The notes below the pieces were generated by a model. It saw only the letters and a list, made by a program, of their open reading frames with translations, was not told the origin of the DNA and ran no database searches. Of a DNA stretch of 64,000 bases, positions 1 to 64,000 are shown piece by piece. The DNA is taken from positions 1 to 64,000 of the IMG/VR virus record IMGVR_UViG_3300032116_000108; one strand, 5' to 3'. The translations under genes were made by a program, and so were the position numbers. Each line of letters opens with the position of its first letter. The stretch's first letter is position 1. The DNA comes from a virus.

Positions 1-587
1 TTTGCCGCTTCAGGATTTTTGTATTTTAACTTTGATCTTGGGTTCCATGACCTTGACACAAAAAAGTTTAGGTCCCCTTTTTTATTAAATGACGGAACAA
101 TAATACGACCAGCATACTCACCTTCAACACAAAGACCAATATTATACTTATCTATTGTTTCTTGAGTTATACCTCTTTTTTTAAGGTAATTAAACGCCTC
201 TTTTCTTGGTACGTGTAATGGGTGTATTTCCTCAAACTTTTTATACTCTTTTGGTAATTCTAACTCTTTATATACTTTTTGTTTTTTTTCTACCTTATCC
301 GGTCTGATGAGGTTATAGGTTTTTTTGTCTTTTTTGGACCCAAATTGTTCAATTAATCTACCTAAATGTCCATGTGTATCGTGGGTTTCAGAACACGCCC
401 AACATTTATAGACGTGGTTAATATAATTTATTTCTAAATTTCCCTTACCGTCAGTTTTTGATAAACCTTTTATCTCATAGGAACAAACTGGACAGTCAAC
501 AGATATTTGACCACTATATTCATTTACGTTTTTCGGTTCACCAAAAATATTCTCGATAAGGTCAACTAATAGTGACTCTTCTTTCAT
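1..587 (-). CDS. DNA primase (DnaG/T4 gp61-like), N-terminal part; runs off the window edge
   Basis: Not in the ORF track. Translated by hand from the ATG at 587: MKEESLLVDLIENIFGEP...VDCPVC...VYKCWACSE (Zn finger) ...YLKKRGI...YNIG...GRIIVPSFN...FFVSRS...KYKNPEAA, which is typical of primases. Confidence 0.85.
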   Translation of the reverse strand, partial: MKEESLLVDLIENIFGEPKNVNEYSGQISVDCPVCSYEIKGLSKTDGKGNLEINYINHVYKCWACSETHDTHGHLGRLIEQFGSKKDKKTYNLIRPDKVEKKQKVYKELELPKEYKKFEEIHPLHVPRKEAFNYLKKRGITQETIDKYNIGLCVEGEYAGRIIVPSFNKKGDLNFFVSRSWNPRSKLKYKNPEAA

Positions 588-593
588 AAATAA

Positions 594-621
594 AAGATAA
601 GAAATAAGGATGAATAGTCAA
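594..621 (-). promoter_or_regulatory. sigma70-like promoter TTGACT-N16-TATCTT, predicted leaderless start at the primase ATG
   Basis: -35 at 616-621, -10 at 594-599, and 6 nt between the -10 box and the ATG at 587. Confidence 0.55.
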
Positions 622-1224
622 TTACCAGATGTTTTCTTGTTTCATATAACCTAAAACACACGTATAAGAATCGGCCATATCATAACACTCCTTTTTTAAT
701 GTGTTATTTTTTGTGTATAACCATGTGATTTGCGGTTCTTTGTCAGATACTCTTTTCCAAATTAATTCTTTTTTATCAACATCTTTTGGTAACCCTCCAA
801 ATAAAACGTATTTTCCTTTATCGTTTTGTTGGGTTAAATCAGGCCAAGCGAACTTTCTTGAGTTATATGTTGAAATATAAGATGGGACAATACCTAAAAT
901 ATCATAAATTGATTTTGTAATCATTGAGTTATATCTTAAAAGTGTTCCTACAGTCCAAACATTGTTAGAGTTTAATAGTGGTTCTTCAATAACAACGCTA
1001 GTAATACCTAAATTTTGGTATCCAGCTAATTTATCTTCAAACGCTTTAACTTTTAACAAAAGTTCTTGGATTTTATCATCAACTTTTGGTTTAATTACGG
1101 GTGAAAAGTGTGTTAGTTCTAATAACTCTTGTGATTTGATGTCAAATAAACTCCAACCTATAGTTTTAGTGGATATGTCTAACCCCAAAACTTTTGGTGA
1201 GTTTTTTAAATCTGTTTTTGCCAT
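622..1224 (-). CDS. RuvC-like Holliday junction resolvase (RNase H fold)
   Basis: LGLDISTKTIGW, VVIEEP and DMADSY match the RuvC acidic catalytic motifs. Confidence 0.8.
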   Translation of the reverse strand: MAKTDLKNSPKVLGLDISTKTIGWSLFDIKSQELLELTHFSPVIKPKVDDKIQELLLKVKAFEDKLAGYQNLGITSVVIEEPLLNSNNVWTVGTLLRYNSMITKSIYDILGIVPSYISTYNSRKFAWPDLTQQNDKGKYVLFGGLPKDVDKKELIWKRVSDKEPQITWLYTKNNTLKKECYDMADSYTCVLGYMKQENIW

Positions 1225-1230
1225 AAAATT

Positions 1231-3423
1231 TTAAAAATCTAGTTTAACCGGATACTGTTGGATCCCTTGTCTTTTTTGTGGGGATTGTATCTTAGAAACA
1301 ACCATAAGTTCTTTTTCGGCATTGTAAAGTCCAACCTCTGTTATGTATGGTGGTGTTACATTATCCCATGTTGGGTTTGTTGATTTTAAAAACTGTGTTT
1401 GACCTAAATTACATAGGAAATTCATGACATATATGGTTGCGGTAATATCTGTTTGAATGTTACCAAAAAAGTAATACTCTCCTCCGAAATTCATGGTCAA
1501 ACCTGTTTGATTTACAACAGGAAGATTAATATAATCACTTAAATCATAAGAAATACCATTATCATACATATCTTTTGTGATTTGTATGGTTGTGCCCGTT
1601 AAACCACTAAGAGTTATAAAACCATTTGTTGTTTTAGCAGATAATTGTTCCATAACATCTATTTCAACCCAAGAAGTACTTAACGGTCTTGTTTGTCCTG
1701 AAGCCACTTTTTGAGCAATAACTTTCATTTCATTTGCCGTAAAACCTGTAGGTATTGTATTATTATTAGATATCAAAAACGGAAACTCGTTTCCAAATTT
1801 TAAAAATACATTATAAGTTGTTTGTGATGGATCGATAAGTGTTGGTGTTACTTGAGTATAATAATTGCAATGTAATGAGTTTGTAAATGCTGAGTTGTTA
1901 AACCTATAAGTTACAAATAAACTTTCTGTATTTGCACTTATTAACCCTTCGTCTTGACCTAATATACCATCACAAGCGTTAGGAATAATTGTCCCTACTT
2001 TTGGTGCGGGTAAAGTCCAAGATCTGTTTGATTTATTATTTAATGTTGCAACAATTTCTTCATCATCAAAAACAATCATTTTTAAATCAGGAAATACTTT
2101 ACCCACTCTATTAGGGTATCCATCAACATTTGCATGGGTATCCCATAAGTGATAGTATCTTATACCTGGTTTGTTAAAATCAGCACTTTTTAATGATTTA
2201 ATATAATAAGGGGTTAATAAATTAAGAGAAGAAAACCCATCAGGATCGGTATAAAAGTCTTCACCTATTGTTCCGTTTGGGTTTTTATGCCACATCAACC
2301 ATGGTATTGATATTTTTAAATTTCTTGCTTGTCCGGTATTTCCTGAATTTGCAACATCAAAAGGTTCTTGCGCAAATTTTTCTCCATAAAAATTATCTAT
2401 TGATTGGTTTGTGTAATGTACAATCGCAATTGCTTTTTGTTCTGAGGGTTTTACTGTTATTTTTTCGCCTAATGAATTATAAAAAAATGTACTACTTGTA
2501 TCTTTTTGGCCCGCATTTGTGTTATAACCTAAATATTCTTTTGTACCAACATAACCTGATGATTCATAATTTAAATAACCTTGTACTGTTGTTGGAAAAA
2601 CTCCCGCAGGGTTTTCTGTCCAAGGAATATTCATGTTCCAAACTTTTACATCTGTTTGTGAGACATCACAATTTGTTTCAAAATTAAATACGTTTGTTGC
2701 CCAATATGGTTCTGGAGTAATAGAATCATATAAATCGGTCATTCCTGAAGGATAAAATACAACTCTACTCTGACCTGAATAACTCATATTTAAAAAATCA
2801 GGTAATTGTCTATCCAATTCTATTGTAACTGTGGTTGCTGATGATGTGTCACCAGTAATATTAATTACTTTATAAGTGAATATAGAAGAATTACCACTCA
2901 AAGGGGTTACTGAGTTTGTACTAAATAAAGTTACAAACATACCAGGGGTTACAACTCCGGATACGGATACATTAATAGTATTTGCCGATATTGTGATTAC
3001 AGTTCCTGAAGATAGGTCACTATTTAAAATAACAAAATTTGGATTTACAGTATATGCCGAACTAGTGTATAGTGTGGATCCTGTAAAAAACCCTCTTGGC
3101 GCCGCAGAATTAAATATGTCATCAACAAAAGACGCATCATATGGTATACCGTATGTTGATCCTGAATTCGCATCAACAAAAATTGGGTATTTTATGTTCA
3201 TTTTGTTAAATTCAGGAACAGGTGTAAGATTTTGTGAATTGTATTGTGGTCTTAAAACATTAAATGAGTTTATTACATTTTCACCATTAAAATTATAACA
3301 AACCTCACTATCACCTACTTGAAAATAAGATACATTAAAATTACCCTGAGATAGTCTTCTTCTTCCCGCATCAGTAAGAATTGTGTTAATTAAACCATCT
3401 GTTGTTTTATTTATATAAGACAT
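1231..3423 (-). CDS. virion structural protein (baseplate/fibre-attachment type)
   Basis: N-terminal LTDAGRRRL..G and C-terminal ITEVGLYN...VSK...KLDF are typical of baseplate/tail-fibre anchor proteins; preceded by the late-type motif. Confidence 0.6.
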   Translation of the reverse strand: MSYINKTTDGLINTILTDAGRRRLSQGNFNVSYFQVGDSEVCYNFNGENVINSFNVLRPQYNSQNLTPVPEFNKMNIKYPIFVDANSGSTYGIPYDASFVDDIFNSAAPRGFFTGSTLYTSSAYTVNPNFVILNSDLSSGTVITISANTINVSVSGVVTPGMFVTLFSTNSVTPLSGNSSIFTYKVINITGDTSSATTVTIELDRQLPDFLNMSYSGQSRVVFYPSGMTDLYDSITPEPYWATNVFNFETNCDVSQTDVKVWNMNIPWTENPAGVFPTTVQGYLNYESSGYVGTKEYLGYNTNAGQKDTSSTFFYNSLGEKITVKPSEQKAIAIVHYTNQSIDNFYGEKFAQEPFDVANSGNTGQARNLKISIPWLMWHKNPNGTIGEDFYTDPDGFSSLNLLTPYYIKSLKSADFNKPGIRYYHLWDTHANVDGYPNRVGKVFPDLKMIVFDDEEIVATLNNKSNRSWTLPAPKVGTIIPNACDGILGQDEGLISANTESLFVTYRFNNSAFTNSLHCNYYTQVTPTLIDPSQTTYNVFLKFGNEFPFLISNNNTIPTGFTANEMKVIAQKVASGQTRPLSTSWVEIDVMEQLSAKTTNGFITLSGLTGTTIQITKDMYDNGISYDLSDYINLPVVNQTGLTMNFGGEYYFFGNIQTDITATIYVMNFLCNLGQTQFLKSTNPTWDNVTPPYITEVGLYNAEKELMVVSKIQSPQKRQGIQQYPVKLDF

Positions 3424-3455
3424 ATGTTATAAATATCTATTTTATTTTTTTGTTA

Positions 3456-5108
3456 TTATCCTCCGATACCTCCACCACCGCTTGGTGCAACAGTTAATAG
3501 TCCTTCTTTATCTAATACATTTGTTATTGGGTTAGCAGGTATGTTTAAAGTTTCACAAACATTTTGATTAACTATAGTCGCATTAATCACCGAAAAACTA
3601 TCTCTAATAACTCCCTTTGTTGGACATACTGTAGAATTATTAGTTGTTATTTTTTTAAATATTTGACCTCCAACAGTACCCGGTCCTGTTATTTTTGCAG
3701 AATATGTTCTTGTTGTTGCGGTTACATTAAAATTAGTAAAATTAGTTGACCCAGCACAAAAAGTTGTTGTTGATGTATTAAAACTATTTGTAATTCCACT
3801 TGTTAAATATTGACCTCCTCCTGTTTGACCTGTTGTTGAAGAGTGTAATAATATTGGTGAACTTGTTGTATAAGTTCCTCCTGAAATATTTGTTGTGTGA
3901 ACAATATCAAACGTAATAGTTTTATTTGGCGGTAATGGTGGTTGAATACTAACTTGCCAATCAAATGTCGTTTGTTTATATGACGGAGCGTTGGTTATTG
4001 TTGGTGTTGATGGTATAAAATTTAATGTTATTTGATAATTTGCTACTGATGATTGTGCCGCAACATTAACAAGTTTACTTCCAATATTTCCAATAATGTC
4101 TTTAGCATAAACCGTATATGTGCCTGTATCTAAATTTAGAAAAAATGGTGATGTTTGATAATCTATAGGATTATTTGTTAATGAATATGTATATGGTGGT
4201 ATCCCTCCAATGACTGATGTTACCTGTATTAATCCATTATTAGAGTTTGCACAAGTAGCCGACGATTGTGAAGTATTTAATACAAGATTATCTTCGCAAA
4301 GTCCTTGAGTCACGTTTATTGTTCCACTTGCACCATTAAAATTCCATATACCTATCGGTGGGGACACGTTTGATTGTAAAACAGGTTGTCCTGCTAATGT
4401 CCATCCGGAAACCATCCATTGAAGTGATGTTGTGTTATAATAAATTGTTCTAGTTGTGCTTGTCCAAGAGGGATACCCATTTATGGTGTTAGCAGAATAA
4501 AATTGATATTGAGTATTAGTTGCCGTTATAACTGGTGGTAATGTTGGTGTTATTATATAAATTTTAGAGTTTAAACAAAGTGTTTCTGTATTTTCAATTT
4601 CAGGTGTAGTAGGAAAACATTCAGTACAATTATCAAAAGGCCCTGTTGTTGTTGTTGCGGTAAATTGATAATAAGTTTGTCCTGTATATAAAACTAATCC
4701 TTCGCTCACCCAACAACCTGTTTGAGACGCTAATGTCCATGTTTTTCCTGTCAATATTTGATTTTCTAAATCCGCAGTATAATACAAATGACTTTCAGGG
4801 TCATTGCAATCAAAAAATGATTCTATATAAAATGTTTCAAACCCGACCTCACAAGTTGTTGTTGCGGTAAAATCACCAAAATAGTCAGTAACAGTTGCAG
4901 TATATTCGCCAGGTGCTAAATTTGTTAGTGTTTGTAATTGTGAACCACCACCACCCCAAGATATGTAATAAGGTGGTGTACCACCACTTATAAATAATGT
5001 TATTGCACCATCAGTTGTAAATGGACTGTAAGCGTCTGTCACAATACACTCAACACCCAAAGGGTATAATGTTAAAATATCACAAGTATTTGCACTATAA
5101 TTTACCAT
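3456..5108 (-). CDS. SprB-repeat, Cys/Thr-rich fibre or adhesin protein
   Basis: DGAITLFISGGTPPYYISW...LTNLAPGEYTATVTD and GGIPPYTYSL...NLDTGTYTVYAKD are SprB-type repeats. Confidence 0.65.
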   Translation of the reverse strand: MVNYSANTCDILTLYPLGVECIVTDAYSPFTTDGAITLFISGGTPPYYISWGGGGSQLQTLTNLAPGEYTATVTDYFGDFTATTTCEVGFETFYIESFFDCNDPESHLYYTADLENQILTGKTWTLASQTGCWVSEGLVLYTGQTYYQFTATTTTGPFDNCTECFPTTPEIENTETLCLNSKIYIITPTLPPVITATNTQYQFYSANTINGYPSWTSTTRTIYYNTTSLQWMVSGWTLAGQPVLQSNVSPPIGIWNFNGASGTINVTQGLCEDNLVLNTSQSSATCANSNNGLIQVTSVIGGIPPYTYSLTNNPIDYQTSPFFLNLDTGTYTVYAKDIIGNIGSKLVNVAAQSSVANYQITLNFIPSTPTITNAPSYKQTTFDWQVSIQPPLPPNKTITFDIVHTTNISGGTYTTSSPILLHSSTTGQTGGGQYLTSGITNSFNTSTTTFCAGSTNFTNFNVTATTRTYSAKITGPGTVGGQIFKKITTNNSTVCPTKGVIRDSFSVINATIVNQNVCETLNIPANPITNVLDKEGLLTVAPSGGGGIGG

Positions 5109-5109
5109 A

Positions 5110-5511
5110 TTAGAAAGTGGTTCCTGTAACTATAAACCAACCATTATTAGTTTTATAGTAAAAATTATCATCATCCCAAGAAAAACTACCAGGATCCCCA
5201 ATTGGGTCTGTAGAACCTGATGGGGTAAAACTTGAAGACAAAGTCATAGTAGTTGCACTAAATCCATTATTTACTGTTATACCTGAATTGATATTCACCT
5301 CCGATTCAAAGTTTATAGGTGAACATCCGTGTATGTTTGTAACATAAAGATTAGGTACACAATTACCTGACCAAAATAATTGCCCTAATTCTGCTTTATA
5401 AGAAGAACCCGCAGCGTTTTGTGATGGATCACCAGTATATACAATATGTATAAGTGTTGTTGGCGTTATTGCTGATTGTTGAGCCAATATTTTATCTGTT
5501 AGTTTTGCCAT
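5110..5511 (-). CDS. short fibre protein; paralog of the N-terminus of 11539..13476
   Basis: Shares LTD..LAQ.SAITPTTLIHIV.TGD.SQN.AGSS.KAELGQL and LYVTNIHGCSPI with 11539..13476; C-terminal G..GSFSWDDDNFYYK fibre-like motif. Confidence 0.6.
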   Translation of the reverse strand: MAKLTDKILAQQSAITPTTLIHIVYTGDPSQNAAGSSYKAELGQLFWSGNCVPNLYVTNIHGCSPINFESEVNINSGITVNNGFSATTMTLSSSFTPSGSTDPIGDPGSFSWDDDNFYYKTNNGWFIVTGTTF

Positions 5512-5534
5512 GTCTTTATATAATATATATAAGT

Positions 5535-5819
5535 TTATTGAAATTCATATGGTGTATCGTCCATGAATGTAAAAATTTCATCGTCCATAAATTCTTTAAA
5601 AGAACTACTTGTAAAACAATACTCACATTCATTATTGTCAATTACTTTTATTGTGTATGATGGGCTTTCCTCAAAAAAAGAAGGTAGAGTAAAATCATAC
5701 GGTAATGTACTAGTTGTTCCGATATATAAACAAGTTGCCGTTGATGTGCAATTATCACAAACCCATATATCAAGTGGAAATGTACCTGTTGTTGAATTTA
5801 ATGTTACAATTTGTGCCAT
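5535..5819 (-). CDS. small Cys-containing adaptor-like protein, family member 1 of 3
   Basis: P.DI.VCD...C.YI...IKVIDNNEC and an acidic-aromatic tail FMDDEIFTFMDDTPYEFQ; paralog of 13498 and 13801. Confidence 0.55.
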   Translation of the reverse strand: MAQIVTLNSTTGTFPLDIWVCDNCTSTATCLYIGTTSTLPYDFTLPSFFEESPSYTIKVIDNNECEYCFTSSSFKEFMDDEIFTFMDDTPYEFQ

Positions 5820-5820
5820 A

Positions 5821-7437
5821 TTAACAATTTCCGTTTACGTTACAATATTCAGTTAATAGTCCTGTTGGGCTTACTTCAAATATTTTTGTACCATATTTTA
5901 TATATGTCACAAAAACAGGTGTTGTTAAATTTATATCTTCATACACATAAACACCACTAACTAATGATTGTCCGTCAGCATATATTGTTTGAGTTGTGCC
6001 TCCATTTGTAAGTTCACAAACAGGACAATTTAAGCTAAACTCACCTTTTACATTCCATGAAGTTACTGTTGGTGTTGGTGTTGGTGTTGGTAATAAACAT
6101 GATTCACATGATTTAAATACAGTGAAAGAAGTTCCTGTAAATACCTCTTGTTGTGACCATATAAATCCAGCAGGTGGTGTATAACCAACAAAGTTACCAA
6201 TATAGGTATAACAACTACCTGAAGAAGATTTTAAAACATCTCCAACATCCACAGTAGATCCTGGATATGTGTATTGAATGATCATACTGTTATTTGTACA
6301 AGATGTGAAAACAAATTGTGTCGATACAGGAAACGTTGGTGTTGGCGTTGGCGTCGGTGTTGGAGTTGGAGTCGGTGTTGGAGTCGGTGTTGGAGTAGGT
6401 GTCGGTGTTGGGGCAATACAAGACGTACATCCTGATATATAAATAGCTTGAACTGAATTTAAATAATTTGAAACGCTACCAAATATATCATTCTGGTATG
6501 TCACACATTTATAATTTCCATTAATAACCGCCAAAAATGTTGTTCCTGTTGTAACTCCTGATCCTGAAAAGGTTATTGGTCCTGTAACATAATAACTTAA
6601 ACCCGTATCACAGTCTACTAATTGTTTAACATTTGTACAATCAAATAAACCACTATCAACAACATACGTAACTGATGATAAAATTGGATACATAGTTGGT
6701 GTAGGTGTAGGTGTAGGTGTTGGTGGTGGTAAAGGTGATGGTGATCCTGATATTGAAATAGAAACCGTAAAACCTGAACATAGATTTGGCGTAGGGGTTG
6801 GGGTAGGTGTCGGAGTTGGCGTTGGTGTCGGGGTAGGCGTTGGTGTTGGTGTTGGTATTTCACATTCTAATAATATATCAAAATCCAACAATGAGCAAGG
6901 GTCTGAAGGTGTTGAACCTGAAGGGCAAAGTCCTGTATTTAGTATAGTTGAATCCAAATCGGGACACGTTTGTGTTGTTGGTTGTGATCCATAAAATAAG
7001 CAATTTCCAGTAAGTCCTGTTGATAAACACCATTTTGTGTTGTTATAAAACAAATACCCAGGATTCGTCCCTCCAGTCCAAAAAGGATAACCATTTTCAT
7101 GACCAGCAACATTATAATTACCTGTTATTGCGGTATATCCACTAAAATTAATCGATACACAAACTTCATTACTACAACAATCACCTGTGGCACATAAAGT
7201 ATCTGAACAGTCAGTTTGTAATGTGTATGTTCCATCTAAATTTGTAAAAGTTGTTGCAGTAAATCCAGAAGTAAATGCTGAAACTATGGTGTAGCACCCA
7301 TTTGGTACTACTGGATCACCAGAAAAATGATATGTTAATCCTGTAGTTGCGGTTCCACCCGTTGCAATCCATGCAACGTCATCTGTCACGTATTTGTAAG
7401 CACCATAACAACAACCTTGAAATCTTAAATCTGCCAT
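5821..7437 (-). CDS. Cys-rich structural protein with four Pro-Thr (mucin-like) tracts
   Basis: About 28 Cys in small modules separated by (PT)n linkers; late-type motif at 7454-7461. Confidence 0.65.
6334..6856 (-). repeat. degenerate 6-bp tandem repeats encoding (PT)n tracts (about 6334-6412, 6694-6730, 6787-6856; a shorter one near 6064-6090)
   Basis: Plus-strand runs of GGTGTT/GGCGTT/GGAGTT/GGTGTA. Confidence 0.9.
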
Positions 7438-7475
7438 TTAAATTTTTATATTATATAAATAATCTAACTTTTGTT

Positions 7476-8273
7476 TTATAAATCTAAATTTATCTCTTCA
7501 GGTTTATAATTATAAAAATGTTTATATGCGTGTAAAAAGGCAACGGTTGGTTGTTCCTCCATAGGTACTGACCATCCTGTCTTATCCCACCAATTTCCTA
7601 TGTTTTTTGAATCGTATTGTGCCCAATCTTCCCAAACACCGCTGGTATACCCAAAGAATTGAAATAAAAATGATAGGGTGGCGTCACACCATTCTATAGG
7701 TCTAGAATCTAATTTATATATACTATCCCAAGGAACCTCATTTAATTTATTATATATTTCAATAAATTTTTCTCTATTAAAAATTGTACCTCCACAGGCA
7801 CCATAACTCTGTAAAGATCCTAAATGACTCCAATGATGTCTTGATTCATCTGTGACATTAAATTTATTTTTTAAATATTTGTATAACTCTTCAGTATATA
7901 AAGGCCCGTTTGCGCCTGAAATATCAAATTTTGGTGGTTTAGTGATTTCAAATCTACACCAAACATCATCTTCATAGTGTATAACCCATTCAACGTTTTT
8001 TAATGTTGTTGTACATGCGTCGTATACTCTTTTTAACCAATCTAGTTGTCCATTTTCTTTTACAAAAACTCTCCCTGATGTTGGGTTATTAATTCCTTGT
8101 TGTTCTAACCAAACATAATCACAATTAAATTTTTTTGCGACGGGTTCAAGTAATTTTGATCCGTCCTCAAATAATGCAACAGGAATATTAGGGTATATTT
8201 TTCTTAATTGTTCTAATGCCTTGTAACACGCCACTAATTTATGTCCTGACTGATAAAAAACTCCTATATTCAT
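7476..8273 (-). CDS. putative GT-A fold glycosyltransferase
   Basis: N-terminal Rossmann-like segment (LEQLRKIYPNIPVALFEDG), DxD-like WVIHYEDDVW, GGTIFNRE and a C-terminal His. Start moved to ATG 8273, which overlaps the upstream TGA (ATGA coupling). Confidence 0.65.
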   Translation of the reverse strand: MNIGVFYQSGHKLVACYKALEQLRKIYPNIPVALFEDGSKLLEPVAKKFNCDYVWLEQQGINNPTSGRVFVKENGQLDWLKRVYDACTTTLKNVEWVIHYEDDVWCRFEITKPPKFDISGANGPLYTEELYKYLKNKFNVTDESRHHWSHLGSLQSYGACGGTIFNREKFIEIYNKLNEVPWDSIYKLDSRPIEWCDATLSFLFQFFGYTSGVWEDWAQYDSKNIGNWWDKTGWSVPMEEQPTVAFLHAYKHFYNYKPEEINLDL

Positions 8274-9466
8274 AATAAAAAATCTTGTCTGTTTATCCAA
8301 TTATCCGTATTATCATAAACCCAATATACCCACTTATGTGGTTGGGAGAATGATTTGAAGTTTGCTATTATTTTTTCTTGGTAGTTAGTTATATCATTGC
8401 GGTAGATAACATTATTTTTGTCATCTTCAATACCAATATAAATAAATTTAAAGTTTTCGGTCATTGGGATTTCTAATTCCAAGTTATATTCTTTTTCTTC
8501 TTCTAAATACCACTCAGATGAATCATTAATTGGTGGATTAGTTCCTTTTAAAGTTTCTTGATGTAATTTTCTATTTTTAAAGTTTATTCCGGTATATTCT
8601 TCATATTCTTTATGTGTTCTAACACTTCCTAAACCATATACACCTAAATCTATATTATTATCTTCTTCTTGTAACATGTGTCGTAATCTTCGTTTGGATT
8701 CGTTATCCATCTCCCACCATTGTTTTTCAACAACACCATTATTTTTATTTTCTTGGTTAAAATCTGTCCAATGTTTTGTTCTACCTTCTCTTGTATATTC
8801 ATGCCACACAACTGTTTTATGAGGATGAAATAGATCATAACCTAAAGTATATGAACGAATTGATAAACTAATTTCATCTCCAGCAAAATAAATGTTTGGG
8901 TCATATTTGTATTCTTCACAATGTTTTCCTAGTGTAAAAAAGAAATGTCCACTAACAAATCTTGCAGGTATTGGTTTATCTAACATTTCCCAATTTGGTA
9001 TTCCGTTTGGTCTAAACATTATGGTTCCACTTTCTGTGAAATTTGTAGCAACCATTTTATATGGTTCAACATTTAATAACTCATTATCACTTGGTCTATA
9101 CATTCCAGCATATGATGTGATAATAGGTTTTTTTGAATCAACCATATTCATCATATTAATTAATTCTTCATCCCAATCTTGTAGAAATCTATGATGTGAA
9201 TCTAATTGGAGTGTATATTCTTCTCCTTTCCAAAGTTTTTGTATTTCTGAACGAGCCCAACATAAACCCTTACTTTCTGACCAATTGTATTCTAAAATTC
9301 TAAACCTATCATCGGTGTAAAATTCTTCTAAGGTTTCTGTTTCGTCTTTTTGCCAACATATACCAAAAGTTAAATTTTCAGGGTATTTCGCCTTATTAAT
9401 ACAATCTCTAATTGTTGGTAAAAGTTCTGGGTCTCTATATGATGCGATTTGAACAAATATTTTCAT
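8270..9466 (-). CDS. GT60-like polypeptide/hydroxyproline alpha-N-acetylglucosaminyltransferase (Pfam GlcNAc family)
   Basis: IFVQIASYRDPEL, GLCWARSEIQ, LQLDSHHRF..DWD, FVSGHFFF, YFAGDEISLSIR.YT.GYD and WHEY match the Skp1 GlcNAc-transferase family. Confidence 0.8.
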   Translation of the reverse strand: MKIFVQIASYRDPELLPTIRDCINKAKYPENLTFGICWQKDETETLEEFYTDDRFRILEYNWSESKGLCWARSEIQKLWKGEEYTLQLDSHHRFLQDWDEELINMMNMVDSKKPIITSYAGMYRPSDNELLNVEPYKMVATNFTESGTIMFRPNGIPNWEMLDKPIPARFVSGHFFFTLGKHCEEYKYDPNIYFAGDEISLSIRSYTLGYDLFHPHKTVVWHEYTREGRTKHWTDFNQENKNNGVVEKQWWEMDNESKRRLRHMLQEEDNNIDLGVYGLGSVRTHKEYEEYTGINFKNRKLHQETLKGTNPPINDSSEWYLEEEKEYNLELEIPMTENFKFIYIGIEDDKNNVIYRNDITNYQEKIIANFKSFSQPHKWVYWVYDNTDNWINRQDFLL

Positions 9467-9472
9467 ATAAGA

Positions 9473-9500
9473 ATGTTATGAAAATATAAAAATAAATGAA
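9473..9500 (-). promoter_or_regulatory. possible sigma70-like promoter TTCATT-N16-TAACAT, 6 nt before the GT60 ATG
   Basis: Same N16/N6 geometry as the primase promoter, but a weak -35 match in AT-rich DNA. Confidence 0.3.
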
Positions 9501-9502
9501 TA

Positions 9503-9730
9503 TTATTGTTTGTTATTTGTTCTTATTTCAGTAGTTCTCATACCATTTTCAAAAATGGTATACGTAATTTCATCTAAAGTGTATTCAAAATCAAATTTCA
9601 ATTCTTCTATTTTAGTGTAACATTCTTCAATAGTGTTTCCGTCAAAAATATAATTTTTAGTTAAAGTTATATCTGAAGTTTCAAACAAACTAAATATTTC
9701 TGTGTCATTATATATTAATCTCCAAACCAT
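9503..9730 (-). CDS. small acidic protein downstream of the LRR adhesin (possible fibre chaperone)
   Basis: Probable start MVWRLIYN at 9730, just after the LRR stop; function inferred from position only. Confidence 0.45.
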   Translation of the reverse strand: MVWRLIYNDTEIFSLFETSDITLTKNYIFDGNTIEECYTKIEELKFDFEYTLDEITYTIFENGMRTTEIRTNNKQ

Positions 9731-9732
9731 AG

Positions 9733-11535
9733 TTAATAAGTTATTGTCCAATTTTGAGGTGATCCCGTTAAAAAGGAAACCGCAGCCAACCCGTTGTATC
9801 CACCACTAGAACTGTCCGGATCTGCATTTGTTCCCCCAATGTTTAAATCTATACTATCCCAACCTGTTAAGTTATATGTTGCATTACCACTAAAATCAAC
9901 AAGAATTTGATTAACCTCAGAGGCGGTCATATTATTATCTTGTAATCTTATTCTTACACCATCAGTAAGTGTTGCTCCCGATAATGGTTTAAAATCAACA
10001 TAACCTAAATCACAACCATAAAAACCTAAAGAACTTGTTACTAATCCGGTACCACCATTTGAGAATGTAGACACAGAAACGGGTAATAAAACGTTAGTCA
10101 TCCCTGTATTTAAATATAACGACACCCTACCACCTAATCCTGTCAACATAGACATGTCGTGCGTTCCTTGTAAATCCACTCCTTGAGCTAAATATGATGT
10201 TATGGTATTTACTGAAGGTCCATGCGTGATACCTGTAAGATTATTATTTCCTGTTACAAAAAAAGTTGTTGACAGTCCTGTTATTCCCGACATATTTAAA
10301 TTACCTGTCAGGTTACAACCATCAAAACGCATATATGTGGTTGACGGTCCTATATTAATATGAGTGTTTCCACTAGAACTAAAAGTAATTCCTGTTAAAT
10401 TAGGATTGTTTGCAACACTAAAAGACCCACCTAATATATCAGACACAGTACTTAAATCTAAATTACCCGTAAGGTTGCAATTAAAAATTTTAAATTCATT
10501 AAAATTGTTTGAAGTACCCGTCATGTCAAACGTTACTCCGGTTAGTAATGAATTATCTTGTAATTCCAATACATTATTCATTTTTTTAAATATACTTAAA
10601 TCAAGGTTTCCTGTTAGATTGTTATTATTAAAAGCCATAAGCCCACAACCATATGTTATAATATTATTTGGTCCTGAAGAAATCGCAGAATAACTTGGAA
10701 AAGTTATACCTGTTATATTATTATTTCCAAAACTAATATAAGTTGGAAAACCAGAAAGTGGTGATAAATCTAAATTCCCTTGGATATTACAACTAAACCC
10801 ATATATTAATGGGTTAGATACTGATGCAAAATTTTTGTTTGCAGGAATACTTGGAAATGTTACTCCAGTTAAATTTGGATTACTATTGAAAACAAATGAG
10901 TACCTATTTTGTAATCTAAATAAATTAGTTAAGTCTAAATTACCTGTAAGATTATTATTATCAAGATTATGAAGCCTACCTAAACTAGTCACATTAACAG
11001 GAAAAGTTATTGCTGTAAGTGATTTGTTATCGTAAATATCTAAATCTTGATACCTTTGAAAGATACTAATATCTAAATCTTTAACTCCTGTGTTTTGTAA
11101 TGTATATTGAAACATGGAGTAATTTGAATCAGTAACCCCTTTCCATGTGGTCGGACTAGTAATTGCGGTTAATCCTGGTGAATTAATTATCGAAAACACT
11201 GTCTCTTGTTCTGACCAATCTGAAAAGTCCAAACCACCTATCAAACCACCACCAAATAAGGTGTAACCTATTTGGTTTTTACGGTACGTTTTTATTTGTG
11301 CCACTTTTTCTCCGGCAGTTAAACCTGTAATTGAGTATGGTCGTGTAGTTCCTGTCCCTCCACCACTTCTAGTGACTCCACTGTACGATGTGGGATACCC
11401 ACTAATACCAACTAACGCCCTCTTTATTGTCCCATCATCGGCAAAATAATGAGTAAAATTAAACGTTGTCCCCGTAAACCTAACATTAACTATGTCCTGA
11501 GATTTGTTTGTAGAAAAAAATGCAGCTCCTTTCAT
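9733..11535 (-). CDS. leucine-rich-repeat protein, putative distal adhesin/receptor-binding protein
   Basis: Alternating NNNLTGNLDLS and N.NLTG(V/I)TF repeats; lies directly after the YadA-like fibre gene. Confidence 0.7.
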   Translation of the reverse strand: MKGAAFFSTNKSQDIVNVRFTGTTFNFTHYFADDGTIKRALVGISGYPTSYSGVTRSGGGTGTTRPYSITGLTAGEKVAQIKTYRKNQIGYTLFGGGLIGGLDFSDWSEQETVFSIINSPGLTAITSPTTWKGVTDSNYSMFQYTLQNTGVKDLDISIFQRYQDLDIYDNKSLTAITFPVNVTSLGRLHNLDNNNLTGNLDLTNLFRLQNRYSFVFNSNPNLTGVTFPSIPANKNFASVSNPLIYGFSCNIQGNLDLSPLSGFPTYISFGNNNITGITFPSYSAISSGPNNIITYGCGLMAFNNNNLTGNLDLSIFKKMNNVLELQDNSLLTGVTFDMTGTSNNFNEFKIFNCNLTGNLDLSTVSDILGGSFSVANNPNLTGITFSSSGNTHINIGPSTTYMRFDGCNLTGNLNMSGITGLSTTFFVTGNNNLTGITHGPSVNTITSYLAQGVDLQGTHDMSMLTGLGGRVSLYLNTGMTNVLLPVSVSTFSNGGTGLVTSSLGFYGCDLGYVDFKPLSGATLTDGVRIRLQDNNMTASEVNQILVDFSGNATYNLTGWDSIDLNIGGTNADPDSSSGGYNGLAAVSFLTGSPQNWTITY

Positions 11536-11538
11536 ATG

Positions 11539-13476
11539 TTAATTATAATCATTACCAACTGTCCAATAAAGAATATTACCATCATAAACACATGATAGTA
11601 TGTCTACAGCATTAGGGTTACTTGTTAAGTAAATTAAACCACCACCACCACTAGAAACTTTATGTCTTCCTGAACCTGATGTTCCATTTATTGTTCCTAA
11701 CGTGATGGCCCTACTACCACTACTGTTTTGTGTTAAAATAATTGTAGCATACTCACCATTTCTTATATTAGATACATTAAGTGTTGTTGTTGCTGCAGTT
11801 AAAGTTGCGGTATAATTGTTACTAACGCCAGAAACGTTCCAATTAATAGTAGATGCAGTTCCAGGATTAAAAAATGGTGGTACAGGTAAGTTTAAATATG
11901 TTGTTGCTGATATCGTATTTGCAGTTAATCCACCACTAACATTTAAATTTCCTGTAATATCAACTTGATTTCCTCCGGCAAAGAGTAAATTACTTCTATT
12001 TAAATCACTTGTTCCGTTACCTATAATTAATGCACCTGAAGTTGTGTCAGCAGTTAAGTTCCATTTACCTGTTGCGTGTTGGTAAGTTCCTGACGCGTAT
12101 GTTCCTTGTCCTTCTGTATGCGAACCAAAACCAAAAGCATATGTTTCGTCACCTTCAGCATGAGATGCAATTCCAAAAGCCGTTGTTTTTACTCCTTCCG
12201 CATGAGACGATCTTCCAAGTGCGGTTCCACCACTAACATATGTAGGGTGAAGAAAATATCCACCTTCAGCATGAGAACCCTTACCATCGGCTAATGTCCC
12301 ATAACCTTCGGCATGTGAAAAATCACCACTAGCAATAGTTTGATTACCTTCAGCATGTGACCATTGTCCCGTCGCTAAAGTAGACGAACCTTCAACGTGT
12401 GACCAATCACCTTGTGAAATCGTATTTTGTCCTTCAGCATGTGATGATTGACCTATTGCCTGTGTTAGTTGTCCCTCAGCATGTGAATAAGATCCTCCGG
12501 CATTCGTTAACCACCCTTCTGAGTGTGATGAAATTCCAGAAGAAATTGTACTTTCACCTTCAGCGTGTGAACCCATACCAATTGCAGTACCACCTGAAAA
12601 CGGACCACCATCTATATACCCACCTTCAGCATGTGAACCCCAACCTAACGCAACACTATAAACACCCTCTGAGTGTGATGAGACTCCAGACGCGATAGTT
12701 AATGTTCCTTCTGCGTGAGATCCCCAAGCAAGCGCTTTACCTCCTGGTGCAAAATTAGCACCATTATAATAACCCCCTTCGGCATGTGAACCCCACTCAG
12801 CAGCAACCGTTTGTATTCCTTCTGCCTTTGAGATATTTCCCGATGCTACTGTCCCAAAACCTTCAGCATGTGAATAAGGCCCCGAAGCCAGTGTTTGTAC
12901 ACCAACGGCAAAGGAATAATCAGTAGTTGCGGATGTTTCAAAACCAAAAGAAAAAGAAGTTAAGCCTGATACCGTACTACCTGTTGATCTTATTGAGTCA
13001 TATATTGTTATTGGTGAACATCCGTGAATATTCGTGACATATAAATCAGCTATACAATTTCCTGATCCTCCCGTGAATGTTGTTCCTGAAGCGGTAATTC
13101 CTGTAACTTGGAATGTGTTATTTTGATTATTTGTAAAAGTTAAAGTATCTATTAAAAACGTCCCTCCTGTTACAAAAGTGTCTCCTGTAATTTGTACACC
13201 ATTAACAAATAAAGTACTAGCAGACATTGTATTTGCAGTTAATCCATTTGTAAAATTAGTAGCACCTGATACAGTTCCACCACTTAATGGTAAGTAGTCA
13301 CCTGAAACCGATCCCCCACTAAATAACCCGGCAAGTTGTCCTAACTCCGCCTTAAATGATGATCCAGCAGAATTTTGTGAAGTATCACCTGTTGTTACAA
13401 TATGAATAAGTGTCGTCGGAGTTATTGCCGACGCTTGTGCTAATGTTCTGTCCGTTAATAATTGATATGTTGGCAT
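11539..13476 (-). CDS. trimeric fibre with YadA-head-like (SHAEG) repeats
   Basis: About 17 14-residue S-H-A-E-G repeats, IGNGTSDLNRSN neck motif, and a C-terminal TQNSSGSR...VDILSCVYDG fibre-tip domain. Confidence 0.75.
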   Translation of the reverse strand: MPTYQLLTDRTLAQASAITPTTLIHIVTTGDTSQNSAGSSFKAELGQLAGLFSGGSVSGDYLPLSGGTVSGATNFTNGLTANTMSASTLFVNGVQITGDTFVTGGTFLIDTLTFTNNQNNTFQVTGITASGTTFTGGSGNCIADLYVTNIHGCSPITIYDSIRSTGSTVSGLTSFSFGFETSATTDYSFAVGVQTLASGPYSHAEGFGTVASGNISKAEGIQTVAAEWGSHAEGGYYNGANFAPGGKALAWGSHAEGTLTIASGVSSHSEGVYSVALGWGSHAEGGYIDGGPFSGGTAIGMGSHAEGESTISSGISSHSEGWLTNAGGSYSHAEGQLTQAIGQSSHAEGQNTISQGDWSHVEGSSTLATGQWSHAEGNQTIASGDFSHAEGYGTLADGKGSHAEGGYFLHPTYVSGGTALGRSSHAEGVKTTAFGIASHAEGDETYAFGFGSHTEGQGTYASGTYQHATGKWNLTADTTSGALIIGNGTSDLNRSNLLFAGGNQVDITGNLNVSGGLTANTISATTYLNLPVPPFFNPGTASTINWNVSGVSNNYTATLTAATTTLNVSNIRNGEYATIILTQNSSGSRAITLGTINGTSGSGRHKVSSGGGGLIYLTSNPNAVDILSCVYDGNILYWTVGNDYN

Positions 13477-13497
13477 ACTTTATTATATAAATATTAT

Positions 13498-13785
13498 TTA
13501 TTGAAAAATATACCCAAACCCGTCCATAAAATTAAAGTATATATCATCTTGGAAAGATTTTTGACCTAAGCAGTTTATGATTGTTGAGTAAATACAACCG
13601 TTAGTATCGACTATTCTTAAATAAAGAAAATTTTCATTTGGGAAATAGTTTTCAGTGTTTATAACCACAGTTGCTGGTATATATGTTAATCCTGAAATAT
13701 AAAAACACCCTGTATTTGTTGGGTCACAAAGAAAAATATCTAAAGGCTCTAAAGTTCCTGTTTCTCCAGTAATATTAATTATCAT
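13498..13785 (-). CDS. small Cys-containing adaptor-like protein, family member 2 of 3
   Basis: PLDIFLCD...CFYI...IVDTNGC and tail FQDDIYFNFMDGFGYIFQ. Confidence 0.55.
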   Translation of the reverse strand: MIINITGETGTLEPLDIFLCDPTNTGCFYISGLTYIPATVVINTENYFPNENFLYLRIVDTNGCIYSTIINCLGQKSFQDDIYFNFMDGFGYIFQ

Positions 13786-13800
13786 ATTAATAAATATCGG

Positions 13801-14088
13801 TTAAAACCAAACTATTGAGTCTCCTCCTTCAGTTTCTAAAATGTCTCCTAATTCTGTTAATATAAAATAACTTTCTTCATCACAAGTTAATATCTTAAAG
13901 TAAATACAACCCGTACTATCAACCGTTTTAACCATAATAGTAGTAGCTGTTTGTAAAAGAGCAGGTAAAACATAAGTACCTGTTGTTGTACCTAAAAATG
14001 TACAATTATTACCAAATTCATCACAAGCAAATAATGAAACGGGTGGTGTACCTCCTGAAATGTTTAATATGTCTATTGAGTATGGCAT
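13801..14088 (-). CDS. small Cys-containing adaptor-like protein, family member 3 of 3
   Basis: PVSLFACD...CTFL...VKTVDSTGC and tail ILTELGDILETEGGD. Confidence 0.55.
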   Translation of the reverse strand: MPYSIDILNISGGTPPVSLFACDEFGNNCTFLGTTTGTYVLPALLQTATTIMVKTVDSTGCIYFKILTCDEESYFILTELGDILETEGGDSIVWF

Positions 14089-14091
14089 ATT

Positions 14092-16875
14092 TTAACAAGG
14101 GTATGGTTGGCTTATTACTTTTCCTGTTCCATCTATTTGTACAATTATTCTTGTACCGACTATTGGACAATCATTAGATAAGAACATCCTACCAAAACCA
14201 CCACCTGATGGTCCAAAATTTGTTGCCAATCCTCCAATATTTTGTGTAAGTGCAGCATTCGCATAAATTATATCATTTTGGGATATTGTCGCTCCTGTAG
14301 TATAAAAAGTAAATGTTGTACAGTTAGTTGTGGTACAGTAAGTATTAACACCACTCGGATATGTCTGACCATTTGTGAACCACATAAATGATGGTGGAGG
14401 TACAGGTGTTGCGGTTGGTGTTGGCGTAGGTGTTGGCGTAGGTGTTGGCGTAGGTGTTGGTGTAGGTGTTGGCGTAGGTGTTGGTGTAGGTGTTGGTGTA
14501 ATAGTCACAGTTGGTGTAGGCGTTACCGGTTCATAACAACTAATGTCGTATGTTATTGCTAACTCTAATTTAAAATCGGTTTCTCCTAAACTATCAACAC
14601 CATCGGTACATGTTGATTTTATTTGAAGTGTGTTATTAAACAAATCAACGTCATAATCACTTATTTCAGGTATCGATGATAAAATTGTTTCAATTGCGGT
14701 TTTCCATGATTCATCGTTTGGTGCGGTTAATGTTTGTGTATATGAAACACCACTAATAGTAATAATACAATCTAAAGAAACAGTGTTTAATATGCAATTT
14801 GTATAACCACTACTCAGATCCAAATACCCTTCACTAAGCATTTCACTTATACCTCTTTTTGTGTTTGATGTTGTTATAAAGTTAGATGAACATATTTCAT
14901 AAACAACATAATTTGAAACAACACTTGGACTAACTCCTGGTGGTAGTCCTGGGTTATTAGAATCACTTATAATTTCAAAAGATAATTGATTTGTACACCC
15001 ACTACTATCGGTAACTAAAACAGAATATGACCCACCACTTAAACCTGTTGCAGTACTACCTGTTGTTCCCGCAGGTACGTTATCACTCCAAGTGTATGTA
15101 AACGTAGGTTCTCCTTCAAATATAAAAACAGTCGCAGACCCATCATTTCCATTAATTAAATTTGTGGTTGTTACAAAACTATTTAAATTACCACCCGGTA
15201 CTATTGTGAAGTTTCTTGTTACAGAACAATCGTCAGAATCAATTACTTGTAATGTATAATTACCTGCAGTTAAATTATTAAAGGTAGTTGACGTGAATGG
15301 GCTATCAATATCAGATTGACCATCACTTAATACATAATCTAAATTAATAATAGGAGTGTTCCAACCAGTAAAACCTGTACCCACATTTATAGCAACTTTT
15401 CCATTACCTGAATTACATGTGTCCCCCGTAACACTTAATGATACATTAAACTTATCAACCGATTGTATTAAAACCGTATCTGTGTAATTACAAGAACTAG
15501 ATTGTCCTGATATTGTTAATAAGTAATTATCGGGAGATAAATTATTAAAAGTCGCAGTATTTGATTGTAAATTTTGTGAATAAAATGTTCCGTTTGTTAA
15601 TCCTGAAAGACTATAAAATACAGAACCGTTTGCTCCTTGTATTGTTGTAGTTAAAGAACCTGAATTTTGATTACATTGACTATTTGTAATTGTGTTCCCA
15701 ACAAATGTGAACCCAAATGGTACTCCAATACTTACGTTTGTTGTTATAGAACAAAAGTTAGCATCTCTAATAAAAACAGTATAATTACCCGAAGGCATAT
15801 TAGATAAAGTAAAGGTATCAGACAAAGTATAACCAACTTGGTTTGTATTTGCAGAGTAATAATAAGGTCCCGTACCTCCAGAAATATTTACGGTTATACT
15901 ACCATCTGAAGAAAAACAACCTGTCGGATTAACTGATGTTGATCCAACAATCCCTAAAGGAAGTGCTGCTCCGATTGTTTCTGTTTGTGTTGATTGGCAC
16001 CCGTAATAATCAGTAACCGTTACACTATATGTTCCTTCTGTTAGTCCTGTCGCTAATTGACCTGTTTGACCGTCAGACCACTGAATGGTAAAAGGACCAT
16101 TTCCCGTTAAGCCAGTTACCGCCAACTTACCTGTATTAATTACACATGTAGAAGTGTTAACTTTCCAAATTCCGTATTCGATTGGGGTACTAGCACTAAT
16201 CACTACATTTTCAGTATTGGCGGTGGTCAGTCCATAATCATAAACAACCGCATTATAAATTCCTGAACTCAATCCATTAATTAAATAAGGTAATGTGTTT
16301 GTTTGGTATAACGAATAATAAATCCCGTTTTTATAAAGTATTATATTATATGGAGATGAGTTTGATGTTGCATTTATATAAAATGATCCGTCATTATCAC
16401 CACAAGTAGTTCCTGAAACACTATCTATTGTAGTTTCAAAACATTGTGATATATTAACGTTAAAATAAAGTTCATTATTTTGTGGTGCTAATGAGTCATT
16501 TATCCTAAAAACGTATGTACTAGCACTTAAACCTGTATATGAAAATAAACTCGAACTAGTTTGTACAGGTATTGTGCCTGGTTGTGTGTTAGTAATGGTA
16601 TACGGTGGTGTACCACCTAAAACTTGTGCAGAAATAGTACCTCCACTTACATTATCACAAGTACCCGTTACTCCATATAAATAACTAATAGGTCCTTGAT
16701 TACAGTTTAATGAACAAGTCGCACCACTATCAATGATTAAACCAACAGTACTAGCGGTGTATGTTTGATCAACACAAACAGAAACATCTGCAAATGCAAA
16801 CCCTTGTTGAGCATTACCACAAGAGTCCACATAACTATAATAACCACCTAACGTTTTACCCGATATTCCCGCCAT
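14092..16875 (-). CDS. large SprB-repeat fibre protein with a C-terminal Pro-Thr tract
   Basis: Several SprB-type repeats (e.g. GPFTIQWSDGQTGQLATGLTEGTYSVTVTD..GC) and a long (PT)n stalk. Probable start ATG 16875 in a TAATG overlap. Confidence 0.75.
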   Translation of the reverse strand: MAGISGKTLGGYYSYVDSCGNAQQGFAFADVSVCVDQTYTASTVGLIIDSGATCSLNCNQGPISYLYGVTGTCDNVSGGTISAQVLGGTPPYTITNTQPGTIPVQTSSSLFSYTGLSASTYVFRINDSLAPQNNELYFNVNISQCFETTIDSVSGTTCGDNDGSFYINATSNSSPYNIILYKNGIYYSLYQTNTLPYLINGLSSGIYNAVVYDYGLTTANTENVVISASTPIEYGIWKVNTSTCVINTGKLAVTGLTGNGPFTIQWSDGQTGQLATGLTEGTYSVTVTDYYGCQSTQTETIGAALPLGIVGSTSVNPTGCFSSDGSITVNISGGTGPYYYSANTNQVGYTLSDTFTLSNMPSGNYTVFIRDANFCSITTNVSIGVPFGFTFVGNTITNSQCNQNSGSLTTTIQGANGSVFYSLSGLTNGTFYSQNLQSNTATFNNLSPDNYLLTISGQSSSCNYTDTVLIQSVDKFNVSLSVTGDTCNSGNGKVAINVGTGFTGWNTPIINLDYVLSDGQSDIDSPFTSTTFNNLTAGNYTLQVIDSDDCSVTRNFTIVPGGNLNSFVTTTNLINGNDGSATVFIFEGEPTFTYTWSDNVPAGTTGSTATGLSGGSYSVLVTDSSGCTNQLSFEIISDSNNPGLPPGVSPSVVSNYVVYEICSSNFITTSNTKRGISEMLSEGYLDLSSGYTNCILNTVSLDCIITISGVSYTQTLTAPNDESWKTAIETILSSIPEISDYDVDLFNNTLQIKSTCTDGVDSLGETDFKLELAITYDISCYEPVTPTPTVTITPTPTPTPTPTPTPTPTPTPTPTPTPTPTATPVPPPSFMWFTNGQTYPSGVNTYCTTTNCTTFTFYTTGATISQNDIIYANAALTQNIGGLATNFGPSGGGFGRMFLSNDCPIVGTRIIVQIDGTGKVISQPYPC
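14393..14530 (-). repeat. 12-bp tandem repeat GTAGGTGTTGG(C/T) encoding (PT)n
   Basis: Near-perfect tandem copies visible at about 14420-14500. Confidence 0.9.
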
Positions 16876-19865
16876 TATCCACAATTAATTTGTACGTCCA
16901 AACCAATATATAATTTGATTTGTTTATTATTGAAATCATCATAACAACTAGAATTACTTATTATAAGATTTCCTCCCGATAAATAGTAATTTAAACCGTC
17001 TTGGTATAATAATTCTAATTTATCGTCGATTGCATTTATTATATCATAATAAGTTAAAGGTAAACCTGTAGTTAAATTTGAGGCATTTTGACCATATCCT
17101 GTATAAAATTTTTCCAATATTAAACTTTGCTCAGTATTTGTCAAAATATCTTTTAATCTTAAATCAACATACCAATCAGACAAGATCGTATTAAAATTAC
17201 ATTGGTTTGTTGTATAACCACTACTTGTTATTAATTGGTTTATTTTATTATTTAATACAGTTGCCGGATTAAAACTCGGTATATTACATGTTGTTGTTTG
17301 ATCAATACAATCATACGTAAATGGCTCTCCATTATATTCACATGGAGGACATATACTTTCAATAAATGAACACCCTCTTTGTCTTCTCCAAACTACTTTT
17401 TGTCTGTGAAATGCCGAATTATCCATTTTTTGTCCCGTCATCCACAACGCTGTTGCAGGAACAAATTGTTCCACAAGTCTAACCCAATAATCACCTAACC
17501 CAAGTGTATAATCTATCATTTTTTGATAAGTGTAATTATTTGTTGGTATATTTACAGTTTGTTGTGATTGAAGATATTTCCAAAAAATAGACTGTAGAGT
17601 TGGATACCCTCCTGTTTTACCATCAGATATTGTTTGTCTATTTCTAACATTAATCATGTTATTATAAAAAGTTTGAGCAAACTCAAAAAATGTTTTTTCT
17701 TTTGGTTTTGGGTTTATAACTGTCCAATCGTTTAAACCTGGTGATGGATAATTACCGGACAACCCACTATTCGGTATAGGGTAATTATATTGTACTGAAG
17801 TATTCCATACATCGTATGTCAATCCTTGTCCCATATTTAAATATAACTCCATGTTTTTACTATTTATAACTAACCTATCATCACTAGTTTCATAAAGTGT
17901 CGATCCAAGACCATTAGTATATTTTCGTCTACCAACCTCATCTTTTCTCCAAGATTTTTTGTTATCAATAGTCCTATATAAATTATATCCAAGTTCCATA
18001 TATGGAAAATTTTCAAACCTATCTAAATATTCTTTTCCATATGTAAATGGAGCCAGTTTAGTCCTAACAATAGATGGTGTTACCGTAAAATTAGATAACT
18101 CAAAATCAACCACTTCCTGAGATCTATGTTGTGGTGTTACTTCAAACCAACCAGATCCTTTTTGGAAATAATAATCTGCAGTAAAAATAGGAACTTCGGG
18201 GTAACCCGTAATTAAATTTATTGGGTAATCTGTTTCATCTATTATGGTACTTTGTATAAACCCGTCAGTAGTAAACGCAGTGTATTTTACACCTCTAATT
18301 TTAAAAGTGTTGTTTGAATCTAAAGAAGGTCTTGTAAAAAACTTAGTACCTCCAGAAATTGTCGCATATTGGGAATCAAAATCTTCAATAGGGATTCTAC
18401 TATCGGCCAAATAAATGTACTCGTTAAATTCTATTAATTGTTCGGGAGCACCAATAAATCTTAAAATATATTCAATTGATTTTCTAGTACCTTTAGATCT
18501 AAAAAGATATGAAGCATTTAAAATTAAATTTCTATAAAACTGGTAGTTTAATTCTTGTGGTGTTTTTTGAACGGCCTGTCCCGAATAAATTTGTTCTTTT
18601 GATGTTGTAAAAATAGAATTCATTAAATCATCGTTAGTTATTGGTGTTGTTTTAGTATCAAACCCTAAAGTGTTTGCTAAATTCACTAACAACTGTGAGG
18701 GTATATCGTTACTCACTTTATAATTAACCGATGTCATATACGCTAAAGAATCAATAAACTTTTTTGTTTCATCAAAACTTCTTCCGTATAACTGTAATAC
18801 TTTTTCTACTTTTTGATCGTTAGTATCAAATTCTTTTATAGATCCTGAAGTTAAAAATCTACTTATTAAATTGGTTCTGTAGCTATCAATATTTTCCGTT
18901 ATATTACTTAAATCTTGTAAGTATGTCTCAAAATTATTGCTGAATATATCTAAATTCCAAAGTCCGTCTAACCCCCATGATAATTTTTGTGAATACATAG
19001 TTAACTCTCCGTTATCATCATATTCAGGATATTCGTAAACAGAAGTATATAATGGAAAACTTTGTCTATTAAGAATATATTTTTCAACATAATCAAAATT
19101 TGTATTAAATATTTCTTCTGTTTTTTCATCATTTGGTTTTATGATTAAAGTATCCGTTGTTGCGGTTTGTGAAGAAAAGGGGTTACCTTCAACAATAAAA
19201 CTTAAAGTTCCCGCACTTATAAATGTCGATGGTGTAAAATCAAGTACCTTATATTGTGTGTTTAAATTTGAAACGTATAAAGAGAATTTTGTATAATTTA
19301 CTTTAAGATTTCTATATTCACTAACTTTTATTGGTCTTGTTGCTAGATTCGATGTTGCGTTTATAGAGTAATCAATATCGAATGGGTTTTTTATTAATGA
19401 AATGTTTATATCAAAACTAGTTTCATTTTCAATACTATCGTATTGTATATTAAAAGCGGTGTTTCCCGTAAACTGTGAAAAATTTTTAAAATCTACTTGT
19501 AATGCTGCGGGAAAATTACTTATAATTTTTGTAATAGATGAAGAAATTCTTTTACTAAAAGACCCATATAGTGAAAAACTAGTTACTTGTGATAAATCAA
19601 AGTTTGGTACTACTTGAAAGTTCTTTTCAACAAGTAATTTGCTTTGCTCTATATTATCAATTTTTAATGTTTCAAGGGTGTATGGTTGTGAAAAAACCCC
19701 AAGAGAAAAACTTCTATTTACTTTTTCAAAAGATGATGTTGTAAATTGAAAATTACCTTGGGTTAATCCTCCGCCATCCACGACTTGAAATCCGACTAAA
19801 TTGTCGGAAAAAGTTGCAGAACCTGTGGCTGCAATTGGTGGACATAAAAATTTAGTTTTAGCCAT
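16875..19865 (-). CDS. baseplate wedge-like structural protein
   Basis: LVNLANTLG...FYRNLILNASYLFRSKGTRKSIEYILRFIG resembles the P2 gpI/T4 gp7-type wedge motif; baseplate context. Confidence 0.6.
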   Translation of the reverse strand: MAKTKFLCPPIAATGSATFSDNLVGFQVVDGGGLTQGNFQFTTSSFEKVNRSFSLGVFSQPYTLETLKIDNIEQSKLLVEKNFQVVPNFDLSQVTSFSLYGSFSKRISSSITKIISNFPAALQVDFKNFSQFTGNTAFNIQYDSIENETSFDINISLIKNPFDIDYSINATSNLATRPIKVSEYRNLKVNYTKFSLYVSNLNTQYKVLDFTPSTFISAGTLSFIVEGNPFSSQTATTDTLIIKPNDEKTEEIFNTNFDYVEKYILNRQSFPLYTSVYEYPEYDDNGELTMYSQKLSWGLDGLWNLDIFSNNFETYLQDLSNITENIDSYRTNLISRFLTSGSIKEFDTNDQKVEKVLQLYGRSFDETKKFIDSLAYMTSVNYKVSNDIPSQLLVNLANTLGFDTKTTPITNDDLMNSIFTTSKEQIYSGQAVQKTPQELNYQFYRNLILNASYLFRSKGTRKSIEYILRFIGAPEQLIEFNEYIYLADSRIPIEDFDSQYATISGGTKFFTRPSLDSNNTFKIRGVKYTAFTTDGFIQSTIIDETDYPINLITGYPEVPIFTADYYFQKGSGWFEVTPQHRSQEVVDFELSNFTVTPSIVRTKLAPFTYGKEYLDRFENFPYMELGYNLYRTIDNKKSWRKDEVGRRKYTNGLGSTLYETSDDRLVINSKNMELYLNMGQGLTYDVWNTSVQYNYPIPNSGLSGNYPSPGLNDWTVINPKPKEKTFFEFAQTFYNNMINVRNRQTISDGKTGGYPTLQSIFWKYLQSQQTVNIPTNNYTYQKMIDYTLGLGDYWVRLVEQFVPATALWMTGQKMDNSAFHRQKVVWRRQRGCSFIESICPPCEYNGEPFTYDCIDQTTTCNIPSFNPATVLNNKINQLITSSGYTTNQCNFNTILSDWYVDLRLKDILTNTEQSLILEKFYTGYGQNASNLTTGLPLTYYDIINAIDDKLELLYQDGLNYYLSGGNLIISNSSCYDDFNNKQIKLYIGLDVQINCG

Positions 19866-20773
19866 TAAGTAATTATATTTGTAAAGTTTTTAGTAAAATC
19901 AATATTACTACCTCTATCTTGTCTAACTTCGTATAGTAATTCGTTGAAATTATCCCTAACTTCAAATAAGTTATATTGTTTATATATGTTTCCTGCCCTA
20001 TCATATAAAGTATAAATCCCGTCATCGATACTTTTAGTTTGATTACCATAAAGAGCAATACCTAAAGTATCTAAGTCATACTCTCCTATTTCTATATCTA
20101 CAGATATTGGATTGAAAAAAGTATTTGTTATAATAATATTTTGATTGGGTTGTCCTATAAATGGGGTTGCGTTTGGTTTATTTGTAGGTGAAGATGATGG
20201 TGATAACGTACAAAATATTAAATTACTACCCGTTTCAACATATCTATATCTTAAAGTTTTTTGAGAACTATTAACCTGATCTGTTAGTGTCGGTTCACAA
20301 AAAAATGAAGATGTTATAATTCTAAAAAAGTTAGGAATTTTACTTCCGTCATTATTCAAATATTCTACTCTGTAACCAACAAGTCCTTGATTAACGAATT
20401 TGTTTCTAAAATTTTGAGGTACATTACTTATATCCACTATAATCCCTTTAACGTTTGGTAAGGCGGATAGAGTACCACAATCGCTAATTCTCGTTCTTAT
20501 TTGTGCAGGTCTTAAATAAACCGTGTAAACACCTATCGCGTTAAACTCTTCTGCTGGTAGTTTTAAATTATATAAACCACCTAACACTTCAATATTAGTA
20601 TTACCACCTGTGTTTCCATTATGGAAATAAGGTGTTAAAATTTGTGTTGAGTTTAATTTTTTAAGCGTAAAGTTTGCTGTAACATCTCTAGACGGAGTAT
20701 AATGTAAAATTATCTCTACGTCTGCTGGTGAAACGTCTGCGGGTCTTATTGTACCATATGAACCAAGTGCCAT
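19865..20773 (-). CDS. virion structural protein, function unknown
   Basis: Late-type motif at 20786-20793; within the structural operon. Confidence 0.5.
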   Translation of the reverse strand: MALGSYGTIRPADVSPADVEIILHYTPSRDVTANFTLKKLNSTQILTPYFHNGNTGGNTNIEVLGGLYNLKLPAEEFNAIGVYTVYLRPAQIRTRISDCGTLSALPNVKGIIVDISNVPQNFRNKFVNQGLVGYRVEYLNNDGSKIPNFFRIITSSFFCEPTLTDQVNSSQKTLRYRYVETGSNLIFCTLSPSSSPTNKPNATPFIGQPNQNIIITNTFFNPISVDIEIGEYDLDTLGIALYGNQTKSIDDGIYTLYDRAGNIYKQYNLFEVRDNFNELLYEVRQDRGSNIDFTKNFTNIIT

Positions 20774-20809
20774 ATTTTTTTTATTTATAAATAGTTTATG
20801 TCCCTTTTT

Positions 20810-21892
20810 TTAGGTGGTGTTAATTTTAAAAAAACCATAACCATACCTTTGTAAATCCCCTACATTATCCACCTCACCAAGTCTTTGTGTGTATTCAAAA
20901 GGAGAGTATTTACCTCTTTCTACAAAAACGTCTGTCTGAACTTCAGGCGCCATAACAAAATCTAAAAGTAATTCGTCTTTTGTTAATCCAGATGATGCTA
21001 AATCATTAATAGTAAACCCTGATGACTCAAAAGAAAAGAAAGTCGTCCCACTAAAATAATCTATATAGTGTATTCCATCGATAGTGTATGCTATATAATC
21101 AGCCTCAATTTCATCAACAACACCAATACTATTATCACTTATTTGTACAAAAAAACCAGGAATGTATTCTTGTGGTCCCCATAACCTAAGAAGTCTCAAC
21201 TTAGATTTTGTCTTACCTACAATATTAAAAGGTACTTGTGTGTAGTTACTTGATACATGATATTGAGCATCATTAACAGAATCACCTGTAAAAATGTAGT
21301 TATATGAAATTGGTATCCCTGACCAAGACCCACCTTGTTGTGTAAAAAAAACTTCACCTAATTGGTTATCTATGGTTACTCCCGTAAATGGTAAAAAGAC
21401 TGGTTTTTGAATAGTTGTTAACCCAAAAGGATTTAATTGTGATAATGTAATAATATAATTACCTGGTGAGTTTTGATACGTGTGTGATTGTTGCCCATTA
21501 CTTGTAGATAATTGCCCTGATACGGATCCGTCTCCCCAATCTATTGTGTAATTAGCTAACTGCAAGTAACTGTTGAACACAAAAGAACTTGAATTATAAA
21601 CGGTTACAGTATACGGGTTTTGACTATTACCTGAAATGACAAAATTTCCAACAATATCTTTTTGATCAATAAAACCACTAAACTCAGAATAATAACCAAT
21701 ATCATTATATGACTGATTTAAAATAATAGGTATAGTTAAACCAGTTAAATATGAATTACCATTAGTTCCTCCACTAACTATTTCAGTCATAGATGAATAA
21801 ACCCCAAAATCTACTCCATTATATGTTTCTTCAAAAATATCAGTTTTAAGAAACTCAGGACTAATTCTATATTTTAAAAAACTATTAGACAT
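20810..21892 (-). CDS. structural protein with a PKD-like domain
   Basis: YTIDWGDGS...SHTYQNSPGNYIITL is a PKD signature. Confidence 0.6.
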   Translation of the reverse strand: MSNSFLKYRISPEFLKTDIFEETYNGVDFGVYSSMTEIVSGGTNGNSYLTGLTIPIILNQSYNDIGYYSEFSGFIDQKDIVGNFVISGNSQNPYTVTVYNSSSFVFNSYLQLANYTIDWGDGSVSGQLSTSNGQQSHTYQNSPGNYIITLSQLNPFGLTTIQKPVFLPFTGVTIDNQLGEVFFTQQGGSWSGIPISYNYIFTGDSVNDAQYHVSSNYTQVPFNIVGKTKSKLRLLRLWGPQEYIPGFFVQISDNSIGVVDEIEADYIAYTIDGIHYIDYFSGTTFFSFESSGFTINDLASSGLTKDELLLDFVMAPEVQTDVFVERGKYSPFEYTQRLGEVDNVGDLQRYGYGFFKINTT

Positions 21893-22785
21893 TATGGGTT
21901 AACGTATTCATACCATTTTATGGGTTCGTTAGTAGTTCCAACCCTTATTGTTGTGTTATTGTTTTCTTGAAAAACAACGTACTCATTTGTGTCGTAATCC
22001 AATTTATATTTCAAATAGAAATATATTTCTTGTTCCAAGTTTAACATGTTTATCCCTGAAAAATCGGACTGTGGTTTATTTATCATTCTTATAAATTCAC
22101 CTTTTTTTGCGTTAAAGAATTTTACTGAACAATATATTTCATTTGTAAGTAAGTAATCTTTATTTTTTAACCAGTATAAAAAATAACCCTCCTTATCTTT
22201 TCCTATTGAATCTAAAATAAATTTTGGTTTTTTTACTTCAACATTTGTTTGATTAGCCACGGGACCTATTGTGCCCGGTTCTTTAAGTCCTTGTTGTGTT
22301 GGTATAATAACGGTAAATAATAACAATTGATTTTGTGAATTATTTGTATCATAAAAATCTAATTTAAAAAAACTACCCTTAAATGAATTAGCAAAATAAT
22401 ATATTTCGGCATCTGTAAAACTGGCATTTTCATAATCTGTTGCCCAATTGTTAATAGTAGAAGCAGTGACATTTGTTAAAAAATCAAAAAAGTAAAACTC
22501 ATAATTTATAGAAGTTTCTATATTTGGTACGGTTACCGGTAATGTTACTTGTACACCTGATGGTAAAGTTGTTGTTATAACACTACTAATTAATTGGGTA
22601 TAAGCCGAATGTGAAAACTTAGTAGTGTCTAAATCAACTATGGGATTAATTAACTTATTTTTTATTTCTGTTTCATATTTTTGTATGGCATTATCTCTAC
22701 CCTCAAAATCGAAATTCATATCAATAGGGATATTAATATATTTACTATTACTTGATATTGAAAATCTATAATTACTCACACCCAT
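21892..22785 (-). CDS. structural protein, function unknown
   Basis: Translationally coupled to its neighbours in the baseplate operon. Confidence 0.5.
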   Translation of the reverse strand: MGVSNYRFSISSNSKYINIPIDMNFDFEGRDNAIQKYETEIKNKLINPIVDLDTTKFSHSAYTQLISSVITTTLPSGVQVTLPVTVPNIETSINYEFYFFDFLTNVTASTINNWATDYENASFTDAEIYYFANSFKGSFFKLDFYDTNNSQNQLLLFTVIIPTQQGLKEPGTIGPVANQTNVEVKKPKFILDSIGKDKEGYFLYWLKNKDYLLTNEIYCSVKFFNAKKGEFIRMINKPQSDFSGINMLNLEQEIYFYLKYKLDYDTNEYVVFQENNNTTIRVGTTNEPIKWYEYVNP

Positions 22786-24481
22786 CTACTTCTATTGGAT
22801 TTATTAGTATTGTATCAATTGTTTCAGTGTTTCTAAATACAGGGTGATGTAAAAATACTATATTTTTATATGGATAATGTGCCCCATTTACAAACGGTAC
22901 ATTCAATCCGTTTCCATCATTATCAATAAACCCATAATCATAGATATCTCTCCATATGAATTTCTCAAAATAGTTAGAGTAATAAGCATAAAATGGAGCG
23001 TTGTCAATCTCATCTATACCTGATCTTTCTTGGTAATCACTAAAAACCCTTACAGGTACACTATAATGTGGTTTATATAAGTAACCTGAAGGATATTGTG
23101 GGGCATTTATTGTTTGGTCATCTAAAAAAATATTAGGATTATAAGAGTATTTGTGATATATAGGTGAAAGTATTTTTTCTATTTGTTCAATATTATTATA
23201 TTCGCAAAAATCACCTTTTATCACATCCCCATCATTTAAAAGTTTGTTATAGTAAAATGTTTGGTTGGACCTATTATATGAATCAACAAAAATGTTATCT
23301 TTATTATCTGTTGAGTTATGATTCCACCAATTATCATAAGAGTCTTTTGAAAAGTTAAACTCCCATCCAACATCAATTGCCCTTGTTCCGTTACCGCTAG
23401 GTTGGTTAAACCAACCCATATATCCTCTATTAACTATAGTAATAAACAATTCAGTAATTGGCCTACCATTACAATCGAGTAAATTCTCAATATCTATGTC
23501 CGAATTTACAGAAAACCCATAAGTTTGAGACCCGTCTTTTACTGAAATTCTTTGAACACTATTTGGTGTTAGACCTGAAAATTCTAATTTTTTCTTTATT
23601 GGAAATGGGTTATTTTCATACCCACTATTAACTAAAAAAATGTCTTTTGGTGTTTTTAAAATCTTATGAAGTCTAACATAATAGTTAGATGTTGTTTCTG
23701 CAATATTAGAAATATCTGTCACTCTTTTAAAGTTGCCAACTCTTCCTGATACAATATCACTTGTATTAAATTTTAAATTGTATATTGCAAATACTCTTTT
23801 TTCTGATCTATAAGTTCCGTCACCTAAAGAATATACACTATATAAATCTTTATTGTTAATTGATATATTTAATTTAACGTAATCATTTTCTTTCAAATTG
23901 TGATCGGTGGCACAGTAAAAGAAAACTAATGATTTTCCATCTATGGTTCCTGTATCTATAACAAAAGGTATCCCTTCACTTACTGAAAATGTGTTATTTA
24001 CACCAAACTTTTCACTATAATATGTCATAGTTTGAGCGGTAGTACTACTATACGCATAACTAGTATAAACACCCCAATTATATGTTGTTGCACTTTTAGA
24101 AACAAAATCAATATGTGAAGTAACTGCTAAATTTCTTATAAAAGAAAACTCATCATATTGAGGATATCCTTTCCATACATTAGTATTTACTGAATTTGCT
24201 GGATCTAAATAATATAAATTATTTTTAAACGGCGCATAATTAGTTTTTCCTGAAATTGAGTTATCAAATATGTTTATAATTTTACCACTTATTCTAAATA
24301 TAGATGAGTTTTGTCTTTCAAAATCAAAAATTTGTGGTAAATCTACAAGTGTACTTCTATCTCCTTGGACATAGTTTCTGTAATTACTTTGTAGGTTTAA
24401 AGGTATTTGTTGTGGAGTTATTGTACTACCGGCAAATCTTTTATTACCTAAAATGTATGATATTTTTTTTTCTCCACTCAT
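22772..24481 (-). CDS. structural protein, function unknown
   Basis: Coupled ORF in the baseplate operon. Confidence 0.5.
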   Translation of the reverse strand: MSGEKKISYILGNKRFAGSTITPQQIPLNLQSNYRNYVQGDRSTLVDLPQIFDFERQNSSIFRISGKIINIFDNSISGKTNYAPFKNNLYYLDPANSVNTNVWKGYPQYDEFSFIRNLAVTSHIDFVSKSATTYNWGVYTSYAYSSTTAQTMTYYSEKFGVNNTFSVSEGIPFVIDTGTIDGKSLVFFYCATDHNLKENDYVKLNISINNKDLYSVYSLGDGTYRSEKRVFAIYNLKFNTSDIVSGRVGNFKRVTDISNIAETTSNYYVRLHKILKTPKDIFLVNSGYENNPFPIKKKLEFSGLTPNSVQRISVKDGSQTYGFSVNSDIDIENLLDCNGRPITELFITIVNRGYMGWFNQPSGNGTRAIDVGWEFNFSKDSYDNWWNHNSTDNKDNIFVDSYNRSNQTFYYNKLLNDGDVIKGDFCEYNNIEQIEKILSPIYHKYSYNPNIFLDDQTINAPQYPSGYLYKPHYSVPVRVFSDYQERSGIDEIDNAPFYAYYSNYFEKFIWRDIYDYGFIDNDGNGLNVPFVNGAHYPYKNIVFLHHPVFRNTETIDTILINPIEVDGCE

Positions 24482-27400
24482 TACTCTTGACCTACTATAT
24501 ATTTTGATATGTACCTGTTCATTGCACTTTTTCCTTTATTTAAACCAAAATAAAAATGATAAGGGGCGCCAACAATAAAAGAATCAGTCGCTTGATTTTG
24601 CGAAGGTACCGGTGTTGGTTGTCCGTTATTATCATAGTTTATAATGTATCCGGTATTATTACCGTTAGTTGCTTGAAAATATGGTATCCCGTTAAATGAC
24701 ATTGTTTGGTAATTTACCGAATATAAATTATTAGTTGTTTGTAAATCAGTATTCCAATCATTTAATTCGGATCCAAATATTGTTGGTGCGGGTTGTGGGT
24801 CGCTGGGTGTTGATGCTTGTGGGTCAACTTTTCTCCATTTGTAAAAAGGTACTTCTTGTGTTTTTGGATAAGGTATTAATTGTTGTACATTTCCAAAAGT
24901 ATTAATTCCAGGGGTAAGAAGTATCCTATTTTCAGTATTAGCACTAAAGAAAATTCCAATTAATGCACTTCCTTGAGAATCTAAATATATATCAAAATCA
25001 TCATAAAATTGATCATTAAATGGTACTATACCGTACTCTGAATTTATACTGAATAATTGTGCTAAATCTCCGTCTATTCTATTTTCACTTCTACTAAATA
25101 TAGTATTAATTGAAGCATCTCCAGACCCTATAAGCCTTTGTCCGTTAGTTGAACTAAGTAATCTTGATAAAATAAAAAATAAAAGTATATCTGAAGTTTC
25201 ATTAAATGATGTGGATTTTATAGTTTCTATTAAATAACCTTCAAGTTCAGGATTAAAACATATTTCTTTCGCAAATTGATCTCTAGCCCCTAAATCCATT
25301 ATTGTTGTTGGGAAATGGATATTTCTTTTATTCATTCCTTTAAACTTAGGTTCAGCATCAACCCATGTTATTGTTGTGGTGTCAAAATATTTAGGTTTTT
25401 GACCTATGAAACCATTTGTTATATTATATGGTGTTGCCCTATAGAAATAACCGTTATAGTCTTCGTTGTAGTAAACAGGCCCCTGATCGCTGTAAAAAGT
25501 ATCTTTTGATCCGCAGTGTATTCTTTTTGTTGGGTTTCCTTGTATATCAAATATTGTTTGTTTTTTTATTGGAAACATGTATAGACTTCCGTTGACCCAA
25601 TTATTTTGAAATACGTGACTTATAACTCCTCTACATGCTGCGTATGTGAATCTGAATCTAGCCTTCCATTCGGCAAAAAAATTAATGTCTTTTTTAATAC
25701 TCTCAACTTTAAAAAATGGTTCTTGTACGAAATAATAACAACCACCAATCACTCTTTGTGTTGATAAACTTGTATCTTCATTTGTTAGACATGGGTCTGA
25801 AACAGAAAAAGAGGTTCCTTGTCCAACATAACAATCAAGTGGCTTTAAACCCTCACAGGTTAAAGTATTAAGAATCGCATCATTAACTTGACTTGAGTTA
25901 TCATCAGCAAAATCTTGAAAATTATTAGTAGTATCTGTTTGTTGATTTATTTGGTAAGTAAGACCTTCTAAAATTCCTTGATCTGAAATTCTATATATTG
26001 CAAAATTATCATTTAAGAAAAGTGAATAAGAAGTGTTTCCATTAACTTCTGTCGTAGTCGATGTTGGTAATCTGTCGCTTCTAAATACTAATCTAGTTTT
26101 ATTTGTCATTATAGTGTCTGTCAAATAGTCCATATGATATGCCGGCGAAAATATTCTCACAAATGTTAGGGGATCGACTAAATTAACCCTTTCTCCTGGG
26201 CTTTTTGTTGATGCCAAAAAAGTGGATCCTTCAACAATACCTTGTTTAAAAACAGGTGTACCATTGTTAGGGTCGGTATAGATTGGTCCCACGTTATCTG
26301 GAGGATCTCCTTGTGTCCATTGAACCCCTATGGTATTACTACCTTGTGTCCATTGATAACTAACCAAAGTCTCTCTTCCTAATCCATTTGTAAAGTCCCC
26401 AATATTATATATATCATTAGGAAATGCGACGTGTGAAACTCTAGATTTATCAGTAGAGTTATAATATTTTAATGAATTATTTGTAAATGCGCTCCAAGGT
26501 TGTGTTATGTTAAAATTATTATACGGTCTGTGGTACAAAACAGGGTTTGTATTATTTATAACATCGTGACTTTCAGGCGTGATTCCACCTGTATACCATT
26601 GTGAGTTTGAAATTCCTTGTTCTTGCCATGCCAAATTTGTTGTTGATGGTCCCGTTAATCCTTGTTGCCATTGTGGAAAATTTGGTTGTACGGGTATATT
26701 CAAATAATAGTCTCCTTTTATTTTTAAAGTACTACCTATTAAAGGAGATAAATCATATTCGATTGTTTGTTTTTGTGTGTATGGATCAACCCCTCTAGTT
26801 AATATTAAAATTTCTTTATTATAGAAATTTTCAAAAAAGAATTTTGGGTAAGCATTAAATCCTGAGGCAACATTTCTCCAATAACTTAAAGGATCGGCGT
26901 TTGATATAGTTCCTGTTTCTGATAAACTTCCGTCTGTTCCTATTTTTGCAAAATTTAGTCTTTGGGTATTATTTGCACTATTGAAGCTAAAATTCCCACC
27001 AACATAATAACCTCCATTTGGATCTTCTTTTATTGTATTTACTGATGTTCCCCAATCATTTCCAGCATCGAAAGTGGGATCAATTGATCCGTCTTGATTA
27101 ATTTTTAAAATGTTAGTCCTATCAAGTGCGGCAAAAACACCACCAATCAATATTTGATTATTACTATCAATTTCCACACTTCTTATTTCAGATAGTGCGG
27201 TAAAATCTTGTAAATTCTGTTGTAATTCTGTGAAAATATTAAATAAAGTATCCACAATACCTGTCGGTGTTATCCTTACTAATTTTTGTATATTTGAATC
27301 CCCTCTAAACTTCGTCATTTTACCTCCGACAAGTATATTGTCATTAGCATCTACTTTTACAATTTTTACTTCTCCCACAAACCCATTTGGTTCACCAGGA

Positions 27401-30400
27401 ATTAGTGTCGTCACATCAAAACTGGCGTCTATGGTACCATTAGTATTTAAAATAACTATGTTTTTATAGTTTGCGTTAGAATTCCAAGAATTAAAAGAAC
27501 CACCAACAACTATTCTCCCATCCGATAGTAAATCAATAGAATTAACATACCCACCACCATTCGCACCACCACCAACACCACCTAAATTAACACCAAAAGA
27601 TACGTCGTAGGTACCATCACTATTTAATCTTGCAAGACCGTATGGGGCATTAGCACCACCAAATTGTGAGAATATTCCACCTACTAAAATTTTACCATCA
27701 GGCTGAATTTTAATCGCCTTAACTTTACTACCTGAAGCGGTTCCAGCAAAAAATCCACTACTAGTGTTTGTTTTAAAAACTGTGTCATATAAACCAGTTG
27801 TACCATCTAATCTTATTATACCACCAAAGTTAAGAACACTATTATAAGTGGTAAACCAACCACCTACTAAAATTTTACCATCCGCCTGAACGGCAACCGC
27901 CTCTACAGGTAAATTAAAACCATTATTATAATTATTACCACCATTACCAGTATTAAATTGACTATTTAATGACCCATCTGTTTGATTAAGTTTTGCAATT
28001 CCTATTGTATATACATTTGGTGATGATCCAAAAGTATACTGAACAAACGCACCTCCTAATACCGGATTATTAGTACTATCAAATGCAATGGAATTTATAT
28101 AATCACTAAATTTACCACCAAAACTACCCGCAGTAAAATATCCATTACCCCACCTAAATTTAATTCCGTTTTCGTATATAAAATTTCTCAAAGGACCATA
28201 AGTAGAATAAAGGTCAACTGTTTGTTCTAATTGACCTAATGTCATTCCTGTAATGATTTGAAAATACTCTACCCCTGCAGGAAATTTATAATCTTTACTC
28301 TGTTCAGTTAATCTTAATTTTAATTGTGCAGTACCAATTTGTTGATTAGTTTTTATATATGTTTTATTTACGTTATTTAAACCATTTTGAATGTTATTTG
28401 TTGTTCCAGTTACTGATGTTGTTCCAAATTGGTTTAACGTAGAACCTGTTAAGTTTGGGTCGTTTATTAAATTTAAATCAGTGAATGTTAATAATTGTCC
28501 AGCACCACCTAATTGTTCTAAAGTACCTTCATCACATAAAAGAATCAAAGGTAAATCCGTAAAAGGTACTGATGGGTCTTCTAAATTTGTTTGTGGGTTG
28601 GTGTTTTTAACGGTAGTCGTAATATAAGTACCATCTTCAAAGTATGCTCCTCTTGAATTTAATTTATTTAATGATTGTGACCAATGTGGTGTGAATCCTA
28701 CTGCACCTATTTTACTATCTTGTTTTGGCCAAACGGCAATATTAGTTTTTGCGAACTTAGTATATGGTCCACTATAACCAGCGAAACCTTGATTTATTCC
28801 ATAATAAAATGATTGTTCGTCAGTTTCGCATGTTTGAAATGTTGAACAATAATTAGGTGAAATTAATTTTTGGTATTCTTGTAATTCTGTAAAAGTATAT
28901 TCGCCAACACTATTACTATCAATTAAAACACTATAATTAATTCTTTCTGATGTGTATACTGGGTCGGTTAAATCCCTATCCATTTCATATGTTTCACAAG
29001 TACAAGCCTCACAATCAGGATAACCCATCATAGGTAATGATAATCTAGGAAATGCCCTATCGTCTAACCTAATTGGGTTACTATCAGGACAATTTAATTC
29101 TGTTAAATTAAATTTTCTTCTAAGCCAATTTATTGCATTACAAATTGCAATTATGATAACAAATATTATATCAAAAATTAAATTTATTATTTTTCTTATT
29201 ATTGGATAAAATCTAGCAACAAAATGCCATATAATAATTATTATTGGAAATACAACCGTAAATAATGTTATTAATAAATTGAATACGAAAAATAAACTAT
29301 CAAAATTTCTAACTCCATCATTTACAGGAAACCTGTTTGTTGTCGTTGTACATGACCTATCGGTTATTTCTTTAATCCCTAAATGTCTACTTCTATTGAA
29401 ACCCCATTTCCACCTATCTAAAAAAGCAGATACTGTATAAACTCTATTAAAATTAAACTCAAAAAACCTATCTTCACAATTGATTGCTTCTTGAATCATT
29501 TGATTTCCTAGTGTTGTTCCTGTGTCTCCATATTCGTTCCAGTCTAAACTAAACGCATAACTTTGTTTTTGTAATAAGTCGTTTGCAGGTTTTTGTTCAG
29601 GAAATAAATTCCAACCATACTCTTTAATGTTTGGTATTAGATAATCGGGTCTTATTACATCGTCATTTGCTCCACCCTCATTTTGGTACACTACCCTAAA
29701 TCTATATTTTGCCTTTGTTGGTATTCCTACTGTTGGGTCGTTAGATAATACTTGTTCTCCAAATTCGTTTGTAGAAACAAAATCCAAATTCATTGGTAGT
29801 TCCACTAACCATGTTCCGTTATCATCAACTACGTTACCTCCTTCAGGTAATTGATACTGTTCTAAAACAGGGAGTCCGGCACTATCGTTATCTATTGTTT
29901 GTCTTATTGCTAAAATTTTAGCAGGTCCTGTAACTAAATCACAAAGATTACCAGTATCAAACTTAGGTTTACAATTAATACCCAAAGCGTCATCATCTGT
30001 TGCTGAAAATAATGATCCCATAAAAATTGATTGTGGTTCAATTACAATTCCTAAATCTCTTAAATCAAAATCTACTCTTGTGATACCGACATTACAAATA
30101 TCACCTTCACCCCAAAATGAAGCGACATCCACATCTTTTTTAGAGTTTATAATTTGAGGTAAGGCGTCTAAGTCTGAGGACGATCTAAATTGTGTTCCAG
30201 CAAATTGTGACTCAACACCCATACCCATTCTAATCAAATCTGAGGGTCTTTGGGAGAAGCACCCTATGTTAGATATGTCCATGTCCATGATAACCGTTTG
30301 TATTCCTAATGGAACACCGACTATCATAAAGTCTCCGCTGTCGTTAGTTCTTACGGTATATTTATAATATTTTTCATATACTTCTAATACTTCTTGTCTT

Positions 30401-30786
30401 GTTAACACATCTTCTCTACTAGGGAATGTACCTGTTGGTGTGTGTCCCCCGTATTCTTTTTCGTAAGGTAAGAGGTTATATCTATACCCGTCTTCGTTTT
30501 TTTGATCAACTCTTTTATATGGGTAAAGTGTTGATATTACAACATCATTCTCGTCTTCTTGGGTTAATGGGACAAAAACAGAAACGGCAACATTAGGTAC
30601 ACCATAACCACCGTTAGCTACAACTCTACCTGTTACCACACCGTAATCAGCACAAAATCTTGTATAAACATCTGATTGTTTTAGTTTTAAAGATAAAATC
30701 TCAATGAAATCGAAATCTTGTTCGATATTCATTCTTATATTTTTATCTTTCCCTGGTGTGGTTCTGAATCTATAACTTTTTCCCAT
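24481..30786 (-). CDS. 2101-aa baseplate-associated protein with a hydrophobic hairpin and a 7-bladed delta-60 beta-propeller
   Basis: N-terminal carboxypeptidase-regulatory-like beta sandwich (GVVTGRVV...GVPNVAVSV...TNDSGDFMIVGVP), a hydrophobic segment at about 29120-29297, and seven QxDGKILVGGxF-type repeats. Confidence 0.65.
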   Translation of the reverse strand: MGKSYRFRTTPGKDKNIRMNIEQDFDFIEILSLKLKQSDVYTRFCADYGVVTGRVVANGGYGVPNVAVSVFVPLTQEDENDVVISTLYPYKRVDQKNEDGYRYNLLPYEKEYGGHTPTGTFPSREDVLTRQEVLEVYEKYYKYTVRTNDSGDFMIVGVPLGIQTVIMDMDISNIGCFSQRPSDLIRMGMGVESQFAGTQFRSSSDLDALPQIINSKKDVDVASFWGEGDICNVGITRVDFDLRDLGIVIEPQSIFMGSLFSATDDDALGINCKPKFDTGNLCDLVTGPAKILAIRQTIDNDSAGLPVLEQYQLPEGGNVVDDNGTWLVELPMNLDFVSTNEFGEQVLSNDPTVGIPTKAKYRFRVVYQNEGGANDDVIRPDYLIPNIKEYGWNLFPEQKPANDLLQKQSYAFSLDWNEYGDTGTTLGNQMIQEAINCEDRFFEFNFNRVYTVSAFLDRWKWGFNRSRHLGIKEITDRSCTTTTNRFPVNDGVRNFDSLFFVFNLLITLFTVVFPIIIIIWHFVARFYPIIRKIINLIFDIIFVIIIAICNAINWLRRKFNLTELNCPDSNPIRLDDRAFPRLSLPMMGYPDCEACTCETYEMDRDLTDPVYTSERINYSVLIDSNSVGEYTFTELQEYQKLISPNYCSTFQTCETDEQSFYYGINQGFAGYSGPYTKFAKTNIAVWPKQDSKIGAVGFTPHWSQSLNKLNSRGAYFEDGTYITTTVKNTNPQTNLEDPSVPFTDLPLILLCDEGTLEQLGGAGQLLTFTDLNLINDPNLTGSTLNQFGTTSVTGTTNNIQNGLNNVNKTYIKTNQQIGTAQLKLRLTEQSKDYKFPAGVEYFQIITGMTLGQLEQTVDLYSTYGPLRNFIYENGIKFRWGNGYFTAGSFGGKFSDYINSIAFDSTNNPVLGGAFVQYTFGSSPNVYTIGIAKLNQTDGSLNSQFNTGNGGNNYNNGFNLPVEAVAVQADGKILVGGWFTTYNSVLNFGGIIRLDGTTGLYDTVFKTNTSSGFFAGTASGSKVKAIKIQPDGKILVGGIFSQFGGANAPYGLARLNSDGTYDVSFGVNLGGVGGGANGGGYVNSIDLLSDGRIVVGGSFNSWNSNANYKNIVILNTNGTIDASFDVTTLIPGEPNGFVGEVKIVKVDANDNILVGGKMTKFRGDSNIQKLVRITPTGIVDTLFNIFTELQQNLQDFTALSEIRSVEIDSNNQILIGGVFAALDRTNILKINQDGSIDPTFDAGNDWGTSVNTIKEDPNGGYYVGGNFSFNSANNTQRLNFAKIGTDGSLSETGTISNADPLSYWRNVASGFNAYPKFFFENFYNKEILILTRGVDPYTQKQTIEYDLSPLIGSTLKIKGDYYLNIPVQPNFPQWQQGLTGPSTTNLAWQEQGISNSQWYTGGITPESHDVINNTNPVLYHRPYNNFNITQPWSAFTNNSLKYYNSTDKSRVSHVAFPNDIYNIGDFTNGLGRETLVSYQWTQGSNTIGVQWTQGDPPDNVGPIYTDPNNGTPVFKQGIVEGSTFLASTKSPGERVNLVDPLTFVRIFSPAYHMDYLTDTIMTNKTRLVFRSDRLPTSTTTEVNGNTSYSLFLNDNFAIYRISDQGILEGLTYQINQQTDTTNNFQDFADDNSSQVNDAILNTLTCEGLKPLDCYVGQGTSFSVSDPCLTNEDTSLSTQRVIGGCYYFVQEPFFKVESIKKDINFFAEWKARFRFTYAACRGVISHVFQNNWVNGSLYMFPIKKQTIFDIQGNPTKRIHCGSKDTFYSDQGPVYYNEDYNGYFYRATPYNITNGFIGQKPKYFDTTTITWVDAEPKFKGMNKRNIHFPTTIMDLGARDQFAKEICFNPELEGYLIETIKSTSFNETSDILLFFILSRLLSSTNGQRLIGSGDASINTIFSRSENRIDGDLAQLFSINSEYGIVPFNDQFYDDFDIYLDSQGSALIGIFFSANTENRILLTPGINTFGNVQQLIPYPKTQEVPFYKWRKVDPQASTPSDPQPAPTIFGSELNDWNTDLQTTNNLYSVNYQTMSFNGIPYFQATNGNNTGYIINYDNNGQPTPVPSQNQATDSFIVGAPYHFYFGLNKGKSAMNRYISKYIVGQE

Positions 30787-30856
30787 TATTACCTTTGTTG
30801 ATAAATAGTTATTTTATCAATTTTAAGATAAGTCATAACTTATCAAAATAAATAAT

Positions 30857-32695
30857 TTAACCAAAGTCAACGGTACTTAGATTTAAGACACTTACTTTAA
30901 TGTCCTTATTAGGGAATCTTATTTGATATATTTGGTCAGGTTCTGCAAATATCGTATTATTAATTAGTCGTATCTGTTTTGTTGTTGTGTTCACATAACT
31001 TTGTGAAGTTTCTGATGATGAGTATTGACCTCCAACTTTATTATAGACTTTAACTTCACTTAATGTATTAACACCAGCAATATCTTGTATTTGTTTATTA
31101 AGGTCAGATATATTAACATTCTGACCCAAATCTCTATTTGCTGGATTCATGAAGTTTGAAGTTGTATTAATAATTTCAGTTATTACTTGAGATTGGCTAC
31201 CAGGTGAATCTAAAACTACAAAAAATTCAAACTCTAAATCAATAACTTTTGCAACTTCTACGGAAATATAATCATTAATCATTCTATATCTTGATAAATA
31301 AGTTGCCAAATTTGAGATCAAGTTATTAGAAACCGTTTGTGTTAATGCCCCTGAAACATCATACGATAAAACTTTAACCGATATTTTATTATTAAATTCA
31401 CTTATTTGAACCTTTGCAGGTGCACCAAATTTTCCAGGCATTGTCTCTATAAGAGATTTATAATCATTAATTGTTACAGCCCTTCTTTGTGCCGCAAAAT
31501 TAAATGAAACCATATTTCTTACTTCATTAACGCTAGGTTGATTTGCCCCTCCTATTGCTGCCGTAATATTATTTACAGTTAATGACTGGACAACATTAGT
31601 ATTGTCTTGTTGTGACGGACCATTAACACTAAAATCTATTTGACCTAATTGATTTATCGCACCAACACCAATATTGGACGATAAACCACCACCAATTCTA
31701 TATTGTATAAACAATGTTGTGTTTGGTATAACGGTTAAACCTAAACCAATATTATTTTGATAATTCGCTAAGTTTAATTTTATACCTGTATTTGTAAAAT
31801 TGTTTAATTGTTGTTCAGGTGTTGTTGTTCCTCCACCAAATTGTAACTTTAAAAACCCTTCAGGTGTATATTCAGTTATAAATCTATTTTGAGTTTTTAT
31901 ATATTTCCCTACTTTTACACCAGCGTTATCTGTTGGTTTTGTTGGGTCTTCTACAAATATTGTGTCTTCAACTAAAGAATCGACTTCATACCATCTATTT
32001 GTTGATGTCGAAAACTCGGCAAATGTTGGTGTTGTTTGGTATTGTGTTCCGTCTTTTTGTATTACTGAAGTTACCCCTAAAACATTTCTTTCAGGTAAGA
32101 AAAAATTAAAAAAGGGAACAACATCTTGTGGGTTAATTACTTTTTTAAATACTTTTGTGGCCCCATTTACTACCACTTCTTGTTTAGTAATGACATAACT
32201 TGATAACTTATTATCTTGATCAAATATAGGTCTAACTGTTCTATTGATAAAACCTTCATTATTAAATTGAGTGGAAAAATCAACGTCGTTAACTAATTCA
32301 AAGATCTGTCCTCCTCCTTGAAACTGGGATCCTGCCCTTAAAATACCTAAATATCTTGAATCAGGGGAATCACCAAATGGTCGTACTGTTATTGAAATAT
32401 TAACAATCGCAACCGATGGTCTGTATCCCGGAATTTTAAGTCCGTAGGTTCTAGCAATATTAAATACTGAAGATCTTTGTTGTGCAAACTGTAATACTGT
32501 TTCTTGAACACTTCTATCAATATGATAATGTAAGTTGTCACCTATCGCAGCATTTAAATCCATGAACACAGAAAAAAGAGATGCGTCATTAAAATTTTGT
32601 ATTAACTCAGGGTAATACTGTTGTGTATAATTTAATAAGTCTTCTCTTAAACTTACAAAATCTCTGTTTGTGTATGAAATTTTATTATTTGCCAT
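30857..32695 (-). CDS. baseplate wedge subunit (T4 gp6 / baseplate J-like)
   Basis: YTNRDFVSLREDL, AQQRSSVFNIARTYG, LQFGGG, YRIGGG..SN, GGAN, AQRRAVTINDY. Confidence 0.85.
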   Translation of the reverse strand: MANNKISYTNRDFVSLREDLLNYTQQYYPELIQNFNDASLFSVFMDLNAAIGDNLHYHIDRSVQETVLQFAQQRSSVFNIARTYGLKIPGYRPSVAIVNISITVRPFGDSPDSRYLGILRAGSQFQGGGQIFELVNDVDFSTQFNNEGFINRTVRPIFDQDNKLSSYVITKQEVVVNGATKVFKKVINPQDVVPFFNFFLPERNVLGVTSVIQKDGTQYQTTPTFAEFSTSTNRWYEVDSLVEDTIFVEDPTKPTDNAGVKVGKYIKTQNRFITEYTPEGFLKLQFGGGTTTPEQQLNNFTNTGIKLNLANYQNNIGLGLTVIPNTTLFIQYRIGGGLSSNIGVGAINQLGQIDFSVNGPSQQDNTNVVQSLTVNNITAAIGGANQPSVNEVRNMVSFNFAAQRRAVTINDYKSLIETMPGKFGAPAKVQISEFNNKISVKVLSYDVSGALTQTVSNNLISNLATYLSRYRMINDYISVEVAKVIDLEFEFFVVLDSPGSQSQVITEIINTTSNFMNPANRDLGQNVNISDLNKQIQDIAGVNTLSEVKVYNKVGGQYSSSETSQSYVNTTTKQIRLINNTIFAEPDQIYQIRFPNKDIKVSVLNLSTVDFG

Positions 32696-32701
32696 ATAAC
32701 A

Positions 32702-33163
32702 TTAAATATTAATTATTACAAATTCTCTAGAACCAAATGGGTTACTTTCATTTGTGTACTCTATTTTAACTTTTGCCGTGTATTCTTCGGTATTTGCACC
32801 AGGTAATCTGTAAATCTCGTCGTTAAATTCTTGTGATTCAATTCTTTCGATGCTATTTTCATCTTTAATATACGGTTCTATTGATATGTTTTGTATAGTT
32901 AAATTTGGAATGTATTCAGAAACGCTTTGTTGTATTTCATTTTTAATGGCTTCAAAAGTTTCCCCGTCAAGTGGTTCAAAAATATACTCATAGAGTCTTG
33001 TACCAAAATCAGGTAGGTAATACCTATAACCTTTTCTTGTTAATAATAAATGAATCAAATTACTTCTTATTTCCTCATCCGTTTGTTCTGATAATGAAAG
33101 ATATTTTCCTGTTATACTTTGTCTAAAAGGAAAATTTATACCGTATGTTATACCATTTGCCAT
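32702..33163 (-). CDS. baseplate protein gp25/GPW-like
   Basis: GINFPF, IRSNLIHLLLTRKG.RYYLPDFGTRLYEYIFEP. Probable start MANG at 33163. Confidence 0.85.
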   Translation of the reverse strand: MANGITYGINFPFRQSITGKYLSLSEQTDEEIRSNLIHLLLTRKGYRYYLPDFGTRLYEYIFEPLDGETFEAIKNEIQQSVSEYIPNLTIQNISIEPYIKDENSIERIESQEFNDEIYRLPGANTEEYTAKVKIEYTNESNPFGSREFVIINI

Positions 33164-33208
33164 ATATAATAAATATAACAAAACATAATTTGCATTATAT
33201 GGTAAAAA

Positions 33209-34291
33209 CTATTTTACTAAATTGTGTTTTGTTTTATCATGAACAAACTCATATTCTTTACTCATTGCACCAAATGTAACCTTATCCAAACTAATTGTTT
33301 TGATCCATGAAGGTAAAACAACATAATCTAAAGCCTTACAATTCATATTTGCGTTTTCTTCATTAATTAAATACCAATAAATCCAAACCAATTGCATTTT
33401 AGTAAATTGTTTTCCTGATTTATTAGTTATCCTATATTTGTTTATTGTTTTATCAAATTTAATTTCAGCTTGGAATGGGTTTAACCCAATGTCTGGTAAA
33501 TCTGTTTTTAATCCTAATGTGTCATTATTTGTTAAAATTTTACACATTAATATATTAGTATTATTTATTTTTACAGTTTTAGACCCATAGTATGATGAAT
33601 CCATACTAGTTCTATTTGATTCTGTTTGTTTAAATTTTTCATTAGCATCAAAAGGGGGGATTTGTTTTTCTTTTTTTTTAGTATTGAATTTTATTTTGAA
33701 TGTTGCTTGTTGTCCAGGTATTGGGTATAATTTAGTATCTCTTTTTTCGTCTATTTTACCTCCCGTATCCATGATTCTAGAATACGTTTGTACTATAACA
33801 TTACTAGATGGAAATTCTTTAATTAAAACATTTTTTAAAGAATTTGCCCTATTTTTTGCATACTCTAAATTTTTTTCTCTGTTTTTTTCACCTGATAGTC
33901 CTTCGTATTTATTTGTAACTTTTTCTATTTTAAAAGGATCATTCGCATCTGTATTTTTATAATCGGCATTCATCGGTCCGTCAACATAATTACTAGCACC
34001 ACCATAAACTGTAACATTTAACAAGTTAGTCATTTCTATCCCCTGTTTGTCTAAATCCTCTTTAATTTTTTGTATAGCATTATTAATAGTAATTTCACTT
34101 TTTGTAACATCAAAACTTATGAAACCATTAACCATATACTCGTTAGGGTTATCTTTAGAATTTGTTTTATTTAAAGTTATTAATGGTTTAGAAAAATCTA
34201 ACCCTTCTAATAATACCTGTTGTTTGTTAAATTTAACATACATTTCAAGTATATTTTTTTTTTCATTTTCACTTATAAATAATTTTTTCAT
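33209..34291 (-). CDS. protein with an OmpA-like (peptidoglycan-binding-type) domain and an N-terminal leader
   Basis: VTVYGGASN...NLEYAKNRANSLKNVL resembles the OmpA C-terminal motif. Probable start MKKLFISE at 34291, after the late-type motif. Confidence 0.45.
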   Translation of the reverse strand: MKKLFISENEKKNILEMYVKFNKQQVLLEGLDFSKPLITLNKTNSKDNPNEYMVNGFISFDVTKSEITINNAIQKIKEDLDKQGIEMTNLLNVTVYGGASNYVDGPMNADYKNTDANDPFKIEKVTNKYEGLSGEKNREKNLEYAKNRANSLKNVLIKEFPSSNVIVQTYSRIMDTGGKIDEKRDTKLYPIPGQQATFKIKFNTKKKEKQIPPFDANEKFKQTESNRTSMDSSYYGSKTVKINNTNILMCKILTNNDTLGLKTDLPDIGLNPFQAEIKFDKTINKYRITNKSGKQFTKMQLVWIYWYLINEENANMNCKALDYVVLPSWIKTISLDKVTFGAMSKEYEFVHDKTKHNLVK

Positions 34292-34312
34292 ACATATAAT
34301 AAATATGTATAT

Positions 34313-34343
34313 AAAAAAAATCACTAATTACTTAGTGATTTTT
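34313..34343 (-). terminator. intrinsic terminator ending the replication operon
   Basis: AAAAATCACTAA-GTAA-TTAGTGATTTTTTTT hairpin with a U tract on the minus strand. Confidence 0.65.
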
Positions 34344-34554
34344 CTTGTAGGTTTGTATTTCCTCTTTCATGTCTTGGTTCGTATGGACAATGTAAACATC
34401 CGTTACCACAACATTTACCACGTTTCATATGGTAATCTTCTGTCATGACCATTCTACCTTGACTATCATAATAAAACTCAGTTGGTTGAAGTTTTGGTCC
34501 AAACTCTCTAACATATTGTTGTTGTATCCAATCTTTTGATGCCCCTACATTCAT
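34324..34554 (-). CDS. DUF5522-like small Cys-rich protein
   Basis: H..RGKCCGNGCLHCPY motif. Confidence 0.75.
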   Translation of the reverse strand: MNVGASKDWIQQQYVREFGPKLQPTEFYYDSQGRMVMTEDYHMKRGKCCGNGCLHCPYEPRHERGNTNLQEKSLSN

Positions 34555-34555
34555 T

Positions 34556-34636
34556 TTAGTTAGTTTTTCTTTGGTTATAAAACGCCAACAAAACTTGGTA
34601 TGTTAGCGTTATATCATTTCCCCATTGTACTTTCAT
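34556..34636 (-). CDS. 26-aa mini-ORF MKVQWGNDITLTYQVLLAFYNQRKTN
   Basis: Fills the nrdJ-DUF5522 gap: ATG 3 nt after the nrdJ stop, TAA 1 nt before the next ATG. Confidence 0.45.
   Translation of the reverse strand: MKVQWGNDITLTYQVLLAFYNQRKTN
34577..34610 (-). terminator. hairpin, possible terminator or attenuator, inside the mini-ORF
   Basis: AACGCUAACA/UGUUGGCGUU 10-bp stem (one G-U pair, fully paired only on the minus strand) followed by UUAU. Confidence 0.45.
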
Positions 34637-34639
34637 GAC

Positions 34640-36499
34640 TTAGACAATTTCACATGCTCCACCGGCACACGCAGCTTCTCCTCGTAGGTCAGTGTTATCT
34701 TGTAACTCAATAACTTTTGTAAGATCAACATTTGATAGTGTTTTAACCAATCTTTCAAAATCTTCTTTCGTACAGTCTTCAAAAGGTGCTTGTGTATATG
34801 TTCCTCCGTTGTATGGTAATACTGAAAGTCCGTTATAAAAGTCTCTATTATTCCACATCCAATCACCAACTAATTCCCACTCATCTTCTTTAATTGAAAC
34901 GGTTGCCGATACGTTGTGAGTATTTTGTCCGTTTCTATGACCAGGTTTGATCCATTCTTGAGATACTTTTTTAACTCTCTCTAACATCTGAAATACTGAC
35001 TCATGTCTAACAATTGAACCTTCAGGTGCTCTTTGTGGAATAGTAATTACCGCAGTATCATGTGGTCTAAAGTATTCATCTTCAATCAACTCAGGGTGAT
35101 TAATTGCCAAGTATGAATAGATTGATTCGTTTTTACCAACACGGATTCTTCTTAGGTAATAATCATTATGCCAAGCGTGAATACCTGATGATGTCCCTAA
35201 TACTAAAGATGATGTTCCTGATGGTTTAACTGTTGTTGTTCTTGCAGATTTGTTAATTTTAATTAATGATGCAACTCTTTCGTTTTCTTCTTTAACTGCC
35301 TTAGCAGCCCTTTTCATGTCATAACCTAAAACAACACCTGAACCAATACCTGTCATACCAACACCGATAAGTGCGTCTTTTTCGGTTGTTCTTTTCCAAA
35401 TATCTCTCAAGTAGTGAAAGTCAGTGTATCCTGCCTGTAAAGTACCAATGAATGATGCCGCTTTAACTCTTTTATCAAAATCTTCTTGTGATTCAATATC
35501 TGAAGCATTTACCTCACATAAATTACAGAATTGGAATGGTCTTAGTGCGATTTCACAACAAGGGTTTGTTCCCCAATCTTTATCGTTAGATAGATAAATT
35601 CCTGGTTCCCCTGCTCCTGATAATTCAATACGTTTCCACAAATCCATAAAGAATTCTTTTGTAATTTTGTGACGAAGAAGTACCGCTGAGTTATTTGCTC
35701 TACCTCTTTGTGCGTTTTGTTCCCACCAATTTCCTGACTTACAAGAAATCATTTCTTCATCGTCAGCCGAAAATAATGAAATAAGTGCCGCTCGTCTGAT
35801 ACCACCTGCAAGTACCGCGTCTGCAATATGACAAACGATGTCGTGTGTTTCAATAGGTGTTAATCTTTCACCATCTTTTTTGTTATCCAAAACTTTAGTA
35901 ATGTGGTGGATACAATCTTTTAATGGTTGAGGTCCGGGAGCCTTACCTCCTGATGTTACAAGCATCGCACCTTTTTGTCTAATATCTGAAAAATCAAACA
36001 CAGGTGTTGATGATTTGTAACCTAAATACGATTCCATTAATACTTTAATGGCATCTGCCCATCCTTCAATAGAGTCACCAATAAGATAACGTCTCGTTCT
36101 TTCAGGGTTTGGTTTTTTTATTTCTGGTAGTTTTTCAACGTGGTGTTTTTGAACTGAGTATCCAACTCCTGTTCCACCTAAAAGTAAAAACATTGTTTCA
36201 GAAAATGCATCTACGTGATCGATTGGCATATATGCACAATTGTAGACTCTGTTTGGTGAGATTTCAATTGGTTTTCCACCAAATTGTAATGATCTCATAG
36301 ATGGTAAAACTTTTTTGTCATACACCATTTTATATACCTCTTCTATCTCATCTTTGATGTGGGGGTACTTACGTTGGTGCATCTCTTTGTTACGTGTTAC
36401 CAACTCTTCCCAAGTCTCTCTCCTGTTTAATTCAGGTTGAAACTTAGCGTATTTCATAAAGACAGTAATGTCACTTAATATTTTTTGCGAAATATCCAT
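34640..36499 (-). CDS. nrdJ: class II (adenosylcobalamin-dependent) ribonucleotide reductase, monomeric RTPR type
   Basis: RRETWEE, YNCAY, LLGGTGVGYS, GGIRRAA, TNPCCEI, FCNLCE, TTVKPSGT and a C-terminal CAGGACEIV redox pair. Probable start MDISQK at 36499. Confidence 0.9.
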   Translation of the reverse strand: MDISQKILSDITVFMKYAKFQPELNRRETWEELVTRNKEMHQRKYPHIKDEIEEVYKMVYDKKVLPSMRSLQFGGKPIEISPNRVYNCAYMPIDHVDAFSETMFLLLGGTGVGYSVQKHHVEKLPEIKKPNPERTRRYLIGDSIEGWADAIKVLMESYLGYKSSTPVFDFSDIRQKGAMLVTSGGKAPGPQPLKDCIHHITKVLDNKKDGERLTPIETHDIVCHIADAVLAGGIRRAALISLFSADDEEMISCKSGNWWEQNAQRGRANNSAVLLRHKITKEFFMDLWKRIELSGAGEPGIYLSNDKDWGTNPCCEIALRPFQFCNLCEVNASDIESQEDFDKRVKAASFIGTLQAGYTDFHYLRDIWKRTTEKDALIGVGMTGIGSGVVLGYDMKRAAKAVKEENERVASLIKINKSARTTTVKPSGTSSLVLGTSSGIHAWHNDYYLRRIRVGKNESIYSYLAINHPELIEDEYFRPHDTAVITIPQRAPEGSIVRHESVFQMLERVKKVSQEWIKPGHRNGQNTHNVSATVSIKEDEWELVGDWMWNNRDFYNGLSVLPYNGGTYTQAPFEDCTKEDFERLVKTLSNVDLTKVIELQDNTDLRGEAACAGGACEIV

Positions 36500-36523
36500 T
36501 TTATTCAAATTTAATAATTTATT

Positions 36524-37906
36524 TTAAGATTCTTGTTGTTCTTTTTGTTTTTTTCTTTCTAACAGCTCCTTAATTCTGTTCCTATTCTTTTCTTCTTTTT
36601 GTTCCTCGTGGCCAAGGAATGTTACACTTTGTTCTGTATCTATCTCTAACATACCATTGTCAAACTTACAGTTCTCAAATATAATCCCATCTTTACCGAT
36701 CCTTGATTTTGTGATTGCGATTGTTGCCAAGTTCATTTCTTTTTGTTGTAATGATTTTGCGACCGTGATAATAACGTGTCCAACTTGTGCCTTTTTAATA
36801 GAACCACCCATTTGATCTGTTGTTACAACCTCTGATGATATTGAATTTCTGTTACCTTGTGTTGCTGTCCATCCCGCAATATCCAACTCGTGACACATTG
36901 CTTCAAATCCTCGCATTACCGATCCTTCACTCTTCCATTCATCACCTAACATCTTGTCTGGTACTACACAATCAATATAATCTAAAATAATCATATCAAC
37001 TTTTATCCCTTCGGCAATCATTTTTCTAACCTGATTTTTAATCTGATTCATAGTTACGGTATCAGATGCCAATTTTTTCATAATCAACTTATTTTTTCTT
37101 GTTGACTGAATTTCTTTGACTCTCTCAGTTACTTCTTTTCTATTTTCAGAAAGGTCGTCGGGGTGTATTCCTGTCCAAAGTGTAAAGTGTTTTCTTTGGA
37201 TAATTTTTGGGTTGTCTTCAAAAAATATCTGAAGAACGTTATACCCTAAGTTAAATGCGTGGTTAGCAATCTTTGTTGTGAACGTGGATTTACCAACACC
37301 GGTTGGTGCCAAAATAACACCGATTTCACCTTTAGCTAGACCACCTTTTAATAGGTTGTCAATACCAGGTACTCCAATTGGAATTGGGTGTCTATAATCG
37401 TCATCCAATACCTCATCAAGGTTAAAAAATACATCAGTAGTTCCCTTATCTACTTCACCAACTTGAAGTGCTCCCCTTACCATTTCTTCTAACTTATCAT
37501 AACTCTCGAAATCACCTTTATCGATGATTGATTGAGCCTTGGTCATTACTTTTTGGAGTTCTTGTTGTTTACAGAATTTAAGGGACTTTTCTTGAACAAA
37601 GATTGAGCCTTCGTCTGAGACGTTCTTAACCTGATCTAATGTGTCTAAAACGCTCTTTTGAGCCATCGGTGAACTAATTTCTGACTTAGTCAATTGTTCA
37701 AGGGTATCAAATGTCGGTGTATGCTCATATTTTGAATAATATTCTTTGATCATTTGACAAATAATCTTGAAATATTGGTTATCAAAATAATGAGGATCAA
37801 TAACTTCAATTATGGAATTAGAGAAATCTTTGTAAGTAATTATGTTATTTAGTAATTGAATTTGAAAAGTATTTCCTAAGTATCCGAAGTTCTTTTTGTC
37901 TGACAT
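36524..37906 (-). CDS. replicative DNA helicase (DnaB/T4 gp41-like)
   Basis: Walker A APTGVGKS, ILDYID, WTATQGNR, KSRIG. Confidence 0.9.
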   Translation of the reverse strand: MSDKKNFGYLGNTFQIQLLNNIITYKDFSNSIIEVIDPHYFDNQYFKIICQMIKEYYSKYEHTPTFDTLEQLTKSEISSPMAQKSVLDTLDQVKNVSDEGSIFVQEKSLKFCKQQELQKVMTKAQSIIDKGDFESYDKLEEMVRGALQVGEVDKGTTDVFFNLDEVLDDDYRHPIPIGVPGIDNLLKGGLAKGEIGVILAPTGVGKSTFTTKIANHAFNLGYNVLQIFFEDNPKIIQRKHFTLWTGIHPDDLSENRKEVTERVKEIQSTRKNKLIMKKLASDTVTMNQIKNQVRKMIAEGIKVDMIILDYIDCVVPDKMLGDEWKSEGSVMRGFEAMCHELDIAGWTATQGNRNSISSEVVTTDQMGGSIKKAQVGHVIITVAKSLQQKEMNLATIAITKSRIGKDGIIFENCKFDNGMLEIDTEQSVTFLGHEEQKEEKNRNRIKELLERKKQKEQQES

Positions 37907-37944
37907 ATTGTATAGATTTTTGTTCCTTGTTTTAATAAATATAG

Positions 37945-38397
37945 TTAAGCGAACGAATAATTAAGGTACTGATAAGATAAATTTTTCTCTGATAAAATGT
38001 CAGTTAACTCTCTTAAAATGTTTTTTATGTCTGGGCGTATATCCAGTGTATATCTTACCTTTGGCGGGTATAGTTTCGCGTCAATAATTCTATGACAAAT
38101 TGTCTTGTTTCCAACCTTTAAGATTATGTTAAATATCTCAGGTCCATCTGTGTTTGATGTTTCTAAAACGTTTGGGTCCTCTTCAATCTGGTATCTATTG
38201 TCTAACATATATACCATACACTTGTTTCTCAATTTTGTTTGAAGTGACTCAGATAGATACTTAATGTACTCATATAATTCAACTGAACTTTCAGCCTTTT
38301 CATGATATCCTTTTACATTAAAAAATCTTTGTACCACAAAATTGTTGTTAAGTGTAATCAGAAACTCAACCTTTGTTACATCATTCTGCTCTTTCAT
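37945..38397 (-). CDS. hypothetical protein in the replication operon
   Basis: 150-aa ORF tiling between the exonuclease and helicase genes. Confidence 0.55.
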   Translation of the reverse strand: MKEQNDVTKVEFLITLNNNFVVQRFFNVKGYHEKAESSVELYEYIKYLSESLQTKLRNKCMVYMLDNRYQIEEDPNVLETSNTDGPEIFNIILKVGNKTICHRIIDAKLYPPKVRYTLDIRPDIKNILRELTDILSEKNLSYQYLNYSFA

Positions 38398-38401
38398 AAT
38401 T

Positions 38402-39409
38402 TTACTTTTTTGTTTTAAACTTTGTTTTTTCTTTTCTTGTTAACTTTAAAAATGGTTTTAAAAAATATACCCACTGATCGTCACCTTTTGGTAGGTATTT
38501 AAATAATCCGTCGTCCATCATCATCCGAATTAGATTCTTATATCCTCTTCCGTCAGGATCCAATGACTCAGAGTAATAAGCTTGTACTAATTCTTTTCCT
38601 TCTTCACTAATTAGTGGTTCCGATAAATCCACAATCTTTTTATTGATTTCAAAAAACTCGTCACCAAATATACCTTCTTTTGTTTTACCCGTCAGTAAAT
38701 TTTTTAAAGCGGTATTATCTTTTTGTTCTTTTAGAAGTTCTTCACCTCTTGTTAAAATATCGGTAAAAGAAACTTCTCTTTCAAGTAGCTCAGGAAATAA
38801 TTTAACAATAGTCTTCTCACCTAAGTAGTATATTCCATCTATATTATCTGATTTGTCACCAGATATTATCTTAAATGTTTTTACGTTATAGTGTGGAATT
38901 TCTATTTCGTGTAGTTTGATCTTATCTCCGTTCTTATAATACTTTTTGGTGTTAGGTGAATAGATTGTAACATCTTCAGAGATAAGTTGTGTGAGGTCTC
39001 TATCTCCACTGAAAATTGTTTTATCTTCGTCTTTTGAAATTTTGCAATAATATGCGATGAGGTCATCGGCTTCAGAGTTTTCAAATTCAACTTGTCTAAC
39101 AAACATTTCTTCCAAGTATTCTTTTACTCTTTGTTTTTGTTTGTTAAATGATTGCTCTTTAAAATCTTCTGTAACCCCTTTTCGGTTAAGTTTGTATTTT
39201 GGGTAGATTAACCTTCTTTGTGAAGTACTTGTTTCTCCGTCCCAAAATACAACAACCTTGTTGAAGTTTTCGTCTTCTATGAACCTACGTAATGTGTTAA
39301 GGAAATGCCAAATACCTCCTACGTGCTCCGTACCGTTAAAGTAATCTTTAACTCCGTGAAATCCAATTTTTAATAAATTATTCCCGTCTACTAATAGGGT
39401 TTTTGTCAT
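38402..39409 (-). CDS. 5'-3' exonuclease / flap endonuclease (T4 RNase H, PolI N-terminal-like)
   Basis: LLVDGNNL, VFWDG, YKLNR, EADDLIA, SGDRDLTQL, GDKSDNIDGI..LGEKT. Confidence 0.92.
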   Translation of the reverse strand: MTKTLLVDGNNLLKIGFHGVKDYFNGTEHVGGIWHFLNTLRRFIEDENFNKVVVFWDGETSTSQRRLIYPKYKLNRKGVTEDFKEQSFNKQKQRVKEYLEEMFVRQVEFENSEADDLIAYYCKISKDEDKTIFSGDRDLTQLISEDVTIYSPNTKKYYKNGDKIKLHEIEIPHYNVKTFKIISGDKSDNIDGIYYLGEKTIVKLFPELLEREVSFTDILTRGEELLKEQKDNTALKNLLTGKTKEGIFGDEFFEINKKIVDLSEPLISEEGKELVQAYYSESLDPDGRGYKNLIRMMMDDGLFKYLPKGDDQWVYFLKPFLKLTRKEKTKFKTKK

Positions 39410-39429
39410 TTCTGTAAATTACAGGGTTC

Positions 39430-40437
39430 TTACTCAACTTCTTCTTTTTCTGCCTTTAAATCAAAGTCACCATCAACACCGATGATTTCTTTCCAATACT
39501 CAGCATATTCTTTTTTGTATTGTTCGATGGATGCCTTTTCTTCAGACGCTTCTTTACCTGGTAAAAATCCATGTGGTGTTACAATTATTTTACCGTCCTC
39601 GAATCCAAGACCGTTGATGTGGTTTTTCATTACGGACACTTTTGTTCTTGATGCAAACTTAACAGTTCTTTTGTCTTTAGTTGCGGTAATCTTTGTTGTT
39701 CCTGCACCTTTTTGATTTCCAAATAAGAAAACTAAAGATGAGTTTAACCAAATTGCTTCACCACCTTTCGCCTTAATTTTTGGTTGACCAAATGGATTGT
39801 CAGGTAATTCTACCCAAGGCTGATTAACAATAATCAAAGTGTTTTCATATTTTGAATCCGCTTTACGAGACCCTGAAATACGTTGGTTGATTCCCATTCC
39901 AATCTTGTCGGCTAAAACACTTGCATTGTGTTGTTTACCACCCTTACCTTCATAAGTCATCTTACATGGTACAGATCCAACAGAATCCCACATAATACAT
40001 AGTGAATAGTCTAAATCGCCCTTTTCTTGTGCGTCTAACAAATCATTAATATAATCCGTAATTTGTTCAATGTAATCAAAGTTATTATTAAAGATATAAA
40101 AACCATCCCACTCTAATTCACCCGTTTCAGTATCAACAACCTCATCACATTCAAACCCCATTAGTTTAGCATGTTCAAAGGACCATTTTTGTTCCGTAAT
40201 AATGAACACAGGAAGTACACCTTTCTTTTGTGCGTCAACTGCCGTTTTAACTAAGGCGGTTGTTTTACCTGTATCACTATGACCTAAAAACATATTGATG
40301 TGTCCCATCGCAGGTCCCGGTAATCCAACAGCATCTAAGAATGGTTCACCTAAATCAAAGAATCTTTGTGGTTTATATTTTGCTGACGTAGAAAACTTTT
40401 TCTTTAATGAACTAAAATCATTCTTTTTAATTGCCAT
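39430..40437 (-). CDS. RecA/UvsX-like recombinase
   Basis: GHSDTGKTT Walker A, WDSVGS Walker B, IIVNQ, KAKGG, KNH. Confidence 0.88.
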   Translation of the reverse strand: MAIKKNDFSSLKKKFSTSAKYKPQRFFDLGEPFLDAVGLPGPAMGHINMFLGHSDTGKTTALVKTAVDAQKKGVLPVFIITEQKWSFEHAKLMGFECDEVVDTETGELEWDGFYIFNNNFDYIEQITDYINDLLDAQEKGDLDYSLCIMWDSVGSVPCKMTYEGKGGKQHNASVLADKIGMGINQRISGSRKADSKYENTLIIVNQPWVELPDNPFGQPKIKAKGGEAIWLNSSLVFLFGNQKGAGTTKITATKDKRTVKFASRTKVSVMKNHINGLGFEDGKIIVTPHGFLPGKEASEEKASIEQYKKEYAEYWKEIIGVDGDFDLKAEKEEVE

Positions 40438-40720
40438 TTTCTTCTTTTTGTTCGTTTAATATTTTTAACATGTCTTCAGTGATTTCAAACTTCTCATCTC
40501 TTTTGACATTATACTTGTAAACTGTTTCTAACATTTCAAGTTTATCTTTTGCGTTTGTCATTTTTTCAACAAACTTATCCATTTCTTCTAAGTGTTGTGG
40601 GTGTTCTCCAATACCAACGGAATTATTGAAATAAATTAAAAGTGTTGCTTCGGCTTCAGCCATTTCTGACCTATATTTCAAGGTCAGGGCTTCATACATT
40701 TTTTGTGATATCTTATTCAT
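40427..40720 (-). CDS. hypothetical helical protein (GIGEHP motif)
   Basis: NSVGIGEHPQHLEEMDK resembles a small protein family of T4-like phages (recognition only). Confidence 0.55.
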   Translation of the reverse strand: MNKISQKMYEALTLKYRSEMAEAEATLLIYFNNSVGIGEHPQHLEEMDKFVEKMTNAKDKLEMLETVYKYNVKRDEKFEITEDMLKILNEQKEENGN

Positions 40721-40732
40721 GTTTTAATAAAA

Positions 40733-41587
40733 TTAAAATGGTAATTCTTCTGATGGTTCATCATCCGCTTGTGGATCAACAATTGGTGTTTCTACTTTTG
40801 TTTCAGTTCCTCCACCAAGAGAAATTTCAGCCTCTTCTCCGTAAACATATTTTTTAAGTTCAGAACTCCACATTGGAGTCTCTCCTACTGCCACCGCTTC
40901 TAAATACTCAACAGGTTTTTTAGAGTAAACATCTTTCCAAGTAAGTTCATCTACTAACCATCCGTCCATGATTTCTTTATCTGTGTGTACAGGTGCCGGA
41001 TCATCATACATAATTGTTTGAACAACTGTGTATTCTTTTCCTTGTGGTGTTTTTGCTTTGATCAATTCAATAATCAAATCACGTCCTTTTTCAGAATCAG
41101 TTAAATCACCTTTTGCTTTCCAAATAGGTAAGATTTTATCTAACACACCTTCCTGTTTATAGTTGTGTTTGAATCTCCAAAACTTAACTCCGTCTTGTTC
41201 GTTATCACGATCAATAACTTTTACGATGTAGAATAAACGTGAACGGTATTGAGATGCCAAATCTTTATCTTCTTTTTTCCCTGTGGAGATAAGTTCATTA
41301 TAAACTTCCGTTAGTGGTGATCTTTCGTTGTCGTTTTTTTCAGGGTCATACAACTTAACCCATTGTCCATTAACTTGAATTTCGTGATACCAAACTTCTA
41401 CGAATGGTGAAGAACCATCTTTTGTTGGTAGGATACGAATTCTTCGTTGTGCAGATTTTTCGTTCTTTTGAAGAACGGCAGAAAAATACCTTTTCAATCT
41501 GTCTTCTTGTGAAATGTTTTGTTTTTGTGAACTCGGTGTTGAGTTCTTTTCGTACTGTGCAAGTACTGCATCAATTGAATTTGCCAT
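40733..41587 (-). CDS. single-stranded DNA-binding protein (T4 gp32-like)
   Basis: IRILP...PF.EVWYH, FYIVKVIDRD, GVKFWRF, GRDLII and an acidic tail ending ELPF. Confidence 0.85.
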   Translation of the reverse strand: MANSIDAVLAQYEKNSTPSSQKQNISQEDRLKRYFSAVLQKNEKSAQRRIRILPTKDGSSPFVEVWYHEIQVNGQWVKLYDPEKNDNERSPLTEVYNELISTGKKEDKDLASQYRSRLFYIVKVIDRDNEQDGVKFWRFKHNYKQEGVLDKILPIWKAKGDLTDSEKGRDLIIELIKAKTPQGKEYTVVQTIMYDDPAPVHTDKEIMDGWLVDELTWKDVYSKKPVEYLEAVAVGETPMWSSELKKYVYGEEAEISLGGGTETKVETPIVDPQADDEPSEELPF

Positions 41588-41626
41588 AGATTTTGTTTTT
41601 AATTTTTAACTCTTTTATCTATAACA

Positions 41627-41654
41627 ATTATAAGTGAATTTGGTAGAATGTCAA
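41627..41654 (-). promoter_or_regulatory. consensus sigma70-type promoter TTGACA-N16-TATAAT ahead of the replication operon
   Basis: Exact hexamers at 41649-41654 and 41627-41632. Confidence 0.75.
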
Positions 41655-41656
41655 AT

Positions 41657-41681
41657 AAAAAAGGGACCTTTTGGGTCCCTT
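41657..41681 (-). terminator. intrinsic terminator
   Basis: AAGGGACC-CAAAA-GGTCCCTT followed by TTTT, just after the stop at 41688. Confidence 0.8.
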
Positions 41682-41687
41682 ATATTT

Positions 41688-42380
41688 TTACATTTCTTCT
41701 TCATCATCATAAATATTGAAGGTTTTTTTAATTTCTCCTGGTGAGAAATTTTCAACTTCGTCAGATGTTAAAATATATTCATTTTTTCCTGACTTTTCCA
41801 TATCTACTTTTTTATCATCAAAAAAATCGGTTAGTTTTTGATTATATGGGTAAGAGTCTAAAGATCTTAACATTAGTTTTTCTTCAGGTGTTTTATCTCT
41901 ATATCTATCAAATTTTTTCTCTAAGTTTTCAATTTTACTTAAAATTTGATCCATGCTTTGTAATTTAGATTGCAATTCGTCCAATTTAGAAATCATGTCG
42001 TCCATAAACCCATCCTGTTTATCTTTAATTTCTTGTTGTGTTGTAACTAAATCAGTGATGTCAATTTCTTCAGATTCCTCTTCACCCCCTTCAGCACCTT
42101 CGGTTTCAGCACCTACTTCTTCAACATCAGGATCGTTTGCAACATCTACAGGTTCAGGCACTTCAGTCCCTCCTGTTGGTGGTGCACCTGCGTCTCCACC
42201 AGGTGCCGGTGCCCCTGCATCTGCAGGTGGTGGCACATCACCAATAGGACCCTCTTCTCCACCTGGAGGTGCTGCAGGATCTGCCGGTGGTTCAGCCGGT
42301 GGTTCTTGTTCATTAAGAATATATCTGTTTATATTTTTAATTCTTTGTATTTCTTGTAAAATCTTTTTATCTACACTCAT
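41688..42380 (-). CDS. acidic Pro/Ala-rich protein with a coiled coil (possible scaffold or internal head protein)
   Basis: Low-complexity PPAEPPADPAAPP region, acidic tract and heptad segment. Probable start MSVDKK at 42380. Confidence 0.5.
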   Translation of the reverse strand: MSVDKKILQEIQRIKNINRYILNEQEPPAEPPADPAAPPGGEEGPIGDVPPPADAGAPAPGGDAGAPPTGGTEVPEPVDVANDPDVEEVGAETEGAEGGEEESEEIDITDLVTTQQEIKDKQDGFMDDMISKLDELQSKLQSMDQILSKIENLEKKFDRYRDKTPEEKLMLRSLDSYPYNQKLTDFFDDKKVDMEKSGKNEYILTSDEVENFSPGEIKKTFNIYDDEEEM

Positions 42381-42390
42381 TTTAATATTT

Positions 42391-42618
42391 TTAACCATTC
42401 AATAATGTTTTCACACCTGTTGGTGTTTCTACCTTTAATGTTCTATTTGTTTTAAGAGTATTGTCTACCCTCTCTATTAAACCATCTTTCATTCTAATGG
42501 TATAACAATCACCAGTATCCAAATCACAAACTTGTTTGTGGTCAGCATCTATTTGTTTTTCAGATAATCTAGTATCTTTTTTCAAATAATCATCTAATAA
42601 ATTTTTAATATTGCTCAT
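42391..42618 (-). CDS. small hypothetical late protein
   Basis: VCDLDTGDC motif; late-type motif at 42631-42638. Confidence 0.55.
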   Translation of the reverse strand: MSNIKNLLDDYLKKDTRLSEKQIDADHKQVCDLDTGDCYTIRMKDGLIERVDNTLKTNRTLKVETPTGVKTLLNG

Positions 42619-42648
42619 AGTTTTTTTTATTATAAATATATCGTTATT

Positions 42649-45600
42649 TTAAAATTTATCTATACATATAGACGCAAGAGAAAATAAGTAGGTTGCATAT
42701 TCAGGTGTTATTTCCGCCGATACAATTTTTTGTCTATAAAAATCAAATATATCTTGTCCTGTTCTTGTCCCTGTAAATAAAAACTTTGTGTCATATGCAA
42801 ATAAAAGTGCGGAGATTGCGGTAGAATACGCATCTTTATCACTTAAAGATGGGTTAGTTGTTTTTGCTGAATTTTTAATTGCTTCTATTATTGGCGCTGT
42901 GGATCCTAAAATACCATTTATTGTTTCTAACCCTCCATCTACATCATCAAAACTAAATAAGGGAACCGCTCCTTCAGGAAAACTAACACAAGTTAATTTA
43001 GATAATGCCGGGTTAGTTACATATAAATTGTTTGCAGATAAAAGAAATAAATTATTATTAATACATGAGACAATACCGTCATTTGTTAGTGTTGTTGCTT
43101 CAGCAGCACTTATTGGTTTATTATCAAATAAGTTTGTCGGCCTAGACATTAATAATAATAAAATTAATGCGTCAACATATTTTTCAGGTTGTTTATTTTT
43201 AATTTTCAACACTAATTCACCTATCGATATTGTGGTTATTGTATTATTAACATATGGTAATGTTTTATAATCATTAATTACTAATTTATCACACTCCTCC
43301 TCTGGTGAGGTTTTTGGTTCGTTACTTTGTTTTGATGGGTCTAAAATTGTTTCAACATCTTCTTGATATCTATTTTCATTATTTTCTTTTAAAATTTCTT
43401 TTTTGTATTTTTCTAAGTAATTTTTCTTAATAAATGTTGATATACTATCAACATCGGGTAGCGCATATTTAGGTATTCTAACACCATTAAATTTTGTTTC
43501 AAATGATGATTCATTAATTGTGTGTGTTACTTCTAAAATTTGATATGGTCCATAAAATAATGGAATATGTCTTAAATTAAAATACATTAATGGTTGTATC
43601 ATCGCATTACCCATACTAGTAACATCTATATTATAACTTAATGATTTATAATAAGAGTACATTGATTGTGTCTCTTGAGCGACTTTGTCTCCTGAAGATC
43701 CGCCAGCAAGTCTTTCATTAACCTTGAATGTGACTGCGGTTTGTTTACCTCCACCCATACCAACTGAAAACTTTTTAAACATGTTTTGATTTCTTATACC
43801 AAAATCAACATTAAAAGCAACAACTTTATTTGTTTTATAAAAATTAGTTTCGGGTGTTTGTGGTATACTTATTGGGCAATCTGCTGGATTTCTTATATCG
43901 AATGAATCATCACCATAAACAACATTTCTGTTATCATTCAATTGTGGATGTTCTGATGTTTTTCCAACATATAAAAATATAAATTTTTGTCTTGAATCTA
44001 AGTAATTAACGTTTCTAAAAGTTCCAAAAAGACTATTTGGTATATCAATGTCTGTTGGTTTATTATAGTTTTCAGCATCTAAAACTCCATTAAAATTTAT
44101 AAATGATGGTGTTGCGTAAAATAATGTAGTTCTATCTTCATCTAGTATGTGACCTATTACATCTGAAATGGTCATATTTTTTTCCATTTTCAAATATTTT
44201 GTAACATCTTCAAGAAAAAATTGTAATTGATCACCAATATCTGCGTTAGCGGTGTTCATAAAAAGAAAATCTTCAAATAATGGTCTTGTTAATAAATCAC
44301 TTCCAGCAGTCCATCTATTATTGAAAGTTTGTAGTTGTATGTATGTTGATAGTTTATTAATGTCTCCATTTACGTTTCCTTGATTACTATTTGTTTGTAA
44401 ACTAACTCCTGGTATTTTATCTCTCATATATTGAAACACTTGGTTTGTGAGATTTTTTTGTGTGTCTAAATTTTCTTGTAACAGGTTATCTATGTATGAA
44501 ATGAAGTTTGTTTTGTTATAGCTATTACCATTAGAAATTGCATAAAACTTTTGTAATGAATATCTTTTTATTAATTCCTCACATGTTTCTACATTTTCTT
44601 TTGTAAAATCAATATTCATATCTATAAAAAAGTCTGTAATTGTACTGCCAGTATTATTATATGAGATATAATCAGCATTACCAAAACCATTATAATTATG
44701 TAATTGTAAAGACTTCCAAGCATCTACATTTTTTTGACTCAAAGTTCTACTTGTTAAAAGAGCATTTGGTCCTGTTAAAATACCATCACCAGGTAACGTA
44801 CCTGGTACATATGGGTCAAATGTTATAGGTGATAAATTTTTTAATTCAGGTATAGTTGTTAAACTTGTAAATAATTTTCTGTTAAAATTTAATGGATTAC
44901 CATTTTTAAAAATAATAGGATTTTCTATCAAAAATTCCCTGAAAGTATTCGCATTATTTTTTTTCTGTGTGGTTGCTAAACTTAGTCCATCATTATTTTC
45001 TTGTATTTTTGTTAGTGGTGATGATGCATCATTTACTGAAAAAATAGATAACATTTGATCAAATAATTTTCTATTTTTTAATGAAGTTATACCACCTGAA
45101 GAAAAATAAGATGGGTCTTGTACATCATCTTCTAAAATTAAAACGTCTTTTGGTTCTGGATTTCTTTTACAAAAACCTAAAAATAATTCTTCAAATTTAT
45201 CCAATATTTCTTTTCTAAATGATTTAAAATAATAAAATAAACCATTACCTTCAAAAAGATCTTGGTATGGACTAAGATAAATATTATTTTCTAATATGTT
45301 TGATGTTTTTGAAAAATATCCATAGTTTGGTTGTCCCCATAATGTTCTAACAGAACCATTAAACAATTCCTTACTACTTAAAATTTCATAAGTTAATTTA
45401 TCATTTTTAAAAAATTCAAATTTTGCTTGGTTTAATGGTATACCTCCGTTTGACGGTATTAAAATGTGAATCTTATTTTGCGCATCTATATTGTATTTCT
45501 TATCAAATGTAAGATATGAAAAATATGGATTTAAAATAATACTTCTTTTTAAGTTATTAGGGTCTCCACCAAAAGGCATAAAGTATGATGCATCTTTATT

Positions 45601-48600
45601 TACTCCAATATTTAAAGTACCAGCAGTGTACGCATTTGTGAATTCACTTTCAGTATAACCTGTAAATAAATCTTTACCAGTAAAATAGTAATGTACATCT
45701 GAAATAAGTTTTGGATAAAATCCTGTATTAATAATATCAACATATTTAGTATTATCATTTGCGTCTATTTTTTTATACTGACAAATAAAATCTTGTGACC
45801 CTCCTGTATAATTTTTTATTTTATATATTTTTTCTAAATTTTGTGATAATGGATCATAATTTTTTGTAAAATCAAAATCATTAATGACACCATCTAAAAT
45901 ATCTTCTCCTGTCTCTATATATTTTTTATATCTATGATAAAATGATCCAATTTTTAAAATTTGTGAGTATTCATATTCATCTAATTTAGATATAATGTTA
46001 TCGGAAAATATAACATCAGTATAGTTAAAATCTTTGTCGTAAGTATAATAATATGATAAAGGACTACCATATGAGTTTAAGTACATATATCCTAACGCAA
46101 CATAAGCGGTTGTAGTGTTTCCTGATTTTTCTAATTCGACTCCTTTCTGTAACGCATTTACAAAATATGGTGTATTAATATTACTATTTATTTGTGTACT
46201 TGAAACATTTCCTGAATAGTTTGGTATGTCTCTATAGGTTTTTTCTGTAAAATTTAAGTTTTCTACTCCTTTTGAAAGATAATCTTTAAGTTCTATTAAA
46301 TTATTTATTGGGTTATTTGTTGTTGGGTTTACTAAGATATCTTTTTTACTGTTATTTACTATATAATCCATTCTATCATATGGTAAAATATTTGTATAAT
46401 AATCATTTTTTTTAAGTCTTGCTAAAACTTTAATATCATCTAAAAATGTTAATGACTTTTCATTAATAGTTGATTTAGATAAAAAATCGTCTTGCGCGTA
46501 ATCAAGTTGTTTTGTTTCTTCAACATACTGTTTAAATTTCGGCGCTAAAGGATCATTATTTTCTAAAGCCAAGGTATACCCATCAATACTTTTTTTACTA
46601 TATAATCCAAAACTATTTTCTGTTAAATTTTGTAAATAAGGTGTATTAAAAATACCTCTTTCTAAATTTAACCAATGATCTGCGGTTCCATTATTTGCTA
46701 ATGTTTTTAAATAATTAAAAGCGTTTTCATAGTTAAAATTTGTATTTTTTAATTTCTCTTGTACTGTAAAGTTTTCAGTTATTGCATTAATTATATTTTG
46801 TCCCTCTAAATGTGAAACAAAGGTATCCGCCTGTAGACTCTGTGGGTTAAATTGTTTTGCCAATATATTACTATAATTTGATAAAACGTATAACCTTTCA
46901 TATAACTCATACATTACACTTAATTCGGTAGTACTATTATATGGTTTGTTATTAAACGGAAATTCAAGAGCGTTTACTGTTGTAAAATTTTGTAAATTTT
47001 GTAAATTTTGATATACGTTTTGTTGCGACGAACTTGCTCTTCTTACTGTAGCATCTAAAAAGTTTTCAGTAAAATGTACTTCAGGCCATGTTGCATAATC
47101 AAATGCAAATGTTTTAGAAGCATATTTAGGATCCCCCAAATATCTAACAACAAAACTTTCCCTTCCATCTTGTAGTTTTTCTTGAACATAATATGTTGGC
47201 CAAGGATATACAACATTTTGTTCGTTTAATTTTCCTGTTGAGTAGTTTACAACATTTTTAGAATCAATTCCTGAAGATTTTTCAGCAGGTATTACGCTTT
47301 TTATTCTTAAAGGATCGTTTCTTTTATCCCAAGCCAATCTATGGGTTCTATCCATTAATCTATAAAATGTATCACATCCGGCAATTATTATTGCCATAAT
47401 ATTTCTAATGGTTGGTTTAAAACCTAATGTTCCGTCTACCTTTGTTACCCTATCTGATAATTCATTAGAAAATTTTGTTTCAATTTCTTGTTCTTTTGCG
47501 GTTAACTGTTGTTGGTAATTATTAATTCTATCTAAAAATCCACCAGGAAAAAGTGTTTGACTATTTGGGTCAGTGATTCCAAATTTCATATAGGTCGGTT
47601 CAGTACTTATTGGTTGGTTTGTTGTTGGGTCTAGTCTTGTTTCTGCGTTTTGTAAAACCAAAAATAATTGTACTTTAAAATCCGTTAGTTCCGCTTGGTC
47701 GGGTGTTCTACCATATCTAATTGTATATGTGTTAATAAAGTCTTTATCACTTAATTTATCTGGTGTTATTTTTACAAATAACTCGTCTTCAGAAAAAGAC
47801 ACAGGTATTTCAGATGGAAAACTCTTACCACCTATTGTGTAGAAACCACCAATACCGAAAGTTTTATTTTTTTGTAGTATTTCGACACTATTTTTTATTT
47901 CATTTTTTATAGCAGTTTCAATCTCATTTCTTTTTTCTAAAGGAATGGTTTGTTTAAAATCATAGTAAATTTGAGGTCCCTTACCATCATCATAAGATAT
48001 ATAATTAGTAGTGTCTAAATACCTACTTAATAAAACTGTATAATTTCTATCTTTAATTTCATTTAATTCTTCCCTAAAAGATTTAATATCATTTAGCGCA
48101 ATAAAGTCTTTTTTTTCAATACTTTGTTTTATTGAAGTTACAAAATCGTCAGTATTTTTTATAAATTGGTCTATTGTTAATCTTGGAAATCCTGGTGAAA
48201 TTAACTTTTTATTTTCATATTCTTGATATACTTGATTTAAAATTTGTCTACCTAAATAATCTACGTCTAAATTTTTTATAGAAGTATTAGAACCTCCAGG
48301 TGCATTGTTAGATGTTCCTCCTTTTGCAACAATTATTGGAAACATTTTAGGTGCTGTTTTAGCATATGTAAGAGATGTGTCTTGTAAAAGTGAAACTAAA
48401 TTTGATGTTAGTTTTATGTCTATATCAAAACTAGCCGTATCATCATTAAATTTAGCCGTAAAATCTGTCATGAACAAAGTGTATCTAATTGCCTTACCAT
48501 AAAACCCTTTTACTGTTAAATAAAATTGTGGATAAGGTAAATTAAAAAATGTAGAATATATTGAATTTTCTCCTTGCTCAAATAAAGTCTTACCCCCAAC

Positions 48601-49122
48601 ATCTGTTAATGCTATTTTAACATCAGGTACATAACCTCCAGGTCCCGCATTTGGTTTAACGGTAATGCTTATGGATTTAATACCTAACGCTTGCGTGTCT
48701 TCATAATTTCTAACATTTCTGAAAGCCCTAATTGTACCATCTTTTGTTTCAAATCTTTCCCCTGTTTGATTTGCACCTAGACCTTGTCTTGACCCTTTTC
48801 CTGTGAATTGATCTGACCAACTTGTGTCAAAAACTTTTTTCCCTTTTGGTTGTAGAAAATTTAATTTTTCAAACGAATCCGATTGTCCTTGTATTGTAGC
48901 AACTAAAGTATTTACAACAGGGCTATCAAAACTTTCCCCAACCGCCAATTTTGTTCTTGGTATTACTCTAGCCTCTAAATTTGCATAAAAAACTAAGTCT
49001 TCGTGTCTAACTAACCTATCTTGAACTTGATTTCCTATTAATACTTTATTAGGGTCGATTAGTATTATATTATCATAATCGGTTTCTATATAAATTTTTT
49101 CTTGCTGAAACTTATCTGCCAT
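42649..49122 (-). CDS. giant baseplate hub-like protein (gp27/gpD-type termini with large insertions)
   Basis: N-terminal LGIKSISI...VKIALTD and C-terminal VTSMGNAMIQP...GPYQILEVTHTI...FETKFNGVR resemble the hub fold. Probable start MADKFQ at 49122. Confidence 0.55.
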   Translation of the reverse strand: MADKFQQEKIYIETDYDNIILIDPNKVLIGNQVQDRLVRHEDLVFYANLEARVIPRTKLAVGESFDSPVVNTLVATIQGQSDSFEKLNFLQPKGKKVFDTSWSDQFTGKGSRQGLGANQTGERFETKDGTIRAFRNVRNYEDTQALGIKSISITVKPNAGPGGYVPDVKIALTDVGGKTLFEQGENSIYSTFFNLPYPQFYLTVKGFYGKAIRYTLFMTDFTAKFNDDTASFDIDIKLTSNLVSLLQDTSLTYAKTAPKMFPIIVAKGGTSNNAPGGSNTSIKNLDVDYLGRQILNQVYQEYENKKLISPGFPRLTIDQFIKNTDDFVTSIKQSIEKKDFIALNDIKSFREELNEIKDRNYTVLLSRYLDTTNYISYDDGKGPQIYYDFKQTIPLEKRNEIETAIKNEIKNSVEILQKNKTFGIGGFYTIGGKSFPSEIPVSFSEDELFVKITPDKLSDKDFINTYTIRYGRTPDQAELTDFKVQLFLVLQNAETRLDPTTNQPISTEPTYMKFGITDPNSQTLFPGGFLDRINNYQQQLTAKEQEIETKFSNELSDRVTKVDGTLGFKPTIRNIMAIIIAGCDTFYRLMDRTHRLAWDKRNDPLRIKSVIPAEKSSGIDSKNVVNYSTGKLNEQNVVYPWPTYYVQEKLQDGRESFVVRYLGDPKYASKTFAFDYATWPEVHFTENFLDATVRRASSSQQNVYQNLQNLQNFTTVNALEFPFNNKPYNSTTELSVMYELYERLYVLSNYSNILAKQFNPQSLQADTFVSHLEGQNIINAITENFTVQEKLKNTNFNYENAFNYLKTLANNGTADHWLNLERGIFNTPYLQNLTENSFGLYSKKSIDGYTLALENNDPLAPKFKQYVEETKQLDYAQDDFLSKSTINEKSLTFLDDIKVLARLKKNDYYTNILPYDRMDYIVNNSKKDILVNPTTNNPINNLIELKDYLSKGVENLNFTEKTYRDIPNYSGNVSSTQINSNINTPYFVNALQKGVELEKSGNTTTAYVALGYMYLNSYGSPLSYYYTYDKDFNYTDVIFSDNIISKLDEYEYSQILKIGSFYHRYKKYIETGEDILDGVINDFDFTKNYDPLSQNLEKIYKIKNYTGGSQDFICQYKKIDANDNTKYVDIINTGFYPKLISDVHYYFTGKDLFTGYTESEFTNAYTAGTLNIGVNKDASYFMPFGGDPNNLKRSIILNPYFSYLTFDKKYNIDAQNKIHILIPSNGGIPLNQAKFEFFKNDKLTYEILSSKELFNGSVRTLWGQPNYGYFSKTSNILENNIYLSPYQDLFEGNGLFYYFKSFRKEILDKFEELFLGFCKRNPEPKDVLILEDDVQDPSYFSSGGITSLKNRKLFDQMLSIFSVNDASSPLTKIQENNDGLSLATTQKKNNANTFREFLIENPIIFKNGNPLNFNRKLFTSLTTIPELKNLSPITFDPYVPGTLPGDGILTGPNALLTSRTLSQKNVDAWKSLQLHNYNGFGNADYISYNNTGSTITDFFIDMNIDFTKENVETCEELIKRYSLQKFYAISNGNSYNKTNFISYIDNLLQENLDTQKNLTNQVFQYMRDKIPGVSLQTNSNQGNVNGDINKLSTYIQLQTFNNRWTAGSDLLTRPLFEDFLFMNTANADIGDQLQFFLEDVTKYLKMEKNMTISDVIGHILDEDRTTLFYATPSFINFNGVLDAENYNKPTDIDIPNSLFGTFRNVNYLDSRQKFIFLYVGKTSEHPQLNDNRNVVYGDDSFDIRNPADCPISIPQTPETNFYKTNKVVAFNVDFGIRNQNMFKKFSVGMGGGKQTAVTFKVNERLAGGSSGDKVAQETQSMYSYYKSLSYNIDVTSMGNAMIQPLMYFNLRHIPLFYGPYQILEVTHTINESSFETKFNGVRIPKYALPDVDSISTFIKKNYLEKYKKEILKENNENRYQEDVETILDPSKQSNEPKTSPEEECDKLVINDYKTLPYVNNTITTISIGELVLKIKNKQPEKYVDALILLLLMSRPTNLFDNKPISAAEATTLTNDGIVSCINNNLFLLSANNLYVTNPALSKLTCVSFPEGAVPLFSFDDVDGGLETINGILGSTAPIIEAIKNSAKTTNPSLSDKDAYSTAISALLFAYDTKFLFTGTRTGQDIFDFYRQKIVSAEITPEYATYLFSLASICIDKF

Positions 49123-49429
49123 AATAAAATATATATGTGTCCACAGCGTTTTTGTAGTCTTGTAGTGCAGCAATCAAAGGAAAAGGTACAATAATTGCCG
49201 ATCCGTCAGGAATGTTTTCCTCTAAACCACCAAAAGACGGATTTGCCTGTAAAATTAACCAACCGAAATATGGTGTACCATATTTTTCAAAACTAAGCTT
49301 ATCGAGTCTAGATTGATTTTTTCTATATATAAATTTTTGGTCTGATGGTCTAGGTGGTAAAGTAACAAACGGAACAACCGTCTGTCTTCCATCTATTAAA
49401 AAACTTCTATATCTATCATAATACTCCAT
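49112..49429 (-). CDS. LysM-like baseplate wedge protein (T4 gp53 / P2 gpX-like)
   Basis: SRLDKLSFEKYGTPYFGWLILQANP...IPDG..IIVP. Confidence 0.75.
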   Translation of the reverse strand: MEYYDRYRSFLIDGRQTVVPFVTLPPRPSDQKFIYRKNQSRLDKLSFEKYGTPYFGWLILQANPSFGGLEENIPDGSAIIVPFPLIAALQDYKNAVDTYIFYYGR

Positions 49430-49430
49430 A

Positions 49431-52400
49431 TTATTTCATTTGTCTTTTTAAGTTAAAATAATCCCAAGTTGATTCAACATTTGACCAAATAGCTCTTAAA
49501 TTTTCATCATTTGGTGGTACAATTGGAACTTGTGATTCGTAAGTAAATTTTCTAAGCTTATCTCTATTATACGGTTTATAATTAAGTGCATTTTCTTCTC
49601 CAAAAAATCTTTTATACACCTCATCATTTGTGTATTTATCTTTGTAAGAAACCACTAATTTGTCAAAACTATTCTTTAATTTAGTGTATAATGTATTAAC
49701 TGGATTATTCGGATTGTAAACATTTGGTATATATAGATTTCCTTGAGGTCTAAATATAACTTTGAACCCTAAATTTTTAAATATGAAGTTTTTCCAATTT
49801 TCTTTTTGTACTGAACCATCAATAACTGAAATTATTTGATCAACAAAAAAATCGTAGTTACCTACTAATAAATCTCCCATAGTCATTGCAAATCTTCTAT
49901 CAAAAACCGAAACATCAGGAGCATCTTCATTATCTTCAATTTTGTTAACTAAATATAAATTGAATAAATAATCGCTATTATAAACATTTTTATCACCATT
50001 AGGGATTAATTGATAATTTTTTAGTATTTGATTAAAATCATTTAAGTCTGTTCTAATTTTTAAAAAATCGTTTTTCAACTCGTCGTAAGTGTTTGTTGCA
50101 CCAACACTTGATGCTTCAACTTCTGATGTTCCTGATATATTATAAATGTTAACACCACCTCTTTTATTTTCTCTACCGTCTATTTTGTTTGAAACAAAAT
50201 TAATTTTATCGGTTATTTTAATAAATTCTAATTGATTTTTTACTATGTCATTTGCAAATTTATCTAATTGTTGCTGATAAAGATTTTTTTGTTCGTCAAG
50301 TATTTCTTTAATTTTTCTTTTAATTTTCCTTATATCTTGATTTTTAAAATCTTTTTGGAACTCTAAACCCCCTAATATTGGTATTGTTTCATCATCAACA
50401 TCTTGGTTTGTTTTTTGAAAAAGGTCGTCTATTTTTTCTTGGTAATTAACTGGTTTTCCAATAATGTTAACCTTATTAGATGTATTACCACTTAAATAGT
50501 CAAATAAACCTTCAGAATATTTTCTATCTTTTGTTAAAATAATTAATCCTCCCCACCCTTTAACTATTATTGTATTTTGTATTGCCTGATTGAACCCATT
50601 AACCATGTCCGCAGTTTTATCAATCAATTGATTCATAACTTCTTTATAATTAATTCTACCTGAAATTAAATTTGTATTTATGTCCGCAAAACTTGATTCA
50701 ATTGTTCCGATAGTATCTCCAGCATCGTTTTGTCTTGGCCTATTAGGGTCTATGTCTCCTACCTCATCTTGTATACTTTTTAAAATTTCGTCATCTATTT
50801 CTTGTAAAAAGTTTTCAGTTTCATCCGCTCTATCATCATAAATTTCTGTATTAGCATAAAAGTTAAATGATAAACCATTTTGTAATTTAGCGATTGGTTC
50901 TGCTATTCCATGTCCACCAATAAAGTCAAAACTTAGTGTGACATTAGCCATCATTGGCTGAACTCCAATCCCTTCAGGATTCAAATCATATTTTAAATCA
51001 TCGTATTTTAATGAAATACTTCTAGGTACTATTTTAGTATGATAAAAATCTCCAATCCTTAAAACTAGAATTGGTGGGGAACCAAAAGCACTATTAAATG
51101 CGTCGTTATATTGTAAGGTAAACCCTCCTTGTCCGTTATCAACGGCGGTTGGTATTGTGTCTCCTGGTCTTACACACTGTTGTAAAAATGTAAGTCTAGC
51201 ATTTAAACCTTCAGGTGTTGTTGAATGGAATACTGGATGAAAATTTTTAAATTTACTTTTTATACCATCATAAACCATTGGTTGTTGTTCTTGAATCATA
51301 TCAAAATAGTTGCATTCAGTTAACAACTTTCTTAGTAGTCTTTTAGTTAAACCAGCCCTTAGTTTATTTGTTTTATCTTTAATTTGAGTAGTAACTACTT
51401 GTTGTTTTTTTATTTGTTCAGAAGGTGGTGTTGTGTTTTGGTCATCTTGACCTGCTTGTTCGTTTACTCCTGTACTTTCCGCAACATTATCAGTAGTTGC
51501 TTGGTCTTTTTTATTTTCTTCATTAGGTGTATCAATGTTCAAACCTGTTATTTTAACTCTTCTACATAACATAGCCTGTACAGAATATTTACCGTCATAA
51601 AAACCATCAACATTAAAATCTTTTTGACAATCAATATCTTTATATGTCGGTTCATCTATTGTTGCTACGTCTCCTTTAGCTTCTGATTTATAAGTTAAAT
51701 TACCGTTATCTAAATAAGTTTTAATTTTATCTCCACCAGATTCAAAATTTTTAATAAAATTTTCAACAGTTTTTAGTCTTCTTTCTGAAAGTGATTGATT
51801 ATCATTTCCGCTTGAATTTGCAGATGCCTCAATTTTAAAAAAAACTTTTTTACCTTGTTTCAAAGTAGATAATACTGCCGGTAAAAATTCTTTTTCTAAA
51901 GTTGTAAATTCTTTTTCACCAAAATCAAATACCCCTGATAATGAATCAACTCTAGCATCAACATATTCTGTATATGAAAAAGATTCGGTATTATTGGGTA
52001 ACGTGTCTATAAAATTATAATTACTAGATCCAGAACCCTTTCTACTATCATATTTAATTATTTTATCAGGAGCTTGTGATATTAATGGGGGGTCAACCGA
52101 TGGGTCTCCTAAATATAAATCTTTAGTGTCTTTACTATAAAGATTATCATAATAGGTTTTATAACTGTCTTCTGCTTTAAAATTGTCTTTTTTAGGTTGT
52201 GATTGTTCAAAAAGTAATATTATTTCTTTAAATTCTTCTTTTTGTAAAATATCTTCTTGCCCTTGGTTTTCATTATTATTTACTTGTCCTGTTTTATCTA
52301 TTTCCGTTGTTTTTGTTACTATAGGTTTTTGTATTGTTTCAAAATAGTCCCTATATTGTTCTACTGTTGATAATTCGTTTATTACTTCATAAACATCAGA

Positions 52401-55163
52401 TAGTGTGAACTCTCTATATTTTTTTAATAGGTCATAAATGTCGTATTTTAAGCATCCAGCAATAAACGAATCAACTATTCTCGTTACTTCACTATTATCT
52501 TTTACATTTTGTAGTTCTTTATCTAAAAGTAAATTCATAACAGATGAATGGTCAACAACCATAGACCAACTTATAGAACCTGTTCTTACCGTATTTTTAT
52601 ATGTTTTTATTGGTTCAACTCTACCTAAAAAAGTGTGGTCTTGCCAACTAGCGTTGGACCCTTCATCGAAGGATAAATTATAAGGTGGAAACCACATGAT
52701 TCTACCACCATTAGGTCCTATTTCACAAGCAGGTAAGTCCTCAACTCTGAAACCATTTCTATCCGATGTTCTCCAAGCTAAGTTTTCTAATGAAAACATA
52801 TATTTTTTTACCTTACCTTTATTATCCAAATTTGTCGATCCCTTACCTCTCATAGGTGCGATGTTCAAATTATATGTGTTATCTAATACAGAGTAGGTTG
52901 ATTTACCTCCACTTCTTATAAGGCCATCGGCCTTTTGTAACTCATTATATGTGTAGTAAGGTCTATCTTTTGTAAATAATCTACAATATTCATAACCCTT
53001 TACTTCGGATGGTTCACCGTTTGGTTTTTTAGAAGTCGGAGTTACATATCTGATAACTCTAGATCCTTTGGTTAATTCTATGTATCCATCATTAAAGACT
53101 TTAGAAACTTGATTAATCGCGTTACCTACGTGTTCTAATTTACGTGTAGATTTATTACCAGCATCTATTAATTTTTGTGTAATATCTAAAATAGAACCGT
53201 CAGTAAATGTAACGTTTGTGGATTTTGTTTTATCAAAGAATGGTTTAAATGCCGATGTCTCAAATAAACTATCGGTGTTAAATCTTGCTAAGATATTTTT
53301 TTTATTCGATGGTCCTACAAATGTTCCAGGTTCAATGTAATTATTTTTCGATATCCAAGTAAAACCCCCTTGTGGATCAACACTATCAAATAAATTTCTT
53401 GAGTTTAAACCAAAAAGAAAATCACTTATTCTACTACCTTCAAAATCTTTTCCTACTTCACCATAACTATAAACTGGACCATCCTGTGGTCTATTGTTTC
53501 TTCCTTTAGGTAAATCCACTTTAGGACTAACTAAATCTCTGATATAATTTTTAGTAATTCCAACATAAAAATTAGATTGTGGTGCCAATAAATTAGTGGC
53601 ACTTAAACCCGCAAATCTATAAGATGGTCTATATGTGTTATAAAATAATTGATCAAATAATAAACTTTTGGTTGCATCAGATGTATATGATAAAAACTTT
53701 TCAGACGCTTGGTCAATAAATAAGGAACTAATTTGTTGTGCTAAATTACCTACGGCACCAGCAACCGCACCAATAGGATTAAGGGCCGCTTGTGATAAAA
53801 AGTTTTTATTTGGGTAGTCGAAATATTCACCAGGTATTAACGAATATGGACTATAAAGTCCCGCAAGTCTTGCTGTAAAACTTAAAGCATTTGCAACAGA
53901 ATTTGGTCCTCCTGTTATTTTATAATTTTTTTGAACTATAGGTATATTATTTGTTACAATACCTAAAGCATCAAATGGGTCAGTATTTGGTCTAACCGAT
54001 GTTGTATTTGTTGCAGGATCAACTTCACCCGTAAAAAGGTTTGTCCTACCTACTGTTTGTTGTAATAATTCAAAAGCAACTCTTGCTTTAAATTCTTTTT
54101 GTAATTGTTTAGCCGCGAACTGAGCCAAAAGTGAATCTTGACTTAATGTTCCTTCAGATCCTGTTGGGTTTTCATTTTGAATAATATTTACAGGGTTATA
54201 CTCTGATGGTATAAAAGAGAAGGTAGTTTCGCTACTAACATATGGGGTGTTTATTGTTTCTTGTGCCAAATCTTCAACTGTAATTTCATCATAAGCACCG
54301 TCACCTGTGTTATATTTGTTTTTAATATACGCATAACTTTGTGATTGTTCTGTTGTTTTGTTCGGTTCAGATGAAAAATATTCATATTCTCCTTCATTAG
54401 TTTTTGTATTTTGATTTACATTTGGGTATTTTTCTTGATTTCCGTATCCATTTGGTAAATTTTCAGGACCATATTGGTTTAAAACATACGCCAATCTTCT
54501 TGATTGTTCTTTTGTTCTTTCTCGTTCAGAGGCGGTGTATTCGTATTCACCTTTATTTGCGTCAGTTTGTTTATTAATGTTAATAATAATTGTTTCACCA
54601 AAACCATTAACTTTACCCTCCGGCCCGTATTCATTTGCAAGGTATGAAATTATTTGTGATTGTTCTGTTGTTATGTTTGGTGCAGACGCAGTAAAACTAT
54701 ATTCTCCAAAATTACTTTCAGTACCCTTATTAACATTTATTATAATTGGTTCTCCAAATCCGAGTGATACATTTTCAGGATTAAATTTATTTAATACTCT
54801 AAGTAAATTTTCTTGTTGGTCTCCTTTTTGTTCTAATGAACTATTATTAGCAATTGATTGATTATATGCGTCGTATTCTCCAAAATTTGAAAATGCGTTT
54901 AAATTAGTGTTAATTGCTACCACTTCTCCAAATCCCCCTTTTTGTGAATACTTATTTAATCCAATTAACTCAGGTTCTTTTAATTCTTGATAGAAATTAA
55001 TTGGTGGGCTATCAATGATAGAATAATCAACAATTTGTATTTCACTAATAGGTAATTGTTCACTATAACTAAAATACCCTTCGACTTTATATGGTCTTAG
55101 GTTTCTTGTTATTAACTTTTTCCTAAAATTTTCTGTTGAATTAAATGATAGTGGGCTTTCCAT
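49431..55163 (-). CDS. 1910-aa baseplate protein: N-terminal repeats, tube-initiator-like domain, inserted OmpA-like domain
   Basis: FPPYNLSFDE...W....FLGRVEPIKTYKNTVRTGSISW and PPILVLRIGDFY...PMMANVTLSF flank IEASANSS..DNQSLSERRLKTV...CRRVKI. Confidence 0.55.
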   Translation of the reverse strand: MESPLSFNSTENFRKKLITRNLRPYKVEGYFSYSEQLPISEIQIVDYSIIDSPPINFYQELKEPELIGLNKYSQKGGFGEVVAINTNLNAFSNFGEYDAYNQSIANNSSLEQKGDQQENLLRVLNKFNPENVSLGFGEPIIINVNKGTESNFGEYSFTASAPNITTEQSQIISYLANEYGPEGKVNGFGETIIININKQTDANKGEYEYTASERERTKEQSRRLAYVLNQYGPENLPNGYGNQEKYPNVNQNTKTNEGEYEYFSSEPNKTTEQSQSYAYIKNKYNTGDGAYDEITVEDLAQETINTPYVSSETTFSFIPSEYNPVNIIQNENPTGSEGTLSQDSLLAQFAAKQLQKEFKARVAFELLQQTVGRTNLFTGEVDPATNTTSVRPNTDPFDALGIVTNNIPIVQKNYKITGGPNSVANALSFTARLAGLYSPYSLIPGEYFDYPNKNFLSQAALNPIGAVAGAVGNLAQQISSLFIDQASEKFLSYTSDATKSLLFDQLFYNTYRPSYRFAGLSATNLLAPQSNFYVGITKNYIRDLVSPKVDLPKGRNNRPQDGPVYSYGEVGKDFEGSRISDFLFGLNSRNLFDSVDPQGGFTWISKNNYIEPGTFVGPSNKKNILARFNTDSLFETSAFKPFFDKTKSTNVTFTDGSILDITQKLIDAGNKSTRKLEHVGNAINQVSKVFNDGYIELTKGSRVIRYVTPTSKKPNGEPSEVKGYEYCRLFTKDRPYYTYNELQKADGLIRSGGKSTYSVLDNTYNLNIAPMRGKGSTNLDNKGKVKKYMFSLENLAWRTSDRNGFRVEDLPACEIGPNGGRIMWFPPYNLSFDEGSNASWQDHTFLGRVEPIKTYKNTVRTGSISWSMVVDHSSVMNLLLDKELQNVKDNSEVTRIVDSFIAGCLKYDIYDLLKKYREFTLSDVYEVINELSTVEQYRDYFETIQKPIVTKTTEIDKTGQVNNNENQGQEDILQKEEFKEIILLFEQSQPKKDNFKAEDSYKTYYDNLYSKDTKDLYLGDPSVDPPLISQAPDKIIKYDSRKGSGSSNYNFIDTLPNNTESFSYTEYVDARVDSLSGVFDFGEKEFTTLEKEFLPAVLSTLKQGKKVFFKIEASANSSGNDNQSLSERRLKTVENFIKNFESGGDKIKTYLDNGNLTYKSEAKGDVATIDEPTYKDIDCQKDFNVDGFYDGKYSVQAMLCRRVKITGLNIDTPNEENKKDQATTDNVAESTGVNEQAGQDDQNTTPPSEQIKKQQVVTTQIKDKTNKLRAGLTKRLLRKLLTECNYFDMIQEQQPMVYDGIKSKFKNFHPVFHSTTPEGLNARLTFLQQCVRPGDTIPTAVDNGQGGFTLQYNDAFNSAFGSPPILVLRIGDFYHTKIVPRSISLKYDDLKYDLNPEGIGVQPMMANVTLSFDFIGGHGIAEPIAKLQNGLSFNFYANTEIYDDRADETENFLQEIDDEILKSIQDEVGDIDPNRPRQNDAGDTIGTIESSFADINTNLISGRINYKEVMNQLIDKTADMVNGFNQAIQNTIIVKGWGGLIILTKDRKYSEGLFDYLSGNTSNKVNIIGKPVNYQEKIDDLFQKTNQDVDDETIPILGGLEFQKDFKNQDIRKIKRKIKEILDEQKNLYQQQLDKFANDIVKNQLEFIKITDKINFVSNKIDGRENKRGGVNIYNISGTSEVEASSVGATNTYDELKNDFLKIRTDLNDFNQILKNYQLIPNGDKNVYNSDYLFNLYLVNKIEDNEDAPDVSVFDRRFAMTMGDLLVGNYDFFVDQIISVIDGSVQKENWKNFIFKNLGFKVIFRPQGNLYIPNVYNPNNPVNTLYTKLKNSFDKLVVSYKDKYTNDEVYKRFFGEENALNYKPYNRDKLRKFTYESQVPIVPPNDENLRAIWSNVESTWDYFNLKRQMK

Positions 55164-55203
55164 TAATATCTATTTTATATATAAATAGATTATTTTAAAT
55201 TTT

Positions 55204-57123
55204 TTAATAACCGAAGACACCTTTTTCTCCCATGATTTTTGGCATCTTAGAAAACTCTTCTCTAATTTTATCGGTTAATAATGTTGCGTTGTCTCCTTTT
55301 TCTAACATTTGTTTTAATGTGCCATCAACACCTTTAACTTCAATTACTATTGGGCTGAACTTAACTTCGGTGGTGTTATTTGTATTAACGGTAGTTTCTA
55401 CTTTTGCAAAAGTCTCACCCGGTGTTTTTGTTTGCATAGGTAGTGGTTTTGATGACATATCATTTAGTGCGTATGCGGTATCAAAACTTAGTTTTGCTTT
55501 ATTTAAAATCTCATTTAATCTTGGTGCTGCTAAAAAATCATCTTCTTTATCAAAAACCATTTTTGAAATGGTTCCTTTATCACCACTTATTAAGGTGTTA
55601 CTTTCAAACGGAGTTTCAGTTATCATATAATCTTTAGCAGTACCCGACCAACTTGTGTTTGCCATGTCCTGTTGCATTTTATCTTCTTCTGTTGCTGAAA
55701 CAGCTAAAATATCTTTAATATTTACACCACTAACAATTTTAGACATAAAATCACCCATTCCTACATTTTCTTGAATTCTAGCATAATATTCAGTAGATTC
55801 TTTCATGTTACTTTCTAAATTCTTCATGATTTTATTTTGTTCTGATGCATTCTGTGATAAAACTCCTTTATCACCAGTAAGAAGATAGTCATGTATTGCT
55901 CTAACATCTTTTGCTTGTTTTTCGGATATACTTAAATTTGACATCGCAATTCCTCTTTCATCCAACTTAGCCTTTTCCTGATACTCCTTTATGTTATTCA
56001 TTTGTGCAACCGTAGCGTTAGTTACATCTTCAATTTCACCTACTCCAGGTATGTTTAAACTAATTTTTCCATCTTTTATTTCTCCGACACTTTTTATTAA
56101 TTCTAATTGGTCTTTATCAAATTTGTTAGGCGTTAAACTATTAATTTTATCTTCAATAAATGATTGTTTTACTCTTTCTTGACCTATTTGCATTGCGGTG
56201 TCTAAATTACTACCCATTAATGTTGCTTGTTTTTCTAATCTCATTAATTCTGAAGGGCTTGGTGGTATGGGATTTCCGAGTTCGTCTAATTTAAATGCCG
56301 ATTCATATACTTTTAACATTTCATCCTGTAACCCTTGAGCATCATATTGTCCCATTCTCATAACTTCAAAGAAATTCCCTAACTTTCCTATTTCCCCACC
56401 ATACATTTGCATACCCTGAGATAATTTAACTGCTTGTTCAGGGTCCCATAATGTTTTAGCCAATTTAAGCGCACCGATACCATCAATACTAGTTCTTAAA
56501 CTAGCGGCTTCTGATGCCATTTGAGTTAAACCTTCAGAACTTAATCTAAATGTTTGTAGACTTTGTATATTTTTAGAGACATCATCAACAACTGTTTTTA
56601 CATCTAAACCTAATTTTTGAGCTTCATTAGTGATTTTTTGTATTTCTTTAAATGAATTTTCTTGAGAATTAAAAATTCTCATAAAAGTGGCCTCTGTTTT
56701 TATTAAGTCAGCAGTCGCCATACCCGTCGCTTTTGAATACTCGATTTGATCCATCAAGAGTCTCTGTGTTGGGACAACCGCCTTATTTAATGCACTACTT
56801 GTTTCACCAGCGGCGGTTGTTATTTCTGAAATATTGACACCTAACTGATCTAATCCCTCACCTAACTGCGTTGTTCCAACATAAGCGTCAGTAATATATT
56901 TTTGAAACGCATTACTGTTTATTACAACACCGTCTGTAATTTCTCTTTGTTTTTTTATTGTGGTGTCTTGTATTTCAACTAATCCCTTTACCGCATTTGA
57001 TAATGCGTTCTGTAAATATGTTGCTTCTTCTAGCGCGGTTTTTGCCTGTGAGGCACTAGAAAAAACACTCTTACCGGCAGCTCCGGCACCTAGATTAGTT
57101 GGTATAGTGTCTGATAAAAACAT
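55204..57123 (-). CDS. tape-measure-like protein
   Basis: Helical Ala/Gln/Lys/Met-rich sequence; lies after the tube and chaperone genes and before the baseplate hub genes. Confidence 0.6.
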   Translation of the reverse strand: MFLSDTIPTNLGAGAAGKSVFSSASQAKTALEEATYLQNALSNAVKGLVEIQDTTIKKQREITDGVVINSNAFQKYITDAYVGTTQLGEGLDQLGVNISEITTAAGETSSALNKAVVPTQRLLMDQIEYSKATGMATADLIKTEATFMRIFNSQENSFKEIQKITNEAQKLGLDVKTVVDDVSKNIQSLQTFRLSSEGLTQMASEAASLRTSIDGIGALKLAKTLWDPEQAVKLSQGMQMYGGEIGKLGNFFEVMRMGQYDAQGLQDEMLKVYESAFKLDELGNPIPPSPSELMRLEKQATLMGSNLDTAMQIGQERVKQSFIEDKINSLTPNKFDKDQLELIKSVGEIKDGKISLNIPGVGEIEDVTNATVAQMNNIKEYQEKAKLDERGIAMSNLSISEKQAKDVRAIHDYLLTGDKGVLSQNASEQNKIMKNLESNMKESTEYYARIQENVGMGDFMSKIVSGVNIKDILAVSATEEDKMQQDMANTSWSGTAKDYMITETPFESNTLISGDKGTISKMVFDKEDDFLAAPRLNEILNKAKLSFDTAYALNDMSSKPLPMQTKTPGETFAKVETTVNTNNTTEVKFSPIVIEVKGVDGTLKQMLEKGDNATLLTDKIREEFSKMPKIMGEKGVFGY

Positions 57124-57147
57124 AACTTTATTTTATAAATAGAGGAA

Positions 57148-57270
57148 TTATTTTTTTTCGTATTCAGTATACAACTTATCCATGAAATATCTTCTTTCAA
57201 AACTTGGCATAATTAAAATATCCGAATACGAAAAATTTCCGTATTTAGTAAGATAATAAAATTCGTCCAT
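57148..57270 (-). CDS. tail-assembly chaperone second segment (lambda T / gp51-like), 40 aa from ATG; probably reached by frameshift
   Basis: Not in the track: MDEFYYLTKYGNFSYSDILIMPSFERRYFMDKLYTEYEKK. The frame stays open upstream to 57327 and overlaps the chaperone 3' end. Confidence 0.7.
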   Translation of the reverse strand: MDEFYYLTKYGNFSYSDILIMPSFERRYFMDKLYTEYEKK

Positions 57271-57283
57271 TAAATTTTTCTTA

Positions 57284-58039
57284 TTATTCAAAGAAAGGCC
57301 GAAAAAACTCCACCCCAAACGTAACATTCACAGTAACGTTTTCTCCTGACGGGGCTTGAACTTCTCTTACAAGGTTTAATTTAGGTTGGCATTCTTCCAT
57401 GAATCTTCTTAAACTTTTAGAATCAGATATTGGTAAATTTATAATAATTGATCCAATAAACCCCTTATCTTTATTTCCGTCAATATCTACTATTTGTGTT
57501 TCAAGTTTTTTTGTTACAACAGGTGCAATCATTCCTTTAGGGTATTTAGCTGTAAGATTGTCGATTTCTGTTTCTTCTCTCATATTTAACACCTTAAATC
57601 TTACCTTTTTTTGTGTTTTCGGTAATGTGTATATAAAAAGTCCATCTTCATCTGGAATATGTTTTAATTCTTGCATATCAACACTATCTAATATAATAGT
57701 AGTTTCAAATTCTATTTTAGTTTTAGGGTCCATTAGTTTAAACCTATAGTCGGGACCGAAAGCGGTATTTCTTAAAAATAATAGTATTGCTTGAACATCT
57801 CCAGGTAATAATAGTTCAACATCAAACCCATGTTCATAAATTTTATTTCTTAAAAGAGTTTTAATTAATTCAGCACCTGTCATGTTTTGAGACATAAGAA
57901 GGTTTTCATCTTGTGCGGTCAGATAACCAATTTTTAAAGATTCTTTTTTTGGTTTGTAAAAAATACCTCTTGATGGTAATTTAATTACGTCATGTGGTAA
58001 GTTAAAATTTTCTTGACCATATTTTAAAGCGTCGTCCAT
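57284..58039 (-). CDS. baseplate-hub / tail assembly chaperone (T4 gp26-like)
   Basis: IKLPSRG.FY, YLTAQDENLL, LLPGD..AILLFLRNTAFG..Y, YTLPKT, C-terminal FGVEFF; located between tube and tape measure. Confidence 0.75.
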   Translation of the reverse strand: MDDALKYGQENFNLPHDVIKLPSRGIFYKPKKESLKIGYLTAQDENLLMSQNMTGAELIKTLLRNKIYEHGFDVELLLPGDVQAILLFLRNTAFGPDYRFKLMDPKTKIEFETTIILDSVDMQELKHIPDEDGLFIYTLPKTQKKVRFKVLNMREETEIDNLTAKYPKGMIAPVVTKKLETQIVDIDGNKDKGFIGSIIINLPISDSKSLRRFMEECQPKLNLVREVQAPSGENVTVNVTFGVEFFRPFFE

Positions 58040-58053
58040 AGTTTTTTATTAAA

Positions 58054-58081
58054 AAAATAAAACAATCAAACTGTTTGTAAA
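58054..58081 (-). promoter_or_regulatory. possible sigma70-like promoter TTTACA-N16-TATTTT for the chaperone
   Basis: Directly follows the terminator U tract, the same layout as at 41627-41681. Confidence 0.4.
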
Positions 58082-58082
58082 T

Positions 58083-58109
58083 AAAAAACCTCACTTTGTT
58101 AGTGAGGTT
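58083..58109 (-). terminator. intrinsic terminator after the tail tube gene
   Basis: AACCTCACT-AACAA-AGTGAGGTT followed by TTTT. Confidence 0.8.
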
Positions 58110-58133
58110 CATTATAAAATATTTAAAAGTTAA

Positions 58134-58622
58134 TTAATATACTAAAATACATCTGTCAGGTTGTAATTTCATATCAACTCCCATGATATCATCTCCACCG
58201 TAGTTTAGTGAACCAAAGTTTACGCTTGTAATTAAACAACCTTGTAGAATCCACTTTTCAACCGCCACACCTGTTGGGTCTAACAATTCTAAGTCAAGAT
58301 CTTTTTTATAACCGGCAGCATATCCCATACGACCCGTTACTGATTCTGCATGTAATCTAACCCATTCCATTGCCGCTTGTGCTGCCGAAGGTCCGATTGG
58401 GTCTCTTAATTTAACACCAATCTCACCCCATGAAAAGTTACTTGAAACGTAAGTTTGTGTGTTTAAGAATTTTATTTCTTTTTTTCCAATTGTTATTTGA
58501 GGTCTATTGGTAGTTTCAACATACCAAGAATTAATCCCCAAAGAAGATGGGAAAGTCAATATAAACCTATTTGCTCTTTTAGGTTCATACTGAAAAGGCA
58601 TTCTCATTAATAAATCAGCCAT
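58134..58622 (-). CDS. tail tube protein (T4 gp19-like)
   Basis: YEPKRANRF, RPQIT, W..I...L.DPI.PS, EWV, YKKD..L..LDPTG..VEKW.L.G; downstream of the sheath gene. Confidence 0.85.
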   Translation of the reverse strand: MADLLMRMPFQYEPKRANRFILTFPSSLGINSWYVETTNRPQITIGKKEIKFLNTQTYVSSNFSWGEIGVKLRDPIGPSAAQAAMEWVRLHAESVTGRMGYAAGYKKDLDLELLDPTGVAVEKWILQGCLITSVNFGSLNYGGDDIMGVDMKLQPDRCILVY

Positions 58623-58728
58623 AGTTATTAGTTTAAATTGTTTTTATTTTTTATTATAAATATTAGTTCGTTATTTTTTTTCTATTTACTTTAAATTATT
58701 TTTCAAATATTCTCTATATATAGAATTA

Positions 58729-59682
58729 CTAATCATATTTAGTTTTAGTTCCTCCTTTAGTTAAATATAAATTAACTGGACTTTTTTCATATTCTTTTTT
58801 CAAAAATTCAGAAGATGCTTGAATATTTCTTGGATCATCATCTGAAAAACCAATTGAAACGTTTCTAGAAACAAACTCTTCTATGTCTTGTGTTGGTTCG
58901 TTCATATTAACATCATTTTTAAATTTTGGAGAAATGTCTTCTAATTTTTTATTTGGGTTTTTATTTAAAATGTCTTGTACCAAATCTCTTGCTTGTTGTT
59001 TACAATAAATTATAAATTTTTGAAGTGCTTTATTTTTTTCTTCTTCAGGTGATGCTGCGCTGCCGGCACCAAAAGAAACTGGATGAAATTTACACATATC
59101 TAAGTAATCCATAATAAGTTCTTTATCATCATACTTTAAGTCTCTTACAGTTTCGAACATTCCTTGAGTTTGTAACCCCCTATATTTTTTTAGGTTCTCC
59201 ACTAAAACTTTAGAATTTATACCCAAATGATTTGATATAATATAATTTAAAACCGCCTCTTTTAATGTTTCAGGATTATGTCCTCTTGCTGTTATAATTG
59301 CAAAAATTGACCCCCCATTAATACATTCCACAAAGTCATTCCATGATGGTCCTGGACTTGCAATCATCGAGTCGATTATAAATCTTTTATCCCCTTCTGT
59401 TCTAAAATTTCTAAAGGGATTATTTGCATAACCAACAACAGTAGTTCCTTTATAATTAAAAGGTTCAACACCTATTTGGTGTCTGTGTTCAGCAAAATCT
59501 TCGGTTGACAGTCCAATCTCATCCTCATTTTCTGTTAAAACAATAATTTTAGTTGGCATAAATGCAATATTATCATCCCAATCAAACGCATAATAATTTA
59601 AATCTGGTCTCCCTTCTTCAGTAATACCTTCATTTAATCTTCGTTTATTAATCTCTCTATATATGTGTTTTCTAATATTCAT
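58729..59682 (-). CDS. HAD-superfamily-like protein
   Basis: Motif I YAFDWDDN, motif II IITARGH, Lys in EEEKNKA, motif IV GFSDDD..N. Confidence 0.6.
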   Translation of the reverse strand: MNIRKHIYREINKRRLNEGITEEGRPDLNYYAFDWDDNIAFMPTKIIVLTENEDEIGLSTEDFAEHRHQIGVEPFNYKGTTVVGYANNPFRNFRTEGDKRFIIDSMIASPGPSWNDFVECINGGSIFAIITARGHNPETLKEAVLNYIISNHLGINSKVLVENLKKYRGLQTQGMFETVRDLKYDDKELIMDYLDMCKFHPVSFGAGSAASPEEEKNKALQKFIIYCKQQARDLVQDILNKNPNKKLEDISPKFKNDVNMNEPTQDIEEFVSRNVSIGFSDDDPRNIQASSEFLKKEYEKSPVNLYLTKGGTKTKYD

Positions 59683-59819
59683 TATTTTTTTACAATCAAA
59701 AGAAGTTTCTGAAGTTGTTCTTCAGTTATAATAATATTTTGTTTTTTTGATGAAAAAGTTTTTTCAGATCTTGAAAAATCATTAACAGTTTCTTTGATAA
59801 TTTTCTTTTCTATTTTCAT
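59682..59819 (-). CDS. 45-aa late protein
   Basis: Probable start MKIEKK at 59819 after the motif at 59831-59838; ends KQNIIITEEQLQKLL... Confidence 0.5.
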   Translation of the reverse strand: MKIEKKIIKETVNDFSRSEKTFSSKKQNIIITEEQLQKLLLIVKK

Positions 59820-59842
59820 ATACTTTTTTTTATAAATATATA

Positions 59843-59868
59843 AATGGGGAATATTTCTATCCCCCATT
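59843..59868 (-). terminator. hairpin after the sheath gene (terminator or mRNA stabiliser)
   Basis: AATGGGG...CCCCATT stem with a weak U tract. Confidence 0.45.
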
Positions 59869-59882
59869 AAATTTATTTTCTT

Positions 59883-62800
59883 TTATACGTCATCGAACGA
59901 TGCTCCTGTTGGTGTGATAACAAACTCTATGTCTATGTATTCTAACGCTCTTGTTGGTTTCAAGAAGATTTTACCCGTTAAAGTATTTGAATCCAAATCT
60001 TCAGGAGTATTAGAAACAGTAACTCTAAAGTCAATTAAACCTCTATCTCTTCTGATTGAATCCAAGATTGGGTTAACCGCATCTAAGAAATCTTGTCTCA
60101 CTTTGTCGTCATTTTGTTCAAATAACAATCTAACCGCAACCGCTGAAATTAACTTTCTTGCTTGTAGTAACAATCTTCTAACGTTAATTCTATCTAAAGC
60201 GGATTCTCTAATTTGTAAAGTTTTATTACCCCAAATAACCGTACCAACATCAGAGAAAGTAGCTATTGGATTAATTCTTCCTTTATATAGTGTATCTCTA
60301 TCTTCTTGAGTTAGTTTCTTTCTTGCTTTAATAGAGTTAACCAAACCTCTTGTGTAACCAGCCGATGCGAACCAAGGGAATGCAATATTATCGGTTAATG
60401 CTAAGTTTTTAGTTACCTCACCTGTTGGTGGAAGATAAATTTGAGTATTATTTACAGAATCTCTTGTCAAAATCCACGGATAGTAAGTTGCTGTGTAATT
60501 TGAATCAATTCCTGTATTCTCTAAATTATCTACCACTTCTTGTGGATAAATTAATCCTTCCGTTAAGTCACTGTATGAAGGTAAGAAAAGATTAAAGTCA
60601 GGTGTTGTACAAATGTAAATTGAGTCAGCCCTATCAGTTTCAACAACATCTATAGCGTTTTCAACAAGATTTGAATTATTAACATAATCAATTCCTGGTG
60701 TAACAAAAACGTTAATGTTAGTTGCTTCAGGATTTGCAAATGATGTTTGACCCCATAGATATGCATAATAGTCAGTATTTGCCCACACTTCTTGGTTAGG
60801 TCCTGTAATTTGTTTAAATGCCCCCCATCCTGTTGCTGTTGGGTATGTGGCAGACGCCGCAGCACCTTTTTTATAACCTGATTGACCTAATTGGAATCTA
60901 TCGGTATTGGTTCTACTTTCTCTGTATATATCCCAACCATCAAAACCGCCAGCGGCTAATAATGTAAATTTACGAGTATTTAATCTAAAATATGCATTAT
61001 CTGAATCCGTAGGTTCAGAGTTGAAAGAAGAAACCCCAACCTCAAAAGCCGAAGTATTAGCAGACATAAGTACATCAAACATAGTAACTATAGTTGCTCC
61101 ACTATCCATGTGGAAACCTTTTGTCTTGTAACCCCATTCTGATCCTGTAGTATCTACCGCAATATTTGAAGGTAATTGTTTTCCTTTATAATTAAAGAAG
61201 TCATAATCTATTCCTGTAATATTAGATATACCTAAATAAGCCCTTCTTGGATTTTCTCCATTTGAGATTACTGGATTATCTCCGCCCGCTGATGAACCAA
61301 ATGGTGGGTTATATATTACTTCACCAGGTGTTAAGTATTTAGTTTTATAAATAACAAAAGGAGGGGTTGCAGTTTGGTATTGTCTAGAAATATAACCCTC
61401 AAATCCACAAGGTAATGCATCGGTTGGGTACTCTTCACTTAACTCAACCATTATGTATTTAGAATTTAGTTGGTATTCTCCATTTGCGGTACCAACTTTG
61501 TTTGCCACAAAATTATTAAGATTAGGATCCATTGAACAATTTGTGAAACTTTCAATTACTCTAACGTTTTGATCATTATCATAAAAGTCTCTTACAAAAA
61601 TATCAAACGTTCCATTATTAAATGAAATATTCCCAATAGAAATCTTAACAAGTCTGTTAGAGGCATCTCCATCTGAAATAAGTTTGAATTTAAATAATTT
61701 ATAAACTTTGTTACCTCTTAATTCAGAAACAACAAATGGAGTTTCAGGTGTTTGGTATTGTTCTAAATAAAAACCTAAAGTGTCGTTATCTCCACTTCTT
61801 GCATCATCAATAGCGATAAAGTCACAATACAAACCTCTAACTTTACCGGCCCTATAACCTGATGTTAATAGACTACTGTAAGATTCCTCAACAAATAAAG
61901 GAACCTCATTTCTATCTTTAGCAAAATTAGACCTACCAAATATTTTAGAAATATATCTACTATCTGTTGAAAGGAGTGAAGTTTCAAAACTAAAAGTGTC
62001 ACTATCTTTTGTAATACCTGAAATAACAAATGTACCGTATGGGTCTTTAGTAATTCCTGAATAATTTCCTGAACATACCATAATTGCGTCACTTGTACCA
62101 CTAACTTCATAAACAGGACCATCATCTGTTGAATATGTTGATATACCTCTTGATCTTAAAGTTGCAACTACTAAATCGTCATAATCAGAATATGGTGTAC
62201 CTGAATAGAATGTTGCATATAATTTACAAGTACCTGTAAATTGTGAGGTAGTTGCGCCTGTGCCAATAGCATCAAGAGCAGCACCAAAACCAAAACCATA
62301 ATAACTTCCAACACTATTAGTTTTAGTATAATCAAATAATGAGTAATACCAAGGGTCGTTAACGTCCGAACTTAAATCTGCATTTGCTAAAATTACATTA
62401 TCAACACCAAAAGTTTCAGTTGTTGCAGAAACAGGAACTCCAAATAATGTAGTACCGGTTACTTGGTTAAACGTTCCTCCACTTACTGTTCCCCAAAATA
62501 CTGCGTTACCTACTGTTGCTCCACTACCACCACTTGCAAAATTATTAATTTTATTTGATAAGAAATTTATAAAATCTTGATTTAATGATGAAGTACCTCC
62601 ATTAAATGTTGTATAGTTGTTATAAAATATTGATGATAACAATGATGACGGGTTAGTTACTGTAACATTTGCACTTGAACCTGTTGTACCTGTGAAAGTT
62701 AATGTGTATGATGTGCTAACACCTGTTGCCGCTATTGTTGATGTATCGGGGTTTCCTATCGTTGTAATAGACCAAGATGGTCCCGCATCATAACCCGATA

Positions 62801-63095
62801 AACCAAGAACTCTTGTTACAAAAAGTTGGTTAGATTGTTGCAAATAAGATTTTGCAATATAAGATGTTTCATATTTAGGAATTTGAGTATTAACAAATTT
62901 TTCAGGGCTTGTGCCACCGAAATAAACTTGATACTCGTCAAAACTTGTAATGAAGATTGGTTCAAATGCCGGACCTTGTAGTGTTTCACCTACAATACCT
63001 AATGTTGTTACACCGACACTTTGAGCCACAAAAGTTAAATCTCTTTCTGATGTATAAACACCTGGAGATACAAATACTTTGTTAGTTGAAGCCAT
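59883..63095 (-). CDS. contractile tail sheath protein (T4 gp18-like)
   Basis: FVSPGVYTSERD, G...QGPAFEP, TRVLG, YTATYYPW, PWFASAGYTRG, INPI, WGNKTL, RINVRRLL, PTRALEYI.IEF. Confidence 0.95.
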   Translation of the reverse strand: MASTNKVFVSPGVYTSERDLTFVAQSVGVTTLGIVGETLQGPAFEPIFITSFDEYQVYFGGTSPEKFVNTQIPKYETSYIAKSYLQQSNQLFVTRVLGLSGYDAGPSWSITTIGNPDTSTIAATGVSTSYTLTFTGTTGSSANVTVTNPSSLLSSIFYNNYTTFNGGTSSLNQDFINFLSNKINNFASGGSGATVGNAVFWGTVSGGTFNQVTGTTLFGVPVSATTETFGVDNVILANADLSSDVNDPWYYSLFDYTKTNSVGSYYGFGFGAALDAIGTGATTSQFTGTCKLYATFYSGTPYSDYDDLVVATLRSRGISTYSTDDGPVYEVSGTSDAIMVCSGNYSGITKDPYGTFVISGITKDSDTFSFETSLLSTDSRYISKIFGRSNFAKDRNEVPLFVEESYSSLLTSGYRAGKVRGLYCDFIAIDDARSGDNDTLGFYLEQYQTPETPFVVSELRGNKVYKLFKFKLISDGDASNRLVKISIGNISFNNGTFDIFVRDFYDNDQNVRVIESFTNCSMDPNLNNFVANKVGTANGEYQLNSKYIMVELSEEYPTDALPCGFEGYISRQYQTATPPFVIYKTKYLTPGEVIYNPPFGSSAGGDNPVISNGENPRRAYLGISNITGIDYDFFNYKGKQLPSNIAVDTTGSEWGYKTKGFHMDSGATIVTMFDVLMSANTSAFEVGVSSFNSEPTDSDNAYFRLNTRKFTLLAAGGFDGWDIYRESRTNTDRFQLGQSGYKKGAAASATYPTATGWGAFKQITGPNQEVWANTDYYAYLWGQTSFANPEATNINVFVTPGIDYVNNSNLVENAIDVVETDRADSIYICTTPDFNLFLPSYSDLTEGLIYPQEVVDNLENTGIDSNYTATYYPWILTRDSVNNTQIYLPPTGEVTKNLALTDNIAFPWFASAGYTRGLVNSIKARKKLTQEDRDTLYKGRINPIATFSDVGTVIWGNKTLQIRESALDRINVRRLLLQARKLISAVAVRLLFEQNDDKVRQDFLDAVNPILDSIRRDRGLIDFRVTVSNTPEDLDSNTLTGKIFLKPTRALEYIDIEFVITPTGASFDDV

Positions 63096-63184
63096 TATTT
63101 TACTGTATTTTTAAATTTATTTTTTTATATAAATACAATCATTTAAAGCAAAAAACACTTATAAAATGTAATTATTTAAGATGT

Positions 63185-63213
63185 GGCAGAAATAATTCTA
63201 CCTTTTTTCTGCC
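63185..63213. promoter_or_regulatory. inverted repeat GGCAGAAA-N13-TTTCTGCC in the divergent sheath/small-ORF intergenic region
   Basis: GC-containing 8-bp arms in otherwise very AT-rich DNA. Confidence 0.45.
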
Positions 63214-63231
63214 CTAATTATTTACTTTATT

Positions 63232-63387
63232 ATGAAAAAAATTAAAAACATTAAAATTTCAGAAGAATCACATAAACTATTAAAAGAGTATTGTGAAAAA
63301 AAAGGATTTAAAGTATATAAGTTTTTAGAAAACTTAATTATAAAAAATTGCCAAAAAGAAAAAGACATTTACGGTGAAGATTTATAA
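63232..63387 (+). CDS. 51-aa ribbon-helix-helix-like DNA-binding protein; the only credible plus-strand gene
   Basis: Not in the track: MKKIKNIKISEESHKLLKEYCEKKGFKVYKFLENLIIKNCQKEKDIYGEDL. Alternating beta strand, helix, Gly turn, helix. Confidence 0.65.
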   Translation: MKKIKNIKISEESHKLLKEYCEKKGFKVYKFLENLIIKNCQKEKDIYGEDL

Positions 63388-64000
63388 TAATTTTACAACT
63401 GTTTTAATAATAGATTCTTTTGTTATATCTTCTTTATAAACTACAATTTTTAAAACGTCTCCATTATTTACTTGTATTAGTGATAAGTTGTCCCCGTAAA
63501 AATTATTATTAATAAAAACAGAATAACCGTTAGCACAAGAATCAATAGCAGTAATTGTACCACCACTTGTGTTTGAAAAGTATGGTTGTGTTGATGATTT
63601 TACGCAAACAGTACCATAATTTCCAGATACTGTTGGTAGGGTAATGGTTGTACCTGAACAATTAGTATAGATTAAATTGTTATTTGTTATTGATGAGTAT
63701 TCTGCAGAAAAACAGTTAATAATATTTGTGGCACTATCAACTAAGATATCGGCATCGTACCTCATTACCTCAACCAATTCTGTATTTCCTGAAACAAATA
63801 AAAAATCTAAATCAAAATTATCGGGTCTTGGAGGTTCTATCTTTACTTTTCTACCTCTAGTTCTTGTATCTACTTCAAACATAGAAACTTGTCTAGATAT
63901 TGCAGGGGCAATTGTAAATTCTTCTTCATCTAATAAAAACCCCATAAGTGTTAGTTTATAGGTTTGAATATAATATTTTCTTTTTTCTATATCTTTTGCC
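63382..64000 (-). CDS. neck / tail-completion protein (T4 gp15-like), C-terminal part
   Basis: Frame open to the window edge (AKDIEKRKYYIQTYKLTLMGFLLDEEEF...); lies upstream of the sheath gene. Confidence 0.5.
   Translation of the reverse strand, partial: AKDIEKRKYYIQTYKLTLMGFLLDEEEFTIAPAISRQVSMFEVDTRTRGRKVKIEPPRPDNFDLDFLFVSGNTELVEVMRYDADILVDSATNIINCFSAEYSSITNNNLIYTNCSGTTITLPTVSGNYGTVCVKSSTQPYFSNTSGGTITAIDSCANGYSVFINNNFYGDNLSLIQVNNGDVLKIVVYKEDITKESIIKTVVKLL

Follow-up and report, generated by a model that had tools for sequence, protein, structure and literature searches.

A tetrapeptide, [ST]-[GA]-x-T, is strongly over-represented in tail proteins of an uncultured virus, and with its hydrophobic flanks (phi-[ST]-[GA]-x-T-phi) is best explained as a selected short linear motif on probably exposed loops of the fibres, the baseplate-distal proteins and the outer domain of the sheath. 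It was identified in a window of 64,000 nucleotides, positions 1 to 64,000 of IMG/VR record IMGVR_UViG_3300032116_000108. About 15 fibre, baseplate-distal and outer-sheath proteins together contain 170 copies where about 37 are expected, an excess of about 4.5-fold. The motif is found in a large, uncultured group of T4-like jumbo phages whose GC content is low and whose hosts are probably Bacteroidota.

Definition of the motif

The excess survives composition-preserving shuffles. Local shuffles in windows of 10-30 residues give 36-38 copies against the 170 seen (z 23-24), and in whole-protein shuffles z reaches 9.6. Shifted registers and the reversed motif occur only 33-62 times in the same proteins, and together with the local shuffles these controls rule out compositional clustering or low complexity as the source. 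In an unbiased scan of residue pairs SG, GxT and SxxT rank at the top, behind the PT linkers only. An [ST][GA] dipeptide is followed by xT in 170 of 382 cases in the enriched set and in 18 of 206 in the remaining genome (Fisher p = 5e-21).

Position 0 must be Ser or Thr, with Asn, Asp and other residues at about 1x, and +1 must be Gly or Ala. Thr stands at +3 in 42-46% of cases after S/T-[GA] compared to 4-15% with any other residue at position 0, and in 43-49% when +1 is Gly or Ala compared to 4-14% with other residues there. Gly and Ala are equivalent at +1, which favours a requirement for a small residue over a glycine-dependent turn. The initial annotation had allowed either Thr or Ser at +3; the Thr part of that rule stands, whereas Ser at this position is not enriched. 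The motif is flanked by hydrophobic residues at -1 and +4. As the annotation also noted, the rule differs from the Bacteroidota sequon D-[ST]-[AILVMT], in that no excess of Asp precedes the motif and +1 is restricted to Gly or Ala. The motif has a fixed direction and register and does not depend on codon choice. Its Ser residues use TCN and AGY codons as the background does, so that selection acts on the amino acids, and with codon use otherwise ordinary a DNA-level cause is ruled out.

Distribution among the proteins of the window

The enriched genes described here are on the minus strand. The best non-repetitive example is the product of 1231..3423, a conserved 730-aa tail-associated protein of unassigned fold in which 16 of 26 [ST][GA] dipeptides begin a motif (expected 1.5-1.7); a 360-aa protein encoded at 20810..21892 has 6 motifs (expected 0.5). 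With Ser also counted at +3 these proteins give 18 of 26 and 8 of 11, and the ribonucleotide reductase NrdJ (34640..36508, minus strand), a negative control with 1 of 13 under the strict rule, gives 2 of 13; all three values agree with the first counts. SprB repeats are found in a virion structural protein (3456..5108; 12 motifs, expected 3.6), where the motifs include the SprB consensus SGGTxPY, and in a 930-aa protein with PT linkers (14092..16884; 19 motifs, expected 5.1). Also enriched are a short fibre with the docking N-terminus SAITPTTLIHIV (5110..5511; 5 motifs, expected 0.7), a Cys-rich protein with long (PT)n linkers (5821..7437; 15 motifs, expected 2.6), an LRR-like fibre (9733..11535; 15 motifs, expected 2.8) and a YadA-head-repeat fibre related to the tail spike of Flavobacterium phage immuto (11539..13476; 20 motifs, expected 5.1). 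The LRR consensus carries the motif, as had been proposed (LTG[VI]TF or LTAITF), within alternate repeats of the form N-x-N-L-T-G-[VI]-T-F, and the YadA-head-repeat fibre has pentad arrays of the type SGGTV-SGATN-..-TANTM-SASTL. Enrichment is weak in a 996-aa baseplate-distal protein (16875..19865; 6 motifs, expected 1.8) and in a 569-aa protein (22772..24481; 4 motifs, expected 0.7). Part of the motif instances sit in the consensus of widespread domains, of which SprB is an example.

The tail sheath (59883..63095, minus strand) has 10 motifs, all in a lineage-specific insertion (starts at residues 135-359, 665 and 678), whereas its conserved core (residues 781-1067, matching phrog_23) has 8 [ST][GA] dipeptides and no motif, a partition that the annotation had described correctly. 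It was also right that the tail tube and tape measure are motif-free, with none in the three candidates 58134..58622, 57284..58039 and 55204..57123; in the last, a 639-aa tape-measure candidate on the minus strand, none of 15 dipeptides is followed by Thr at +3. Like the sheath core, the tube and the tape measure, the wedge lacks the motif. A 2101-aa beta-propeller (DUF5122) baseplate protein (24481..30786, minus strand) serves as a negative control within the tail module, with 6 of 33 and no enrichment. The description of the motif as virion-wide was overstated, since only 9 of 259 ORFs are enriched in a 96%-complete relative (G002), and its T4-like capsid protein (2 of 19) is not. The motif is not a generic property of phage fibres either, a possibility ruled out by its absence from T4 gp34-38, from the fibres and spikes of immuto and from the fibre region of a syntenic relative (G037).

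Turnover and loss in the 730-aa protein family

The 730-aa protein has 327 relatives in IMG/VR, and 603 cluster representatives were collected. It has no match in PHROG or Pfam, and its fold has no significant match in the PDB, where only weak matches to tailspike N-domains were seen. In searches for cultured relatives, tblastn with the 730-aa protein, the 572-aa fibre and homolog P0076 against a phage collection found nothing. In searches for the genomes around motif-free homologs, P0076 is absent from the GTDB genomes searched, P0113 is absent from the JGI metagenomes searched, and P0008, P0094, P0113, P0067 and P0011 have no close relative by IMG/VR search.

Within the clade 17 motif sites are positionally conserved, and the motif Thr at +3 is 85% conserved compared to 59% for other Thr. 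Distant motif-rich homologs keep both the density and the rule, with only 2-7 of about 16 sites in common, and the same rule is seen in independent distant homologs, where Thr is at +3 in 58% of cases. Motif-free homologs are interleaved with motif-rich ones, and a FastTree phylogeny of 84 tips requires about 13 switches from rich to poor. The homologs P0008, P0013 and P0011, at 46-53% identity, are motif-free, and P0142 has 0 of 28, so the motif is dispensable for the fold. Drift towards AT-richness accounts for the losses only in part, since P0142 (0 of 28), P0126 (3 of 24) and P0011 (0 of 12) are not AT-biased. Stop-codon recoding in L216, L222 and L252 was ruled out, the family gene there being merely split by real stops. 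A search of motif-poor lineages for a replacement motif found none.

Within a genome, the proteins change state together. The L198 and L199 neighbours are all rich, whereas the fibre region and sheath of G037 are all poor, its sheath ortholog having 3 of 36. This pattern fits reading of the motif by a trans-acting factor that varies among lineages. The proposal that unrelated folds converge on one short motif in loop regions is upheld, and the motif evolves as a sequon would, with densities that are kept while positions turn over, roughly 13 losses that extend over the whole protein and homologs of the same fold that are entirely without it; the enzyme named with that proposal, GT60, is not upheld (see below).

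Acceptor, structural element or other recognition site

We consider that there is about an even chance that the motif serves a phage-encoded modification, as acceptor or for recognition; the modification would probably be O-glycosylation, and its enzyme one other than GT60. The most likely trans factor would be a phage-encoded cytoplasmic glycosyltransferase, which would attach O-glycans at many positions of the tail proteins, either ahead of tail assembly or in its course, with one hydroxyl residue as the acceptor and the other as a recognition element, as in N-x-S/T. The analysis establishes the motif with its rule, distribution, turnover, repeated loss and independence from GT60; a modification, its nature as a glycan and the identity of the enzyme are inferences. 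Neither the capsid protein nor the 2101-aa baseplate protein is enriched, although each is likely to be exposed, an observation that counts against an acceptor.

A structural or biophysical role for the unmodified motif is a real rival, which we judge rather unlikely. The motif would then be a strand-turn-strand element or beta-arc, or an array of surface Thr residues for ordering water or for binding polysaccharide or ice, selected in some lineages for fibre stability, solubility or adhesion. The hydrophobic -1 and +4 residues and the five-residue arrays of the fibres fit a strand-turn-strand element and to that extent speak against an acceptor, and some instances belong to a known domain consensus (SprB, LRR); however, neither Asn nor Asp replaces Ser or Thr at position 0 and Ala is as good as Gly at +1, which sets the motif apart from Asx/ST-turns and glycine turns. 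In an AF2 model of the 730-aa protein, of moderate quality (pLDDT 63.5, pTM 0.68) and read for secondary structure only, the sites lie in loops, at strand ends and at one helix N-terminus, and this heterogeneity suggests that they share no single local conformation. The positional conservation of sites within the clade favours a structural role, whereas the turnover at constant density, the entirely motif-free homologs of the same fold, the repeated switches on the tree and the motif-free fibres of T4, immuto and G037 do not.

The tetrapeptide is also close to the ice-binding motif T-A/G-X-T/N of the DUF3494 protein FfIBP (PMC5334608; bioRxiv 10.1101/2023.03.06.531300), where it lines up Thr on the surface of a beta-solenoid. 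Judging from their IMG/VR sources and a 'moraphage' lead (PMC12619734), the phages are aquatic and uncultured; their fibres have pentad arrays. However, no enriched protein scanned has a Pfam match to DUF3494, many of the phage sites are isolated loops with no flat repetitive face, and Ser is allowed at position 0 while Asn is not at +3.

The evolutionary signature of dependence on a trans factor would be the same if the motif were read by a fibre-assembly chaperone, by an enzyme adding phosphate, acetyl or methyl groups, or by a ligand on the host surface, and these phage groups encode many uncharacterised proteins and, according to PMC12619734, chaperones. We regard this as improbable, as no candidate kinase or acyltransferase was seen in the window, sites bound by chaperones tend to be hydrophobic and buried rather than in polar loops, and nothing specific favours a chaperone, another modification or a ligand over glycosylation.

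GT60 and proline-threonine linkers

The window encodes a clear member of the GT60 glycosyltransferase family (8270..9466, minus strand; PF11397, E 2.3e-67, 228 bits against a curated cut-off of 21; phrog_24687, E 1e-100), which does not itself bear the motif and has no match in a PDB sequence search. A 274-aa ORF that is not motif-enriched (7476..8300, minus strand) overlaps the end of this gene. The annotation had taken the two for a pair of glycosyltransferases reading the motif as an acceptor sequon, but the 274-aa product lacks a detectable signature of any glycosyltransferase family and is without a homolog in G002. Those GT60 enzymes that have been characterised transfer GlcNAc to polypeptides. 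The GT60 gene sits amid the most enriched genes, between 5821..7437 and 9733..11535, and GT60 was found in 10 of 15 relatives tested, all five misses being fragments; the GT60-bearing phage XacN1 has virion glycoproteins (PMC5852040).

GT60 and the motif are nevertheless decoupled in both directions. Three near-complete, motif-rich genomes, G016, G021 and G028, with 15, 8 and 3 strongly enriched ORFs respectively, lack GT60 by HMM search (93% complete for G016, 100% for the other two), and for G016 also by tblastn with four divergent queries. XacN1, L136 and L141 have GT60 and no motif enrichment. In G002 the enzyme is a different xenolog, with 37.5% identity to that of the window and 48% to that of XacN1, and the motif is unchanged. 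Among complete diverse records GT60 was found in 0 of 9. GT60 as the general cause of the motif is thus largely refuted, and we consider it very improbable that GT60 and its overlapping partner read it.

What GT60 tracks instead is (P[TS])n tracts, which number 17-19 per 100 kb compared to 0-0.2, and the co-occurrence spans several independent lineages. The target of GT60 is more probably the (Pro-Thr)n linkers, such as the PT tracts of 5821..7437, on which it would act as a separate system.

Candidate enzymes

The best candidates for an enzyme that acts on the motif are an RfaG-like GT-B glycosyltransferase, encoded in the source genome at 78827..80038 just beyond the window, and an enzyme with a GT2_5 domain, although the association is suggestive only. 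All four motif-rich genomes tested for the two genes (G002, G016, G021 and G028) have both, and neither is present in motif-free G037 or in distant XacN1; since G037 is the only informative negative apart from distant phages, co-variation of enzyme and motif is confounded by phylogeny. In G002 the GT-B gene is clustered with genes for a GT2_5+GT4 enzyme and an FkbM methyltransferase and with a GT2/GT92-like gene. The phage GT-B is RfaG/GT4-like by its language-model neighbours, with a weak match to PF13692. The substrate of a core GT-B enzyme in T4-like phages could equally be DNA; the alpha- and beta-glucosyltransferases of T4 are GT-B enzymes, and the G002 gene adjoins an exonuclease and a dUTPase-like gene. 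With about 13 independent losses on the tree, the responsible gene should be findable by gene-content profiling alone.

A possible scenario, which we put forward tentatively and at less than an even chance, is that a widespread aquatic group of jumbo phages uses a new sequon, [ST]-[GA]-x-T, to hyperglycosylate the fibres, the outer sheath and the periphery of the baseplate by means of the core RfaG-like GT-B, the GT2_5 enzyme or both. Some lineages would have a second, separable system of GT60 and Pro-Thr linkers, and loss of the sequon enzyme would be followed by loss of the motif across all proteins.

Comparison with known glycosylation systems

Defined O-glycosylation sequons of bacteria and phages are rare, and we know of none in a tail fibre. 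As with N-x-S/T and the Bacteroidota D-[ST]-[AILVMT], the phage motif is short, would have one acceptor and one recognition position, and turns over in position at a kept density, but its residues and spacing differ. Bacteroidota O-glycosylation is periplasmic and acts on exported proteins, whereas phage fibres fold in the cytoplasm.

A cytoplasmic precedent is the GT-B enzyme TibC (TibC/Aah; PMC4358343), which hyperglycosylates beta-helix adhesins, decorating many Ser and Thr residues in the loops of a repetitive beta-rich protein before export or assembly. The phages likewise combine a core GT-B with fibres that are beta-rich, resemble adhesins and offer many candidate sites. Homology to TibC/Aah was not found, as the phage GT-B matched no PDB sequence at E <= 1, and the phage motif is a defined tetrapeptide over unrelated folds whose modification is putative. 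Virion glycosylation has precedents in XacN1 (PMC5852040) and, according to the passages of PMC12619734 and PMC5852040 that cite the original work, in mycobacteriophages (Freeman et al. 2023) and chloroviruses (PBCV-1 Vp54), where virus-encoded glycosyltransferases decorate exposed virion proteins. As described in those passages, the glycans are placed on the C-termini of capsid and tail-tube proteins or on a capsid protein, whereas the phage tetrapeptide is found in fibres and outer sheath and the capsid is not enriched.

If the motif is modified, large groups of uncultured phages would coat their host-recognition apparatus with self-made glycans, with a bearing on host range, protease resistance and adsorption, and the motif could be a portable tag for cytoplasmic glyco-engineering. 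Even without modification it is a strong signature, variable among lineages, by which exposed tail proteins can be spotted in jumbo-phage genomes that otherwise resist annotation.

The GT60 of the window, a PF11397 member like the eukaryotic polypeptide GlcNAc-transferases, has a putative activity and acceptor and differs from [ST][GA]xT in its distribution. Eukaryotic GT60 acceptors are mucin-like and rich in Thr and Pro, matching the co-occurrence with (Pro-Thr)n, and this link provides a testable acceptor for a branch from bacterial viruses in an enzyme family that is otherwise eukaryotic.

Genome context

The window covers the opening 64 kb of a viral contig of 80,132 bp, which is estimated to represent about 25% of a genome. 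Relatives that are 96-98% complete measure up to 281-295 kb and encode a T4-type major capsid protein (PF07068), so the contig is part of the genome of an uncultured jumbo myophage (about 31% GC); the phage may be one of the aquatic, Bacteroidota-infecting 'moraphage'-like phages (PMC12619734). The long genes of the window all lie on the minus strand. They include genes for baseplate wedge proteins and the tail sheath, replication and metabolism genes (primase, RuvC, ribonucleotide reductase, a DnaB-type helicase, exonuclease, a UvsX-like recombinase and SSB), and a fibre-like block at 1231-24481 (minus strand) with SprB, YadA-head and LRR-like repeats. Two of the fibres (5110-5511 and 11539-13476) have a near-identical N-terminus (..SAITPTTLIHIV..), as though docking to one adaptor. 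The YadA-head repeat fibre at 11539-13476 shares 52% identity across about 350 residues with a tail spike of Flavobacterium phage vB_FspM_immuto (NC_055915 97658-100819). This match alone connects the genome to a cultured phage, and it speaks for a Bacteroidota host.

A refined tetrapeptide motif

An [ST]-[GA]-x-[TS] tetrapeptide was described in this genome in the initial annotation, with counts that are all reproduced exactly: 18/26 in 1231..3423, 8/11 in 20810..21892 and 2/13 in NrdJ, with the tail tube and tape-measure candidates at zero (these counts are [ST][GA] dipeptides followed by x[TS] over all such dipeptides, the S/T being position 0; later counts of this form take Thr alone at +3). 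The observation is real and strong, and its definition can now be drawn more sharply. Enrichment survives whole-protein shuffling (z up to 9.6), and local shuffling in 10-30-residue windows sets the expectation for the enriched set at 36-38 motifs, where 170 are observed (z 23-24). Following [ST][GA], Thr occupies 45% of +3 positions, 3.7 times background, with +2 and +4 at background and no enrichment of Ser at +3. The requirements upstream are similarly strict, with Thr(+3) at 46% after S and 42% after T compared with 0-15% after N, D, G, A and all other residues at position 0, and at 43% with G and 49% with A compared with 0-14% with S, N, T, C and all others at +1. Reversed (36) and register-shifted (33-62) controls in the enriched set are at expectation, and in an unbiased scan that covered every pair of residues 1-5 positions apart, SG, GxT and SxxT rank highest, PT linkers excepted. 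Positions -1 and +4 are rich in I, L, V and F. Together, the Thr at +3, the restrictions at positions 0 and +1 and the hydrophobic flanks give the refined motif phi-[ST]-[GA]-x-T-phi. Its codon use matches background and both Ser codon families are used, so selection acts at the protein level. A literature search found neither a motif nor a sequon of this kind described before for phages.

Distribution of the motif

Contrary to the initial proposal, the motif is not virion-wide. It is carried by about 15 proteins of this genome, which score 170/382 compared with a background-level 18/206 in all other proteins (Fisher p = 5e-21). Two more proteins with strong enrichment lie just beyond the window, at 72525..74243 (22/34) and 74267..76195 (11/22). 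In the sheath, the lineage-specific insertion holds all ten motifs and the conserved core has none. There is no enrichment in the wedge proteins or in the 2101-aa baseplate-region protein at 24481-30786, which has five DUF5122 beta-propeller repeats and is probably exposed. The related genome G002 (96% complete) is similar, with 9/259 ORFs enriched and a capsid protein at 2/19.

Motif enrichment is widespread among related uncultured jumbo phages, being 2- to 6-fold in most of 54 diverse loci, and ORFs at p < 1e-3 number 15, 8 and 3 in the whole genomes of relatives G016, G021 and G028, respectively. It is not a generic property of phage fibres. Thr(+3) is only 1.3 times background in both T4 gp34-38 and the immuto fibres and spikes, one of which is homologous to 11539..13476, and the whole proteome of Xanthomonas phage XacN1 has 164 motifs where 169 are expected.

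Evolution of the motif in the 730-aa protein family

The conserved, tail-associated 730-aa protein (1231..3423) is non-repetitive and belongs to a family of 603 cluster representatives. Within its clade (50-98% identity) 17 motif sites each occur in 30% or more of the sequences, conservation is 85% for Thr(+3) and 59% for other Thr residues, and S and T exchange freely at position 0. Homologs at 30-37% identity keep the motif density (up to 25/40) and the identical rule (Thr(+3) 58%, compared with about 10% with N, D, G or A at position 0; GxT z 16 in the unbiased scan), and motif-rich pairs among them have only 2-7 of about 16 sites in common. Other homologs, some of them 46-53% identical, are motif-free (P0008 0/4, P0013 0/5, P0011 0/12, P0142 0/28, P0067 0/10); in eight that were profiled Thr follows just 1/55 dipeptides, and several are without AT bias. 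On a midpoint-rooted FastTree phylogeny of 84 members, motif-poor proteins are interleaved with motif-rich ones, with 13 parsimony changes where shuffled labels average 18.5 and go no lower than 12. No replacement motif was found in the motif-poor lineages. The fold is therefore independent of the motif, the sites move while density and rule stay, and whole-protein loss has occurred repeatedly.

Proteins within one genome switch motif state jointly. Five adjacent genes at loci L198/L199 are all motif-rich, and in G037 the whole syntenic fibre region (22/223) and the sheath (3/36) are poor. Such a pattern is expected of a motif whose reader is a trans-acting factor that varies between lineages, and the evolutionary behaviour thus upholds the sequon-like part of the initial reading; modification itself is putative.

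The main rival to a sequon is that the motif is a structural element or an array of Thr residues, a reading that its hydrophobic flanks and pentad arrays keep plausible. On this view the motif recalls the T-A/G-X-T/N tetrapeptide used in ice binding (PMC5334608; bioRxiv 10.1101/2023.03.06.531300). The 730-aa protein was modelled with AF2 from a 33-sequence alignment (pLDDT 63.5, pTM 0.68), and the secondary structure of the model places motifs at strand ends and the ensuing loops (114-117, as E--E; 146, 190, 496 and 575), directly ahead of strands (195-198 and 595-598), at a helix N-terminus (226-229) and within a short helix (606-609), so that the confidently modelled motifs appear to have no single local conformation. 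The fold has no PDB match. General turn statistics also speak against a glycine turn and against an Asx/ST-turn, since Ala serves as well as Gly at +1 and neither N nor D is accepted at position 0.

GT60 and proline-threonine tracts

The GT60 glycosyltransferase at 8270..9466 (minus strand; PF11397, E 2e-67), which had been put forward as the enzyme of the motif, fails in that role, as some genomes lacking it are motif-rich and some phages bearing it are motif-free. It is present in 10/15 relatives tested, the five without it being fragments. G016 (297 kb, 93% complete) is strongly motif-rich and yields no GT60 either by HMM or by tblastn with four divergent queries (best E 0.29). GT60 is also lacking in 19/20 diverse records, including the motif-rich G021 and G028, and none of the nine complete ones carries it. 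XacN1 has GT60 and no motif, and at L136 and L141, both divergent GT60 loci, the neighbouring proteins are S/T-rich but motif-free. The G002 GT60 (179799-181049) is 48% identical to that of XacN1 and 37.5% to that of the window, although the 730-aa proteins of G002 and the window are 73% identical; a xenolog thus seems to have taken over the GT60 locus, with the motif unchanged.

In several independent lineages of phages, GT60 does co-vary with (P[TS])n tracts, counted from four repeats upwards. There are five tracts in the window's genome (as at 5821-7437 and 14092-16884), six in G002, mostly flanking GT60, and 16 in XacN1, compared with none in the combined 1.07 Mb of the GT60-less G016, G021, G028 and G037. 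GT60-centred loci (among L082-L145) have 17-19 tracts per 100 kb, with seven each in L136 and L141, and equivalent loci of GT60-less records have one in 430 kb, with none in a further 652 kb of other loci. This co-variation suggests mucin-type glycosylation of the PT linkers by GT60. Eukaryotic GT60 enzymes have mucin-like, Thr/Pro-rich acceptors, which the tract association fits. It is also compatible with the virion glycoproteins reported for XacN1 (PMC5852040).

Candidate enzymes for the tetrapeptide

Gene content points to two candidates for the tetrapeptide, a core RfaG-like GT-B protein beyond the window (genome 78827..80038; phrog_7162, weak PF13692) and a GT2_5-domain enzyme. The former is found in G002 (82% identity), G016 (57.5%), G006, G011 and 18/20 diverse records, and the latter in G002, G016, G021 and G028; neither was found in the motif-free G037 and XacN1, nor the GT-B in immuto. 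In G002, in a region (95729-105814; L151/L152) past the end of the window's contig, the GT-B lies in a glycan-type cluster with a bifunctional GT2_5+GT4 protein, an FkbM methyltransferase, a GT2/GT92-like gene and an FAD oxidoreductase. The cluster is interleaved with PolB-exonuclease-like and dUTPase/dCTP-deaminase-like genes, and because the GT-B adjoins these it could conceivably serve in DNA glycosylation.

We note that G037 is a complete 185-kb phage with the gene order of the window (primase, RuvC, family fragment, fibres, wedge, RNR, helicase and sheath) and without the motif, GT60, the GT-B or the GT2_5 enzyme, making it a useful outgroup; its fibre proteins have faint AxT, TG and SG signals (z 3-4). 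In several low-GC lineages (L216-L218, L222 and L252) the 730-aa family gene is split into two ORFs, as by TGA TAA at codons 433-434; stop-codon recoding was considered and rejected, and the stops are real.
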